DNA of 64,000 bases from assembly GCF_000143415.4 (NCBI RefSeq), contig NW_003314315.1:682001-746000 (forward strand), read 5' to 3'. Below are positions 1 to 64,000 of this stretch, piece by piece. Numbering within the stretch: the stretch's first letter is position 1; each line of letters begins with the position of its first letter. Under the pieces are notes generated by a model. The model did no database searches. It was not told where the DNA came from and was given only the letters and a program-made list of their open reading frames with translations. A program made the translations under genes and the position numbers. The DNA is from Selaginella moellendorffii (Eukaryota; Plantae; Lycopodiophyta).

Positions 1-326
1 GCTCCCTGTACTTGGTATTTTTCTTCCCCTCCATGATGATTGGTTTCATTTTCATCCGCCAAGGTGGCCACCTTTATTTGAATCCATGGGATCAAACAAT
101 CATAACTTCAATATGCCTCCAATCTTTTCCAATCACACACTAAACCTTTGCGTGATCGGACCTTCCATCGATCGATCAACTCAATCGATTAGAAAATGAA
201 AGTTTTTCCTTGACCAGAAACTTCGATCAAAGGTCAAGGTGAAATTGTTTGCCACTGTTTTTTCACTTTGGCCTTTGGTTCTTGGCGAATCCAACAAGTT
301 GGCTGGATTTGGAGAAGGGTGACAAT

Positions 327-345
327 ACACACACACACACACACA
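327..345. repeat. (AC)n microsatellite
   Basis: Run acacacacacacacacaca. Confidence 0.9.
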
Positions 346-711
346 GCAAAAACACTGACTGGGGCCTTTTGTCCAAATTGGCTGGGCTGGGTTTTTGGCA
401 GGCCAGGCCGGGGAGATGCCAAACAATGGCAAGCTTCCAAACTCGCCCACGCCAGCCCGCCACGTCCGCGCCAGCGCAGCCCTAGCCTCCCACGTCAGCT
501 GCCCCAACAAAGATTGACACAAGGGATTGTTTATCCCTCTAAATATGCCAGATCGAAACGCCATCTTGACAAACAAGGGAAACAGCCAACACCAGCCGTG
601 GATCTGGGCTCCTCAAAATCTGGCTGCCAACTTTTCTCCAAAAGTAAATCGAGGTTAAAGGTAAAGATTGAGCAAAATATGAAGAGAAAAAGGTAAATAA
701 AGATTTATTAA

Positions 712-1623
712 ATGCATTTTTTTCTAGTTCTTGTTCTTGCTGTTAATCTTGAGATTTCACGTGTGCATGGCGTGGATCCGGTGTGCCTCGCGAGACAGCA
801 TGGCTACAGATTCAAGGCCGGACAAACTCGATCGATCTCGAGGGAGGCTTACAATCTCATCCAAACACTGCCCCAGAAGAAATCATCCTACACCTCGGGA
901 AGGAGCTTCACATCCTGGCACCGAGTTCCGGGTAAGTGTCCGGCTATGGTTCTTTAGCTTCCTCTCAGCCGATGATGGGCTGTGCTATATCACTCCGGAC
1001 GCTAAGCGGGCCATGGATTCCAAGTCGCCGAGGCCTTCTTCCGCGTCTACAGCATCTTCTCCACGGACATCGATATGGCAGGATCGCGTACGTGTGGAAG
1101 AACTTCGGCATCGATTATGTGTCATGCCAGGGCTAGACACTCCCAATCGAGTACGAGTTCCCGGTTCGCCTGGGCTCAGCGGCCAGCGCTGGACACTGCC
1201 AACAATCCAGTACGCCTGCTCGGTGATCCTGATCCCGACTGGGGGAACTGCTGGCCCTTTCGATCCAGCATCATCGGGGGAGCCGATGAGGCAGTTGGCT
1301 CCATCATCGGCCGCAGCGCCACGCTCGTCTCGCCCAGCGGCCGCTACAAGGCGAGGATGCAGCGCGACTGCAACTTTGTGCTCTACGACACTTACCGCGA
1401 CACGAACAAGGTGGTGTGGGCGAGCGACACCTTTGGCAAGGGCACCGGATGCTACCTCATCGACGCAAATCTGGTGCTCCTCGACACTAAGGTGACGATC
1501 TTGTTCGTGTCGGGCGCATTCTGCGACAATTGCCCCCTCACCGCCGCGCTCTCCGTCACGGACGGGGGCTACATCGCCATCTGGGAGACCGACTACCAAA
1601 CCGAGCTCTGGCGCAAGCCATAG
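712..1623 (+). pseudogene. Secreted protein with unknown N-terminal domain and C-terminal bulb-type (GNA/B-type, mannose-binding) lectin domain; frameshifted
   Basis: Signal-peptide-like start MHFFLVLVLAVNL. C-terminal ...LVSPSGRYKARMQRDCNFVLY...VVWASDT...ELWRKP* contains the QxDxNxVxY motif. Alignment with the paralog at 36910-37410 shows several small frameshifting deletions here (~917, ~1027, ~1073, ~1124). Confidence 0.75.
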
Positions 1624-1869
1624 CCCTAACCCCAATTCCCATACCAGGAATATTCGCAAGCTACCAAGAATATTCGTTGGGCGTTTTGAGCGCGCAATCT
1701 GGCGCTTGGCCTGATCGATCTGTCCCAGCGGTTCGTCCGGGGCGTGCTGCTCGTCACCCCTGAGCATCTCCTGCACGCGGATCGGACGAGCCCCCCAACC
1801 GCCTCGTCGTGCTCCCTGGCTACCTCGTTTGCGAGGCATGGTTCTTGCCTGAAAGCCCCTTCTTGGCGC

Positions 1870-2760
1870 CCTCGATTTCGTCCTTGAGCATTGCCTTGGC
1901 GTCATCCAGGACGCTCCGCCCCTCGCCCTCATCGTCACCTGCGCTGCCAGATTTTGCTTTCTCTGCCTGCTCGTATTTCTCGTTGAGGCCTGCTGCATGG
2001 CGTCCAGGGGCATTCCAACCTCAAACAGCTCGAAGAAATGACAGTGGATTTTGTGCATCAGTCTGCGGTCTCGGAAAAGCTGGTGATAGCCATTGACGTT
2101 GTCAACAAAGTTCTAGAAGAAACGACACTTGACGTGCCCGCGAAGCCTGTTCCTGTGACTTTGGAAGGGCCACCACCACCAGCCCGGGCCCAGCGTCATC
2201 CTCCAGAGCCTCCAATTCGACCGATGCAGATAGAACGAGAGAAATGCGTGGAAGAACCAGCTATACCCGTGACGAAGGCAGAAGACAAGTTTGTAGCTCC
2301 TGTTGCGAGCGTCGCAAAGCAGCACTGTGAGAGCCCGGCCAAGATCGCCAAGGAGCAGCTGGTTTCGGTCATGAAGGAGCTAAAGTCATGGCTATTGCTG
2401 GTGCTTACGGTTGATGGCTATGACATATCATAGGAATTCAAGACCGCAAGGGGTTTGACTCTCGACCACCAGGCTCTCGGCTTTGCGAAGTTGTTGGATC
2501 TCATGACGAAGGTCTGGATGTGCTCCAGACATCATATCCCAGGCCTGGTCTCTGCAGGATATATTCCTCTGGGACGACTGCAAGTCAAGACTAAGGAGAA
2601 GGAGAAAGACAAAGACAAGGCCAGGGACAAGCGATATCATGCATCGGTTGAGAGGCTGGCCGTTGTCGTTCATCAGCAGGAGGGGTGTCTGTGATCTAGC
2701 ATCCATTTACAAGGAATTCAAAGCCGAGTGTAGAGGCTAATGAGCAAGGCTTCTCTAGTA
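1870..2760 (+). pseudogene. Degenerate NYN/OST-HTH(LOTUS)-like (MARF1-type) gene
   Basis: EFKTARGLTLDHQALGFAKLLDLM (2434-2505) resembles a LOTUS repeat, and DLASIYKEFKAE the start of a second. Upstream QDAPPLALIVT and VDFVHQSAVSEKLVIAIDV weakly resemble the NYN C-terminal half. Short GT-AG intron at ~2512-2557. Confidence 0.45.
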
Positions 2761-2889
2761 TGAGTAAGTTGTTAGAGCAGTTTTCCAATATTGTCTACAG
2801 TATGCCTGTAAATATGGTTTTTTGTTTATAATTAGTTACAAAACTATGTGGTTGTGTCTGCAAAAAATAATCTATATGTCACTTTTGTG

Positions 2890-3810
2890 TTTTAGGAATG
2901 GTTTTGGACCATGACAGAAGTGGTTTTGCATAGTTTGTTTACTAGTTTCTAGTATGATATATGTCTTATTTGGTGATCACTCTAAGAGTGGTTTCTAGTG
3001 TGGTTTCTTGGAGCAATTTAGATTTTTTATATCATTCACCGACATAAATATAGTTTTAAAATTATATGTGTGACTAATGGAGAGAGTAGGATTTGGAAGA
3101 ATTTTTTGGGCTCTATATGCATTTAATTTTTAGCACAATTTACAGATTTTTATATTTGAATACAAATTTGTTAACAATATATTTTGTAAAATATAGTAAT
3201 GGTTTTAAGTACATTTTCCTAGTAACTAATATTTTACCATTATAGGTATTTGTGGAACAAACCTTTTTTAAATGACTACTTTTCTAAACTTCACAAACCA
3301 TTCAATAATATATGTTAATACTAACTTGATTTTAGTTTTATGGGCATTTGATGTAGATATATTCTATGGTTATATAGTACTAGTTTACATTAGCAAGAGA
3401 AGGCTCTAATTAGAGTGGTAATTGCATTATTTATAGTAGTTACACTATCAAGAAGAGGAATTGGTGATTTGTAAGTGGTGCAATTTATTCTTAATCCCTT
3501 TGTATGAAGTGATTAAAATATTGTACTTATATAATTTCTAGAGGATGAGCTTGTTAAACGTTATGGTGAACTTTATAAACTTGTGATCTAACTTGCCTCA
3601 ACACTTGATACAATCCTTTCCTAAATGAACCATATATAATAAGATTGGGAAAATGAATTAACACCAAATCATTTATTTTGTATTCCATTGGTATATGATG
3701 ATGAGAGTTGTAGCACTAATATGATCTCATTTGTATGCAGCCCAAATATTTAGTAGACTTTACTTAAATTAGTGAAAGAATGTTTGTCAAATACTGATCC
3801 TAGAACTTAA
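2890..3810 (+). pseudogene. Heavily decayed protein kinase gene
   Basis: Motif relics in the correct order: IIHRH (~3030, HRD), GICGT (~3245, subdomain VIII), FDVDIFYGYIVLVYISKRR (~3347-3403, subdomain IX), LVKECLSNTDPRT (~3769-3807, subdomain XI). Many stops. Confidence 0.45.
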
Positions 3811-4077
3811 TATTAGTAACTTGTGGTAATCATGAAGGTAAACCCAACTTTTTTTTCACAATATTGGATTATGATTATATAAAAGTTTATATAGTGAAGC
3901 AACAATGAAAATTTATACCCTAGTGACATATGCATATCAAAAAGATGGCAAATAACCATCCCAATCTAAATATTAAAAGTTTATATACTTTACATTCCAC
4001 AAACTTATGGCAACAGACTGAGCAATAGAAGTTAAACTCGAGCATGTATCAACAAACATAGATAAATCATTCATCTA

Positions 4078-4238
4078 TGTAGTGCATGTGATCATGGGAT
4101 GAGATTGGATATATTGTCACTATGGATTTTTGAAATCTTAGAGGATAAATGGGGATAAAATAGCTGTTAAGAGCTCTCTTATAAAACAATTATCTTTTGT
4201 CTAGTTGACTTAAGGGGAGAGAGATAAGGTGCACTACA
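4078..4238 (+). mobile_element. Isolated TRIM-type LTR (161 bp)
   Basis: tgtagtgcatg...ggtgcactaca is a reverse-complement homolog of the TRIM LTRs at 19984-20144 and 21070-21231. No clean TSD. Confidence 0.8.
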
Positions 4239-4239
4239 T

Positions 4240-5026
4240 GTATTATAAGATAACCATAAAGTAGAATATAAACCTTCTATGTGCTACATATCACATGCCA
4301 TGTGTCCACAGATAGTGGTGTAGAACGCGAGTTCCAAGGCCTTGGGCCACTAAATGAAACAATGGAGCTAAACTCCTAAGCATGGAGCCAAGGAACAAAA
4401 ATATTAGAGCACGAAATAACTCCTAAGTGTACAACCCAAGAAGCGAAAAGATAAGACTATAGAGCAACTTGGAACAATTCTAGAGCATTTAACATCCCAA
4501 TGCCAGGACTAGCACACAAAACAGAGCCAAACGGAGTCTGGCACTATTTCAGCATACTGGTGGCCTAATGCGGAAATATAGGTACTTCACCAATTAGCAT
4601 AATATAAAATTTGGGCTTAAACCCAAGCCGGACGCAGAACAAAGATAGGCATACAAGCGAGAGCTAGACTATGCTTTAGGTTGGTTGGCTATGCCCAACC
4701 TACTCACTATCCTTATTATACATTTGGAACCCTTCATAGCTCATCCCATGATTACATATGCTACACTCACCCCCCTTTCAAAAATGTTAAGTTCTCATTA
4801 ACTATTGACTAACAATCCTTATTGAGTCAAAGGGAACTAACACCTTCATTTCCATATTAAATCTACCAATTTTTCCATTATGTAAACTAGCTATTATATG
4901 TGAGGCAACTAGTCATCCACCCATGCCCAATATATACAATTTCAAATTTAGAGATAGAAATATTATATTTTTAAGTAGCCATTAATCAAGAGGAATCGAA
5001 CCCGTGCCATTTTCTTTGATACTAAA
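4240..5026 (-). mobile_element. Mosaic of LTR-D/LTR-C pieces and TRIM internal domain
   Basis: 4250-4533 matches 19693-19982, 4530-4730 matches 58768-58968, and 4740-5026 matches the TRIM LTR edge, PPT, internal domain and PBS at 20695-21069. Confidence 0.75.
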
Positions 5027-6730
5027 TGTAGCACATCTGAATTTAGAGCCGAACTCTAAGCCTATTGCGCTACAAAGCGAGGGTACAATCCTATGAGCAC
5101 CAGCTCCCCGTATCTAGCACTTGCACCCAAAATGGTATCAGACGGTGTTTGGCACAATTTTGGCATACTAGTGGCCTTACGCAAGAAGGAGGGTACCCCA
5201 TTGACTAGAGCAGCGTGGAGCTTGGGTTTAGACCCAAGTCAGACTTAGAACAAGGAGTGATATAGCCTAGTGGGAGTTAAATTAATGTCTTGGGTGGTCA
5301 GATATGCATTCCAACCATTATCCCTACTATACATTTGGAACCCCCTCCCCTCTTTAGGAACATATGCTTTGGACTTTCACCCCAAGCTTCCCTTAGTATC
5401 AAGAGTTAGTCTTTGGAATTAATTAAAAACTTATTAAATATGGAATGGCATTAGATTGTGAATTTGGATATGGGACAAACACCATTGTGTTCAAGCCAAT
5501 CTCTACATTCTGTAAATATGCCAAATTAACAAATCTAGACACTTTCCATAATTAGCCAATAGAACAAAACAAGACCAATACAAAGGGCATAATAGCAAGG
5601 GTGTTTGGTAGACACGGTAAGCTATCATATAACAATATTGAGAAACTAAACTCAATATCGAGGGGGTTCCCAACACTAGCAAGTGCAAGTTAATGAATGA
5701 GTTTTTTTAACCAGGTCAAATATGCTTGACAAATAGTATTTAAGAATTTCATCCTTATGCTCATCTGGTCAAGTGCACATGTGATGACTAGTTTCTCAAC
5801 TAGCTTGGGTGGAGACCATAAAAGAAACCAATAGTATAACCTCCTGCTATCGTGGCAGTAAGGAAAGAGTATCCATAAGGTCTTATTTTCTATTTTAATA
5901 GCAATTTTTAGTGGCTATTGTGTTATCAATTTTAACAGATCTTCAAAATTCTAAGTCAAGGAGTGTCTTGTAAGATTTTGAGAAGAATATGAAAATTTAT
6001 GTGGTAATAATTAAATAAATTAAAAATTATTATCTAATGAAGCAATTTGAAAATATTTTCATAATTTTACAAGTTGATGGAAATATACTAACACATGGTC
6101 TATAAGCAAATATTGTGAGAAATGCATTTTTATTATGTATCTTATGATTGATGATAATTATGACAGACAAATGATGCTTTATTTCGCTAAAGTGGGACTT
6201 ATTCAGTAAAGTGGGACATTAATTAGCATGTGTCCACATGCCATTTCCTAGTACTTAATTAATATTTATTAATATTTCTATCAGTTTTTTAATTTATTTT
6301 TTTTATATTTCACAATATTATAACACAAAATCATATGAAAAGTTTTTTAATTTATAAATTATAAAGCAAAAACTTCAATTTTTTATTGTTGTTATAAAAA
6401 TGGCATGTGGCCACACACCATAAGTGGGATAATGAAAAATTCCACTTTAACGAAATAAAGCATAATGCAGCATTGATCATTACGTTCCAGGGGATTTCAT
6501 CTTTCTCAAGCAAGATCACCACACCAAGCAAGCATTCCAATGCAGGCATTGGCAATAGTCACCACTCCCAGAGGACGGTGCAAGAGATTGCGAGCCTGCT
6601 CTAGAGCGGGTGCCCCTGACCGCAGCTGGAGTCTGATCTCGTCCCCTACACCTGCTATGAGACGACACCATCGAATGTCGTCGGGAGCGTCGTGTGGTGG
6701 ACTGGCCAACAAGTATCTTTTGATACTTGA
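5027..6730 (-). mobile_element. LTR family C copy interrupted by an ~820-bp insertion (5881-6698)
   Basis: 5027-5880 is colinear with 58648-59520. Homology resumes at 6699 (ggactggccaacaagtatcttttgatac = 59519-59546). The first ~17-20 bp of the LTR are missing. Confidence 0.8.
6174..6463 (+). mobile_element. MITE copy 1 (TIR ATGCTTTATTTCGTTAAAGTGGGA, TSD AATG)
   Basis: ~24-bp terminal inverted repeats, 4-bp direct flanks aatg/aatg, three near-identical copies elsewhere in the window. Confidence 0.95.
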
Positions 6731-7310
6731 TGTGGTTATGAGTACGACTGGGCAAGCTTAGCACTCGCTTCTCTAGATTTTCAAGGACCGCCGGGGGCGC
6801 ACCGGACACCGCAGGACGTGCGGTGCTCTACCAGCCGTGAGACCCTATCTTCGGTTGAACCAATTTCAAGGTCGGCAGGCCGTTAAAAAGAAAAGATAAC
6901 TCTTCTTGGGGCCCCCGCTAGTGTCTCTGGATTTGTCAGCATTACCACCCACTACCATGTCCCGGTTCAAGAATATTAACCCAATTCCCTTTCAATGGGT
7001 GGCGCGCATTGCGCCCTTCATACAGGATTTCCCCATCTCTTAGGATTGACTAACCCATGTCCAATTGCTGTTCACATGGAACCTTTCTCCACTTCAGTCT
7101 TTAAAGTTCTCATTTGAATACTTGCTACTACCACCAAGATCTGCACTGAGGGCTGTTTCACTCGGGCTCGCGCCCAGAGCTGCACCACGACCCCCACGCC
7201 CTCCTACTCATCGGGGCCTCGCAATTGCCGTGATGGCCGGGCATAGGCTGCGCGCTTAAGCGCCATCCATTTTCGGGGCTAATTGATTCGGCAGGTGAGT
7301 TATTACACAC
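6727..7310 (-). rRNA. Dispersed, decayed fragment (~580 bp) of nuclear 25S/26S LSU rRNA
   Basis: Reverse complement of conserved LSU segments (e.g. gttcacatggaacctttctccacttcagtc, ttgctactaccaccaagatctgcac, gcgccatccattttcggggcta, gattcggcaggtgagtt) with many C>T/G>A changes; truncated at both ends. Confidence 0.93.
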
Positions 7311-7486
7311 TCTAGGTTTTGAGCTTATGAGTTCACTAGTTGAGCTCATGAGTTGAGTTTATGGCTTCTCAAACAGAAGAAAAACAACATCTTTTCATTT
7401 TTCAAATTTTGATTTAATCTATATTTCCAAGTAAATTCGACCAATAAAATACAAATATAAATATAGATCTGAACACTAAAAGCAAT

Positions 7487-10400
7487 CTAAAAACACTTCT
7501 CAAGCTCTGCAACTATAAGGCTTGCCTGGTGGATGTGATAGTTGATCTTAAAATCTTGGTTTACTTCCTGCATAAAAATGTAATAGATGTGCTTGCAGGC
7601 TAAATATACCTTTCCCCTGTTCTCCCTCTGTGTAAAATCTGGATAGGTACAAGATGGATTTTTACATTTTGGCAGTGTAGCTTGTACCCTTTGATGACTT
7701 AGTCACAACAACAAACTCCTTAACCACAGCATTGATGTAGTTTATTTTTATAATTGTGCACTTCAACTCTTTTGCCAGCTTGATCTTCTATCGTGCATCT
7801 TTTGAAATGGAAGACTTGTATTGTACAACCTTCTCATTTCTAGTTGGTCGTATATATCAGTCTAGTGTTGATATTGGTGGCATAGTAGTATTAATAGCAA
7901 TATTTGAGGAAATCTTTAGCTTGAAACTTGCTCTCTCTAGACTTTCAATCTCTTCTTTCAAAAGATTGCAGCTTCGCTCAACTAGCCACTCCTCTATCAC
8001 AGAATCTGGCTTCAAAATAATTGAGCTATAGATCTGGCTTGTATGAGTAATATCAGTCCCACAACAGTAAATCCAGCTTGACTGGCGGCCTTTCACCCTA
8101 GATCTTGACAACCCCAGAAATATGGCACTGCTGAAGAATTTGAACCTAAGCACACAAATGTGAGACATTGACCTCGACTCCCAATCATTCTGGAGCAACG
8201 TGCATTGCTCTTGGTGCTGACTTTTTGAATTGCCCAATTGATACAAGAAACTGGCTCACAAGAAATAACCTTTTCATCCTCTACTTGTGTAACAACTAGC
8301 ACCTCCTCCACTCCATGTTCCTTAGTTCTTTTCCGGTGTCGTGGAACAAAATGGTAGTTAAACTCTAGATAGTGAGAGTTAGAAGGAGTGATGTTTGGCC
8401 CATCAAATATCTATCGACGCTTCATACGGGCTGTTCTCATGTCCCCAAGTGGTTCATAACTTGATTTCATAGGAGTTCTAGCAACAACTTCCTCCACCAT
8501 TTTAGACATTGACTCTACTGTTGGTGTTGTCCTTCTACCAACTCGCTCTTGAAGCCTGTCTAAGTTCAGATTTGTATCAGCAAACCTTGCTTTCTGTACA
8601 ACCAAAGCTTTTGATGATTACTCAAGAGATCTAGTGAGGTCGGAGAGTGTAGCTTCATAGAGGGACACTTTTCCTTTCTCTACTTCAGAAGCTCTTCAAC
8701 TCCAATGTTTACTCTCAAAGAGATTAATTGTTGGTGTAAGTGCTATATCATCAAGTGATTGATCCTAGGAAAAATGCAATATTTGAATGTGACAAGAAAG
8801 AAAATGAGAGAAAGCTTATATGGAGAGTATAATGACCCCACTGAAACATTCAAATTTCCCACCATGCAAACTAGCATTCCATTTGTGGAAGGTGTTCAAT
8901 TGGCACTTTGTCTCTTTCATGCCACCATATGTGCATCTCATTTGCCTTTGCCTTGTGCTCCTCTTTAGGTGGTGCATCCATCCATTCTCGACAAAGCTGC
9001 TTGAATTCGTGATGGAAGTTAGATTTGATGCATCAGCAATGTTTGTTGACACTTTTTGCCTAATGAAATTCACAACTCTTCTCTCTACCTTGTAATGGTT
9101 GACTTTTATCACCTCCAAACACTTGCCGTATAGCCAACCAATTAGCACTTGTAGCATCTACCATGAAAACACGGAAGTTGGGTTTCTTCTCGGTTTGTTG
9201 TTCAACAACCTTAGACATACATGTCCAAAAGATAGTTTAAGTTTGGAAATTCTAGACCTTGAATTCAACTATAGCTATAGTCAAGTTGCACTGCAACCAA
9301 TAGAAAAAATGGGTATAATGTAAACTGGCATGGAATCCTTAAAAAATGAAAAGCCATTTACTTGTGATCATACACATAAGCTCATATAGTTGACCAGCCT
9401 GAAACTCGTTCCATGTGGTCGAAATGGATCCAGGAATTAACCAAGTCTCCATCTCCATCCATATCCATTTGTTGTACAAGGTCCACACCAAAAGTAGGAC
9501 CAAGGGTAAACATCTTAAAGATGAAAGGGTATTGATTGTTTAAAGTCACTTGGTTAACAAATAAGCTCCTATGAATAAACTCATAGGGACATTTCCTCTT
9601 TAGCTCCAAAATCCCATCCAATCCAAATTGAAGCTTTCCATCTCACCCTTCTCGCATCCAGTTTTTTATTCTACAAAAAAAAAGAGTGTTATTAGTGATA
9701 AAGTAGAGTTAAGTATTAATTTTATACCTATTTAAATTTGTCACGGGTTTATATTTTGAAGTTGGTCCTTCAAGCTGTCTTCGTGAACTCTTTTTTGGTA
9801 TCAGATTGTAGCAACGTGTCCACCACATAGTCCTTTAGTACAGACTATTGAACACACTTTGGAGTTGCAACACTTTTCTTTCTAGCCTCTATAGTAACAG
9901 TAGCCTTCAAATTGCAAAAAAGAATCACAGCGGATTCCTTCCTTTATTGTATGTTGGTGGTATCCAATATGCACTACTGCTCTACCTAAACATCCATCCC
10001 GTGGAAGAAAATAATACCTTTTCACATCGCAACATGCTTGACACACAAGTGTTGCCCCACATTTGTGACATTTAAACCTTGTAGCAACCTTATCATGCCT
10101 AGGGGGATTGATTGCTGAGCCTTCAAAAAAATACATATTCATACTATGATTAGAAATGCATTTCTCAGTGACACACTAAAGCTGTCCACCACAATGGACT
10201 ATGGATACAGATCCATCGAAATAAGAGAAGTGGGTTGTCTTTACTCTGCACCAATTATGTGGATCAAGACACATCTCTATACCCCCCTCAATTCTAGCCA
10301 TAATGATTGAGATTGCCGAAATGCCTTATCCACCACTTCAAAAACTAGTCCAAAAGGAATGCTCCTACTTGTCTGGGAAGCTATGTTGGGAAGCTCATCT

Positions 10401-10759
10401 TCATTTTCATCATTGAAGAGAATAATAACTTCATCCTTCACTCCTTGCACAGTTAGTTGTGAAACTGATACGCTCTCCTCTCCTCCCTTCAGAGATCCTG
10501 TAACTAGAATCTCTTGATTTGTACATCTATCAAGATCCCATTGAATCCCATTCTCTCCCATACCATTGTCGAGAAAAATGGATTTTTCAATTTGATTACT
10601 TTTATCCCAACATACATTCTCCAAACTAACTAATCTTGGCTTCAACTTAAATTTTTTGCAGAGGAAGTTCTCTCCTATAACACTCTTAGAGAAAACAATT
10701 GGAGGCTCTTGATCGAACTTCAAGTAGAATTCTCTCATATTTTCTCCTTGCTCAAGCAC
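7487..10759 (-). pseudogene. MULE/Mutator-like DDE transposase with N-terminal Cys/His zinc module and C-terminal SWIM zinc finger; decayed
   Basis: Motifs in order: KCHKCGATLVCQACC...HIGYHQH (~10075-9955); FKMFTLGP.GVDLVQQM...WIHFDHMERVSGW (~9520-9398); FRVFMVDATSANWLAIRQVF (~9178-9118); FAWWEI.MFQWGH; PTINLFESKH (~8735-8704); PSCT(Y)PDF...CKHIYYIF (~7660-7575); stop at 7487. GT-AG intron ~9670-9727. Several stops and frameshifts. Confidence 0.75.
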
Positions 10760-11359
10760 TTAGAAAAAATCTAGGGAGAAATTGACAAGAAAGAACAAAG
10801 ATATTCTTCTGTATTGTGAGCATTAATTAGCTGTGTCCTTGCAAAGGACAAGTTAATTATTTTAACAAAATATACAACTGTTTAGAATCTAGAGAGATAT
10901 GAGAATCTTAAAGATCCACCTATATTTATTGTTTAATTGATTGTGAGAGGAATAATATTGTTGAAATGAATGTGGTTATGAGTGAGAAGCGTTAGTCAAT
11001 CACAAAAGTTGTAACATTGATTGCTTATTCTCCCTCTCATCTCCATGCTTTCTTCCCTTCAAGAGAGTTTTATTCTTTTGTGACAAGTGAGAGAAAGTCA
11101 AACTCGGAAAGGTTGGTTTGTGCATGGTTTTTTCTTGATTGAAGCATTGAAGCATTGAAGCACATTGAAGTGTTAAATGATTGTGTCCATTAATTGCCAT
11201 CAAAGAGAATGAAAATCATGACTATTGATCTTGATTGTTGATTGTGTCTATTGATTTTTAGGGTTTAACACCTAGGGTTTGAGTAGCAAAGGGCGAAAGA
11301 AAGCATTTCAATTTAGCAATGTGCTTCAAGACACTCCTCAAACAAGGTATGCTTTCTTG

Positions 11360-11880
11360 AGAAGGTCGATTCTCGCGCAAATTGACGTCTTCTCACTTTC
11401 TTTCTTCCATGAGAAGTTTTCTGTTTTCTCGACTTTTGTTTTTTCTTGAGGGATAGAGATGTTAGTTCTTGTGCGAACTGATATCTCCTAGCATTTTATT
11501 TCATTTTCTATTTTTTGCTCATCTTTGCCTCGTTTTTTTTTGTTTTTTTTTCTTGTTAAAGGGGTGGGAAAGATCAGTTCACGTGTGAACCGACGTCTCC
11601 CCACCTTCATTTTTTCTAGAAGTGAGCTTTCTTGGTTTTTTTCATGTTTCTAGTGGTGAGATCTCTATATTTTAGAAAACATAGAGAGAGAAATATTGAT
11701 TCTTATGCGAACCAACATCTTCAAGGGTTTTTTTTTTAATTCATTGACTTGATGGGGCATTTCATGTGAAAATAGATATCGGTTCATGTGTGAACCGACC
11801 TCTCCTATATTCTTGTTGTGTTTTTCCTTTTTCTCGAGAGGTAGGGTGAGGTCGGTTCTCGCGCAAGCCAATCTCTCCCA
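11360..11880. repeat. Six dispersed ~30-bp palindromic repeats (consensus GAGANGTCGGTTCWCGCGCGAACCGACNTCTC) with T-rich spacers
   Basis: Copies at ~11360-11393, 11456-11487, 11565-11605, 11688-11722, 11773-11806 and 11844-11880. Confidence 0.8.
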
Positions 11881-12088
11881 ATGACTTGTATTTTTTTTCT
11901 TTGCATTTCTTATAGTTTACAATATATTTTTCATATCTTTTACTTATAAACTTTTCTTGTGAGAGCAGATATAAATCAAGCTTGATTGCCTGGAACTTCT
12001 AACAAAGGACTTGAACTTAAAATGCCACAAGATTTTTTTACATTACAAATTAAATGTTATAATTTTTTTGTTTTTTATTTTAAAGGAA

Positions 12089-13859
12089 TGTAAGCGACTA
12101 AATTTTCCATTCTACTTTAGTCACTTAACCACACCTCTGACCACTTGGAGGAGTCTCATTCATAACCTCCATAAGTCCAATCCAGGACTTGGGACTTGCT
12201 AGCCCCGAGAATGGCATCCATGCCACTCAACATTTGCACTTGGTCCAAGTGCTCCACGTGTCCGATCCCATAACCGACACTCAAAGGTACCATCGACATA
12301 GCAGCCCGTTACGCTAAGGCCATGCCCAATCACCTTTGCCACACTAGTAGTCCAATACCACTTGCATCACAGTCTTGGCTCTCCAAGACTGGGCCATCTG
12401 TCCACGAGTGGTCATCCTAGATCCACTCCTTAGCATCCTTAGGATGCCCACAGACCGGGGGAATTGCCTTCCCCAAAGTCCCTTTGTCAATTCCTACCAA
12501 GTCCCTTTCTGCCCCTGGCCGTGTTTGCCAACACTGCCACTGGATCGAGGCCCACAGGCCCGACCACTAAGTCCCACGGTCCTCTGGGACTTCCTCACCA
12601 CACGACTGTGTCTTTGGTCACTACCCCAGAGGACTGCTCCTCTTCCTTTCCACAGTCTAGGCCTTTGGGACAACATTTCGGAACACCATGGCCTTACGCG
12701 AGCCACCTGGGTACTCTCCCCGCCTTTCGCCTTTAGGTGCTCTAGCCATGGGCTTAGAGCAAGGTTCCGTTGAGCCACGCCTGGTATCCAAGTAGGTAGT
12801 GCCACCCACATTTGGACTGGGAGCATCGGCCAGTCGATCTCCTGGGGGAACTAGAGCCGGCTCTTGAACACTTCACCAAGCTACCCCGCTTGTCGGTCCG
12901 TATTCACTCTAGTCTTGGACTTCCCAGTGGTCAGTTCATCACCCAACACTGGGTCTGGCCTTCCTGGGCCAAACTGGCTCCACTGCAGTCCTCCCCCTAC
13001 TATACTTTTGGAGCTCACCAAACCCCCCAGGGTTTGGGAGACGAACGCTTTGGGCTTTCACCCTCTCAGGCTCGAATTCGGACTCGGACTCGGACTCGGA
13101 CTCAGACTCGGACTCGGACTCGGACTCATGCTCGGGCTCGGTCTCGGCCTCGGCCTCGGTCTCGTTCTCGGTCCCGATCTTGGTCTCGGTCTCGGTCTCG
13201 GTCTCGGTCCCGGTCTCGGTCTCGACTTCGGACTCCATCTCGGACTCCATCTCGGGTCCATCTCGGACTCCATCTCGGGTCCATCTCGGACTCCATTTTG
13301 GGTCCATCTCGGACTCCATCTTGGGTCCATCTCGGACTCCATCTCGGACTCCATTTTGGGTCCATCTCGGGTCCACCTCGGACTCCATCTCGGACTCCAT
13401 TTCGGGTCCATCTCGGGTCCACCTCGGACTCCATCTCGGGTCCATCTCGGACTCCACTTCAGACTCCAACTTGGGTCCATCTCGGACTCCACTTCGGACT
13501 CCAACTCGGGTCCATCTCGGACTCCACTTCGGACTCCAACTCGAGTCCATCTCAGACTCCACTTCGGACTCCAACTCGAGTCCATCTCGGACTCCACTTC
13601 GGACTCCAACTCGAGTCCATCTCAGACACTTCCACGTGTCATGTGTTGGTCCTTTTGGGTCCCTTTTTGGAGCCTCGCTTTTTGCTCGCTTCGTGCTCGT
13701 TCCTCGAGCACTTCTTTGGGAGTTCCACTCTCGCTCTTGACTTTTCAAGTCGGAGCTTTTGGTCCAAACGTGTTACGCTCGTTTGGCTCTCGCTTCAGCC
13801 ACTACCACGTGGCACCCTTTCCGGCTCCACTTTGGGGCCTAGGGATTTTGTGTCTCACA
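12089..13859 (-). mobile_element. Solo LTR, family A (1771 bp), TSD AGGAA
   Basis: tgtaagcgac...gtctcaca with aggaa on both sides; reverse complement of the LTRs at 23809 and 29624. Confidence 0.95.
13070..13630. repeat. Hexamer-based array (GGACTC/GGTCTC/CATCTC) inside LTR-A; homologous arrays at 24040-24555, 29860-30365, 33815-33990, 52055-52230, 57080-57425, 63420-63655
   Basis: Directly visible 6/12-bp periodicity; explains the long low-complexity ORFs. Confidence 0.95.
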
Positions 13860-16794
13860 AGGAAGCACCGAGGCCAGCCTCAATGGTCTTGGTCTCCAGG
13901 AAAATGCAATTGGCTTGATCACTATGGGCTTGGCTAATTGAGTGGAGATTCATCTCAAGTATCTAATGAAGTTTTTGCTAGTCATATTAGAAGCAACGAT
14001 GAGCATAACAACAACATGGATGTTGAAATGGACACTCAAATTGATATTGGTGTTATTGAGGCTGTTGGTACTGGTGCTCCTGAGGCTGCGGCTAATGGTG
14101 GTGGGGTACTTGTGTCTGATGTTGGTGGTGGTGGCGTACTTGTGTCTGATGTTGGTGGTGGTGGGAGTGTTGTACTTTCGGTTGTTGAGGCTGCTCGCAG
14201 CGAGGTAGATGAACTAGCTGAGGAGGTTATTGGTAGCGTTGTAGGTGGATCTATTGTAGAGGCTACTGGGGGCATGGTAGCTGCTCCTACTGCTCCTCAG
14301 GCTGGTGGTGCAGGGGGAGCTAGTGGTAGTGTGGGATTCTGCATGCATGATTCTGACACCATCTTGAATGATCATGTTCTGGGCATGATTATCCAAGCTC
14401 AAGAATGGACAGTTAATAAAGTGTTATCAGAAATGGTGTGGAACCCTCATTGATTTCTAGTTCCTTTGTGCTAGTTGGTTCAAAGCCATTGGGTGCGCTT
14501 AGCTTACGACCTCAACATGGCTATCTACAATTCTTTTGCCGAGGTCAGGTTTGGGAGCACAACTGGTACCTTCATCATTTCACCAACTTTCCCTAGAACC
14601 TGCTGGATAGAGTTAGTGACTACTAAACTTGAGGAAAATGGGATCCTATATGGTTGCGAAAGTCTCATGAGTTTGATGGATATTTAGGTCAACATGTGGA
14701 GACAGTAGGGTTCATTGGAAATTTTTGGGTGATCAATGGAAACCATAGGTGGCTAGCATTTTGGAAGTGCATTCAAGAGAAGTTCTGAGATGACGAAGAA
14801 TGACACATTAGTGTTCCTATCACACTTGTTAAACCAATAACTCGAGAACACACTGTGAAGCTCAACATGGCATGCCATAAGATCAACATGTAAGAATTTA
14901 TTTTTTGTAAACTTAGCCAATATCGTGTTTTTGCAGGCTAAACCAATTTGCGTTTCAAGCTCATATATTGGTACATGACATTGAGCACCTTTGGTTTATC
15001 GGCATGCTCTCGCTTCAGGAGGTCCAAATGTTGTGCAATCGTGAGGTATTTGAAGCAATTCAAGTGAAGCTAATAGCTAGGAAAGGCCAAGAATTGTAGA
15101 TTTGGTACTAGCTACCACTTGATTTTCTAGTTGCTGTCTGGGTGAAGGTAAATTAGTATTGAAGTATGTATCGACTTACATAATGTTTCTTGCAGCCCAT
15201 AATCAAAGGAGAAAGATCCTCATTCTTTAAAAATGCCTGAGGGAACGAGCAGTAGAAGGAGATGGAGTGGCATGCGATTGAGCAGTGAATTTTGAATATG
15301 AAGAGAACAAAGGTGAAAAAGTTGCTCTTGATTGTAGACATACGACGTGGGCAGGAATGGCTTGATAGCATTGCCGAGATTTGTTCTCACGTTCGTAAGT
15401 TCTTCTAAAATTTATGAAACATTTCATAACTCTTTGTGTGTGTAAGAACTAGTAAAGCACCGGAGGAACTTATTTACAACATCTCCAAGAGTAAAATGTC
15501 CTTTGTTGAACAAAGCATCTGCTTGGAACTTCTCAACACTTGGTTGCGAAACAACGAAAAAACACTACAAGATAAGGATGGAGAAGGTGATGAAGGAGAG
15601 GGTGTACATTTCTCAGAGTATTGCCACTAGTGAGGAGATGCTACAAGTCTGGGATGAAAAGTTTCTTTTCAGCACCCACACAAGTATCACTCTTGAAGAG
15701 TATATTCATGCTTGTCTTGTGGAGTGAGGGAATGGTTGTCTTTCACATGGTGGGACAAGTTTGGCTGAGTTCAAGAACCAACCAGGACAACCATTTCTTG
15801 CGAGGTGCATGGTTTACAGGTATTTTCTCAATTCTCATTTATATATTGGTATTTATATTTTTGTTTTACTTTGTAGATATTTAAAATATTGCCCCGGCAC
15901 ACCGGTATACACAGCCGGTGTTTTGCAGAAGCTTCTGACTAGAGGCAAGAAGTTTGGGATGTATGAGCCAGAGTTCTACTGTCCTTGTACACATGAGAGG
16001 GAGCTATGCCCATGGTACCTTGAACTCGTGGAGTAGATGCCGACATCGGACTTCGAGCTAGATCTCTACCTTGAATGCCATCCAAGTTCACTTGAAACTT
16101 AGCACTTAGCTAGGAAATATTAACTTTGAGTTATATTCTTATTTTCTAGAGGCTCTTTTTGATTGTGATAACAACGTTGTTGAAGTTTAACAACTAAACC
16201 TAGGAGTCCACACTTAGGAAACCATTTAGGAGATGCCAAATCCAAATACCATTGAACTAGAGGAAATTGTACAGGAAATTCTAGCACAAGAGATTCCAGT
16301 ACCTGCTCCTCGCAACCCCCAAAGGGGCCATCATGCAGCCTTTCATGAGAGTAAGGACTTTGATTTGGAACATTCTTTTATTCATTCTTGACTTCACTTT
16401 TTTTTTTTAAGATGTTGCAGAGAGCAACTATCAGTCTTCTTGGCGGACTAAGACATTCTTCCCATCCCTCCCTACGGCTACAGATGACAACCTGGAAGAG
16501 CTCTCCTCTGCAGCTATGCATAAACAGGTTTGTAAGCATGAATTTTATCTCCAACTTTTAGTTCTAATAATTGATTTTCAGGTTCACCTTCTATCCCCAA
16601 CGGTCAGTGTTGGGGAAGTTGTTGTTCTCATTGGGGATTACACATAGCTTTTAGATGCTACTAGTCGAGAGCTTTACATGCTTGATCGGTGGATCCATGA
16701 TCTGGGTCAACTCACACCTTATGGGAAGATCAATTTCATCTTTTTCGATCCACCATTGCAGGGGGATACTCCTTCATGGAATGTGTTGTAGGCC
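13860..16794 (+). pseudogene. 5' part of a ParB-like/amino-methyltransferase gene (acidic low-complexity N-terminus, ParB/Srx-like domain, MTase motif IV)
   Basis: FWVINGNHRWLAFWKCI (GNHR at 14738-14749). V..LIGDY...GKINFIFFDPPLQGDTPSWNVL (DPP at 16747-16755). Short GT-AG introns (~14890-14937, 15146-15196, 15820-15876, 16528-16581). In-frame stops. Confidence 0.7.
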
Positions 16795-19645
16795 TTGAGA
16801 TGGGGTCCGAGATTGAGTTCGAGATCGAGTCCAAGACCGAGTTCGAGTACTAATATAGGTCAAGGGGTGAAAGCCCAAAACGTGCATCTCCCCGGGGGGG
16901 GGGGGGGGGGGGGTTGTAGGGGTTCCAAAAGTGTAGTAGGGATAGTTAGGTCTAGGAACCAGTCTTGAAGGAACTCTCCAGTGGTGTTTCCAAACTGACT
17001 TGAGGTTGAGACTAGGGTCGAGGGGCCTTGGGTGGGAGTGAGCATGGTCTCGGGTGGTGCCGGAGGGGCCACCCAAGGAAGTGCTCAAGAGCAACTCCCA
17101 CTCCCGAAAGGGAAACCAACTGTAATGCTCCCGGCTCATGTGGAGTGGTGCCCCACTTGAGTACCTTGCGGCTTATTGGTCCTTGCCCTTCTTAGGGGCT
17201 TGGGCCTTCCCTTCGGGATGGAAGTGGGGGGGTAGAGGTACCCATACCGAGCCGTTAGGCCACGGTGTTTCGCCCCGGCTTCCCGAAGCATGTGTTGCAC
17301 CCAAGACTTGGGATTTAGAGGGTCTTATAATCAAGTCTTATGGTACCAAGGGAGGTTAGGAATTTGGAGGCTTGGTGTGCTTGGCTGCTTGTGCCTGTGG
17401 GGAGTGTAGCCGAACTTTAAGTCCAGTCTAACTCGGGGAGGGGGATTAAGAGAGATTTGGGAATCCGTGGATGAATGGCTAACACTCTATTGCTCATGCA
17501 GTGAGTAGCTGAAACCAAGTAGGACTAAGTAGGAGCTAGTACCATAGGTAGAAACCTTGGCGAGGAAACCCAGCTAAAGCCAAGGCAGTGTTAGTCGAAT
17601 AGACGAGGTAAGCTGGCAAATTGGAAAGGAAAAATTTATGGCTTACAATTTGGTATCGGAGCCTTTTCCTCAATTCTAGCGAAGGATAGAGGCGGATTGT
17701 TAGGAGATGGCAAAGGCAGGGTAGAAACGAACCAAGGTGGAGACGGAACCTCCTCCAGAGCTGGAGCCTCCAGTCGAACAAGAGGCTATGGATGAGGAAT
17801 CCTTGTATGAGGAGGACTCCAATGAGGAAACTTCCAAATAGGAATCCAGTGGTGAGGTTCGGTCGTCCAAGGCTCGATTGGACATTCTAGAAGGACAATT
17901 GGCATAGACCAATGCCCTATTGGAGACTCTCATATGCAAGCTAAAGCGTGACGAGAAGCGAAAGAAAAGACAAAAGAATGCAGATGCTGGCAGTGCAGAA
18001 GGTGCGGATCCTTCAATAGGGACTGAGGCAAAACCAAACAAAGTCGAACAGACCGAAGTGGAATCAGTCCCTCAGGCAGTTCCCAAGTATAAACAAAAGC
18101 CCCCACCGGTCTTCAAGGGAGTGAACGATTATAAAGTGGTGGAGGATTGGTTTTACGATATGGAGGATGACTTCTAAGCATTGCAATTATCGAGCTTGGA
18201 GAAGGTCCCATATGCAAAACCATACTTGGCAGATAATGCCAAGTCTTGGTGGAGAACGACAGAGGCCAACGAAGGACCGATGGCCACTTGGGAAATGATG
18301 AAGGCGAGGAATCGCACGACTTACATTCCTCCGAATGCTACTCTGCATCTAAGAGACGAGCTGAATAAGCTGAAGCGGACCAGAACCATTCAGGAGTATG
18401 TGAATGGGTTTATGGCAAAGAAGATACTTGTCATGGACATGGGGGATATGGATGCGTTCCATGCCTTCATATCATGCTTGCAAACCTGGGCTCGTAGTGA
18501 GGTGATGCGTTGAAACCCGACCAACTACAAGGAAGCATTGGATGCGGCCATTAAGGTGTATCAACGATAACTTACGAAAGGGGAACACGATGGGGTCAGG
18601 GTCCACGTTTAGCAAAGGGGCCAAACCAAGGGGAATGTATAGCAAAGGGAAATTCAAGAAGAGTTTCTTTAAGAATGAGTCCTCAGGGTTCCAGAAAGGC
18701 AAATCTGGTGGCCAATGAGCAAGTACATGGGGGAGTCAAGCAAAAAGAGATAAACCCACGGATAAGAAGGTCAAGTCAGTTAATAGTGTGGGAAACAACA
18801 TATACTACAACTGTGGTGAAGTGGAACACTTTTCGAGGGAATGTCCTTACCCGAAAAAGGCCAGAGCCAATATGCCATTAAGTCGGGTGAAATCCAAACT
18901 AAGGTATGTGATCCAGTCCCCTAACTCAAAGTTACTCATTACACGAGCAACTTTGGTAGAGAGTCGTTCGCAACATTTACTAACCCTCCGAGGGAAGCTT
19001 GAAGGTAGCTTTGTTAAGATCCTTATTGATACGGGTGCTTCAGATAATTTTGTGGCTCCGACAAGCCGGACTATGGGTGCAGCGGCTGGGCGAATCAAGG
19101 ATTATAGAGTTTGTTCAAGATAGCCAAAGCACCGATGAGGTACTTCAACAAGCGAGAGTCGAAGTAGGGACATGAAATTAGAAATGGATTTCACCGTGTT
19201 CGACATGGCGGGATTTGATGTGATCTTCGAGATAGATTAGTTCAATTGGTTCAATTGGTACCGGACAAGGTAGGAACCTTGTGGTACTAGCGAATACCCA
19301 AGGAAGAAGATCCAGGGTGGAGGCCCAAGATCTAAAGGTAGGGCAATGCAAGGCCAAAGATTCCTGCCTAAACCTAGTGTCCACAAGAGGACAACTCACT
19401 ACAGGGACTAAGGCAGCATTTTTGTGCTTACTCTCGGTGAAGAGTGACAAAAAGACGGGAATAGAAGTAGTACCTTTAGTGATCCAGCGGGTGTTGGACC
19501 AATTCCAGGATACCATGCCAAAGGAGTTACCGGTGGGGTTGCCCCCTGCATGACCGATAGAACATAAAATTGAGCTGGTCGAGGGTGCTGAGGTGGTGGT
19601 TTATGCCCCCTATCGTTTGAAGGAAAAGGAACTTGAGGAGCTCAA

Positions 19646-19983
19646 TATAACGTATGTGGTTTTGACCTTTATCCTATGGTGATTTACCATAGGATAACAC
19701 CACGAAGCGGAACCTAAACCCTCCATGTGCCACGTGTCATATGCCACGTGTCCAAAGGATAGTGGTATGGAACCCGAGGTTCAAAACCTTGGGCCACTAA
19801 ATGAAGGAACGGTGCCAAACTCCCAAGCATGGAGCCAAGGAGTGACGGAACCGAACCACGAACCAACTCCCGAGCATAGAGCCCAAGGAGCAAAGGGACA
19901 GGAGTTTGGAGCGACTTGGAATAGTCCTGGAGCAACCAGCATCCCAATGCCAGGACCAGCACATAAAACGGAGCCAAACGGAT
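19646..19983. mobile_element. LTR-like fragment (family D) inserted at the start of RT of element B
   Basis: Pol homology stops at EEL (19645); homologous to 4250-4533. Confidence 0.65.
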
Positions 19984-21231
19984 TGTAACGCACCTTATCT
20001 CTCTCCCTTAAGCCAACTAAAAAAGGGGCAATTGCTTGATGAGAGAGCTCTTAGTGGCTATTTTATCCCTATTTATCCCCCAAGGTTCTAAGGATCCACA
20101 GTGACAGTATATCTAAATCTCATCCCATGATCACATGCGCTACACTCACCCCCCCTTTAGAGATGTTAATATCCTCATTGACTATTGATTAACAACCCCT
20201 ACTAAGCCCCCTTTAGAGATGTTAATATCCTCATTGACTATTGATTAACAACCCCTACTAAGCCAAGGGGAACCAACACCTCCATTTCCGCACTAAATTT
20301 ACCAATCCTTCCATTGTGTAGACTAGTTATTCCATGTGAGGCAACTAGTCATTCACACGTACCACAGTCTCACGGTGGATACTTTTGCCCGTGGATACTC
20401 CACACAAGAGGAAGGACGTACGCATGGATGCCCAATACGTACGATTTCAAATTTAGGGGTAAGAATATACCTTGCTCAAGGGTATATTATATTTTTAAGT
20501 AGCCACTAATAAATGGGAATCGAACCTATGCCATTTGCTCCAATACCAACTATAGCGCACCTTATCTCTTTCCTCTTAAGCCAACTAAAAAAGGGGCAAG
20601 CTTCAAGACCACGCTTCTGCTGCGCCACTCTGATTTCGCGCGTTCCATGAACCATTTACATTTGGCCTTTCTAGGTACTAAGCCTATCTAAATCTCATCC
20701 CATGATCACATGCGCTACACTCACCCCCCCTTCAGAGATGTCAATGTCCTCATTGACTATTGACTAACAACCCTTACTGAGCCAAGGGGAACCAACACCT
20801 CCATTTCCGCACTGAATCTATCAATCCTTTCATTGTGTAGACTAGCTATTCCATGTGAGGTAACTAATCATTCACCCGTACCGCAGTCCCACGGTGGATA
20901 CCTTCGTCCGTGGATACTCCACACAAGAGGAAGGACATACGCATGGATCCCCAATATGTACGATTTCAAATTTAGGGGTAGGAATATACCTTGCTCAAGG
21001 GTATATTATATTTTTAAGTAGCCACTAATCAATGGGAATCGAACCCGTGCCATTTGCTCCAATACCAACTATAGCACACTTTATCTCTCTCCCCTTAAGC
21101 CAACTGGAAAAGGGGCAATTGTTTGATGAGAGAGCCTTTAGTGGCTATTTTATCCCCATTTATCCCCCAAAGTTTCAAGGATCCACGGTGACAGTATATC
21201 CAAATCTCATCCCATGATCATATGCGCTACA
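19984..21231 (-). mobile_element. Tandem-array TRIM: three ~161-bp LTRs and two ~350-400-bp non-coding internal domains
   Basis: LTRs at 19984-20144, 20551-20719 and 21070-21231. Minus-strand PBS tggtattggagc after LTRs 3 and 2; PPT aggggggtgag before LTRs 2 and 1. Confidence 0.9.
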
Positions 21232-22369
21232 AAAGAGAAGTTGAGGAAGGCTCTCGTGTTGGCGTTACCAGACTTTGGTAAGGACTTTGAGGTAGAAACG
21301 GATGCTTCGGACTTTGTGTTGGGTGCAGTTTTGAAGCAAGACAACCATCTAGTAGCGTTCTTCTCAAAGAAGTTGAACAAGGCTTAACAGAAGTGGCCTG
21401 CCCATGCGAAGGAATTGTTTGCAATGGTCAAGATGCTCAAGGAGTGGTGACACTACCTTGGGAAACACTTCAAGGTTTACACGGACAATATGGCAACGAA
21501 ACACTTCTTGTCACAGCCCAACTTGAGAGGGAAACAGGATCGGTGGGCCAATGCTTTGGCCAAGTTTGATTGCGAAATTCTGTACAAGCATGAGAAGAGC
21601 AACATCGTGGTGGATGCGCTAAGTCAAAAAGCGAGCTTGAAGTTGGCGATATCCAGCACAACAGCAACCTTTTGGGATGATGTGCAGATAGCATATGAGA
21701 ATGATAGTCTAGCACAAGAAGTGTTGCTAAGGAATCTAGAAGCACAGGAAGCTCACCAAAGAGGTGAGCTGCCAACAGAAGAGAAAACGGGCTATGTAGA
21801 ATGCAATGGACTCATCTATTACAAGTAAACAAGGGTGTATGTTCCAAAAGGGGAACTAAGGAAGGTAGCCTTAGAAGAGTGTCATGACAGACCTCTTGCA
21901 GGACACGGCAGAGTGCCCAAGATGATGGGCTTACTCAAGAGGAAGTACCATTGGCCAGATATGGCTAAGGACGTCCAAGACTATGTAAAGACATGTCCAA
22001 CATGTCAGCAGATCAAAGGCGTGATTAAGGCCAGTGGGGGCTTGTTACAAAGCATCCCAATTCTAGATCGTCCGTGGAAATGTCTTACAATGGACTTCAT
22101 CACGGGACTCCCCCCAAGTGAGGGGTTTGATGCGATATTCGTGGTGGTGGACCGATTTTCGAAGATGGCACATTTCATACCCACCACAACAGAAGTGGAT
22201 GCGGAATGTGTGGCAAAGCTATTCTTTGAACAAGTGGTTCGAGTGTGGGGAAGGCCAGAGGAGATCATCTCAAATCGGGATAAGATCTTCACCAGCAGGT
22301 TCTGGAGAACTCTCCTAAAACAGTATCGCACCAAGTTGAAATTCAACATAGCCTATCACCCACAGACAG

Positions 22370-22416
22370 GTATTGGGTATTAAGTTAAGTTGGATGGCAC
22401 TAACACTTCTTGACAG
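22370..22416 (+). other. Spliceosomal intron (47 bp) in the integrase core
   Basis: ACAG|GTATTG...CACTAAC...TTGACAG|AT; removal restores HPQT-DG(Q)TERVNRQLEDYLRSYV. Confidence 0.85.
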
Positions 22417-22834
22417 ATGGATAAACAGAAAGGGTAAATAGGCAGTTGGAGGATTATTTGCGAAGCTATGTCTCCGGAGACTAGATTGATTGGGTAAGTC
22501 ATTTGGGACTTGTGGAAATGTGCTATAACAACTCACCACACTCAAGTATCGGGGTGAGTCCATGGGAAGTCATCAATGGGCGAGCTATTGAAGGTCTTGT
22601 GGAACTCGGCATGGCCGAGTATCATAGAGAGTTACCCGCAGTGGAGGCATTCACAGTGGAAAGACTCAACATTTGGAATCTAGTGAGGGATTCCTTGGAA
22701 CAAGCTCAACAAAGGCAAACCAAGTATGCGAATCAGAAGCGTTAGGACGTAAAGTTCCAACTTGGGGAGAAGGTGTGGCTGAACACCAAGAACTTAAGGC
22801 TACCAAGTGGGATTAGCCAAAAGTTGACTCAAAG

Positions 22835-22885
22835 GTAAGATGCATGTATTCTTGGAAATGAACTAATCTTGAGTTCCTTAAGCAG
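22835..22885 (+). other. Spliceosomal intron (51 bp) before the integrase GPY/F motif
   Basis: AAG|GTAAGA...ACTAAT...GCAG|GT; removal restores KLTQR-FVGPY; the unspliced frame hits TAA immediately. Confidence 0.85.
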
Positions 22886-22945
22886 GTTTGTGGGGCCTTA
22901 CGAGATTGAGGCACAAATCGGTAAAGTGGCTTACCATCTCCGACT

Positions 22946-23368
22946 NNNNNNNNNNNNNNNNNNNNNNNNNNNNNNNNNNNNNNNNNNNNNNNNNNNNNNN
23001 NNNNNNNNNNNNNNNNNNNNNNNNNNNNNNNNNNNNNNNNNNNNNNNNNNNNNNNNNNNNNNNNNNNNNNNNNNNNNNNNNNNNNNNNNNNNNNNNNNNN
23101 NNNNNNNNNNNNNNNNNNNNNNNNNNNNNNNNNNNNNNNNNNNNNNNNNNNNNNNNNNNNNNNNNNNNNNNNNNNNNNNNNNNNNNNNNNNNNNNNNNNN
23201 NNNNNNNNNNNNNNNNNNNNNNNNNNNNNNNNNNNNNNNNNNNNNNNNNNNNNNNNNNNNNNNNNNNNNNNNNNNNNNNNNNNNNNNNNNNNNNNNNNNN
23301 NNNNNNNNNNNNNNNNNNNNNNNNNNNNNNNNNNNNNNNNNNNNNNNNNNNNNNNNNNNNNNNNNNNN
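22946..23368. other. Assembly gap (N run); second gap at 31706-32118
   Basis: N bases. Confidence 1.
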
Positions 23369-23808
23369 GGAGACTACACTCAACTCCCCACGAGGATGTC
23401 GAATCCGTAGACATATTCTACAGAGGTTGGGTTCGAGTCCCAACCCCCTAGTAAAGCAAGGCTGGGTTCAAGTCCCAACCCCATACTAGGGCATGGTGGG
23501 GTGAGGGGTATAGGGACACCTATATTCTGTTGTTATGGGCTCTTGGCTGGGGAGGCTAACTTAGGCACACCGCTAAGTGGGGGGATGCCCCTAAAGACAT
23601 GGTTAACAAGTCATAGGATTAAAAAAAGACGTTCGATGTGGGCATCAAATTTCTTTTATGGGTGGTGGAGTTGTAAGGAACCAACTCCCTGAGGTGTTGT
23701 AGGCTAAAGGATCCCCGAAAGCATGACCGAAATGATAAAGAGTTCATCGGATGGGACCGAGTCTGAGATCGAGTCCAAAACCGACTTTGAGACCAAGTTC
23801 GAGATTGA

Positions 23809-26800
23809 TGTGAGACACAAAATCCCTAGACCCCAAAGTGGAGCCGGAAGGTTGCCACGTGGTAGTGGCCGAAGCGAAAGCCAAACGAACGTAACACGTT
23901 TGGACTAAAAGCTCCAACTTGAAAGGTCGACAGCGGGAGTGGAACTCCTAACAAAGGGCTTGAGGAACAAGCACGAAGCGAGCAATAAGTGAGACTCCAA
24001 AAAGGCACCCAAAAGGACCAACACATGACACGTGGAAGTGTCCGAGATGGAGTCCGAGATGGACCTGAGTTGGAGTCCCAGATGGAGTCCGAGGTGGAGT
24101 TCGAGGTGGAGTTCGAGATGGAGTCCGAGATGGACCAAGACGGAGTCCGAGATGGAGTCCGAGGTGGAGTCCAAGATGGAGTCTGAAGTGGAGTCCTAGA
24201 TGGACTCAGACGGAGTCCGAGATGGAGTCCGAGATGGAGTTCGAGATGGACCGAGACGGAGTCTGAGATGGAGTCCGAAATGGACCGGAACGGAGTCCGA
24301 GATGGACCTGAGATGGAATTCGAGATGGAGTCCGAGAAGGACCTGAGATGGAGTTTGAGGTCGAGACCGAGACCGGGACCGAGACCGGGACTGAGACCGA
24401 GACCGAGATCGAGACCGGGACCAAGACCGAGACCGAGGCGGAGGCCGAGACCGAGCTCGAGCCCGAGTCCGAGTCCGAGTCTGAGTCCGAGGCCGAGTCC
24501 GAGTCCGAGTCCGAGTCTGAGTCCGAGTCCGAGTCTAAGTTTGAGTTTGAGTCTGAGAGGGTGAAAGCCCAAAGCGTTCATCTCCCAGACCCTGGGGGGT
24601 TTGGTGAGCTCCAAAAGTATAGTAAGGGGGAGGACTGCAGTGGAGCCAATTTAGCCAAGAAAGGCCAGTTTGGCCCAAGAAGGCCAAACCCAGTGTTGGG
24701 TGATGAATTGATCACTGGGAAGTCCAAGACTAGAGTGAATACGGACCGACAAGTGGGGTAGCTTAGTGAAGTGTTCAAGAGCTGGCTCTAGTTCCCCCGG
24801 GAGATCGATTGGCCGATACTCCCAGTCCAAGTGTGGGTGGCACTACCTACTTGGATACTAGGCGTGGCTCAACGAAACCTCGCTCTAAACCCATGGCTAG
24901 AGCATCTAAAGGCGGAAGGTGGGGAGAGTACCCACGGGGCTCGCGTAGGCCCACGGTGTTCCGAAATGTTGCCCCGGAGTCCCAAATGGGGGAAAGGAGG
25001 AGGAGCAGTCCTCTAGTGTAGTGACTAAGGATACAGTCACATGGTGAGGAAGTCCCAGAGGACCATGGGACTTAGTGGTCGGGCCTGTGGGCCTTGATCT
25101 AGTGGCAGTGTCGATGGACATGGCCATGGACAGAAAAGGGACTTGGTAGGAACTGAAAAAGGGATATTGGGGAAGGTTATTCCCTATGTCTGTAGGCATC
25201 CTAAGGATGCTAAGGAGTGGATCTGGGTTGACCACTCGTGGACGGATGGCCTAGTCTTGGAGAGATGGGATTGTGATGTAAGTGGTATTGGACCACTAGT
25301 GCGGCAAAGGTGAATGAGCATGGCCTTAATGTAACGGGCCGATATGTCAGTGGTACCTTTGGGTGTCAGTCTTGGGACCAGACACGTGGAGCACTTGGAC
25401 CAAGTGCAACGGTTGAGTGGCACGGGGGCCATTCTTGGGGCTAGCAAGTCCCCAAGTCTGGAATAGGATTTATGGAGGTTGTGAGTGAGACTCCTCCAAG
25501 TGGTCGGAGGTGTGGTTAAGTGACTAAAGTAGAATGGAAACTTTAGTCGCTTACAACTTGGTATCGAAACTGTTCCTTAGTCCAACTTTTATTGGTGCTC
25601 AAGTATACCACCATTGATATTGGCATCGGAAGGTCCTAGGAGTGGGCCTATCCTTAAGGAGTAGCATGTTGAGAGGACATGGCTCTCCACTCAAGTTCAT
25701 GCGTGAACTTGGGTGCGATGTGGTGGATAGAAAAGGGGCCAGTAAGGGAACGACTTTGGGATCTTGGGAACAGTATAAGGGTTTCCTCAGAGAGTTGAGG
25801 ATGTGATTTAGATGAGCGTTTGACTTAGCAAACTGGCTGATGTAGTTGTGGTAAACAACTACAGTTGGGATCACGAGAAAGATGCAGACTCCAAAATAAT
25901 AAAGGAGTCACAAGATAATCCGCACATAGTTGAGGCTGGTGCTCATGAATTTGAAACCGTAATTGATGACCATGAGAGGTCAAGTACGGATGAGGGCAAG
26001 AGCCCTTGAAATGGTAGTTGGGGCTATCTTTTATAAATGCTGGAACGAACCCAAGGAGTTGAGGGTGTGCTCAAAGAATGAGTCAGCATTCTCATCATGG
26101 GGACGGATAGTCCTAAGGGGCAAAAGGCAGCCCACAGAGAACGGGAAATAATGAAGTGTTAGAGTAACACTTGCAAGATGGTCCTTATGAGTAGGACATG
26201 AATACATGAAGTTGTATTCGAGTGAGCTGGCACCTCAAAAATAGAACCTTATGGGTCGTTGGTTTAGTGAAGTCCAAAAATGCTGGATGACTCAAGTAGG
26301 GTCAAAGAATGGTCCTAAGGGATTGGTTGAAGCATTTAGACTGAGGTGTATGCTGCCCCATGAGGTATGGGGAGGATCATAAGATCCAAGTATGAGAACA
26401 GGAGATATTTCATTGATGGCAGAATGTGCCATACTAAAGTTGTGGGAAAGATGTTCCCAGAAAAAAGCAACTTTGGCCCAGAGTTGGGGACAAACATTAT
26501 AGTGCGGTGCTAACGGATAGTTAGCATGAGGCACAACTATATTGGTCTTGGCAAAGACCTAGACACTAATAAGTAGTGTCATAAGGATAGGCTCATGGGG
26601 CCAATGGTGTGGAGATACCAAATGTGCCAAAGTGTGATACCTTAAGGTTATGTTGGTGGGTTCATAAGAACCCCTTGCCAAAGGGAATCCCAAAGGAAAT
26701 GGGAATGGTATAGCATAAGTTGGAAGGCATGTGGTAGAGTGGGGTGACCAAAACAATTATGGAGGTGTAGAAGCACCAACAATGAGTTGTAGAACTTGAC

Positions 26801-29800
26801 AACTATGAGGCAACTAAGCAAAAGGTGCAAGATAATTGGTCAAACTAGTAGAAGGTAGTTACCCAAGATTTCTTAATGGCATAAAGAAGTTAGATATACC
26901 CTTACGAGGGATAAATTGCTTATGTTGCGATATAGTAAGTCAATGTCATAAAAGGGAATGCTCATTGTCAAACAGGCCATCATTTGGGACACCAAAACAC
27001 TCTAGGACACCGGGAGGTGGTGTTTGATGTCGCGAGGGCAATAGATAAAGCCCAAGGGAATAAGTCCCTAGCGAATGATGGATAGAAGGTGCTATTCAAA
27101 TGTCCAAGGTTGCGGAGACGGGAGAAGACTGTCAACCCAAATTGGACAAAGCCAAAGATGGAATTTTGGCAAGGCTAGTGATGGGCATATAAAGGCACAT
27201 AAGCAACAACATTAATCCTGGTGTGTGGGATTATAAGGTGAGCATACCTGGATTGAGGAACCACTCCCTAGGCTATTGGGTAGGTTCATCCCTAAGAATA
27301 CTTGCTAAGGCATGATAGAAAGTGCGAAGCTATCCTCCTAGTTTGGAGGAGAATGACCGAAGGAAAGGTGTGAAGCCAAAAGCAAGTAGTAAGGGGATAA
27401 AACCAAATTATAGAAATCGAAGGGCATAACCAAGGGTGGTTATGCCAATTGAGAGTGGAGAATCAAGTGGGGGCTCGAGGGTGTTGTTGCTAGCAACTGT
27501 GATGCCATGAAGAGTCTAAAATATGGAATTGTCTATACTAGACTATATGGCAACTAGAAAGCTTGCGAAAAGGGAGGCCTTAGCAAACTAAGGGACAAAG
27601 TTTCTTCAAGGTTCCCAAAGACGATTCTAGGTAGCTTAGTACCTAGAAAGGCCAAGTGTAAATGGTTCATGGAACGCGCGAAACCAGAGTGGCGCAGCAA
27701 GAAGCATGGTCTTGAAGCTTGCCATGAGGCAAGGCTATCAAGGTTAGGGAAGTAGTTCCCAAGTGTTCAAAGAGAGGGCTTTGAATAAAGGTCGATGGTC
27801 AAGGACTTTCACGCATATGCAGGAACCATGTTACGGTGGTCGGAGGACTTGCCAAGCGAGATTGGCAAGACGGGGGAACAAATACCCGAGTTGAAGGTGA
27901 TAACTTCAAAAGGGTGGGCCAGGGGGCCAAGCATGGAGGAGTCCATGCATGATCACAGACATGTCAAGTGAGAAGACTTGGTAGTGTGGAGGAACTAGGT
28001 TCCTAAGCTGTGATCTATAGCGCGCTTTAAATATAAGTTGGTGCACCGGCGTGGGGAGTCACGCCAGGCATCCAGGGTGATGCCGTCTGTAGATGCATAT
28101 ACGGAGGTTGGGTTCGAGTCCCAACCCTCTAGTGCTTGGGTTAGAGTCCCAAATCACTAGGGCGTGGTGATGGTTTGGAATATGAGGACACTCATATTTC
28201 GGTGGTCATAGACTCTCAATGAGGAGACTGGTTTGGGCACACTGCCAAGCGAGGGATGCCTCGGAGTCATGATGCACAGTTAGATTGCTTAGAGTGAAAG
28301 CTCGGCATATCTAACTTGAACACTTTGGTGCAAAGGGCACCAAGGACGTGGTGAATGAGATGGGGACACCCAGTCTTAGTTGCTATGGATCCTTGGCCGG
28401 AAGGGCTGGCTTGGGCGCACCGCCAAGTGTGGGGGATGCCCCCGGGGTCATAGTCAACAACTTAGAAGAGTCTGGAAGACCTAGTTCCTATTGGTAGACC
28501 TATTAAGGGGTCAAGATGATATCACTAGGTGATCTTGTGGCTAAACAAGGACAAGGTCTTTGTTTGGGTTAAGGGATATGATTCCTAATTCAAAGTGTTA
28601 ATTTGAACTATTGATAATGGTGTGGCTTGGTCAAGGTGACCAAGTGGGAAGAACACCTATGGGAAATGAGCTATATCACTGCTATGGCATAGAAAGTTTG
28701 AAGAAAGTAGTCTCTATAAGAGATCCGAGGGTCTCAAAAGTTAGACCATGGATAGAGCCCACAGTAGAAAATGCTAAAGAGACGTACTAGGGGTGAACAC
28801 CCTCTGGACCTGGCAAAGCAAAGTGTTTGCTTGGAACTGAAAGGAAACCTCGAAAGTGGAAGTAGCGATCCTATGTTGCTGGGTGCAACAATCAAGGATA
28901 GGAGCAAAAGACTAGTGGCTAAGAAAAAAGCCATGGGAATCATGAGAAAGAATCCAAATGGCAAAGTTAGGCCAAGAACACTAATGTGTTGGGTGCTAAC
29001 AGATTGTGGGAAAGGCAATATTTCCCCAAGGGTGGATTCCCAACCGCTCCAATTTGGCAAAAGTGGATGCTCCAAAGGGGGGAGCGGTAAGGTAGCCAAA
29101 TAATAGGGCCATGGGTAGCCCTAGCACCAATTATGATAACTGGAACTTAGTGCCAAAGGTGGCACGATATCGAAGAAAGGATGATAGTACCCTCAATTTA
29201 AGAACTTCCTAGGATAAGGAAGTGGAGTTGCACCATGTGCAACGTAAGGTATCGAAGACATCTAGGAAATTGACTGTGAGAAGTCAAAGTTAAAAGTTCC
29301 AAGTGCAAAGGTTATGTCCATGGAATCTGAGACTACTCGAGAATGAGTAGTGGAATTGAGTTAGAGAGGGTGTCTCTAACCGGTTTAGCGGGAACTAAAC
29401 CAATAAAAGGGAGCAAACCACCCCAGGTGGTCGAGTGAGTCTCTAGGTTGGAGAGACTATGCTCCTTAGAGGATGGACAAGTCATGGTGAGCCTTCGGTG
29501 TCAAACCATAGACAAATATTGGCTGGGTGCCAAGGATGGAAATGGTAATACATGCGGATGTTACTTTATAAAAGAGTTTACTGTTCGATGAGGACATCGA
29601 ACTTCGTCTATGGGTGGTGGAGTTGTGAGACACAAAATCCCTAGGCCCCAAAGTGGAGCCGGAAGGGTGCCACGTGGTAATGGCCGAAGCGAAAGCCAAA
29701 CGAGCGTAACACGTTTGGACTAAAAGCTCCAACTTGAAAGGTCGAGAGCGGGAGTGGAACTCCCAACAAAGGGCTCAAGGAACAAGCACAAAGTGAGCAA

Positions 29801-30223
29801 TAAGCAAGACTCCAAAAAGGCACCCAAAAGGACCAACACATGACACGTGGAAGTGTTCGAGATGGAGTCTGAGATGGACCTGAGTTGGAGTCCGAGATGG
29901 AGTCCGAGGTGGAGTCCAAGATGGAGTCCAAGATGGAGTCCGAAGTGGAGTCCGAGATGGACTCAGATGGAGTCCGAGATGGACTCAGATGGAGTCCGAG
30001 ATGGACTTCGAGATGGACCGAGATGGAGTCCGAGATGGAGTCTGAGATGGACCGGGACGGAGTCCGAGATGGAGTCCAAGATGGACCCGAGATGGAATTC
30101 AAGATGGAGTCCGAGAAGGACCCGAGATGGAGTCCGAGGTCGAGACCGGGACCGAGACCGAGACCGAGACCGGGACCAAGACCGAGGCCGAGACCAAGGC
30201 CGAGACCGAGTCCGAGCCCGAGT

Positions 30224-30264
<41 letters not shown>

Positions 30265-31363
30265 GCCGAGTCCGAGTCCGAGTCCGAGTCCGAGTCCGAG
30301 TCCGAGTCCGAGTCCGAGTCCGAGTCCGAGTCCGAGTCCGAGTCCGAGTCCGAGTTCGAGTCTGAGAGGGTGAAAGCCCAAAGCGTTCGTCTCCCAGACC
30401 CTAGGGGGTTTGGTGAGCTCCAAATGTATAGTAAGGGGGAGGACTGCAGTGGAGCCAGTTTGGCCAGGAAAGGCCAGTTTGGCCCAGGAAAGGCTAAACC
30501 CAGTGTTGGGTGATGAACTGACCACTGGGAAGTCCAAGACTAGAGTGAATACGGACCGACAAGCGGGGTAGCTGTGAAGTGTTCAAGAGCTGGCTCTAGT
30601 TCCCTCGGGAGATCGACTGGCCGATGCTCCCAGTCCAATTGTGGGTGGCACTACCTACTTGGATACCAGGCATGGCTCAACGGAACCTCGCTCTAAGCCC
30701 ATGGCTAGAGCACCTAAAGGCGGAAGGTGGGGAGAGTACCCACGGGGCTCGCGTAGGCCCACGGTGTTCTGAAATGTTGCCCCGGAGTCCCAAATGGGGG
30801 AAAGGAGGAGGAGCAGTCCTCTAGTGTAGTGACTAAGGATACAGTCACATGGTGAGGAAGTCCTAGAGGACCATGGGACTTAGTGGTCGGGCCTGTGGGC
30901 CTTGATCTAGTGGTAGTGTCGACGGACATGGCCATGGACAGAAAAGGGACTTGGTAGGAACTGAAAAAGGGATATTGGGGAAGGCTATTCCCCATGTCTG
31001 TAGGCATCCTAAGGATGCTAAGGAGTGGATCTGGGTTGACCACTTGTCGACGGATGGCCTAGTCTTGGAGAGACAGGATTGTGATGCAAGTGGTATTGGA
31101 CCACTAGTGCCGCAAAGGTGAATGGGTATGGCCTTAGCATAATGGGCCGATATGTCAGTGGTACTTTTGGGTGTCAATCTTGGGACTAGACACGTGGAGC
31201 ACTTGGACCAAGTGCAACGGTTGAGTGGCACGGGGGCCATTCTTGGGGCTAGCAAGTCCCCAAGTCCGGAATAGGATTTATGGAGGTTGTGAGTGAGAAT
31301 CCTCCAAGCCATTGAAAGTGTGGTTAAGTGACTAAAGTAGAATGGAAAATTTAGTCGTTTACA
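23809..31363 (+). mobile_element. Complete non-autonomous LTR element of family A (LARD-like), nested in the 3' LTR of B; TSD ATTGA
   Basis: LTRs 23809-25555 and 29624-31363; PBS tggtatc at 25559; PPT atgggtggtggagt; attga on both sides. The 4-kb interior has no long ORF. Confidence 0.93.
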
Positions 31364-32314
31364 ATTGAGTCCGGGATCGAGTCTGAAGCTGACTTGGAGA
31401 CCGAGTTTGAGATAGATTCGAGATTAGGTCCGAAGTTGAGTCCGAGATTGGGTCCGAGATCGAGTCCGAGACCGAGTCCGAAGTCGGGTCCAAGATGGAG
31501 TCCGAGTCCGAGATCAAGTCTGAGACCGAGTCCACGTACTAATACAGGTCAAGGGGTGAAAGCCCAAAGCATGTGTCTCCCCGGGGGGGGGGGGGGGGGG
31601 GCCTTAAGGGTACTTCTCATTTTTTTCTGGCTAAAGGGGTCTACGAAACAATTCTATGAGAAACAACACATCTTATCTTCAAAGTGTACTCCACGTAAAT
31701 CCCGANNNNNNNNNNNNNNNNNNNNNNNNNNNNNNNNNNNNNNNNNNNNNNNNNNNNNNNNNNNNNNNNNNNNNNNNNNNNNNNNNNNNNNNNNNNNNNN
31801 NNNNNNNNNNNNNNNNNNNNNNNNNNNNNNNNNNNNNNNNNNNNNNNNNNNNNNNNNNNNNNNNNNNNNNNNNNNNNNNNNNNNNNNNNNNNNNNNNNNN
31901 NNNNNNNNNNNNNNNNNNNNNNNNNNNNNNNNNNNNNNNNNNNNNNNNNNNNNNNNNNNNNNNNNNNNNNNNNNNNNNNNNNNNNNNNNNNNNNNNNNNN
32001 NNNNNNNNNNNNNNNNNNNNNNNNNNNNNNNNNNNNNNNNNNNNNNNNNNNNNNNNNNNNNNNNNNNNNNNNNNNNNNNNNNNNNNNNNNNNNNNNNNNN
32101 NNNNNNNNNNNNNNNNNNGAGATTTGGGAATCCATGGATGAATAGCTAACGCTCCATTGCTCGTGCAATGAGTAACTGAAACCAAGTAGGACCAAGTAGG
32201 AGCTAGCACCATAGGCGGAAACCTTGGCAAGGGAACTTATCTAAAGTCAAGGCAGTGTTGGTTGGATAGACGAAGTAAGCTAGCAAATTAGAAAGGAAAA
32301 ATTTATAGCTTATA

Positions 32315-35012
32315 GTGGTGAATGAGATGGGGACACCCAATCTTAGTTGCTATGGACCCTTGGCCAAAAGGGCTAGCTTGGGTGCACTGCCAAGTATGGG
32401 GGATGCCTCCGGGGTCATGGTTAACAAGTTAAAGGTCTGGAAGACCTAGTACCTATTGGCAAACTTGTTCAGATGACCAAGGTTAGATCACTAGGTGATT
32501 TTACGGCTAAATAAGGATGAGGTCCTTATGAGGTTAAGGAATAAAGTTCCTAGTTCAAAGTGTTGATTTGAACTATTAATAATGGTGTGGCTTGGTCAAG
32601 GTGACTAAGTGGGAAGGACACCTAAAGGGAAATTAGTTGTGCTAGTACGATGGTATAGCGAGTCCAAAAAAGTAGTATCTAGGAAAGACCTATAGGAGGG
32701 TCACAAAGTTGGGCCATTAATGGAGCCTCTAGTAGAAAATGCTAAAGAGACCTACTAAGGGTGAGCACCCTCTGGACTTGGCAAAATAGAACTTTTATCA
32801 TGGAACCAAAAAGATACCTTGAGAATGGAGGTAATAATCTTATGTTGCTTAGTGCAATAATTAACGAATAGGAGCAAAAGACTAGTGGCCAAGTATGGGC
32901 CATGAAATTCATTGAAATGAATCCAAATAGCAAAGTTAGGCAAGGAACACTAATGTTTTGGATGCTAACGGATTGTGGGAAAGAAAATGTATTTCTAAAG
33001 ATGGATTCCCAAATGCTTTAATTTGGCAAAAGTGAAAATTCCAAGGGAGGGAGCGGCAAGGCAGCCAAATGATAGGGCCGTGAACAACCCTAGCACAAGT
33101 GATGGAAAAATGAAATTTAGTGCCAAAAGTTGACATGAAATAGAAAAGAGAATGATGCCCTCAAGTAGAGAACTTCCTAAGATGGGGAAGTGGAGACTAC
33201 ACAATATGTGCAATGTAAAATGTTGGAAACACCCAGGAAATTGACTTTGAAAAGTCAAAATTAAAAGTTTCAAAGTGCAAAGGTTATATTGATAGAAACT
33301 AAGACTACTCGAGATTGAGTAGTGGGATTGAGATAAAGGTGTCTCTAACGAGTTTTAACGAGAACTAAATGAATAAAAGGGAGAGAACCACCCCAAGTGG
33401 TCGTATGAGTCTCTATGTTAAAGAGATTATGCTCCTTAGAGGATGGAAAAAGCATGGTGAGCCTTCAGTGTCAAACCATTGACGAATATTGATTAGGTGC
33501 CAAGGATAGAAAGGGTAATACATGTTGGTGTTACTTATAAAAGGGTTTACCATTCAATGAGGACATCGAACTTCATTTATGGGTGGTGAAGTTGTGAGAC
33601 ATAAAATCCTTAGGCCCCAAAGTGGAGCCGAAAGGGTGCCACGTGGTGGTGGCTGAAGTGAAAACCAAACAAGTATAACACGTTTGGACTAAAAGCTCCA
33701 ATTTGAAAAATTGAGAGCGAAAGTGAAACTCCTAACAAAGGGCTCGAGGAATGAGCACGAAACAAGCAGTAAATAAGTCTCTAGAAAAAGGACCAACACA
33801 TGACATATGAAGGACCTGAGATAGAGTCCAAGATGGAGTTTGAGATGGATTCGAGATGGACCCGAGATGGAGTTTAAGATGGACCCGAGATAGAGTCTAA
33901 GATGGAGTCTGAGATGGACCCAAGATGGAGTCTGAGATAGAACCGAGACTGAGACCGAGTTCGAGTCCGAGTCCGAGTCTAAGTCCAAATATTAATACAG
34001 ACTGTTAGGTGAAAACCCAAAGCGATCATCCCTCGAGGGGGGAGGGGGGGGGGGGCGCTACAAGGGGTTCCGAAAGTATAGTAAGGAGAGTGTGGGGGTT
34101 AGATCCTAGTAGTGCCAGTTTGGCTAGGAAAGGCCAGTTTAGCCCAGGAAGGCTGTACCCAAGTGTTGGGTGATGAGATAACCACTGAGAAGTCCAAGGC
34201 TAGAGTGAATATGAATTAATAAGCGGGGTAACTTAGTGAAATGTTCAAAAGTCAGCTCTAATTCCCCTAGGAGATTGAATTGTCAATGCTCCCAATCCAA
34301 CTATGGGTGGCACTACCTACTTAGATACCTAGCATGGCTCAATAAAACCTTGCTCTAAGCCCATGGCTAAAGCACCCAAAGGCAAAAGGTGGGGAGAGTA
34401 CTTATAAGGCTCATATAGGGCCATGGTGTTCTGAAATGTTGTTCCAAAGTCCCAAGCTATGGAAAGGAAGAGGAGTGGTCCTTTAGTGTAGTGACCAAGG
34501 ATACAGTCATGTGGTAAGGAAGTCCAGCGGACAATGGAACTTAGTGGTCAAATCGGTGGGCTTTATCCCAGTGGTAGTGTTGGCAAACACGGCCATCGAT
34601 AGAAAATGGACTTGGTGGGGACTATAAAAGGGATATTGGGGAAGGTTATTCCCCATGTCTGTGAGCATCCTAAGGATGTTAAGGAGTGAATCTAGGATGA
34701 TCACTCATGGACGGATGGCCTAATCTTTAAAAGACAGGATTGTGATGTAAGTGGTGTTAGACTATCGGTGTGACCAAGGTGAATGGGCATGGCCTTAGCA
34801 TAACAAGTTGAAATGTCGATGGTACTTTAGGGTTCAATCATGGGAGGAGCACTTGGACCCAGTGCAAGGGTTAAATGGTATGGATGCCATCCTCAGGGTT
34901 AGCAAGCCCCAAGTCCTAAATTGGACTTATGAAGGTTGTGAATGAGATTCCTCCAAGTGGTCGGAGGTGTGATTAAGTGACTAAAGTAGAATAGAAAAAT
35001 TAGTCACTTCTA
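32315..35012 (+). mobile_element. 3' half of an older family-A element (interior plus 3' LTR 33593-35012)
   Basis: Colinear with 28348-31363; begins with TSD gtggt; followed by ataat. Confidence 0.9.
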
Positions 35013-35364
35013 ATAATGAAGAAACTAATGAAAAGGTATTCTTTTTATAGTATTTATAACTATTTAATTTTTCTTTATGTAGGCTTGGAGTGAATCACAT
35101 GGCAATTCATGTTTACTATATTTTCAATATCCTTTCTAGAACTTGAGGAGGGAGAAACTACCATACTATTCCAAAAAAAGATAATAATTATGAGGAAATA
35201 AAGTATAAAATGATGAATAGTTTGATTCCATAGCTAGATATATAGATTAATATTGCCAATCTTATTTTACAAATAGAGGGGTACAAAAGGTAGTTTTTAA
35301 AGCTCTCAGAAGTGTGTTTTTCTATCAGAAGTGGACAAATTATAGAAATGGTTAGAAAATTAAA

Positions 35365-36580
35365 TCAAGGTCTCTTAGTGATTGACAATTTGGTGTTACT
35401 CAAGTCTAAAGATGAGCTCTCCCAGGATGAAATCAAGCAAGCATTTGCTCTTGGATGGTGTATTGAATGGGTAAGTTCTTGCATCAATTGATAAAGAATT
35501 TCTAAACAGTTTTTGTTTCTGCTTTTTGCTTTTCCATGCAAAGCTACAAGTTCCATCCTAGTAATGGATGATATAATGGATGATTCATACAACAGTATGT
35601 GAACTTTATTGATGAGCTATGACACAGTCTTTCTTTGTGATTAGGTGGGTGTCATTGTTATGAACAATGCATTAATGCATTACAAACCATGTAACCTAGG
35701 ATTTTGAAGTAGTATTTCCATAGTTAATGATACTACTTTGATCTCCGTGAACTTTTTGACGAGGTGTGTTGATCTGATCACATTGCCAACCTGATTTGTC
35801 CAAATACATCATGGAAATGTAAGTTTTATTCGACTCCATAAGTATCCATAATATTTATCAATGCAGCTACCTCAAGATTTTGAAGTTCAAGACAGTGTTT
35901 TATACTTTCTATTTTCCAGTGAGCAAGAGTGACATTATAAACCAAGTCATTGATGTCATATGAGAATACAAGTTGCTTGTGCTTTGTATATGTCAGACAA
36001 GAGTGACAACTCCAAGTTTGAATCTGTGAAACAAATATTACTACAAATGTGAACCTATTTTTATATTCAGCTCCTTGTGGTTCATTACCTTTGGTTGTTG
36101 ATGGAATTGGCCCTGCAAGATTATTTCTTAGATTGTTATAAACATCCTGACATTATTGGCAAGGTTGGTTCCTTGCTGTTTTGTCTTTCATGTCAAGCTC
36201 ATTGAATAGTCCAGGTTGGAACAAATATCCAAGAGCTATTGAATTAGCAGATGCTAGCCAGAAAGCAAGACAAAAGAGCAATTATGGCAAAAAGGACAAT
36301 GCCTATGTCAAGGAGGTGAAGACAGTGTACAATGACTAGGGCCTTGCAATGAGTATTTTGCTTAGGTACTTCTCTGCTTAGCTATTAGTGAATGCAGGCA
36401 GCTTTCCTAGAGTATGAACAAACAAGCTATAGGAGAATTTTGTGTACTATTGATCAAGAAAAGAGTACTCACTTACAAGTTTGTGGTGTTTTGGAGTTTA
36501 TTACTTTCTGAATATAGTCTGATTACCTTGCAAGGAGTTCTATTGTTCTTTCTAGAAAAACATTGCAAGTGCCAAAAGAA
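35365..36580 (+). pseudogene. FPS: Farnesyl diphosphate synthase pseudogene
   Basis: GLLVIDN...ALGWCIEW / LVMDDIMDDS (first DDxxD, 35561-35587) / FKTVFYTFYFP / VACAL...ILLQM*TYFYIQ / FLDCY.HPDIIGK-VGT; short introns, stops and deletions. Confidence 0.88.
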
Positions 36581-36909
36581 GGAGTGCTTCTTTCGCTGCT
36601 CCTTGTTTTTGCCAACTATATGAGTTTCTCATTTTGTTTCATCATTAGTATTGTTATATGTGGAGCATTAACAATGATTTAGCTCTAAATATTCTTCACT
36701 TTCTCGTGCTAAATGTGTCCCCATCAAATCCAACAAAAGCTGCATATATCTGCTCATTTGTTGACCATCACAAGGATTGGGTATTTTGGAATATATATAC
36801 TAACTTCTTGTTCCAGCTATCTTGTTATCATAGGTCATTGATTGAGCTCTTCTTGTTTCATCATGATGTGAGAATTTGTGCTTGTCAGTAAAGTGTTTCC
36901 TTTACTTTG

Positions 36910-37410
36910 AAAATCATCCTACACCTCAGGAAAGAGCTTCACATCCTCATTCATGGCTGTCCACAAGTTCCAGGTGAGTGTTCGGCTATGGTTCTTTAGC
37001 TTCCTCTCAGCCGATGATGGGCTGTGCTATGTCACCCCAGACGTTAAGCAGGCCATGGATTCCAAGTCCCTCGCCAAGGCCTTCTTCCACGTCTACAGCA
37101 TCTTCTCCACAAACATCAAGCAAAGTGTCTATGGCAAGATTGTGTACGCATGGAAGAATTTTGGCATCGATTATGTGTCACAAGCTTGGTGGCCAGGGCT
37201 AGACACTCCCAATTGAGTATGAGTTCCCAGTTGCATCAAGCTTGGGCTCAGCAGCTAGCACTGGACATTGGCAACAATCTAGCATGAAGCATCAAACTCC
37301 TACTCGGCAATCTTGATCCTGATTGGGGAACTCCTTTCGATCCAGCATCATCCTCCCCCGATTAGGCAGTTGGCTCATTGTTGTAGAATGTGCCCGACAC
37401 AAACAAGATT
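36910..37410 (+). pseudogene. Truncated paralog of the lectin-domain gene at 712-1623
   Basis: Nucleotide homology to 880-1415; SYTSGKSFTS...VSVRLWFFSFLSADDGLCY...WKNFGIDYVS; lectin domain mostly deleted. Confidence 0.88.
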
Positions 37411-37659
37411 GTCCATTACTAAATGAGCTTGACTTAGTTTTAAGTTATTGCATTAATTTGCTATACAACTTAAATTTCTGTCATTAAGCTTTCCATTGAT
37501 ATTGTAACTACAATTTAAGACACAATAGTTTTAAAAATTTAAATTAAAATATGCAGTTATTTTTAGTAGTAATTATTTTTGACTAGTTTTAAAGTCAGAA
37601 TTAAAAAATTTCTTAAGCTAAGTTGCAATTTATGACTAAATTTTAAATCATTTATAATG

Positions 37660-40600
37660 TGTGAGTGCATGGAATATAGAAAGGGTATACAGAAATGTGC
37701 ATATCAATTAGCCCAAAAACCCTAGCTTATACACAGGAGCGAGTGGTCCGGATTGAAACCAATCCGACGGCTACCAAAATCCCACTACGCTAATATTAGT
37801 ATACAGCATCGTAGCTGTACACTTGGCCCTCACATCATCCCCTCCTCTAAGAATAATGGAAGACCATCAAGGTTCTCCTGTAGATGGGCCAGGATCTGGA
37901 GGAACATCAGGAGGAGGCATCGGCAGATCTGTAGATGGTATTAATCGCTCCTGATCCCTTGGTATGAAGCGTTTCAACTGCTGCACATGCACAATCTCTG
38001 GAGGATCGGCCTGCTGGATGTCATGTCGAACCTCATAAACTTGTGGTCCAACTTGCCCCAACAGTCGATACGGTCCTTTCCACTATGCAAGGAGCCCCTT
38101 AGATAAACCACGTACCGTAAGATGGGGAAAACAGACTAACACCAAATCATCCATTTTGTACTTTGCAAGTGGACGATGATGGGAATTGTAGCACCGTTGT
38201 TGTTCCACTTGTATGTGGCCTAAGTGTTCGGCAAACTCTGCTTGGACAAGTGGAAGAATGCTTGTTAAATATTGATCCCATAACCTAGCATCTGCAGCTC
38301 GTGGTAATTGCGAAGGTAAACACAGCTCCGTTGGTAATATTGGATCATGACCATATAGGAGTTTATATGGTGAAGCACCAACAGAACTCTGCACCCCAGT
38401 GACATATGCATACCAAAGAGACGGCAAATAACCATCCCAATCCGAATGCTGAAAGTTCACATACTTCGCAATCATCCCCTTGAACGTCCGAACGAGCCAC
38501 CAGATTGTTTGATTGTGGATGATAAGCACTCGTGAAAGTGTGGTGAATCCCCAACTGAGACATCAAAACATGAAATGCCTCAGTCATAAATGTGGGACCA
38601 TTATCCGAAATAATCCGCTCTAGACAAAAATGCTAGAACACCACTCGATTGAGGAGAAAGTATCCAACAGCAGTTGCAGAGGCGCTAGCAAGAGCACCAA
38701 CTTCCACCCAATGAGTCAAATAGTCAGAAGCAATAATAACATACTCATTGCCAACAGTCGACTGTGGAAAAGGTCCCATAAGATCAAACGCCACCAACTC
38801 AAATGGACAGGAAACTGCAATTGACTCCAACCGTCCTTTTATAGCCCGAGGGGGAGTATTAAAAGCTTGGCACCAAACGCAGTTATGCATATACTGGATA
38901 ATATCACGTCGCATAGAAAGACCTGCGTAGCTTCTCAATTACACGATGATATCCCATATACCCACCTAAAATAGGAGAATCATGGTAGGCATGGAGAAAC
39001 CGCGGAATAAAGATAAAAGGCACCACCAGCCATAAATGATCATTAGGATCTATCCCCACAAAATAAAGAAGGCCATCTTCAAGACGATATTGAGAATGTA
39101 AATGCTGGAAAGGCAAGTCATCAGCAAGTGATGCAGGATTCTCAAACCCATCTCAAAGCCTTCGAATCCAAGGCTTAATCTTTTGAGCCTCGCGAACTTC
39201 ATCAAGCGAAGGTAGATCTTGCTCTACACCTTGTGGACACTGAACGTCAAGTACAGCAACCGCCGACGGCACAGAATCCTCGTCTAGAAAATCCATAGAT
39301 GTTGGAACGACAAGCTCGTCAGAAACATGATAAGAGAGTGAAGAAGGAAGAGGAGCTCAAGAAAGGGCATCAGCATCAGCCATAAAACTCCCTGGGCAGT
39401 GAACAACATCAAAATCATATATCTAAAGCTTCAAAGCCCACCAAGCAGTACGACCAACCAGGTTCTTCCGCTTTAATAACGAAGTAACAACAACATGGTC
39501 ACCTTCAAGTAACGTCCGAGAACTATGTAGATATGCATGAAGTTTCTTGAAACCCCAAACTGCTGCTAAACACTCCTTCTCTATCATGGAGTAGTTCATC
39601 TCCACTGGTTGTAATGTACGGCTTATATATGCAATGGGATGGTGTTGACCAGGCACACTTGAGCTCTCTTGCATTAACACACCTCCAAGACCAATGTTAG
39701 AAGCATCCACGCGCAAAATAAAAGGTCGAGTGTAATCAGGATATGCCAAAACCGGAGGAGTTGTCAATAACTCTTTGAGATCCCCAAACGCCTGCTCACA
39801 ATCCGGAGACTAAATGAAAGATGACGTTGATGACTTCAGCAATGCTCGCAATGGTGTAGTGCGATCAGAAAGATGATCCAAAAAATGCCCGAGATACTAC
39901 ACCTTGCCCAAGAAGTGCTGCACATCATTCACACACTTCGGAGTAGGGAAATTTAGAACAGCCACAAGTTTGTCAGGATCAACTTGCAAACCCTCATGAG
40001 AAATACGGTACCCAAGATAAGTTGTGTCCTTGGATCCAAACACGCACTTTGACCGCTTCAACTTTAAACCAACGTCGCGTAGCCGATCCAACACTTTACA
40101 AACATCACGAACGTGCTCCTCTCACGTCCCCTCCGAGTGGATCAAGACATCATCAATAAAGTCAGTAGTCACCTCCGGTATATCGCAAAGAACCTCGTCT
40201 ATCATCCGTTGAAAAGTTGCTAGAGCATTGTTCAAACCAAATGGCATCACCAAGAACTCATACAAACCAAATGGTGTACGAAAAGCAGTCTTAGGAATAT
40301 CTTTTTCGGCCATCGGTACTTGCCAATACCCAGAAGCAAGATCTAGCTTGGTGAACCAATCACTTCGCCCCAGACGATCCAAGAGATCAGCAGTGTGAGG
40401 AAGAGGGTACACATCCGGGATCATTATGTCGTTTAACGGACGATAATCGATGCAGAAAAAAATACTCCCATCAGGCTTCATCACAAGGTTCACATGCCCA
40501 ATGACTTTGTGACTTCCGAATAACACCCTTCTCCAACATCTCCTTGACATTTGCACATAAAATCTTGATCTCCTTTGGTGACCGACAACGAACAGGAACC

Positions 40601-42647
40601 TTGATTGGACGAGCATCCCCAGTTGGAATCGGATGACGTGTGGCAATCGTGGCTCCAGATGATAGGTCAAAGTCAAAGAGATCAGAATACTCCTTCATGA
40701 GCCGGTCAACTGTTGCAACACAAAGATCATCGAAGGGATCGGAAAAGGGAAGAGCAGAACAAGATGGAAACACAGGAGGAAATAGTGGGGAAACAAAAGT
40801 AATGGAAGCAGAGGTAGAAGTAGAGGGATGAAGAGGTACAAAAGTGAGAGGAATGGATGAAACATAAGGAAGTATGAGACAAGAGGGAGAAGCTTCAAAG
40901 TCACACTTGGCATGATTGCGTTGCAACCAATCCATACCAAGAATGAGGTCAAAAGCTTGACTCGGCACCACCCATAACTGCAACTCAAGCTCGAGATCGC
41001 CCACACGCACAACCAGGTCTGCCTCATCCCATGCACATGCATGTGTACGGCTGTTGCCATAAAGAATGAAAATTGGTTCTGCCGCACGATGCAAGTGTAG
41101 ACGATAACGTGTGGCAACAGGTTGAGCAATAGAAGATAAACTCGAACTTGTATCAACCAACATGGAGAGAATAATAGGAGACCTCTTGTTATAAAGACAA
41201 GCTTGGAAAGTAAACACTGGATGAACTGGTGCCGAGTGAACCCCTTGATGATACTCCCAAAAGAAAGATGGAGGGGTCACTGACTTATTCGTGCAAGGTC
41301 CCTCTGTTACTCGCGCGACTCCTCGTTTCCCGGATGCATCTCAGTGTCCAAACCTTCCATTGCAGCAGCACCAACGGGACGTTGCTGACGCCAAGGTCTC
41401 CACCTAGGAAATAGAGGTCGCCAATCTGGAAAACGCCGACAACGCCGATAAGTATGACCAACTTCATCACATGCCCAGCAGCGAACATCACGGCCACGAC
41501 CACGTCCTCACCCTTGACCTTGGACTTGAGCAGCAGCAGCATCAACCTCCATTGGAATAGGACCATCACCCACAGGAAGTGGAGCTGAAGGACGTGCAGC
41601 GAGAAGTGGAAGAGGCGACGTCTCATAACGTTGTGCCAAGCAAAGAGCATCGTCAAGGGTGGCGGGAGCAAGTGCATGCACAAGTCCGACAAGATCTTGA
41701 CGAAGTGCTGGCCACAACATTCCTAGCTTGATCTGCTCCGACATATGTGGCTCTGCACGAAGCAAAAGACTTAGGAAATGAACACCAAATTGCATCACTG
41801 ACTCAGATGGCCCTTGGCAAAGACGATGCAATTGTTGAAAAGCATCATCACAGTCATTGGCATATCCGAAGGCGCGTTTGAAGACATCCAGAAGAACACT
41901 CCAATCCCCACGAGTGGCTGCTCCCAAACTGTTGTACCACTGTAATGCCGTCCCTTGGAGACACGTGGGAAACTCACGCAAACGTCGAGCATCATCCCAA
42001 GAATGATATGTGGCAATCACCGTAAAGTGATCAAACCAATGGTACACATCATCCCCAGGATTCCCAAGAAAGAACTCCAGCCAAACACGAGGATTGGCAC
42101 CAAGAGCAGGAAGAGTTGTACCATGTGTCGTGAACGCCGCCATCAACTGAGTTTGGTTGTTCAATTGCAAGCGCATAGCATCAAGCAATTGTACCAATTG
42201 CTGCTCCAGAGTCAAAGGGGGAGGTTGCTGATCTGCCATGGAGACAAATGAAAAAGAAAGAGCAAAAGAAGAAAAACAACAAAAAGCTAGAAGGAAATGG
42301 TAGATCTAGACAATGCAAAAAGCTAGATCTAAACCAAAATCCTGAAAGGAAAGAACAAAAGAAAAGAAATGGAAAAAGTTAGATCTAGACAATGCAAAAG
42401 TTACATCTAAACTGAAATCCCAAATCTAAACACTCCTCAGGGACAATTAAAGGTGCCCCTCATCTCCACCAATGTGAGTGCATGGAATATAGAAAGGGTA
42501 TACAGAAATGTGCATATCAATTAGCCCAAAAACCCTAACTTATATACAGGAGCGAGTGGTCCGGATTGAAACCAATCCGACGGCTACCAAAATCCCACTA
42601 TGCTAATATTAGTATACAGCATTGTAGCCGTACACTTGGCCCTCACA
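37660..42647 (-). mobile_element. Full-length Ty3/gypsy element E with 175-bp LTRs, tRNA-Ala-type PBS, 4-bp TSD AATG
   Basis: LTRs 37660-37834 and 42473-42647 (5 differences seen); PBS tggtggagatgagggg; PPT agaggaggggatga; aatg on both sides. Confidence 0.95.
37867..42239 (-). pseudogene. gag-pol of element E (Gag, PR, RT, RNase H, INT), frameshifted
   Basis: DGPIPMEVDA; MLVDTSSS; FCIDYRPLN...KLDLASGYWQV...FIDDVLI; LRVDASNIGLGGVL...EKECLA; HDSPILGG...CVWCQ; AYHPQSN; GPY. Confidence 0.93.
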
Positions 42648-43354
42648 AATGGTTATAAAACAAAAAATATAGTCATTATGTTTAGTAGTTATTTGTGACT
42701 AAATTTTAAGTCAATTATAATAGTTATAAACAAAAAAATATGTAGTACGACTAAATTTTAAGTCCAAAAATGAAGCTATAAATATAGTGGTAATTTAAGT
42801 CGTTCTTTACTATGATCAAATATTAACCATCAATTTCTTTAGCCAGGCATACCTGATCCATATGCCCATTGAAGAGTGATTCCGAGAATCACCATCAAAG
42901 CAAATTCAACTATAAAAACCATTGCTATGGGCTGTCTCTCTTTTGTGTATGTCGATAAGGTCACAATACACGATCTTCGACACCTAAAACGCAATGAAAA
43001 GAATTTTCAAAGAACATAAGCTTCCAGAGTGGAGATTTTGATCAAATTCTTACGCACAGAGCATTGCATCATGGTGAACGACCATTCTCATCTTTGCTCT
43101 TCCTCCTAGAATTGAGCCTGAGAGTTTATCAACGAGCTCCAGTTCTTTTGGGGGAAGAACCAAATGAGCATTATGTGCTAATGAAAGAAAGAGATTCCGA
43201 ACACTGATATTGCTTCCATCATGATCGCAAAAACTGGACATCATAACTTTAAAGCGCTGCAGATAATGTGTCCGTACGAGAATCATTTATATGCACTAAA
43301 CCTTCATGACCTAAAAAAAAGGTTTCTCGGAAGCGAATCCGGTAAGCAAGAAAT

Positions 43355-44992
43355 ATGGCGACCATCATCCGTCGGAGTGTGCCGCCGTCGTCTCCGCCTC
43401 GTCGGGCGCCGCCTCCAGCTGCGCACAGGAGCGTGCATCCGCCTCGTCCAGGGCACAGGAGCGCGACACCGCCCAAAACGAGAGTGCCACCTCCAGGTAG
43501 CATGCCGCCCCCCAAACCATCGCCAAGGAGGGCGGGAGGAGCTCCGCCACCTCACAGCAGCGCCCACAGTCAGGCACCTCCACCAGCACCAGCAGAGCAA
43601 CACCATGGAGCAGCAAAGCAGCACAGCCATGGAGGAGCACCACCTCCAAAGCAGGACAGCCATGGAGCACCACCACCTCCACCAACAAGCCATGGAGCAG
43701 CAAAGAAGCACCAGCACAGTCCGCCACCTCCACCAGCAAGCCACGGAGCAGCAAAGCAGCACCAGCACAGTCCGCCACCAACAAGCCATGGAGCAGCAAA
43801 GCAGCACCAGCACAGTCCGCCACCTCCACCAGCAAGCCACGGAGCAGCAAAGCAGCACCAGCACAGTCCGCCACCAACAAACCATGGAGCACCAAAGCAG
43901 CACCAGCACAGTCCGCCACCGCCACCAGCAAGCCACGGAGCAGCAAAGCAGCACAGCCACGGAGGAGGAGCAAAGCAGCACCCACCTCCACCAGCAAAGC
44001 AGCATACAGGGCCGCCACCTTCGTCCGGGACAACCACTTGGCGACCAAGGAGGTTTGGGCCGCCGCCACCTCCACCAGCAAAGGAGCATACAGGGCCGCC
44101 ACCTTCTTCTGGGACAACCACTTGGTGGCCAAGGCCCGCTCATGACACGATAACATGGCAACCAGGGTCGCCTGTCTTTCACACGTTTTCATCGCCGCCT
44201 CTGCCTGGCCCCTTGTCTATTGCTCCGCCTCTGGGGTCGTCATCATCAACAGCAGCAGCAGCAGCGGCAGCGTTTGCGACACCGGGGCTGCTTGTGGCAG
44301 GCATCGTCCTTTTCCTGCTTGCTATGGTGGTCATCATCACCGGCATCTGGATACTCGTGAAGGGAAGAAGAAAGAAGGCGAACGACATCCTGGTGCACTA
44401 CGTCGGGAGCAGCCATCTTCCTGGCGGTGGCAGCAGCAGCAGCGGCAGTCAGCGAGAGTATCTCGTTCCCTTGAGCAAGATTGAGGACGCAGAGCTCCGG
44501 GACAAGCTCAATTCCTTCGTTCAAGAGAGGAGCAAGCAGCACCTTCGACCGTCACAGCTAAATCCCAGCACAAAGGTGGCCAATCCTCCACTCGCGAGGC
44601 CTCCAAGGCGGCTGCCACCTTCGGCTTTTCTCAAGATGAATCCAATCTATGGTGCTGCTACCGATTCGGTTGACGACTGCCTGACGCCACCATTGGGACG
44701 AGATCCACCAGCAGCGATCCACGGAATCGACGAGCACAAGAAGGTGCCAAGAGGTTCTCTCCCGGAGGATCCATTCTCGTCGAGTGCTGCTTGTCGGAGC
44801 GGCAATGATCGAAGAGCCCAGGAACAGGCTTTGGATCCAGTGTCTCATCGTGGCACTGTGTTCGATCCTGGAGATGCTTTCGTTGTTCGGCTTGCAGTAG
44901 CAGCAGAGAAGCGAGCTGAGATGGAGAAGCACCGGGTTTGGGATGAGGAGGCCCGGCAACAAGCACTCCCACAGGTAAGTCTTCATGCTTGA
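43355..44992 (+). CDS. Pro/His-rich repeat single-pass membrane protein (PERK-like ectodomain, no kinase seen)
   Basis: 545-aa GC-rich ORF with repeats SHGAAKQHQHSPPP(PPA/T), and TM segment LLVAGIVLFLLAMVVIITGIWILV followed by KGRRKK. A donor CAG|GTAAGT at 44975 suggests further small exons to ~45224. Confidence 0.75.
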   Translation: MATIIRRSVPPSSPPRRAPPPAAHRSVHPPRPGHRSATPPKTRVPPPGSMPPPKPSPRRAGGAPPPHSSAHSQAPPPAPAEQHHGAAKQHSHGGAPPPKQDSHGAPPPPPTSHGAAKKHQHSPPPPPASHGAAKQHQHSPPPTSHGAAKQHQHSPPPPPASHGAAKQHQHSPPPTNHGAPKQHQHSPPPPPASHGAAKQHSHGGGAKQHPPPPAKQHTGPPPSSGTTTWRPRRFGPPPPPPAKEHTGPPPSSGTTTWWPRPAHDTITWQPGSPVFHTFSSPPLPGPLSIAPPLGSSSSTAAAAAAAFATPGLLVAGIVLFLLAMVVIITGIWILVKGRRKKANDILVHYVGSSHLPGGGSSSSGSQREYLVPLSKIEDAELRDKLNSFVQERSKQHLRPSQLNPSTKVANPPLARPPRRLPPSAFLKMNPIYGAATDSVDDCLTPPLGRDPPAAIHGIDEHKKVPRGSLPEDPFSSSAACRSGNDRRAQEQALDPVSHRGTVFDPGDAFVVRLAVAAEKRAEMEKHRVWDEEARQQALPQVSLHA

Positions 44993-45703
44993 GAGATAGA
45001 ACAAGTGACTAATGGAGCACTTTTAGGATCCGTGAGGTGGAGAATCTGGAGAAGCCCGTGGTTGAGGCAAATCACTCGGCCAATTCTGGAGGTTCGCATT
45101 TGGCTGCTCGTGTACACGACTCAGATGCCAAGGTAAACAGTCTCCATGCCTCGAGTTAAAGTATAACTTCTGCTTGAACTAGCCTTCCACCTCGGAGGTT
45201 AAGCTTGAGCTCGATGGAGCTTAGAGCGAAAGGAGGTACGCTGTTCGGTCGTTTTGGACTGATGATACGCTTGAGGTTGCAGGCACAGAATGAAGATTCA
45301 TGAAACAAATTACTTCGGTTTTTTTAAACCACAACAGGCAAAGGCAGGTCCGTGGTATTCAATCGAAATTATAACAGATGGAGAAGTCTGGAGGCATTTG
45401 AATCAGGAGATTATGATTTGCAAGTTTCAAACAAGGCAACAAGACAACAACTTTTCATTAAGATAACAGAGAGATATTGAATTGGGGGATTATATTGCAG
45501 GTCTCAAACAAACACTTTGGACATTTAATTTCCTGTTTTTAAAAATATAAACTTTCAATAACATTTCTTATCGTAAGTAGTAGGTTATAGTAGTCACAGC
45601 AGTCAACGATAGTCACTAATTCTTTACGCACATCAATGAATTCATTAGAATGAGCTCATTAGAACAGTAATGAGATAGCGTTGACTGACACCACGATAAT
45701 CAA

Positions 45704-46070
45704 TCAATCCATCATGGATAATGGATTGGAGGTCTTGAAAGCAAGGCTACTCTCAGCCACATTCTCTGCGAAACAGAGCCTCAAATAAGGCAGGAGCTGC
45801 ACGCTTAGCTTTCCACACCCCATCTTGAGCTTGCCACTGCTGCTACTCTTGTTCACTCCTTGCACCTTGGCATTGCTTGCGGGAGCCTGCCTGGACACTA
45901 GCTATGGTAGCTTTCTTCCACTTCTTACCATTGCCTTTTCTTTCTTCTTCTTTTCTTCCTCTGGTTCCAGAGTCATTGCAACCTCGTCAAGCTCCTCCAC
46001 CCTCTCCTTGATCTTGTTCTTGATGTTGTCCTCACCTTTGATATTTCAGCTCCTCATAGCTTCTATATAT
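45704..46070 (-). pseudogene. Unidentified K/E-rich coding fragment
   Basis: NIKNKIKERVEELDEVAMTLEPEEEKKKKEKAM... with in-frame stops; coding-like composition in an AT-rich background. Confidence 0.3.
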
Positions 46071-47609
46071 GGTTTTTTAATTTTTGGTTTTCTTAAGCAA
46101 ATCTGTAGAGGATGGTAATGACTATACCTAGAATATGCTTAGATATTCTAGGATATTCTACCATATAACGGTTGTTATTCATTTAGATTAATTTTATATT
46201 TATAATTTATAAACATTTTTATAATTTATAAATTTTTCTAAACACTTCTAGTATACTGTAGTTTATTCTACTATCTAATGGTTGATATTCAATAAGATTA
46301 ATCTTGTGTTTATAAATTATGAACATGTTTAAAATTATAAACTTCCATTTGATTAACTGGATTAATACATAAGATAAAGCAAACCAAGTGTTGTTTGCAA
46401 CACACAGAAATTTTATTATATATAGGTTAAAAAAAATTCTGAATAATTTTTTTTTAAAATTTTAAAAATTTTGATAACTTTTTACCATTTTTTCATACCA
46501 GATCTGCTGATGGATAGTTCAATTTGTGATGCTTTGGGGTTGAGCTCATAAAAATATCAGAAAAGCATAAAATATAGGAAGTTAGAGATTTTGCTTTGAC
46601 TAAAGTTTATTTCATTTACTATTATGCTTACTCCTCAAAAAATGTTTGGCTCTTTAAGTTAGGCAAGGATTATTTGCTCTTCTCCAAGCTATGAAGGATT
46701 TAGAGAAGATTCAACTCATGTCCTTACACATCCCAACATACTAGTTGTGTTTACAAATGGTTTTTTTTTTTTAATCTAATTTTAGAATTCTCTTGTTTAG
46801 GATTCTCATATGCAATGTTGTTTTATGTTGCTAAAGATAACTGTCACATCCACTACAATATCCACACGATTTTGACAAGTTAGAAGTAGTGGCAAAGATA
46901 GCATACTAGTTCTATGTTATAGCAGACCACACCCACCATGGTGGTACTTGACATGCAAAGCAATCAGAATTGGTAAAACAATGTTAAAAACTATATATTT
47001 TCTAAAATATTTTTATGTATAATTTTCAAGGTACAAGCTGTGGCTTGATGTCAACTTTATACCCAAAGCAATTGAGCAGAAAAAGTGTCCAATGATACAA
47101 CAATGAAGATTGAAAGTTTCTTTGGAGAGACCACAATTTTAGATAGGATAAAAGATGAGCTTGATTTTGGAGAAAAAAAAGAACAAGCTTCAAGTGTAGA
47201 TAGTTATGAGTATAGAATACTAAGCGAGAGTATTTGAGCTCAGAATTAATGTAGGTTTTTTGGTCTAATCATATGGTTTTTAATATAATTTTCATTTGAC
47301 CTTGAGTAATAATAATCCTAACAAGACTAACAAGATTGAAAGGGCTGTCTGATAAGGGATTGTGGGACTATATTGAGAGTGGTCAAAGTGTCACTAGACT
47401 TCCTCTAGAAGATCTAGAGCAAAAGCTTTTCTAGAAACTTTTGGAACTTGACAATGCGACATGGATGACAATGCAATCCAGCTAGTAAGGATGCTAAAAA
47501 ATCTCGAAGTGGAGGAGCCAAAGAGGAGTAGGTATGTGGCAAAAGGGGGGCCCATGTGTGACAAAAACACTCTATGAAGATGATAGCATCCACTTGCTAA
47601 TGAAGTACA

Positions 47610-48470
47610 CCCAAACAACCAAGAAGTGCAACACCAACTTTCAGGGGCAAAAAGTACTCAAAGCATTTCTAGGATCTTCTACAACCTTTACCCAGCAAGA
47701 AGTTGTATTATGACAGGTAGCATATGATCAACTACAACAGAGAACAAGGCTGATTAAGCTAGTATATAGGCACAAACTTAGTAGACAATATCTTTTGTAT
47801 TTGTGAGTTGAAAATAGGAGATAACCTCATTGGATTGCAGTAGTGACTTAAGAAGTTGGTAGATGCTATAAAGAAGAGTACCAAAGTACCAATGAAGATA
47901 ATTTCACTTGTAAATTTGAATTTATTAGACAATGTAAGGGTTTGTGATGTAGGATGGCATTTCAAACTTGTCCTTAGCACTAAAGAAAGAAGTACACATT
48001 AATTTTGAATTTTTTTTGTACTCGCTCAATCAACCTTGTTCTCTGTTGTAGTTGCCTATCATATGCTACCTGATAATTGGAAAATACCTCCAATAGCTCA
48101 TAATAAAACTTCTTGCTGTCCTAGAAATGTTTTGAGTACTTTTTGCCATTGGAAGTTTGTGTTGCATTTCTAGGTAAAAGCTAGGTATAAACCATATTAA
48201 TTTCAACAAAACTTTATAGAGTTCAATAACATTTTTCTAGGATCTTCAACCAGCAAGGATGTGATGACTTATTATCATTGAAACTACAAAAGTTGAGAAA
48301 GCTTATGATAACACACATACTTGACTATACAAAGTTCTGTGAATGAAGATAATTTCACTTATAAATTTGAATTTTTTAGCCAATGTAAGGGTTTGTGATG
48401 TAGGATGGCATTCCAAACTTGTCCTCAGCACTGAAGAAAGAAGTATACATTAATTTTGAATTTTTTTTTG
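47610..48470. repeat. Local inverted plus direct duplication
   Basis: ~47625-47760 is inverted at ~48020-48170; 47891-48018 is repeated directly at 48341-48469. Confidence 0.85.
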
Positions 48471-49660
48471 TTTCTCAAAAGCTAAACTTCTTAAGAGATG
48501 TATTAGCTCAAGTTTTGCAGAAGTGCTATTCAAGATAAAGATGAGCCAATAGATAACCCACTCCCTAATGCAAGTCAATGAGTTTTTCATAGTATTTCTT
48601 TGTTACTATTTTTCAGCATCTTTTGTTAGGATGAGGACAATGAGAAAACCAATGAAAAGGTTTTCCTTACACAATATTTGTAACCATTTAGTTTTTCTTT
48701 CTGTAGGCTTAGAGTGAATCACATGGCAAAAGAGACATATGGAGAAGAAGCCACCATACCATACCAAAAAATGATAATGAATAAAAGCTAATTTGATAGT
48801 GTTCAATTGTAGCTTAGTTGTATATATAGATTAATATTTCCTAGCTTAATTTTAAAAATACAAAATGTAATTTTTAGAGCTCTTTGAAGTGTGTTTTTTC
48901 TATTAGAAGTGAACTAAACTATATATTTATTGCTATTTTTTTATAGGCATCCTAAGGAAAATATCAAGAAAATAGTACTTAATGCAAACCAAGATGTAGA
49001 AATAAAAACCTACACTACCACTAGCACAAATGGTAGATGAAGAGTGAATGGCAAATGTGTCTAATAATACAAATGGAAAGAAGGTTTATTACTTCTTGTG
49101 TTATATGTATTAATTATGACTAACTTCTATGGCTTATAGACTATATCCATGCCGGTAGAAGCCATCATTAACATGGTTGAAGATGCAGCAGCCACAAATA
49201 TGACAAGGGACTCTTTGGTTGTATGTATTATTGTATTATGTAATAATTTTATTTAGCTTTATAAGAAACATTGGCATAATTACAAGACAATGAAACAGTC
49301 TAGCAAATGTTCTTTTGCTAAAAAGCTAATGCTTAGAGAGGAGGTTTGCCTAATTTTTAGAGGACCTAAATTATACCACTTACCTTTCTCACCTAGAAAA
49401 CAATATTATATTATGAGGTTCAATTTATACATATGCTAATATTAGTATAGTGGGATTTTGATTTGCATTGTTTAAATTTCTCTTATTCCTAGAACTTTTT
49501 TATTTTTTCCCTTTTTTTCATTTTTCATTTTATTTATCTTCATGCTATAATAACATACTCCTCCTTTGACTTTAGAGCAACAATTGATGCAATTGCTTAA
49601 TACAAAATGGCTATAGTTGACCAACTACACTCAATTGATAGTAGCATTCATGGCATATAG

Positions 49661-49948
49661 ATGCTTTATTTCGTTAAAGTGGGACTTTTCATTATCCCAC
49701 TTATGGTGTGTGGCCACATGCCATTTTTATAACAACAATAAAAAATTGAAGTTTTAACTTTATAATTTATAAATTAAAAACTTTTCATATGATTTTGTGT
49801 TATAATATTGTGAAATATAAAAAAATAAATTAAAAAACTGATAAAAATATTAATAAATATTAATTAAGTACTAGGAAATGGCATGTGGACACATGCTAAT
49901 TAATGTCCCACTTTACTGAATAAGTCCCACTTTAACGAAATAAAGCAT
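49661..49948 (-). mobile_element. MITE copy 2, TSD ATAG
   Basis: TIRs as in copy 1; atag/atag; empty site visible in E gag (~42115-42135). Confidence 0.95.
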
Positions 49949-51206
49949 ATAGTGCAACTCTTCTTACTTTTACTTCTAATCCTTGTGTTCAGCCAAATTT
50001 CTTCCATGGGAATCCTAGGGATAATGTGTACTATTGGTTGGATAACTTTTCAATGATTATTATCTATCATTTTTGGGATGATGCCCGGTGTCTATACAAA
50101 TTCCCCACATGTTTGCAATAAACCGTATTACAATGGTATAATGGTTTGGGTGTAACCACTCATGTGGATTAGAGCCTTTTTCAAGTCATCTTAAAATATG
50201 CATTTAGATATGCTAATAACTATGATGATGCCTTCCAACAATTCCATCATCTTTATCATCGGCTATTTGAATTAGTTATACAATTTAATGTTTGCTTTTA
50301 AAGTTTCTTGCTTTATCTAGAGCAAAATATGTTAAAGCAAATCAAATTGGGTCTAGTATTTCATCAAGATCTTGTGGAGTTTGTGCATGCACTTACCCTA
50401 ACTACCTTTGATAATTCTTTAACTTGCACAATACAATGAGATATCACTTCTCCCACTTGTAGTTGTACATGCTTTAGCTTTGGTTCCTATGGGAGATGAT
50501 TTTATTCTGATGGAGGTTTGCTATTGATTGCTGCTCATGTTCAATAACAAAGATAGAGACATGGTTGTGGCCATGATGCTCACTACTGAGCATATGATGA
50601 GGTTAGCCACATATATTTTACTATCTACATTTTCCCAATTTATATCCTCCATTTCCTAAGTAGAAACCTTGGCATCATCAACATCTTATTAGTGCTATTG
50701 TGGTGAAAGGTCTTGATATTAAAATTATTCCAAGAAACAAGGAAGTGCATATGTAGTGGAGGGACTTTGTGTGAATTAGTCCATAACTCCTTTATCCTTC
50801 TTTTAAGAATATTATTAAGGGGTTCATTGGGTACTAATTCATCCAATGTTTACTTTTCAAGTTTAATTTTATATTATGAGATTCACTGTTATCCTCTTTA
50901 TGTTGGTTGATACAAATTTGAGTTTATCTTCTATTACTCAACTTGTTGCCACATGTTGTTATTTATATTTGTGTTGTGTGATAGAATCAATTTTCATTCT
51001 CTATAGCAACTACCATACACATGCTTGTGTACAAGATTGAGAAAAACCTAATCGTGTGGGTGATTTCGAGATTGAGTTCCAATCTTTTAGATGTTGGTAA
51101 GTCAATATTTTGACCTCATCCTTAGTATGGATTAATTGTAGTGCAATTATATTAAATATAACTTTAAGGATTCTCCCCCTTTTATCATACTCTTTTATAT
51201 GTCTTC

Positions 51207-53900
51207 TATGGTATAGGGTAGTGTTGGACAAGGCATAATCCATCTAGAATGTTGTAAAAAACCAAAGAAAACAGTTTGAAAAATGATTTATAGGATTCAA
51301 ATATAAAGGGAAAAGACCTATGAATAAGAGTGCACCTCTTTTCCAATAAATCAAGGGTCTTGGGATACTTAGGGTTAAATGTCCTTGTAATACTAGGTTG
51401 GGTGACTTTTCAAGAAGTCCAAATTCAGGAATTTAAAAGTTTTGGATTCGGCTTTATTGGTTGGCTAAAGAAATCACACCACATATTGATTAACATCTAG
51501 CAAGTCTAGTGTGCTTCAGCTGGACTCGACCTAAAGGGTAAGGTGAAAGACAATCCATAGGGTTCAAATATAGAGGGAAAATTTCCCTGATGTTTGAGGC
51601 AGCACAGCCTGGGATGGGAGGTAACTGGGTAAAAATCGTTTTCCTAGTTTGTGTGCTCATGGAAATTTTTTTGTGATGTTTGGGCGTGGCCGAGGGGGCT
51701 GGAGCAACAGCTGTTTTTCCCTTTGCTCCTGGAAAACTTGCGAGGGATTGTCTATATTGATGTCTCGATCTTGAGTGTGTGAGAAGTATACATGAGAAGT
51801 TTATATAGCCTTATAAGTGAACATAAGAATCTCCAAGGCATTATGAGACATAAAATCCCTAGGCCCCAAAGAGGAGCTACCATGGGGTAGTGGCTGAGGC
51901 GGAAGCCAAATGGGAGTAACACATATGGACTAAAAACTCTAACTCGAAAGGTCAAGAGCAGGAGTGGAACTCCCAATAAAGTGCTCGAGGAACGAGCACA
52001 AAATGAGCAATAGGTGAGTCTCTAGAAAAGGGACACAAAAGGACAAACACAAGACTTGAGATGGAGTCCGAGATGGGCCTGAGATGAAGTCTGAGATGGA
52101 GTCCAAGATGGACTCGAGATGGACCCGAGATGGAGTCTGAGATGGAACTGAGATCGAGACCGGGACCGAGATTGAGACTGAGACCAAGACCGAGTCCGAA
52201 ACCAAGACTGAGACCAAGTCCAAGTCCGAATACTAATCGAATACTCGTATAGGCTGTTGGGTGAAATACCAAAGCGATCATCCCCCAGGGGGGAGGGGGG
52301 TTGCAGAGGGTTCCAAAAGTATAGTATGGAGAGTGTGAGGGTTAGACCCTAGTGGAGCTAATTTGGCCAGAAAAGGCTAATTTGGCCCAGAAAGGCTATA
52401 CCCAAGTGTTGGGTGATGGAATGACCATTGGGAAGTCTAAAGTTAAAGTGAATATAAACCGACAAGAAGGGTATCTTGGTGAGGTGTTCAAGAGCCAACT
52501 CTAGTTCCCCCGAGAGATCAAATGGTCAATACTCCCAGTCCAAGCGTGGGTGGCACTACCTACTTGGATACCTAGTGTGGCTCAACGGAACCTTGCTCTA
52601 AGCCCATGGCTAGAGCACCCAAAAGCAGAAGGCGAGGAGAGTACCCATGAGGCTCGCGTAGGGCCACAGTATTCTGAAATGTTGTCCTAAAGTCCCATAT
52701 TATAGAAAGGAAGAGGGGCAATCTTCTGGTGTAATGACCAAAGTTACAGTCACATAGTGTGGAAATCCTAAGGGATAGTGGGACTTGGTGGTCGGGCCTG
52801 TGGGCCTTGACCCAGTGGCAGTGTCAGCGAACATGGCCATGGACAGGAAGGGACTTGGTGGGGACTGAAAAAGGGATATTGGGGAAGGTTGTTCCCCATT
52901 CTACAGAAATCTTAAAGATGCTAAAGAGTGGATCTAGGATGACCATTCATGGACAGATGGCCCAATCTTTGAGAGACGGGATTGTGATGCAAGTGGTGTT
53001 GGACCACTAGTGTGGCAAAGGTGAATGGGCATGGCCTTAGTGTAATAAGCTGATATGTTAATGGTATCTCTGGGTGTCAATCATGGGATTAGACATGTGG
53101 AGCACTTGGACCAAGTGTAAAAGTTGAGTGGTAGGGATGCCATCCTCAAGGCTAGCCAGCCCAAGTCCGAAATAGAACTTATAAAAGTTGTGAGTGAGAT
53201 TCCTCCAAGTGGTCAGAAGTGTGGCTAAGTAACTAAAGTAGAATGAAAAATTTAGTCACTTACAGGCATCTTGTGATAACATGACAACTGTAATAACATA
53301 GTTGAAAACTAAGATCCTTAGGTAGTATGGAATGGAAGATGTAAAGGACAAGGATATGATGGATATAATAGTAGAAGATTCTTAATTGAAATGGCTTATA
53401 AAGAACTTTTTTCTACATTAGGTTCTTAATGAGAATGTAATGTCATGTTGGTAGGAGTGGCAACACATTCTCAGCCAAGCAAGTATTGTGGAGGCTTAAT
53501 ATGAAGCTCTTTTCTATAATTGAGGTATCAATGTTGTGGTGGGATCCAAATGTCTTTTACTTTTACCTTTGTTTCTATCATTTTTGTCTTTCCATTACTT
53601 TTTACTACATTTCCTTTTTATTCTTCTATTCCTTTAAATCCCTTGTACAGTCTTTGTGTTGTGGTGGTTAATTGCTTGAAGCAAGAGTATGCTACTCTTC
53701 AACCCTAAATTATTGTTTGGGGCCAAAATTACAGATGCTTGTCTGATCAACATTCTTATTTGGCATTAGTCACCAAAGAAGATCAAGATTTTATAAGCAA
53801 ATATTTAGTAGATGTTAGAGAAAGCTGTTATCTAAAAGTTTTAGAGTCATTAGGCATATAAACCTCATTTTATGATGAAGCTTAATAGAAGTATTTATTT
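51207..53900. mobile_element. Unclassified repeat (family F, probably LTR) hosting a solo LTR-A; boundaries approximate
   Basis: Interrupts the old E relative; 51290-51430 is homologous to 62515-62665. Confidence 0.45.
51842..53264 (+). mobile_element. Solo LTR family A, TSD GGCAT
   Basis: tatgagaca...cacttaca flanked by ggcat/ggcat. Confidence 0.93.
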
Positions 53901-54168
53901 CTACATCAACTATCATTTATGAAATGATATGACAATTCCAAATATGTACCCTCTTCCCCACACTGATAATTTTCTAAACCATTTTAGGTGAAGTCATTAG
54001 TTCACCAACTTGAATCTTGCTTATTGGTATTGGCAAGTTCTAATGGCTAAAGAGGATATTCCCAAGACTATTTTCTATATATCATTGGTTTATACAAGTT
54101 CTTGATGATGCCATATAAATTGAGTAATACTTCAACAACTTTTCAACAAATAATAGAGAAGGTTCTTT

Positions 54169-54456
54169 ATGCTTTATTTCGTTAAAGTGGGACTTATTCA
54201 GTAAAGTGGGACATTAATTAGCATGTGTCCACATGCCATTTCCTAGTACTTAATTAATATTTATTAATATTTCTATCAGTTTTTTAATTTATTTTTTTAT
54301 ATTTCACAATATTATAACACAAAATCATATGAAAAGTTTTTAATTTATAAATTATAAAGTTAAAACTTCAATTTTTTATTGTTGTTATAAAAATGGCATG
54401 TGGCCACACACCATAAATGGGATAATGAAAAGTCCCACTTTAACGAAATAAAGCAT
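54169..54456 (+). mobile_element. MITE copy 3, TSD CTTT
   Basis: TIRs; cttt/cttt; empty site in E RT (~40180-40200). Confidence 0.95.
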
Positions 54457-55791
54457 CTTTGCAATATATTAGAGATGACTACTAACTCTATCGATGATGT
54501 CTTGATCCACTCTAAGGGGATGTGGGAGAAGGTTACCTATAATATTCACAAAGTGTTAGATCAAATGTAGAAAGTTGGATTGAAGTTGAAGTGGTCAAAA
54601 TGTGCATTTAGATCGAAAGACATGATTTATCTTAGGTATTGCATTTCTTATAAAGGTTTGCAAGTTAATCATGACAAACTTATGACTATTCTAAAGTTTT
54701 CTACTTCAAAGTGTATGAATGATGTGCAATGCTTTTTTGGCAAGATGCAACATCTTGGTCATTTTATTGATCACCTTTTTTATCATACTACACCATTATA
54801 AGTATTAAAGTGGTGTTGACAACTTCTCCAGTTTTAGTGTACCTTGATTACACTTGATATTTCATCCTATGTATGAATGTTTTTTATATTAATCTTAAAA
54901 GTGTGTTAATACAAAAGAGCACAAGTGTATTTAGTCAATATTATCCTATTATATACATCAATCATACTTTACAATTAGCAAAAGTGAATTACTCCATAAT
55001 AGAAAATAAGTGTCTAGTAGCAGTTTAGGGTTTTGAAAAGCTTCATATATACTTCTATAGTTCTCAAATATTGTTAGAAGGTGATTATATTGTGGTTACT
55101 TCATTATTGAAGTGAAAAAACTTGGTTAGTTATATGGCTTAAAGTGATGAACAACCTCAAAGTCATATATTTGATCTTCTCCCTTCTTTATTCTTTTATT
55201 GTGTTTTTAACAAACCTATTATTCTAGCATTAATTGATTTTTTGGATGAGGATTCTATGCCATTGGCAATTGTTATACTTGATATTTAATATCCGCAAGG
55301 TGTGAAGCTAAATTTACCTTTTCTTCGTGAAGTTCATGAGGCTCAAAAGTTGAGTCATGGATCTGAAGGCTTTATAATGGGTTAAGAATCTTGCATTACT
55401 TGTTGATAATTTGCTATTTTGACATTTACATTGACCTTTATTTTTTAGGGATTGATCTTAATAACCATTTACAATTGATGATGCTTTTGATTTTTATTCC
55501 ATGTTTTCTCCACATTTACTATAACTTATTGCATCTTTGGTTAATTGAAAGACCTATGCAGCTTTTTAATCAAACTCATATGCTCATACAGAAAAAGGAT
55601 GATATTATATGATATATGTATAGCTATGTTTGGTATTAAGCTCGTACTACTTTCCCTTATGGTATAGAAGGATGGTTAAAGTTAATTGCACTTTCCATCC
55701 ATTTAAGTGGAGTTTAATCTAATAGGGCCTTTTCCACAATTAATTGAGCAATAAATATGTCATTATTGCTTTCGAGTACTTGACTTGGTGG

Positions 55792-57520
55792 TGTAAGCAA
55801 TTAATTTTTCCATTCCACTTTAGCCACTTAACCACACCTTTGACCATTTGGATAAGTCTCACTCATGAACTCCATAAGTTTTACTCCTGACTTGGAGACA
55901 TATTAACCCCGTGAATAGCATCTATGCCACTCAGCCTTTATGCTTTATTTCGTTAAAGTGGGACTTTTCATTATCCCACTTATGGTGTGTGGCCACATGC
56001 CATTTTTATAACAACAATAAAAAATTGAAGTTTTAACTTTATAATTTATAAATTAAAAACTTTTCATATGATTTTGTGTTATAATATTGTGAAATATAAA
56101 AAAATAAATTAAAAAACTGATAGAAATATTAATAAATATTAATTAAGTACTAGGAAATGGCATGTGGACACATGCTAATTAATGTCCCACTTTACTGAAT
56201 AAGTCCCACTTTAACGAAATAAAGCATCTTTGCACTTGGTTCCAAGTGTTCCATTAGTCTGATTCTATGACTGACATCCAAAGGTACTACCAACATATTA
56301 GCCCATTACATTAAAGCCATGCCCATTCACCTTTATAAAATCAATAGTCTAAAACCACTTGTATCACAGTTCTGTCTCTCAGAGATTGGGCCATCCATCC
56401 ATGAGTGGTCATCTCTTAACCACACCTTAACACCCTTAGAATGTTTGGAGACATGGGGAACACTCTTCTCCAATGTCCTTTATTCTGTCCCCACCAAGTC
56501 TCTCTTCATTCATAGCCATGCTCACCAACACTGCCACTAGATCAAGGCCCAAAGGCCTGACTACTAAATCCTATTGTACTTTAGGATTTCCTCACCATGC
56601 AACTGTATCCTTAGTTATTACACCAAAGGATTGCTCCTCTTCCTTTCTATAGTCTGGGATTTTAAGATGATATTTTGAAACATTGTGGCCCTACATGAGC
56701 CTTGTGGGTACTCTCCCCATCTTCTGCCCTTAGATGCTCTAGCCATGTGAATAGAGTGAAGTTCCGATGAGCCACGCCAAGTATCAAAGTAAGTAGTGCC
56801 ATCCACACTTGAATTGGGAGCATCAATCATTTGATCTCCCGGGAAAGCTAGAGCCAGCTCTTGAATACTTCACCAAGCTACCCCACTTGTTTGTCTATAT
56901 TCATTTTAACCTTGGACTCCTTAGTGGTTATATCATCACCCAACACATGAGTATAACCTTTCTTGGTCACACTAGCCTTTTCTGGCCAAATTGGCTCCAT
57001 TGGAGTCCTCCCCTTACTATACTTTTGGAGCTCACCAAACCTCCTAAGGTTTGGGAGACGATCACTTTGGGCTTTCACTCTTAGACTTGGACTCAATCTC
57101 GGTCTTGGTCTTGGCCTCGGTCTTGGTCTCGATCTTAGTCTCAGACTCCATCTCAAACCTATTTGGGACTTGACCTCGAACTCCATCCTAGATCCATCTT
57201 GAACTTGACCTTGGACTCCATCTTGGGTCCATCTCAGACTCCATCTTGAGTCCATCTTAGATCTATCTCGAACTCCATCTTGAGTCCATCTTAGGTCTAT
57301 CTTGGACTCCATCTCAGGCTCCATCTCAAGCTTCATCTCAAACTCCATCTCTTGTCCATTTTGAACTCTATCTCAAGTCCATCTCAAACTCCATCTTAGA
57401 GTCCATCTCAAACTCCATCTTGGACTTGTTCCTGACATTTCCATATGTCACGACACTTGCCATATGTTAGTCCTTATATCCCTTTTTAGAGACTCATTCA
57501 CCGATTGTTTTGTGCTCATT
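55792..57520 (-). mobile_element. Truncated, diverged LTR family A
   Basis: Starts tgtaagcaatta; colinear with 12089-13700. Confidence 0.88.
55940..56227 (-). mobile_element. MITE copy 4, TSD CTTT
   Basis: TIRs; cttt/cttt; empty site in other LTR-A copies (e.g. 63030-63050). Confidence 0.95.
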
Positions 57521-57805
57521 TATTGCAAATGTGACTTTAGGGGGCTGGGTAGTTTTTGAGTTGAGGTCAAGTCAATGAAAGTTAACAAAAGTCAAAGGAA
57601 GTCAATACAATCCCCTAACTAGTGAAAGTTTAATGGCACTACCTTAGTTCGTCCCGAACCAAGAATTTTTAACATAAAATCTAGGTGTTTAAGGTATTCC
57701 ATAAGCTCATGTAGATTATTGGTTCGACATGAATTAATCTTTTAGTCTACAAAGAAAGAAAATTATATATTAAACAATATAATTTATATTAAAATCAGAA
57801 TATAT

Positions 57806-59598
57806 TCAATCTTCTTCTGCTTCCATATCTAGAAAAGCAGAAATGGGTATAGTGGAATACTCCTTTACTATAGGCTCGTGTTGTATGTAATGTTGTGCCA
57901 TACGTTCAACATAAATAGGTAAGTGGAATTGACTTCTGTCCATATAATCATTCATATCATCAAGATCAAGTGTGTGGACTAAAACACTGTGTGTGATAAG
58001 TGTAGACATAATGACATAGAAACATTTGAGAATAAATATTATAGATTATTTCAAGCACTAACATCACCTGTCGCAAAATCTCCTAAGAATGTCCTTAAAG
58101 GCACCCTCCTTCTCAAGTGCAAAAACAGCTCGGCTTGTCTCTTTCACTGCCTGCACCATTAACCCAAATCCTACTATAGCATCAAGCACAATCCCCTTTG
58201 GGGGACAGAATAACTCCAACAAGATTTGCATAGCCATGGCTGAACGATGTCAATAGCTAGGGAACGCTGGGTGAAGAATGTCCAAGTCAATCACATTTGG
58301 GATGATGTTTGTAGAGTTGTCATATCCTGGTAAAGCAAGAGTAGCATGCTCGTTAGCTCATGTGGCATTACACCGGTTCCCAATGTGGCATAGAGTATGG
58401 TAGTTCCAGGAATAAACCTGGAAAAAAAATAGAATAGAGTTAATTTGTAAATAAAAAAGTCACAGACCTTTCACTTCTACCCACTAGTGCCTTTTGTGTC
58501 CACCGCCATACTCAAAAGAAGGCAGCCAAATGAAAACTTGACAAATCCATCATTGTTGTCAGCCAAGTATGTGAGAAGGCTGTCCCACATTAGAGAGTGG
58601 GGAAGGATCATGACAACCACATCCTCGTATGTCATAAAGCTGCTCGCTGTAGTGCACCTGAATTTGGAGCCGAACTCCAAGCCCGTTGCGCTACGAACGA
58701 GGGTTCGGTACAATCCCACGAGCACTAGCTCCCCGTATCCAGCACCTGCACGAAAAATGGTGTCAGACGGAGTCTGGCACAATTTTGGCATACCGGTGGC
58801 CTAATGCGAGAAGGAGGGTACTCCACTGACTAGAGCAACATGGAGCTTGGGCTTAAACCCAAGCCGGACGCAGAACAAGGAGCGACACAGCCCAGCGGGA
58901 GCCAAACTAATGTCTCAGGTGGTCGGACATGCATTCCAACCACTATCCCTACTATACATTTGGAACCCCCCACAGCCCCCCCCCCCTTGAGGAACACACG
59001 CTTTGGGCTTTCACCCCAAGCCACCCTTAGTACCAGGAGTTAGTCTCTGGGACAACCTCGAAACTTACTAAATATGGAATGGCCTTAGATTGCGAATTTG
59101 GACACGGGACAAACATCATTGTGTTCAGGCCGACCTCTACATTCCGTAGATATGCTAAATAAGCAAATCTAAACACTTTCCATAAATAGCATTTGAGACC
59201 AAAATGAGACTAACACAAAGGGTGTGATAGCGAGGGTGTTTGGCAAACACGGTAAACTATCATCCAGAGATATTGAGGGACTAGTCTCAATATGCGAGGG
59301 TTCTTGCCAAGCCAGTGCAAGACAGAGCAAAAGAGAACTAACAAGCCAGGCCAAGTATGCTTGGCTAAATAGACACTTAGGAATTCCTTCCTTATGCTCA
59401 TCCGGCCAAGTACAGATGCCAAGTCCAGTTTACTAACACTTGGACAAGAGGGGCTAATAAAGGGAACCAGCAGTACCGACCTCCTGCTGTCGTGGCAGTA
59501 AGGAAAATGTGTCCGTAAGGACTGGCCGACAAGTATCTTTCGATACCCGAAGTCACATTTGCGACACTCGCAACCTTTAAGGCTTGGGAAATGTGTTG
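57806..59598 (-). pseudogene. 3' part of the ParB-like/amino-methyltransferase gene (SAM-binding motif I), interrupted by solo LTR-C
   Basis: QHISQALKVA|SSFMTYEDVVVMILP... reads through after removing the LTR and one TSD copy. HRSAMAMQILLELFCPPKGIVLDAIVGFGLMVQAVKETSRAVFALEKE (~58250-58108) resembles the N6_N4_Mtase C-terminus. Ends FLDMEAEED* at 57806. Confidence 0.72.
58648..59566 (-). mobile_element. Solo LTR family C (919 bp), TSD CTCGC
   Basis: tgtagtgcacc...tttgcgaca flanked by ctcgc/ctcgc. Confidence 0.93.
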
Positions 59599-59840
59599 AC
59601 CCGACCTCGGACTTGACATCGGACTCGGTCTCGGACCCGATCTCGGATCTCGAACTCGGTCTCGAACTCGGTCTCCGAGTCGGCCTCAGACTCAATCCTG
59701 GACTCTATCTTGAACTCGGTCTCAAAGTCGGTCTTGGACTCGATCTCAGACTCGGTCCCATCCGATGAATTCTTTGTCATTTTAGTCATGCTTTCGGGGA
59801 TCCTTTAGCCTACAACACCTCGGGGAGTTGGTTCCTTACA
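59599..59840 (-). mobile_element. Displaced 5' end of the 5' LTR of element B
   Basis: Reverse complement starts tgtaaggaaccaactcc, matching 23672 onward; adjacent TSD accac. Confidence 0.9.
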
Positions 59841-62800
59841 ACCACGTCCTTGGTGCCACTTGCACCAAAGTGTTCAAGTTAGATATGCCGAGCCACACTA
59901 AGCAATCTAACCGTGCATCATGACTTCAGGGCATCTCCCATTTGGCGGTGTGCCCAAGTCAAACTCCTTCCTAAGAGTCCATGACCACCAAAAAATAAGT
60001 GTCCTCATATTCCAAACCATCACCATGCCCTAGTGAGTTGGGACTCGAATCTATGCACTAAAGGGTTGGGACTTAAACCCATCCTCCGTATATGCATCTA
60101 TGGATAGCATCACCCAGAATGCCTAGCATGACTCCCCATACTGGTGCATCAATTTATACTTAAAGCACATTATAGATCATAGTTTAGGAATCTAGTTCCT
60201 CTGCACTACCAAGTCCTCTCACTTGACAAGTCTGTGATCATATATAAACTCCTCCATGCTTGGCCCCATGAGCCACCCCTTTTAAAGTTAGCACCTTCAA
60301 CTAGAAAATTTGTTCCTCTGACTTGCCAATCTCGCTTAGTAAGTCACAACCAATGTAACATGCATAAGCATGAAAGTCCTTAACCATCAACTTTTGTTCA
60401 AATCCATCCCTTTGAACACTCAGAAACTACTTCCCTAACCTTGATAGCCTTGCCTTATAACAAGCTTTAAAACCATGTTTCTGCTATGCCACTCTAATTT
60501 TGCACATTCTATAAACCATTTACACTTGGTTTTCTAAGTACTAAACTACTTAGAATTGTCTTTGGGAACTTTGAAGGAACTTTGTCCCTTTGCTTGCTAA
60601 GGCCTCTCATTTCGCAAACTTTCTAATTGTCATATGGTCTAACATGGACAATTCCATGTTTTAGACTCTCCGTGGCATCATGGTTATTAGTAGTAATTTG
60701 TTCGAGCACGCATTTGATTCTCTACTCCTAACTTGCATAATCACCTTTGGTTATGCCCTTCAATTTTTATGGTTCGGTTCTATCCCTTTACTACTTACTT
60801 TTGGCCTCACATATTTCCTTCGGTTATTCTCCTTCAGTCTAGGAGGATAATTTTGCACTTTCTACCATATCTTAGCAAGTATTCTTAGGGATGAACTTAC
60901 CCAATAGCCTAGGGAGTGGTTCCTCAATCTGAGTATGCTCACCTTGTAATCCCACACACTAGGATTAATATTGCTACTTATGGGCTTTTATATACCTATC
61001 ACTAGCCTTGCCAAAATCTCTTTTTAGCTTTGTCCAATTCGGATAAATGGACTTCTCTCGTCTCCACAAACTTGGATGTTGGATAGCACCTTTTATCCAT
61101 CATTTGTTAGGGACTTAATCCCTTGAGCCTTATCAAATGCCCTCATGATACCAAACACCACTTCCTGGTGTTTTAGAGTGTTTGGGTTTCCTAATGATGG
61201 CTTTCTTTAATAATAAACATTCCCTTTATAACATTGACTTACTGTATCGCAACATAAGTAATTCATCCCTCATAAGGGTATGTCTAACTTCCTTATCCCA
61301 ATAAGAAGTCTTGGGTAGTTACTTTCTACCAATTTAATTAATTATTTTACACCTTTTGTGTAGTTGCCTCATAGTTCTCAAGTCCTACCACTCATTGTTG
61401 GTGCTTCTATACCTCCATTGTTATTTGGGTCACCATACTCCAACTGCATGCCTTCCAACTTATGCTATGCCATTCCCATTTCCATTAGGATTCCTTTAGG
61501 AAGGGTTCTCATAAACTTGCCAACTTGACCTCAAGGCATTATGCCTTAGCACATTCAATGTCTTTACACCATCGGCTCCACGAGCCTACGTTTATGACAC
61601 TTCTTACTTGTGTCTAGGTCTTTGGTAAGAATAATATAGTTGTTTCTCATGCCAACTAACCATTAGCATTACACTATAGTGTTTACACACAGCTTTGTGT
61701 TAAAGTTGTTTTCTTTTGGGAATACCTTTCCCATGACTTTAATATCGCATATTCTACCATCAATGAGATACCTATTATTCTCATGCTTAGACCTTATGAT
61801 CCTCCTCATCTTTCGTGGGGCACAACACACTTTAGTCCAAATACTTTTACCAATCTCTTAGGACCATTCCTTGACTTTACTTGAGTCATCCAGCATCTTT
61901 GGACTTTGCTAATCCAATAACCCCTAAGGTCCTATTTTTTTGAGGTGCTAGTTCGCTAGAATACAACTTCTTGTATTCATGTCTTACTCATAAGGACCAT
62001 CTTCGCAGGTGTTACTCCAACACTTAATTATTTTCCATTCCCTATAAGCTATCTTTGCCCCTTAAAACTATTCGTCCCTATGATGAGAATACCGACTCAT
62101 CCTCTAAGTACACACTTAACTCCTTGGGTTTATTCTAGCATTTATAAAAGGTAGCCCTGACTACCATTTCAAGGACTTGTGTCCTCATCCATATTTGACC
62201 TCTCACGGTTATTTTCAAATTCATGAGCACTAACCTTAATTATATGAGGATAATCTTGTGACTCCTTTATTGTTTTGGAGTCTTTATCTTTCCCGTGATC
62301 CCAATTATAGTTGTTTACCACAACTATATCAGCTAGTTTTCTTAGTTAAACGCTCATCCTCAACTCTCTAAGGAAAACCCTATATTGTTCTTAAGATCCA
62401 AAATCATTTAATTATTGGCCTTTTTCTATCCACCAAAGCAACCAAAGAGAACGACTTGAGAGACGACCAAAGATCAACCAAAGAGAACCAAAGAGAACGA
62501 CTTGAGAGACGATCCATAGGGTTCAAATATAGAAGGTAAGGGCCCATGAATAAGAGTGCACCCCTTTTTCCAATTGGTTAAAAGTCTTGGGATATTTGGG
62601 GTTAAGCATCCTTGGATTTGAATAGTATTGGGCTAAGTGACCTCCTAGGAAGTCCAAATTCAAGAGCTTACACTCACCTATAAGTTCACACATGAACTGT
62701 AGTGAAGAGCCATGTCTTCCCGACTTACTACTCTTCAAGGATAGGCCCACTTCTAGGACCTTCTGATGCCATGTCTTCCTGACTTACTACTCTTCAAGGA

Positions 62801-63888
62801 TAAGCCCACTCCTAGGACCTTCCGATGCCAACATTAGTGGTGATATATTTAAACACCAATAAAAGTCAAACTAAGGAACAGCTCCAATACCAAATTGTAA
62901 GCGACTAATTTTTCCATTCTAGTTTAGTCATTTAACCACACCTCCAACCACTTGGAGGAGTCTCATTCACAACCTCCATAAGTCCAATTCAGGACTTGGG
63001 GCTTGCTAGCCTCAAGGATGGCATCCATGCCACTCAACCCTTGCACTAGGTCCAAGTGCTCCACGTGTCCAATCCCATGACCGACACCCCAAAGTACCAT
63101 CGACATATCAACCCGTTATGCTAAGGCCATGCCCATTCACCTTGGTCACACCAGTGGTCCAACACCACCTACATCACAATCCCGTTTCTAAAAGACTGGG
63201 CCATCCGTCCATGAGTGATCATCCTAGATCCACTCCTTAGCATCCTTAGAATGCCCATAGACATGGGGAATAGCCTTCCCTAATATCCTTTTTACAGTCC
63301 CCACCAAGTCCCTTTTCTATCCATGGCTGTGTTCACTAACACTGCCACACCCCCTCTGCCCTGGGGGACGATCACTTTGGGCTTTCACCCAACAGCCTGT
63401 ATTAGTATTCATTAGTATTCAGACTCAATCTCGGTTCCATCTCGGACTCCATCTCGAGTTCATCTTGGGTCCATCTCGGACTCCATCTTTGACTCCATCT
63501 CGGGTCCGTCTCAGACTCCATCTCGGGTCCATCTCAGACTCCATCTTAGACTCCATCTCAAACTCCATCTCAAGTCCATCTCGGACTCCATCTTGGACTC
63601 CATCTCAGACTCCATCTCAAACTCTATCTCGGGTCTATTTTGGACTCCATCTCAGGTCTTCCACGTGTCGTGTGTTAGTCCTCTTGTGTCCCTTTTCTAG
63701 AGACTCACTTACTACTTGCTTCGTGCTTGTTCTTCGAGCCCTTCATTGGGAGTTCCACTCTCGCTCTCAATTTTTCAAGTTAGAGCTTTTAGTCCAAATG
63801 TGTTATGCTCATTTGGCTTTCGCTTTGGCCACTACCACGTGGCACCCTTTCAGCTCCACTTTGGGGCCTAAGTATTTTATGTCTCACA
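59841..63888 (-). mobile_element. 5' half of the older family-A element (5' LTR 62896-63888, internally deleted, plus interior)
   Basis: Reverse-complement colinear with 23809-28352; PBS tggtattggagc at 62881-62892; outer flank acaat (reverse complement of 63889-63893). Confidence 0.9.
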
Positions 63889-64000
63889 ATTGTCTTCATC
63901 CTAGCAAAAGATGTTGAGAGTTAATAAGTGAAAAATATTATAAAAAATTAAATCACTTACACTAAGGAGTGGGTTATCCATTACCTCATCTTTGTCTTGA

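What the first reader, a model, noticed from the sequence alone, without database searches (positions are those of the whole stretch)
16795..59598. ~42.8-kb inversion reconstructed from four independent split features
Seen: inverting 16795-59598 simultaneously does four things. (a) It joins the MTase halves in frame (DPPLQGDTPSWNVL*A + QHISQALKVASSFM). (b) It completes the 5' LTR of element B (59840-59599 + 16795-17647). (c) It brackets B with TSD GTGGT (59841-45 reverse complement / 32315-19), a site present once in intact A at 28348. (d) It reunites the halves of the old A element with TSD ACAAT/ATAAT, whose two flanks are contiguous in the paralogous empty site at 48530-48910. Neither breakpoint is at an N gap and the two breakpoint regions (gene vs LTR) are non-homologous, implying end-joining rather than LTR-LTR recombination.
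Basis: seen in the sequence. Interest (0 to 1): 0.75.

Follow-up and report, generated by a model that had tools for sequence, protein, structure and literature searches.

The report
Base-exact 42.8-kb inversion in nested retrotransposons
A 42.8-kb stretch of this plant (Selaginella-like) chromosome has been flipped by two clean breaks, one in a decayed methylase-like gene and one in a retrotransposon's terminal repeat; the case is very well documented, but it is an ordinary kind of rearrangement.

Summary
All four split features were re-derived with tools.

(a) A 627-aa Selaginella moellendorffii protein (P0006) aligns to the + strand up to 16794 (aa 1-437). It continues on the - strand from 59598 (aa 438 onward), in frame, with no residue lost.

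(b) The gypsy element B's 5' LTR pieces, rc(59840-59599) and 16795-17647, are colinear with its 3' LTR.

(c) B is bracketed by the target-site duplication (TSD) GTGGT. That site occurs once in the intact copy A.

(d) The two halves of the old A element carry flanks ACAAT/ATAAT. These flanks are contiguous at an empty paralogous site (48637-48641). The two old-A LTRs are each other's best match among seven copies.

The breakpoints share no homology and lie inside contigs, not at the N gaps. The best reading is a real two-break inversion rejoined by end joining, later than B's insertion.

Caveats:
- The size includes 836 estimated N.
- Linkage of the two junctions runs through two scaffold gaps.
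- The LTR break sits in a 12-nt tandem array, so exactness on that side is only to about one unit.
- The gene is a pseudogene, and its 'MTase' label rests on sub-threshold Pfam hits.

Ordinary biology, unusually well resolved.

The parts
15007..16794 (+). G1: 5' part of an N6_N4-MTase-like pseudogene (equivalent to P0006 aa 1-437). In-frame stops at 16645-47 and 16789-91. Ends at the left breakpoint.
   Evidence: tblastn of P0006; local alignment ends at aa 437
16795..17647 (+). Distal piece of element B's 5' LTR. Starts inside the 12-nt tandem array and ends in CA at 17647. The tRNA-iMet-type PBS follows at about 17651-17663.
   Evidence: 17452-17645 matches 32119-32312 at 87.6%
17648..23671 (+). 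Internal region of B (Ty3/gypsy-like): gag 18181-18510, zinc knuckle 18788-19120, integrase 21835-22380. Holds N gap 22946-23368. The PPT region 23631-23671 is shared with family A. No PR/RT/RH was detected.
   Evidence: Pfam; PPT/PBS comparison
23672..23808 (+). First 137 bases of B's 3' LTR, cut off by the insertion of intact A.
   Evidence: 93% identical to rc(59840-59704)
23809..31363 (+). Structurally intact element A (LTRs 23809-25556 and 29624-31363, about 90-93% identical), nested in B's 3' LTR. TSD ATTGA at 23804-08 and 31364-68. No long ORF; shares PBS and PPT with B, so probably a non-autonomous relative.
31369..32314 (+). Rest of B's 3' LTR: tandem array, G19 tract, N gap 31706-32118, and the last 196 bases.
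   Evidence: 32119-32312 matches 17452-17645
32315..35012 (+). 3' half of old element A (A positions about 4540-7555). Begins with the GTGGT target site of B (32315-19). 3' LTR at 33592-35012.
35013..35017 (+). ATAAT, the 3' copy of old A's target-site duplication.
48526..48940 (+). Paralogous empty site. Both flanks of old A are contiguous here around a single ACAAT (48637-48641).
57806..59598 (-). G2: 3' part of the MTase-like pseudogene (P0006 aa 438 to the end), starting at the right breakpoint. Interrupted by a solo LTR at 59566-58648 (TSD GCGAG). Two in-frame stops in the exon 58420-58079.
59599..59840 (-). Proximal 242 bases of B's 5' LTR (TG start at 59840; 12-nt array at 59603-59757).
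59841..63888 (-). 5' half of old element A (A positions 1-4544). Ends with GTGGT (59845-59841). 5' LTR at 63888-62896.
63889..63893 (-). ACAAT, the 5' copy of old A's target-site duplication.

Best explanation
This is a real chromosomal inversion of 16795-59598 (42,804 positions, 836 of them estimated N).

Order of events:
1. An A-family LTR element inserted at an ACAAT site.
2. The gypsy-like element B inserted into it at GTGGT.
3. At some time, a younger A copy inserted into B's 3' LTR at ATTGA.
4. After step 2, two double-strand breaks occurred. One was in an exon of an MTase-like gene, between the codons equivalent to P0006 aa 437 and 438. The other was in the 12-nt tandem array of B's 5' LTR. 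The four ends were rejoined with swapped partners by non-homologous end joining, with no base lost on the gene side and at most about one repeat unit changed on the LTR side.

Shown: the reciprocal complementarity of both junctions and the lack of homology between them. Inferred: the breaks themselves, the end-joining pathway, and the timing relative to the gene's decay.
For: - Gene halves abut at P0006 aa 437|438, in frame and on opposite strands.
- The LTR pieces are colinear with the 3' LTR. Total array length is 213 nt in the split LTR and 221 nt in the 3' LTR.
- GTGGT brackets B and is single in intact A.
- Old A's halves meet at A positions 4540-4544. Its flanks are contiguous at the empty site.
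- Old A's two LTRs are each other's best match: 85.5% against at most 82% to five other copies.
- The longest shared string between the 300-base gene and LTR breakpoint flanks is 11 nt, and it is not at the LTR break.
- Both junctions lie inside gap-free contigs: 1-22945 and 32119-64000. The second contig alone already holds old A's two halves in opposite orientation.
Against: - No reads, no second haplotype and no other accession could be consulted, so neither junction is physically verified.
- The link between the contig carrying junction 1 and the contig carrying junction 2 runs through two N gaps. The 94 bases left of gap 2 do not match the 5' LTR.
- The LTR break lies in a tandem array, so its register is ambiguous by multiples of 6-12 nt.
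- Base-exact rejoining at both junctions is less common than small deletions for plant end joining (my own knowledge, not tested here).
Confidence: 0.85

Rival explanations
1. Assembly artefact: the two junctions are chimeric joins, or the scaffold links contigs wrongly, and no inversion exists in the plant.
For: The segment contains two N gaps of estimated size. The 94 bases left of gap 2 have no counterpart in the other LTR. The region is dense in repeats, with seven A-family LTR copies. The public S. moellendorffii assembly mixes two haplotypes (PMC3680112), if that is the source of this window.
Against: Neither junction is at a gap. A false join needs shared sequence, and the joined partners share none. 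Two independent chimeras would have to be exactly reciprocal, to the codon in a unique gene and in register in the LTR. The gap-free contig 32119-64000 by itself shows old A's halves inverted relative to each other, and it contains the LTR|gene junction.
Confidence: 0.07
2. A real inversion, but made by replication template switching (MMBIR/FoSTeS type) or by breakage at a hairpin-prone site, not by plain rejoining of two random breaks.
For: Read across the break, the gene sequence is a 9-bp inverted repeat with a 6-nt spacer, and the break falls at the spacer/right-arm border. Only 0.5% of window positions lie in such repeats. An 11-mer ending 1 base before the gene break recurs at positions 23-33 of B's LTR; 14 of 2000 shuffles reach that length. 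The other break lies in a tandem array.
Against: There is no microhomology at either junction itself, and no templated insertion, duplication or deletion, which template switching usually leaves. The 11-mer is about 210 nt from the LTR break and is ordinary coding sequence (N-V-L, conserved in P0006). Both coincidences were found after the fact and are not independent of each other.
Confidence: 0.06
3. There was no single event. G1 and G2 are remnants of two different paralogs, and the two LTR pieces and two A halves belong to different element copies that only look complementary.
For: The MTase-like gene has several paralogs in S. moellendorffii (P0002 stands for four accessions on five contigs). 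Families A and B are repeated.
Against: This requires four independent truncations that complement each other exactly: aa 437|438, the LTR register, A position 4540-4544 with the shared GTGGT, and the ACAAT flanks contiguous at the empty site. It also requires old A's LTRs to be mutual best matches by accident.
Confidence: 0.01

Closest known systems
Two-break chromosomal inversions repaired by non-homologous end joining (natural plant inversions; inversions induced with two nuclease cuts)
   Same: Reciprocal junctions, no homology between the breakpoints, nothing duplicated, and essentially nothing lost.
   Different: This one is natural. It can be reconstructed without an outgroup only because one break hit a nested retrotransposon stack and the other a gene that has a homolog. 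Both joins appear base-exact, which is cleaner than usual.
Inversions by ectopic recombination between inverted repeat copies (LTR-LTR or TE-TE, NAHR)
   Same: The region is full of inverted LTR copies that could have served as substrates.
   Different: The breakpoints are a unique gene exon and an LTR tandem array, with no shared sequence beyond an off-site 11-mer.
Inversions by alternative (reversed-ends) transposition of cut-and-paste elements
   Same: They also give inversions of tens of kb in plants.
   Different: No transposon terminus lies at either breakpoint, and there is no target-site duplication at the junctions. The nearest element end (the solo LTR at 59566) is 32 bases away and has its own intact TSD.
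Nested LTR-retrotransposon stacks used as a relative clock
   Same: Old A is older than B, and B is older than the inversion. LTR identities follow the nesting: old A about 85%, B about 83-93%, intact A about 90-93%.
   Different: Here the stack dates and orients a rearrangement and not only insertions.

Membership tests
Balanced two-break inversion | Both junctions are reciprocal: each pair of separated ends restores a continuous feature | tested here: met
   Gene aa 437|438; LTR colinear with the 3' LTR; old A and its flanks restored
Balanced two-break inversion | No net gain or loss at the junctions | tested here: inconclusive
   Exact on the gene side. On the LTR side the arrays total 213 and 221 nt and the register is ambiguous by repeat units.
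Balanced two-break inversion | Junctions exist in the organism's DNA (reads, PCR) | not testable with these tools
NAHR (repeat-mediated) inversion | Inverted homologous repeats at the two breakpoints | tested here: not met
   Longest common string between the 300-base gene and LTR flanks is 7-11 nt
Alternative-transposition inversion | Transposon termini at a breakpoint and a TSD at the new junction | tested here: not met
   The breakpoints lie mid-exon and mid-LTR
Ty3/gypsy LTR retrotransposon (element B) | Two LTRs (TG..CA), PBS, PPT, 5-bp TSD | tested here: met
   The 3' LTR ends in TA, not CA (mutated).
Ty3/gypsy LTR retrotransposon (element B) | gag, PR-RT-RH, then IN in that order | tested here: inconclusive
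   gag, zinc knuckle and Integrase_H2C2+rve were found in order. No PR/RT/RH hit in 19100-21830, which holds a roughly 520-bp macro-repeat.
N6_N4 DNA methyltransferase (Pfam PF01555) | Score above Pfam's gathering threshold | tested here: not met
   17.4, 20.2 and 13.8 bits against a cut-off of 26.7, matching model positions 169-219 only. PDB phmmer: modification methylase 2zie at E 0.35. The profile search found none.
N6_N4 DNA methyltransferase (Pfam PF01555) | Motif IV (D/N/S)PP(Y/F/W) upstream of motif I FxGxG (beta-class order) | tested here: inconclusive
   The window has FFDPPL and then VGFG, in the right order once the inversion is undone. The homolog P0006 has FFDMPD and AGCG. The fold could not be checked: model pLDDT 45.

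The most novel reading that the evidence does not exclude
The break positions may not be random. The gene break sits at the loop/arm border of a 9-bp palindrome. The LTR break sits in a 12-nt tandem array rich in short palindromes. Both joins are base-exact. Together these would point to structure-directed or enzyme-mediated breakage and exchange (hairpin processing, or topoisomerase-type subunit exchange) as the source of natural inversions in this genome.
Probability: 0.08. Interest if true: 0.5.

Novelty: new member of a known kind. Interest (0 to 1): 0.3.

Why it matters
This is a clean natural example of an end-joining inversion whose ancestral state can be read from a single haplotype to the base. 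It needs no outgroup, because a three-level retrotransposon nest and a gene with a known homolog record it. It gives a relative date (after B's insertion). It also shows that one copy of a small lycophyte gene family was broken by the inversion, whether or not the gene was still functional at that time. It provides two ready PCR assays for a structural polymorphism. It does not change how inversions are understood.

Tried and rejected
1. I suspected that 23419-23670, which resembles A's interior next to B's LTR start, meant a second A|B junction and hence a duplicated composite or a misjoin at gap 1. Rejected: the similarity is a repeated 3'-UTR motif plus the PPT region that families A and B share. 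It is B's own 3' end.

2. I took 5027-5883 for a coding paralog of G2. Rejected: conservation is equal in all six frames. It is a copy of the solo LTR that interrupts G2.

3. I considered that the 11-mer next to junction 1 was filler DNA copied from B's LTR. Rejected: it encodes N-V-L, which is conserved in P0006.

4. I thought the 'gt' after the LTR was two extra bases that spoiled the frame. That was my own ruler error, corrected.

5. The word search with the 57-aa exon found only a 55-aa fragment. The full HMMER search was needed to get a full-length homolog.

6. The AlphaFold model of P0006 from a 6-row alignment had mean pLDDT 45, so no fold search was run.

7. The profile search of the PDB gave nothing relevant.

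8. The literature search found no paper on this locus.

Full report
**Source and layout.** The window is eukaryotic: 42.8% G+C, CpG observed/expected 0.51, two N runs at 22946-23368 and 31706-32118. It is packed with LTR retrotransposons (self-BLAST). The only relatives of its one recognisable host gene are proteins of Selaginella moellendorffii. I therefore take it for a Selaginella-like lycophyte. It is not human and not a crop. The N runs divide it into three contigs: 1-22945, 23369-31705 and 32119-64000.

**Gaps, tested first.** Both gaps lie inside element B, not at a breakpoint.
- Left of gap 1 is B's integrase region (Pfam Integrase_H2C2 and rve at 21835-22380).
- Right of gap 1 (23369-23671) is B's own 3' end. 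Its last 41 bases match the polypurine-tract region of family A at 85%, and B and A also share the primer-binding site.
- Gap 2 lies inside B's 3' LTR. 32119-32312 matches the end of the 5' LTR at 87.6%.
- With the estimated gap, the 3' LTR measures 1083 bases against 1095 for the split 5' LTR.
- Order and orientation therefore fit one element, but continuity cannot be proven.
- The 94 bases at 31612-31705 have no counterpart in the 5' LTR.
- No reading frame is claimed across either gap. The ORFs listed over the gaps are artefacts of N.

**Element map.**
- Intact A is 23809-31363. Its LTRs are 90% identical by BLAST and 92.8% over ungapped columns. Its TSD is ATTGA.
That LTR is therefore 23672-23808 plus 31369-32314.
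- B has gag, a zinc knuckle and integrase but no detectable PR/RT/RH.
- B's 5' LTR ends in CA at 17647 and is followed by a tRNA-iMet-type primer-binding site.
- Other A-family LTRs are solo copies, each with its own TSD: 12089-13860 (TTCCT) and 51841-53264 (GGCAT). A further copy at 55792-57520 carries a small insertion.

**Claim (c).**
- Read on the minus strand, old A's interior runs into GTGGT (59845-59841) and then B's LTR start at 59840.
- On the plus strand, B's LTR ends at 32314, followed by GTGGT (32315-32319) and old A's interior.
- Intact A has the two flanks contiguous around one GTGGT at 28348-28352.
- BLAST against intact A shows that the halves meet at A positions 4540-4544. 62445-59841 (minus) covers 1901-4544, and 32315-33971 (plus) covers 4540-6204.

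**Claim (d).**
- Old A's 5' LTR starts at 63888 (minus strand) after ACAAT.
- Its 3' LTR ends at 35012 and is followed by ATAAT.
- The reverse complement of 63889-64000 aligns to 48526-48641, and 35013-35360 aligns to 48637-48940. A single ACAAT lies at 48637-48641.
- Among the seven A-family LTR copies in the window, old A's two LTRs are each other's best match: 85.5% against at most 82%.

**Claim (b).**
- rc(59840-59704) is 93% identical to 23672-23808.
- Past the A insertion, the match continues in register into 31369 and beyond.
- 16798-16923 aligns to 31493-31611.
- The break lies in a 12-nt tandem array. Array totals are 213 nt in the split LTR and 221 nt in the 3' LTR.
- At the join, the two pieces and the 3' LTR have the same length and differ by three transitions. 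Because of the array, however, exactness is safe only to about one unit.

**Claim (a).**
- Pfam gave only a weak N6_N4_Mtase hit on the exon 58067-58237 (minus strand): E 0.0046, below the cut-off.
- The word search with that exon, given by reference, found only a 55-aa fragment.
- Because that search cannot see longer proteins, I used the single full HMMER search with the same exon.
- It returned P0006 (627 aa, XP_024519109, S. moellendorffii), P0002 and P0003.
- tblastn of P0006 places aa 1-435 at 15007-16788 on the plus strand and aa 447-615 at 58647-58079 on the minus strand.
- The last G1 piece ends at aa 437. The ten codons from 59598 downward start at aa 438, a unique placement.
- The codon boundary is exactly at 16794|59598.
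Exons were used one at a time by reference, and stops were read as X only inside scripts.
- The gene is a pseudogene. It has stops at 16645 and 16789, two more in the 58420-58079 exon, and a 919-bp solo LTR (59566-58648, TSD GCGAG) inside an exon.

**Mechanism.**
- The 300-base flanks of the gene break and of the LTR break share at most an 11-mer. There is no microhomology at either join, no duplication and no loss on the gene side. Two breaks rejoined by end joining fit best.
- The inversion is younger than B's insertion. Its order relative to intact A's insertion and to the gene's decay is unknown.
- An assembly artefact is unlikely. Both junctions are inside contigs, the joined partners share no sequence, and the two joins are exactly reciprocal. 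The contig 32119-64000 alone shows old A's halves inverted.
- What does depend on the scaffold is the linkage of junction 1 to junction 2, and the 42.8-kb size.

**Two after-the-fact coincidences near the gene break.**
- The restored gene reads as a 9-bp inverted repeat with a 6-nt spacer, and the break is at the spacer/right-arm border. Only 0.5% of window positions are covered by such repeats.
- An 11-mer ending one base before the break recurs at positions 23-33 of B's LTR; 14 of 2000 shuffles reach that length.
- Both stretches are ordinary coding sequence conserved in P0006, and the two coincidences overlap, so I treat them as a lead only.

**Housekeeping.**
- For the LTR comparison I skipped the small inserted element in one LTR copy inside the script.
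- In one search the two LTR pieces were held apart by an N.
- The structure model of P0006 was too poor to use.

**Verdict.** This is a known kind of event: a new, very well resolved instance.

Noticed in passing
window 6170-6465, 49661-49948, 54169-54456, 55940-56227: Four copies of a 288-296-bp element, 97-99.7% identical to each other and in both orientations. One lies inside an A-family LTR and one inside a gypsy relic. It looks like a recently active MITE-type element.
   Followed up: no
window 59566-58648 (minus strand); related copy 5027-5883: A 919-bp solo LTR (TG..CA, TSD GCGAG at 59571-67 and 58647-43) sits inside an exon of the MTase-like pseudogene, 32 bases from the right breakpoint.
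   Followed up: yes
window 16780-16794 with 59598-59590: Read across the break, the gene sequence forms a 9-bp inverted repeat with a 6-nt spacer, and the break is at the spacer/right-arm border. Only 0.5% of window positions lie in such repeats.
   Followed up: partly
window 16783-16793; 23694-23704; 59818-59808: The same 11-mer occurs only three times in the window: next to the left breakpoint and at positions 23-33 of both B LTRs. 14 of 2000 shuffles reach this length. Unexplained, possibly chance.
   Followed up: partly
window 31612-31705: The 94 bases between the G19 tract and gap 2 in B's 3' LTR match nothing in the 5' LTR or elsewhere in the window. This may be an insertion hidden in the gap or a poor contig end.
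   Followed up: partly
window 16894-16913 and 31583-31601: G20 and G19 homopolymer tracts at the same position in both LTRs of B.
   Followed up: no
window 19984-21231; related 4078-4922: B's interior holds a roughly 520-bp macro-repeat (copies 91-92% identical) where PR/RT/RH should be. The repeat is related to sequence next to the other copy of the solo-LTR family.
   Followed up: partly
window 25545-25600, 29570-29635 compared with 17636-17690, 23618-23685: Families A and B have different LTRs but share the primer-binding site, the PPT region, a 3'-UTR motif and the 12-nt LTR array. A has no long ORF, so it is probably a non-autonomous partner of B-type elements.
   Followed up: partly
P0006, P0002, P0003, P0001 (relatives of window 15007-16794 and 57806-59598): The MTase-like protein has very few relatives. 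The 57-aa exon found four real relatives in all: three among 1.84 billion cluster representatives (all S. moellendorffii) and one unnamed Logan fragment in the word search. The motif-IV position reads DPPL in the window and DMPD in P0006, so the family may not be catalytic.
   Followed up: partly
window 37660-42647 (minus strand) and 49946-55785 (plus strand): A second gypsy family. One copy has 175-bp terminal repeats 97% identical, with gag, protease and RT. A decayed copy in the opposite orientation is pierced by a solo A LTR and by a MITE-type element.
   Followed up: no
window 43355-44992: A 545-aa ORF with internal tandem repeats (43535-44134) and no convincing Pfam match.
   Followed up: no
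window 48526-48940 compared with 35013-35360 and 63889-64000: The site that old A entered has a 75-82% identical paralog 13 kb away. The paralog has the look of a short exon between introns, so a local duplication predates old A.
   Followed up: no

Follow-up and report, generated by a model that had tools for sequence, protein, structure and literature searches.

The window, that is, the whole 64,000-nucleotide stretch of Selaginella moellendorffii DNA analysed here, contains a decayed LTR retrotransposon whose integrase coding region is split by two short inserts (Table 1). The element has long terminal repeats, a primer-binding site, which we take to be of the plant tRNA-iMet type, and the order gag-PR-RT-RH-INT, with integrase after RNase H and RT mostly missing, and is thus a member of the Ty3/gypsy group.

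Table 1. Parts of the intron-bearing element, with positions counted from the first letter of the window.
Feature	Position	Strand	Remarks
5' LTR	16784..17647	+	864 bp, TG..CA ends, 20-G tract at 16894-16913
Primer-binding site (PBS)	17651..17663	+	13 nt, equal in length to the tRNA-Met PBS of SM1-Galahad in the available text of PMC3350952
Degenerate gag (CCHC knuckle), protease (DTGAS), first RT residues	17707..19643	+	stops, frameshifts
Foreign non-coding insert	19644..21231	.	~1.6 kb in place of ~260 missing RT codons
RNase H and integrase exon 1	21232..22369	+	Pfam PF17917, PF17921, PF00665
Intron 1	22370-22416	+	47 nt, phase 1, GT..CACTAAC..CAG, 5 codons 5' of the catalytic Glu
Integrase exon 2	22417..22834	+	418 nt; catalytic Glu, helical region, start of SH3/GPY domain; 3 in-frame stops
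Intron 2	22835-22885	+	51 nt, phase 2, GT..ACTAAT..CAG, within the SH3_Tf2-1 (GPY/F) domain
Exon 3 start (FVGPY...)	22886..22945	+	interrupted by assembly gap (N, 22946-23368)
Second LTR of the same family	23695-23808 + 31370-32314 (span 23695..32314)	+	~1059 bp including 413 N, 19-G tract

Exon 1 encodes the HHCC zinc finger, the first two catalytic positions and a terminal YHPQT; it aligns to residues 1099-1267 of the Ty3 integrase (7q5b), the HPQT end falling on residue 1267, and with the PFV integrase as far as HPQS. The second catalytic Asp position is Asn in this copy, the stops of exon 2 lie at 22422, 22482 and 22743, and the chromodomain region would fall in the assembly gap. Because of the exon 2 stops, the Asn, the frameshifts in gag and the replacement of RT, the window copy is dead. 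No target-site duplication linking the 5' LTR and the second LTR was found, and their pairing is thus only presumed; over the 196 bases that can be compared, they are 24 transitions and 1 transversion apart. Within the insert in RT, which has no coding match, there are a direct repeat of 393 bp (92%) and pieces with matches in 4078-4922; it may represent a small element, LTR-type or TRIM-like, that is nested here.

The second LTR is interrupted by a nested 7.6-kb LTR element (23809-31364). Its own LTRs measure 1.75 kb and are 89% identical; it has a target-site duplication of 5 bp, a tRNA-Met-type PBS and a 4-kb interior without a match to 240 gypsy proteins. Related LTR pieces are very common in the window (12089-13860, 33592-35009, 51841-53264, 56229-57426, 62768-63890). 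Since its LTRs and those of the intron-bearing element, which is Galahad-like (see below), have GAGTCCGAG-type repeats and end motifs in common, the nested element is probably a non-autonomous partner family of the latter. A distant gypsy element of ~5 kb on the reverse strand (37660-42647; 175-bp LTRs, 97% identical; gag-PR-RT-RH-INT) is decayed as well; its HPQS motif contains no intron, only a plain frameshift, and relatives of it lie at 49946-55785. Four copies of a ~290-bp element, 97-100% identical and in both orientations (6170-6465, 49659-49952, 54165-54458, 55938-56231), look like a recently active MITE. Two of these sit inside an older gypsy copy.

The remaining features include a bulb-type lectin gene (880-1620), whose ORF at 1006-1620 is 91% identical to SELMODRAFT_420673 of S. 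moellendorffii (B-lectin family in the ESM Atlas), as fits this species or a very close one as host, and a decayed duplicate (76%) of its 5' part at 36911-37376. A lone fragment of large-subunit rRNA, corresponding to positions 1456-1888 of the Rfam model RF02543, lies outside any rDNA array at 6708-7132 on the reverse strand. Two decayed multi-exon regions (13938-16780 and 7800-10800) are transposase-like or gene-like, with candidate introns of 47-57 nt; the ORFs tried from them gave no Pfam match.

As the earlier note on this DNA had described, the two inserts in the integrase have GT donors, CACTAAC and ACTAAT branch points and YAG acceptors, both of the latter being CAG. The combination GT..CTRAY..YAG occurs in only 3 of 200,000 random 47/51-nt segments of the window. 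Removal of both inserts gives a single frame through YHPQT^DG and KLTQR^FVGPY, and their retention leads to stops at 22381 (intron 1) and immediately 3' of the intron 2 donor, inside the SH3/GPY domain, again in agreement with that note. The note had placed the first break in an HPQT^DGQTE motif; the site is right, but DGQTE is not intact in the window copy, where the stop at 22422 intervenes. Its statement that the sizes match host introns holds for the 47-57-nt candidates of the window, but these are only five, hand-picked and predicted, in gene-like regions.

We scored the spliced, half-spliced and unspliced forms against an integrase HMM built from 60 homologues. The spliced form scored 436.3 bits, the form keeping intron 2 418.2 bits and the unspliced form 269.6 bits. 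When each cut was shifted from -15 to +15 (31 shifts each), both GT-AG cuts lay on the top-scoring plateau of the HMM score; the plateaus are due to short direct repeats at the intron borders, intron 1 bearing one of 5 nt. The spacing from the second catalytic position to the Glu is 35 residues after splicing, the same as in all 160 of the 242 homologous proteins in which it could be measured, and this D-(35)-E spacing, together with an unbroken GPY/SH3 domain, exists only in the spliced frame.

Transcript data show these introns being removed. In the run X18, which is classed as RNA by guess only, although one matching contig as against thousands in DNA argues for a non-genomic source, the sole contig matching the element (1083 nt, depth 9.4, <90% alike to the window copy) begins near 22044, extends 279 nt past 22945 and skips exactly 47 and 51 nt, both GT..AG. 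Intron 1 is also skipped by one raw read of the RNA run X21, with 41 letters on its short side; the same event can be inferred from the depth bins (150 letters over 197 positions), which come from the same reads and are not a replicate. Expression of the family is very low, with 5, 1 and 0 reads in X21, X22 and X23 (~12% of each run, ~1.4 Gb each), and X20 (0 contigs) and X23 carry no weight on splicing. The evidence that the introns are excised from RNA is thus thin but direct, and the junctions sought in the earlier note are present, one for intron 1 in X21 and both in X18. Overall, 22370-22416 and 22835-22885 are real spliceosomal (U2-type) introns of a Ty3/gypsy integrase, with GT donor, branch point and YAG acceptor, exact excision in RNA (in a small sample) and presence in DNA.

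The six raw reads of X21 and X22 all lie within 22246-22817, the 3' 700 bases of the stretch compared, and none lies in 21230-22245; this clustering and the start of the X18 contig may reflect 3' bias or a short integrase-tail transcript, the reads being few.

At all 11 exon positions listed for both RNA and DNA data (22296, 22318, 22422, 22436, 22464, 22486, 22626, 22657, 22794, 22814, 22915), the spliced RNA has the letter of the DNA majority, and it differs from the window copy at all three exon 2 stop codons. Its source is therefore a family-typical member; a domesticated host gene, which we considered as the source, is rejected on the same grounds.

The earlier note had gone further and proposed a splicing switch with three outputs: none, an integrase lacking its GPY/chromodomain tail, or the complete enzyme. 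If regulated, such a switch could alter the rate or the target site of integration. The anatomy permits this, as retention of intron 2 ends translation at the donor inside the SH3/GPY domain. However, the data give the proposal no support: the only transcript across both sites is doubly spliced, and in this very small sample of one contig and one junction read nothing supports a form with intron 1 removed and intron 2 kept. A truncated SH3/GPY domain would also be likelier to disable the integrase than to retarget it, and we consider such a three-state switch very unlikely.

Both introns are family-wide and are kept in the bulk of the DNA copies, the condition that the earlier note had set for its inference. 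In the DNA run X1, 15,995 contigs align to 1.7 kb of the element, with both introns covered. The summed depth per bin is 2.4e5-1.2e6, compared with 118-277 for the single contigs listed; it is not a copy number, but it is in line with the "hundreds of copies" given in the literature. Inside intron 1 the summed depth is 405,600 (at 22386), with 653,462 at 22346 and 331,112 at 22422 on its two sides, and the bins over intron 2 have 241,853 and 579,867. No second copy of the integrase was found within the 64-kb window itself. The refuting outcome named in the note, inserts confined to this dead copy and not spliced at all, is contradicted on both counts.

No intron skip was seen among the best 15 of the 48 X1 joints (lowest listed depth 147) or among the listed loose ends, and none of 104 contigs of the run X7 skips either intron; judging from its depths, X7 could be the same species' DNA at thin coverage, and it is counted neither as a second species nor as independent evidence. 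Listed X7 contigs bridge all four splice sites with at least 31 letters on each side. Their depth is ~130 for the majority type and 2-5 for others, and the majority intron 2 is longer by one base. Junctions can be hidden in short repeat contigs. Intron-less DNA copies are accordingly absent or very rare, a single one at about single-copy depth being compatible with the X1 joints.

Such a copy is the basis of another explanation, in which one or a few intron-less retro-copies make both the RNA and the integrase and the intron-bearing majority rides along. The remaining 33 of the 48 X1 joints each apparently lie below a depth of 147, which is about the depth of a single contig, and the template cannot be read from RNA contigs; both leave room for a master of this kind. 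Against it stand the joints and X7 contigs just described, and a self-sufficient intron-less copy would be expected to outgrow the others. We regard this explanation as the least probable of those considered here, and even if it were correct, the inserts would be true introns.

By its layout and measurements, though not by sequence, the element is likely SM1-Galahad, described from S. moellendorffii by Novikov, Smyshlyaev and Novikova (2012; PMC3350952). According to the available text of that paper, SM1-Galahad is ~7.5 kb long, with LTRs of 1076/1146 bp, tracts of 11-25 G and a 13-bp tRNA-Met PBS; it has a long ORF of 3885 bp that closes with the core integrase and two short ones behind it, of 316 and 309 bp, the second short ORF carrying the chromodomain. 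For the window element, we estimate ORF1, read as far as the stop inside intron 1, at ~3869 bp, with the RT gap counted as a length only (260 aa, the median of 39 homologues); between the introns, the ORF starting with ATG measures 318 bp, compared with the published 316, and ORF3 falls in the assembly gap. The two are also alike in host, poly-G tracts in the LTR, 13-bp PBS, CCHC gag, a long ORF to the core integrase with two short ORFs and a highly repeated state. The SM1-Galahad LTR exceeds 1 kb, as does the second LTR of the window with its gap included; the 5' LTR is shorter. In a quick tree of 41 integrase rows, which carried no labelled clade references, no supported set includes the window row.

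The difference lies in how the breaks are read. In the 2012 survey, they are given as ORF ends and the split as three ORFs, the words "intron" and "splic" occurring 0 times in the available text, and no intact copy of SM1-Galahad was reported (PMC3350952); in the window element the breaks are spliced introns. The same text describes a sister family in the Galadriel/Galahad chromovirus clade, SM2-Galahad, given at scaffold_24:1030224-1037576, with hundreds of copies, an intact copy with 99.7% identical LTRs and a single 4731-bp ORF that includes the chromodomain (PMC3350952). Its size and PBS are similar, but its ORF is unbroken, so that, on the published description, it apparently lacks the integrase introns.

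This sister family provides the main rival to our interpretation. In that scheme, the intron-bearing family is in effect unable to integrate on its own: it has its unspliced RNA packaged, the integrase comes from the intron-less SM2-Galahad, the introns are tolerated as passengers, and host splicing yields the spliced RNA as a by-product. The rarity of family RNA and the contrast between the two families in the available 2012 text, where an intact copy is reported only for SM2-Galahad (PMC3350952), speak for this. However, unrecognised introns would yield the verdict "no intact copy" in any case, splice signals are complete in both inserts, whose removal re-establishes the frame exactly, and the three stops of the window copy are missing from the spliced RNA. 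The identity of exon 2 to outside homologues still reaches 40% (median 32%), which also argues against a passenger role; the corresponding values for exon 1 and RH are up to 51% and up to 54%. Complementation would, moreover, leave the absence of retrotransposed spliced RNA to be explained. On balance, we consider it unlikely.

Among outside homologues, the motif at site 1 is unbroken in 107 of 120. Identity to the nearest proteins found is only ~50%, and this site is unbroken in the two best short matches; three relatives from a viral collection (L001-L003, 42-45% identical) are in one frame across site 1, and two of them, L002 and L003, also across site 2. A pattern scan for an intron at HPQ[TS]^DG, with CAC and CAT variants, gave 0 matches in viral contigs. 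Two metagenome matches, obtained with the CAC variant only, lie in unrelated genes and are due to chance. Because the outside homologues are mostly unbroken at site 1 and no other split integrase was found, the introns look, from these comparisons, like a gain in the lineage of the window element, probably after its split from the intron-less SM2-Galahad.

As to the source of intron 1, the 47 bases directly upstream match it at 19 of 47 positions at exactly that lag, with the same first four letters and the same last five (p ~0.02 before correction and 0.075 when the three final bases are left out, in one of four tests made). This is only suggestive, but intron 1 may stem from a tandem duplication, within the element, of the last 47 bp of the exon. 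Introns 1 and 2 are unlike each other (p 0.41), intron 2 is unlike its flanks, and a shared introner origin is therefore unsupported.

Penelope-like and DIRS/Ngaro retroelements transmit spliceosomal introns through replication, but they are not LTR elements with a DDE integrase, and their replication chemistry is different. Among LTR elements of plants, a 2025 review, in the part available, recognises introns in general only in Ogre and EVADE (PMC12786077). The view in the earlier note that introns of LTR elements mostly tune the Gag/Pol ratio or env overlooks Ogre, a legume Ty3/gypsy element whose genomic intron, according to the available text, lies between ORFs and must be spliced for translation of RT-RH-INT (PMC6317226) and whose transcripts are only partly spliced (PMC6317226, PMC4408406, PMC12786077). 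The window element resembles Ogre, as far as these sources go, in that introns are kept in DNA and splicing is needed for downstream Pol enzymes; unlike Ogre, it has two introns of host-like size inside conserved integrase motifs, affecting integrase only, and the PR-to-RT linker of the window copy has no intron-sized break of the Ogre type.

BARE1, EVADE and Drosophila copia likewise have spliced RNA next to unspliced RNA, but these are Ty1/copia elements in which splicing removes Pol for extra Gag, the opposite of what is seen here (PMC3735527, PMC5580714, both as far as the available text goes). BARE has a capped spliced pool that serves translation and an uncapped unspliced pool, initiated at a different start site, that is packaged, and the available text reports that spliced RNA was not found copied into DNA (PMC3735527). 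Foamy viruses, too, make integrase from a spliced, non-genomic RNA; in the text available, this is a separate Pol mRNA formed by removal of gag, without short introns within the integrase (PMC7828637). We found no report in the literature of introns inside the integrase of an LTR element; subscription papers, Repbase, figures and the primary paper on Ogre may bear on this point. Splicing-dependent Pol expression with retention of the intron in the genome was thus known already; what is new is its position in the active-site region of the integrase and its occurrence in a very abundant family.

Taken together, our results favour a model, to which we assign a probability of about 0.6, in which the introns are kept in DNA and spliced from RNA, the unspliced RNA likely being the replicating form and the spliced RNA supplying the integrase. 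Since the introns are retained in DNA copies, the unspliced RNA would be the template for new copies; it would also encode Gag-PR-RT-RH with an integrase stump that lacks the catalytic Glu. The fully spliced mRNA would encode the whole Gag-Pol, and its integrase would join the particles via Gag-Gag assembly. No read over the interior of either intron was seen among the six raw reads of X21 and X22, and unspliced RNA was accordingly not seen.

Because intron-less DNA copies are absent or very rare, the spliced RNA would be largely barred from replication. This poses a puzzle, as the spliced RNA should bear the same 5' signals and yet leaves no or almost no DNA copies. The likeliest solution would be two pools as in BARE, with a capped, spliced RNA that is translated and a separate unspliced RNA that is packaged or that alone completes reverse transcription. 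Alternatively, a packaging signal could overlap the introns, or RNA marked by exon junctions could be excluded. As a side effect, the amount of integrase would be capped relative to Gag and RT. A stronger version, for which we see about even odds, has an autonomous chromovirus acquiring two introns of host type, in the catalytic core and the GPY domain of its integrase, and then spreading to hundreds or thousands of copies that retain both, its spliced mRNA being strictly barred from replication.

Retrotransposition is classically recognised by the loss of introns in passage through RNA. A very abundant family with two tiny introns in the active-site region of its integrase must sort its RNA strictly. 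The spliced and unspliced RNAs differ by 98 nt near the 3' end, which offers a clean system for studying the choice between translation and packaging. If the autonomous version is true, the last step of transposition would be gated by host splicing, with integrase made from fully spliced mRNA only. The apparently intron-less sister in the same genome would make this a rare, datable gain of introns within a retroelement. The introns would also account for the published three-ORF oddity of SM1-Galahad, and they serve as a warning that splicing may be all that lies behind a family recorded without an intact copy.
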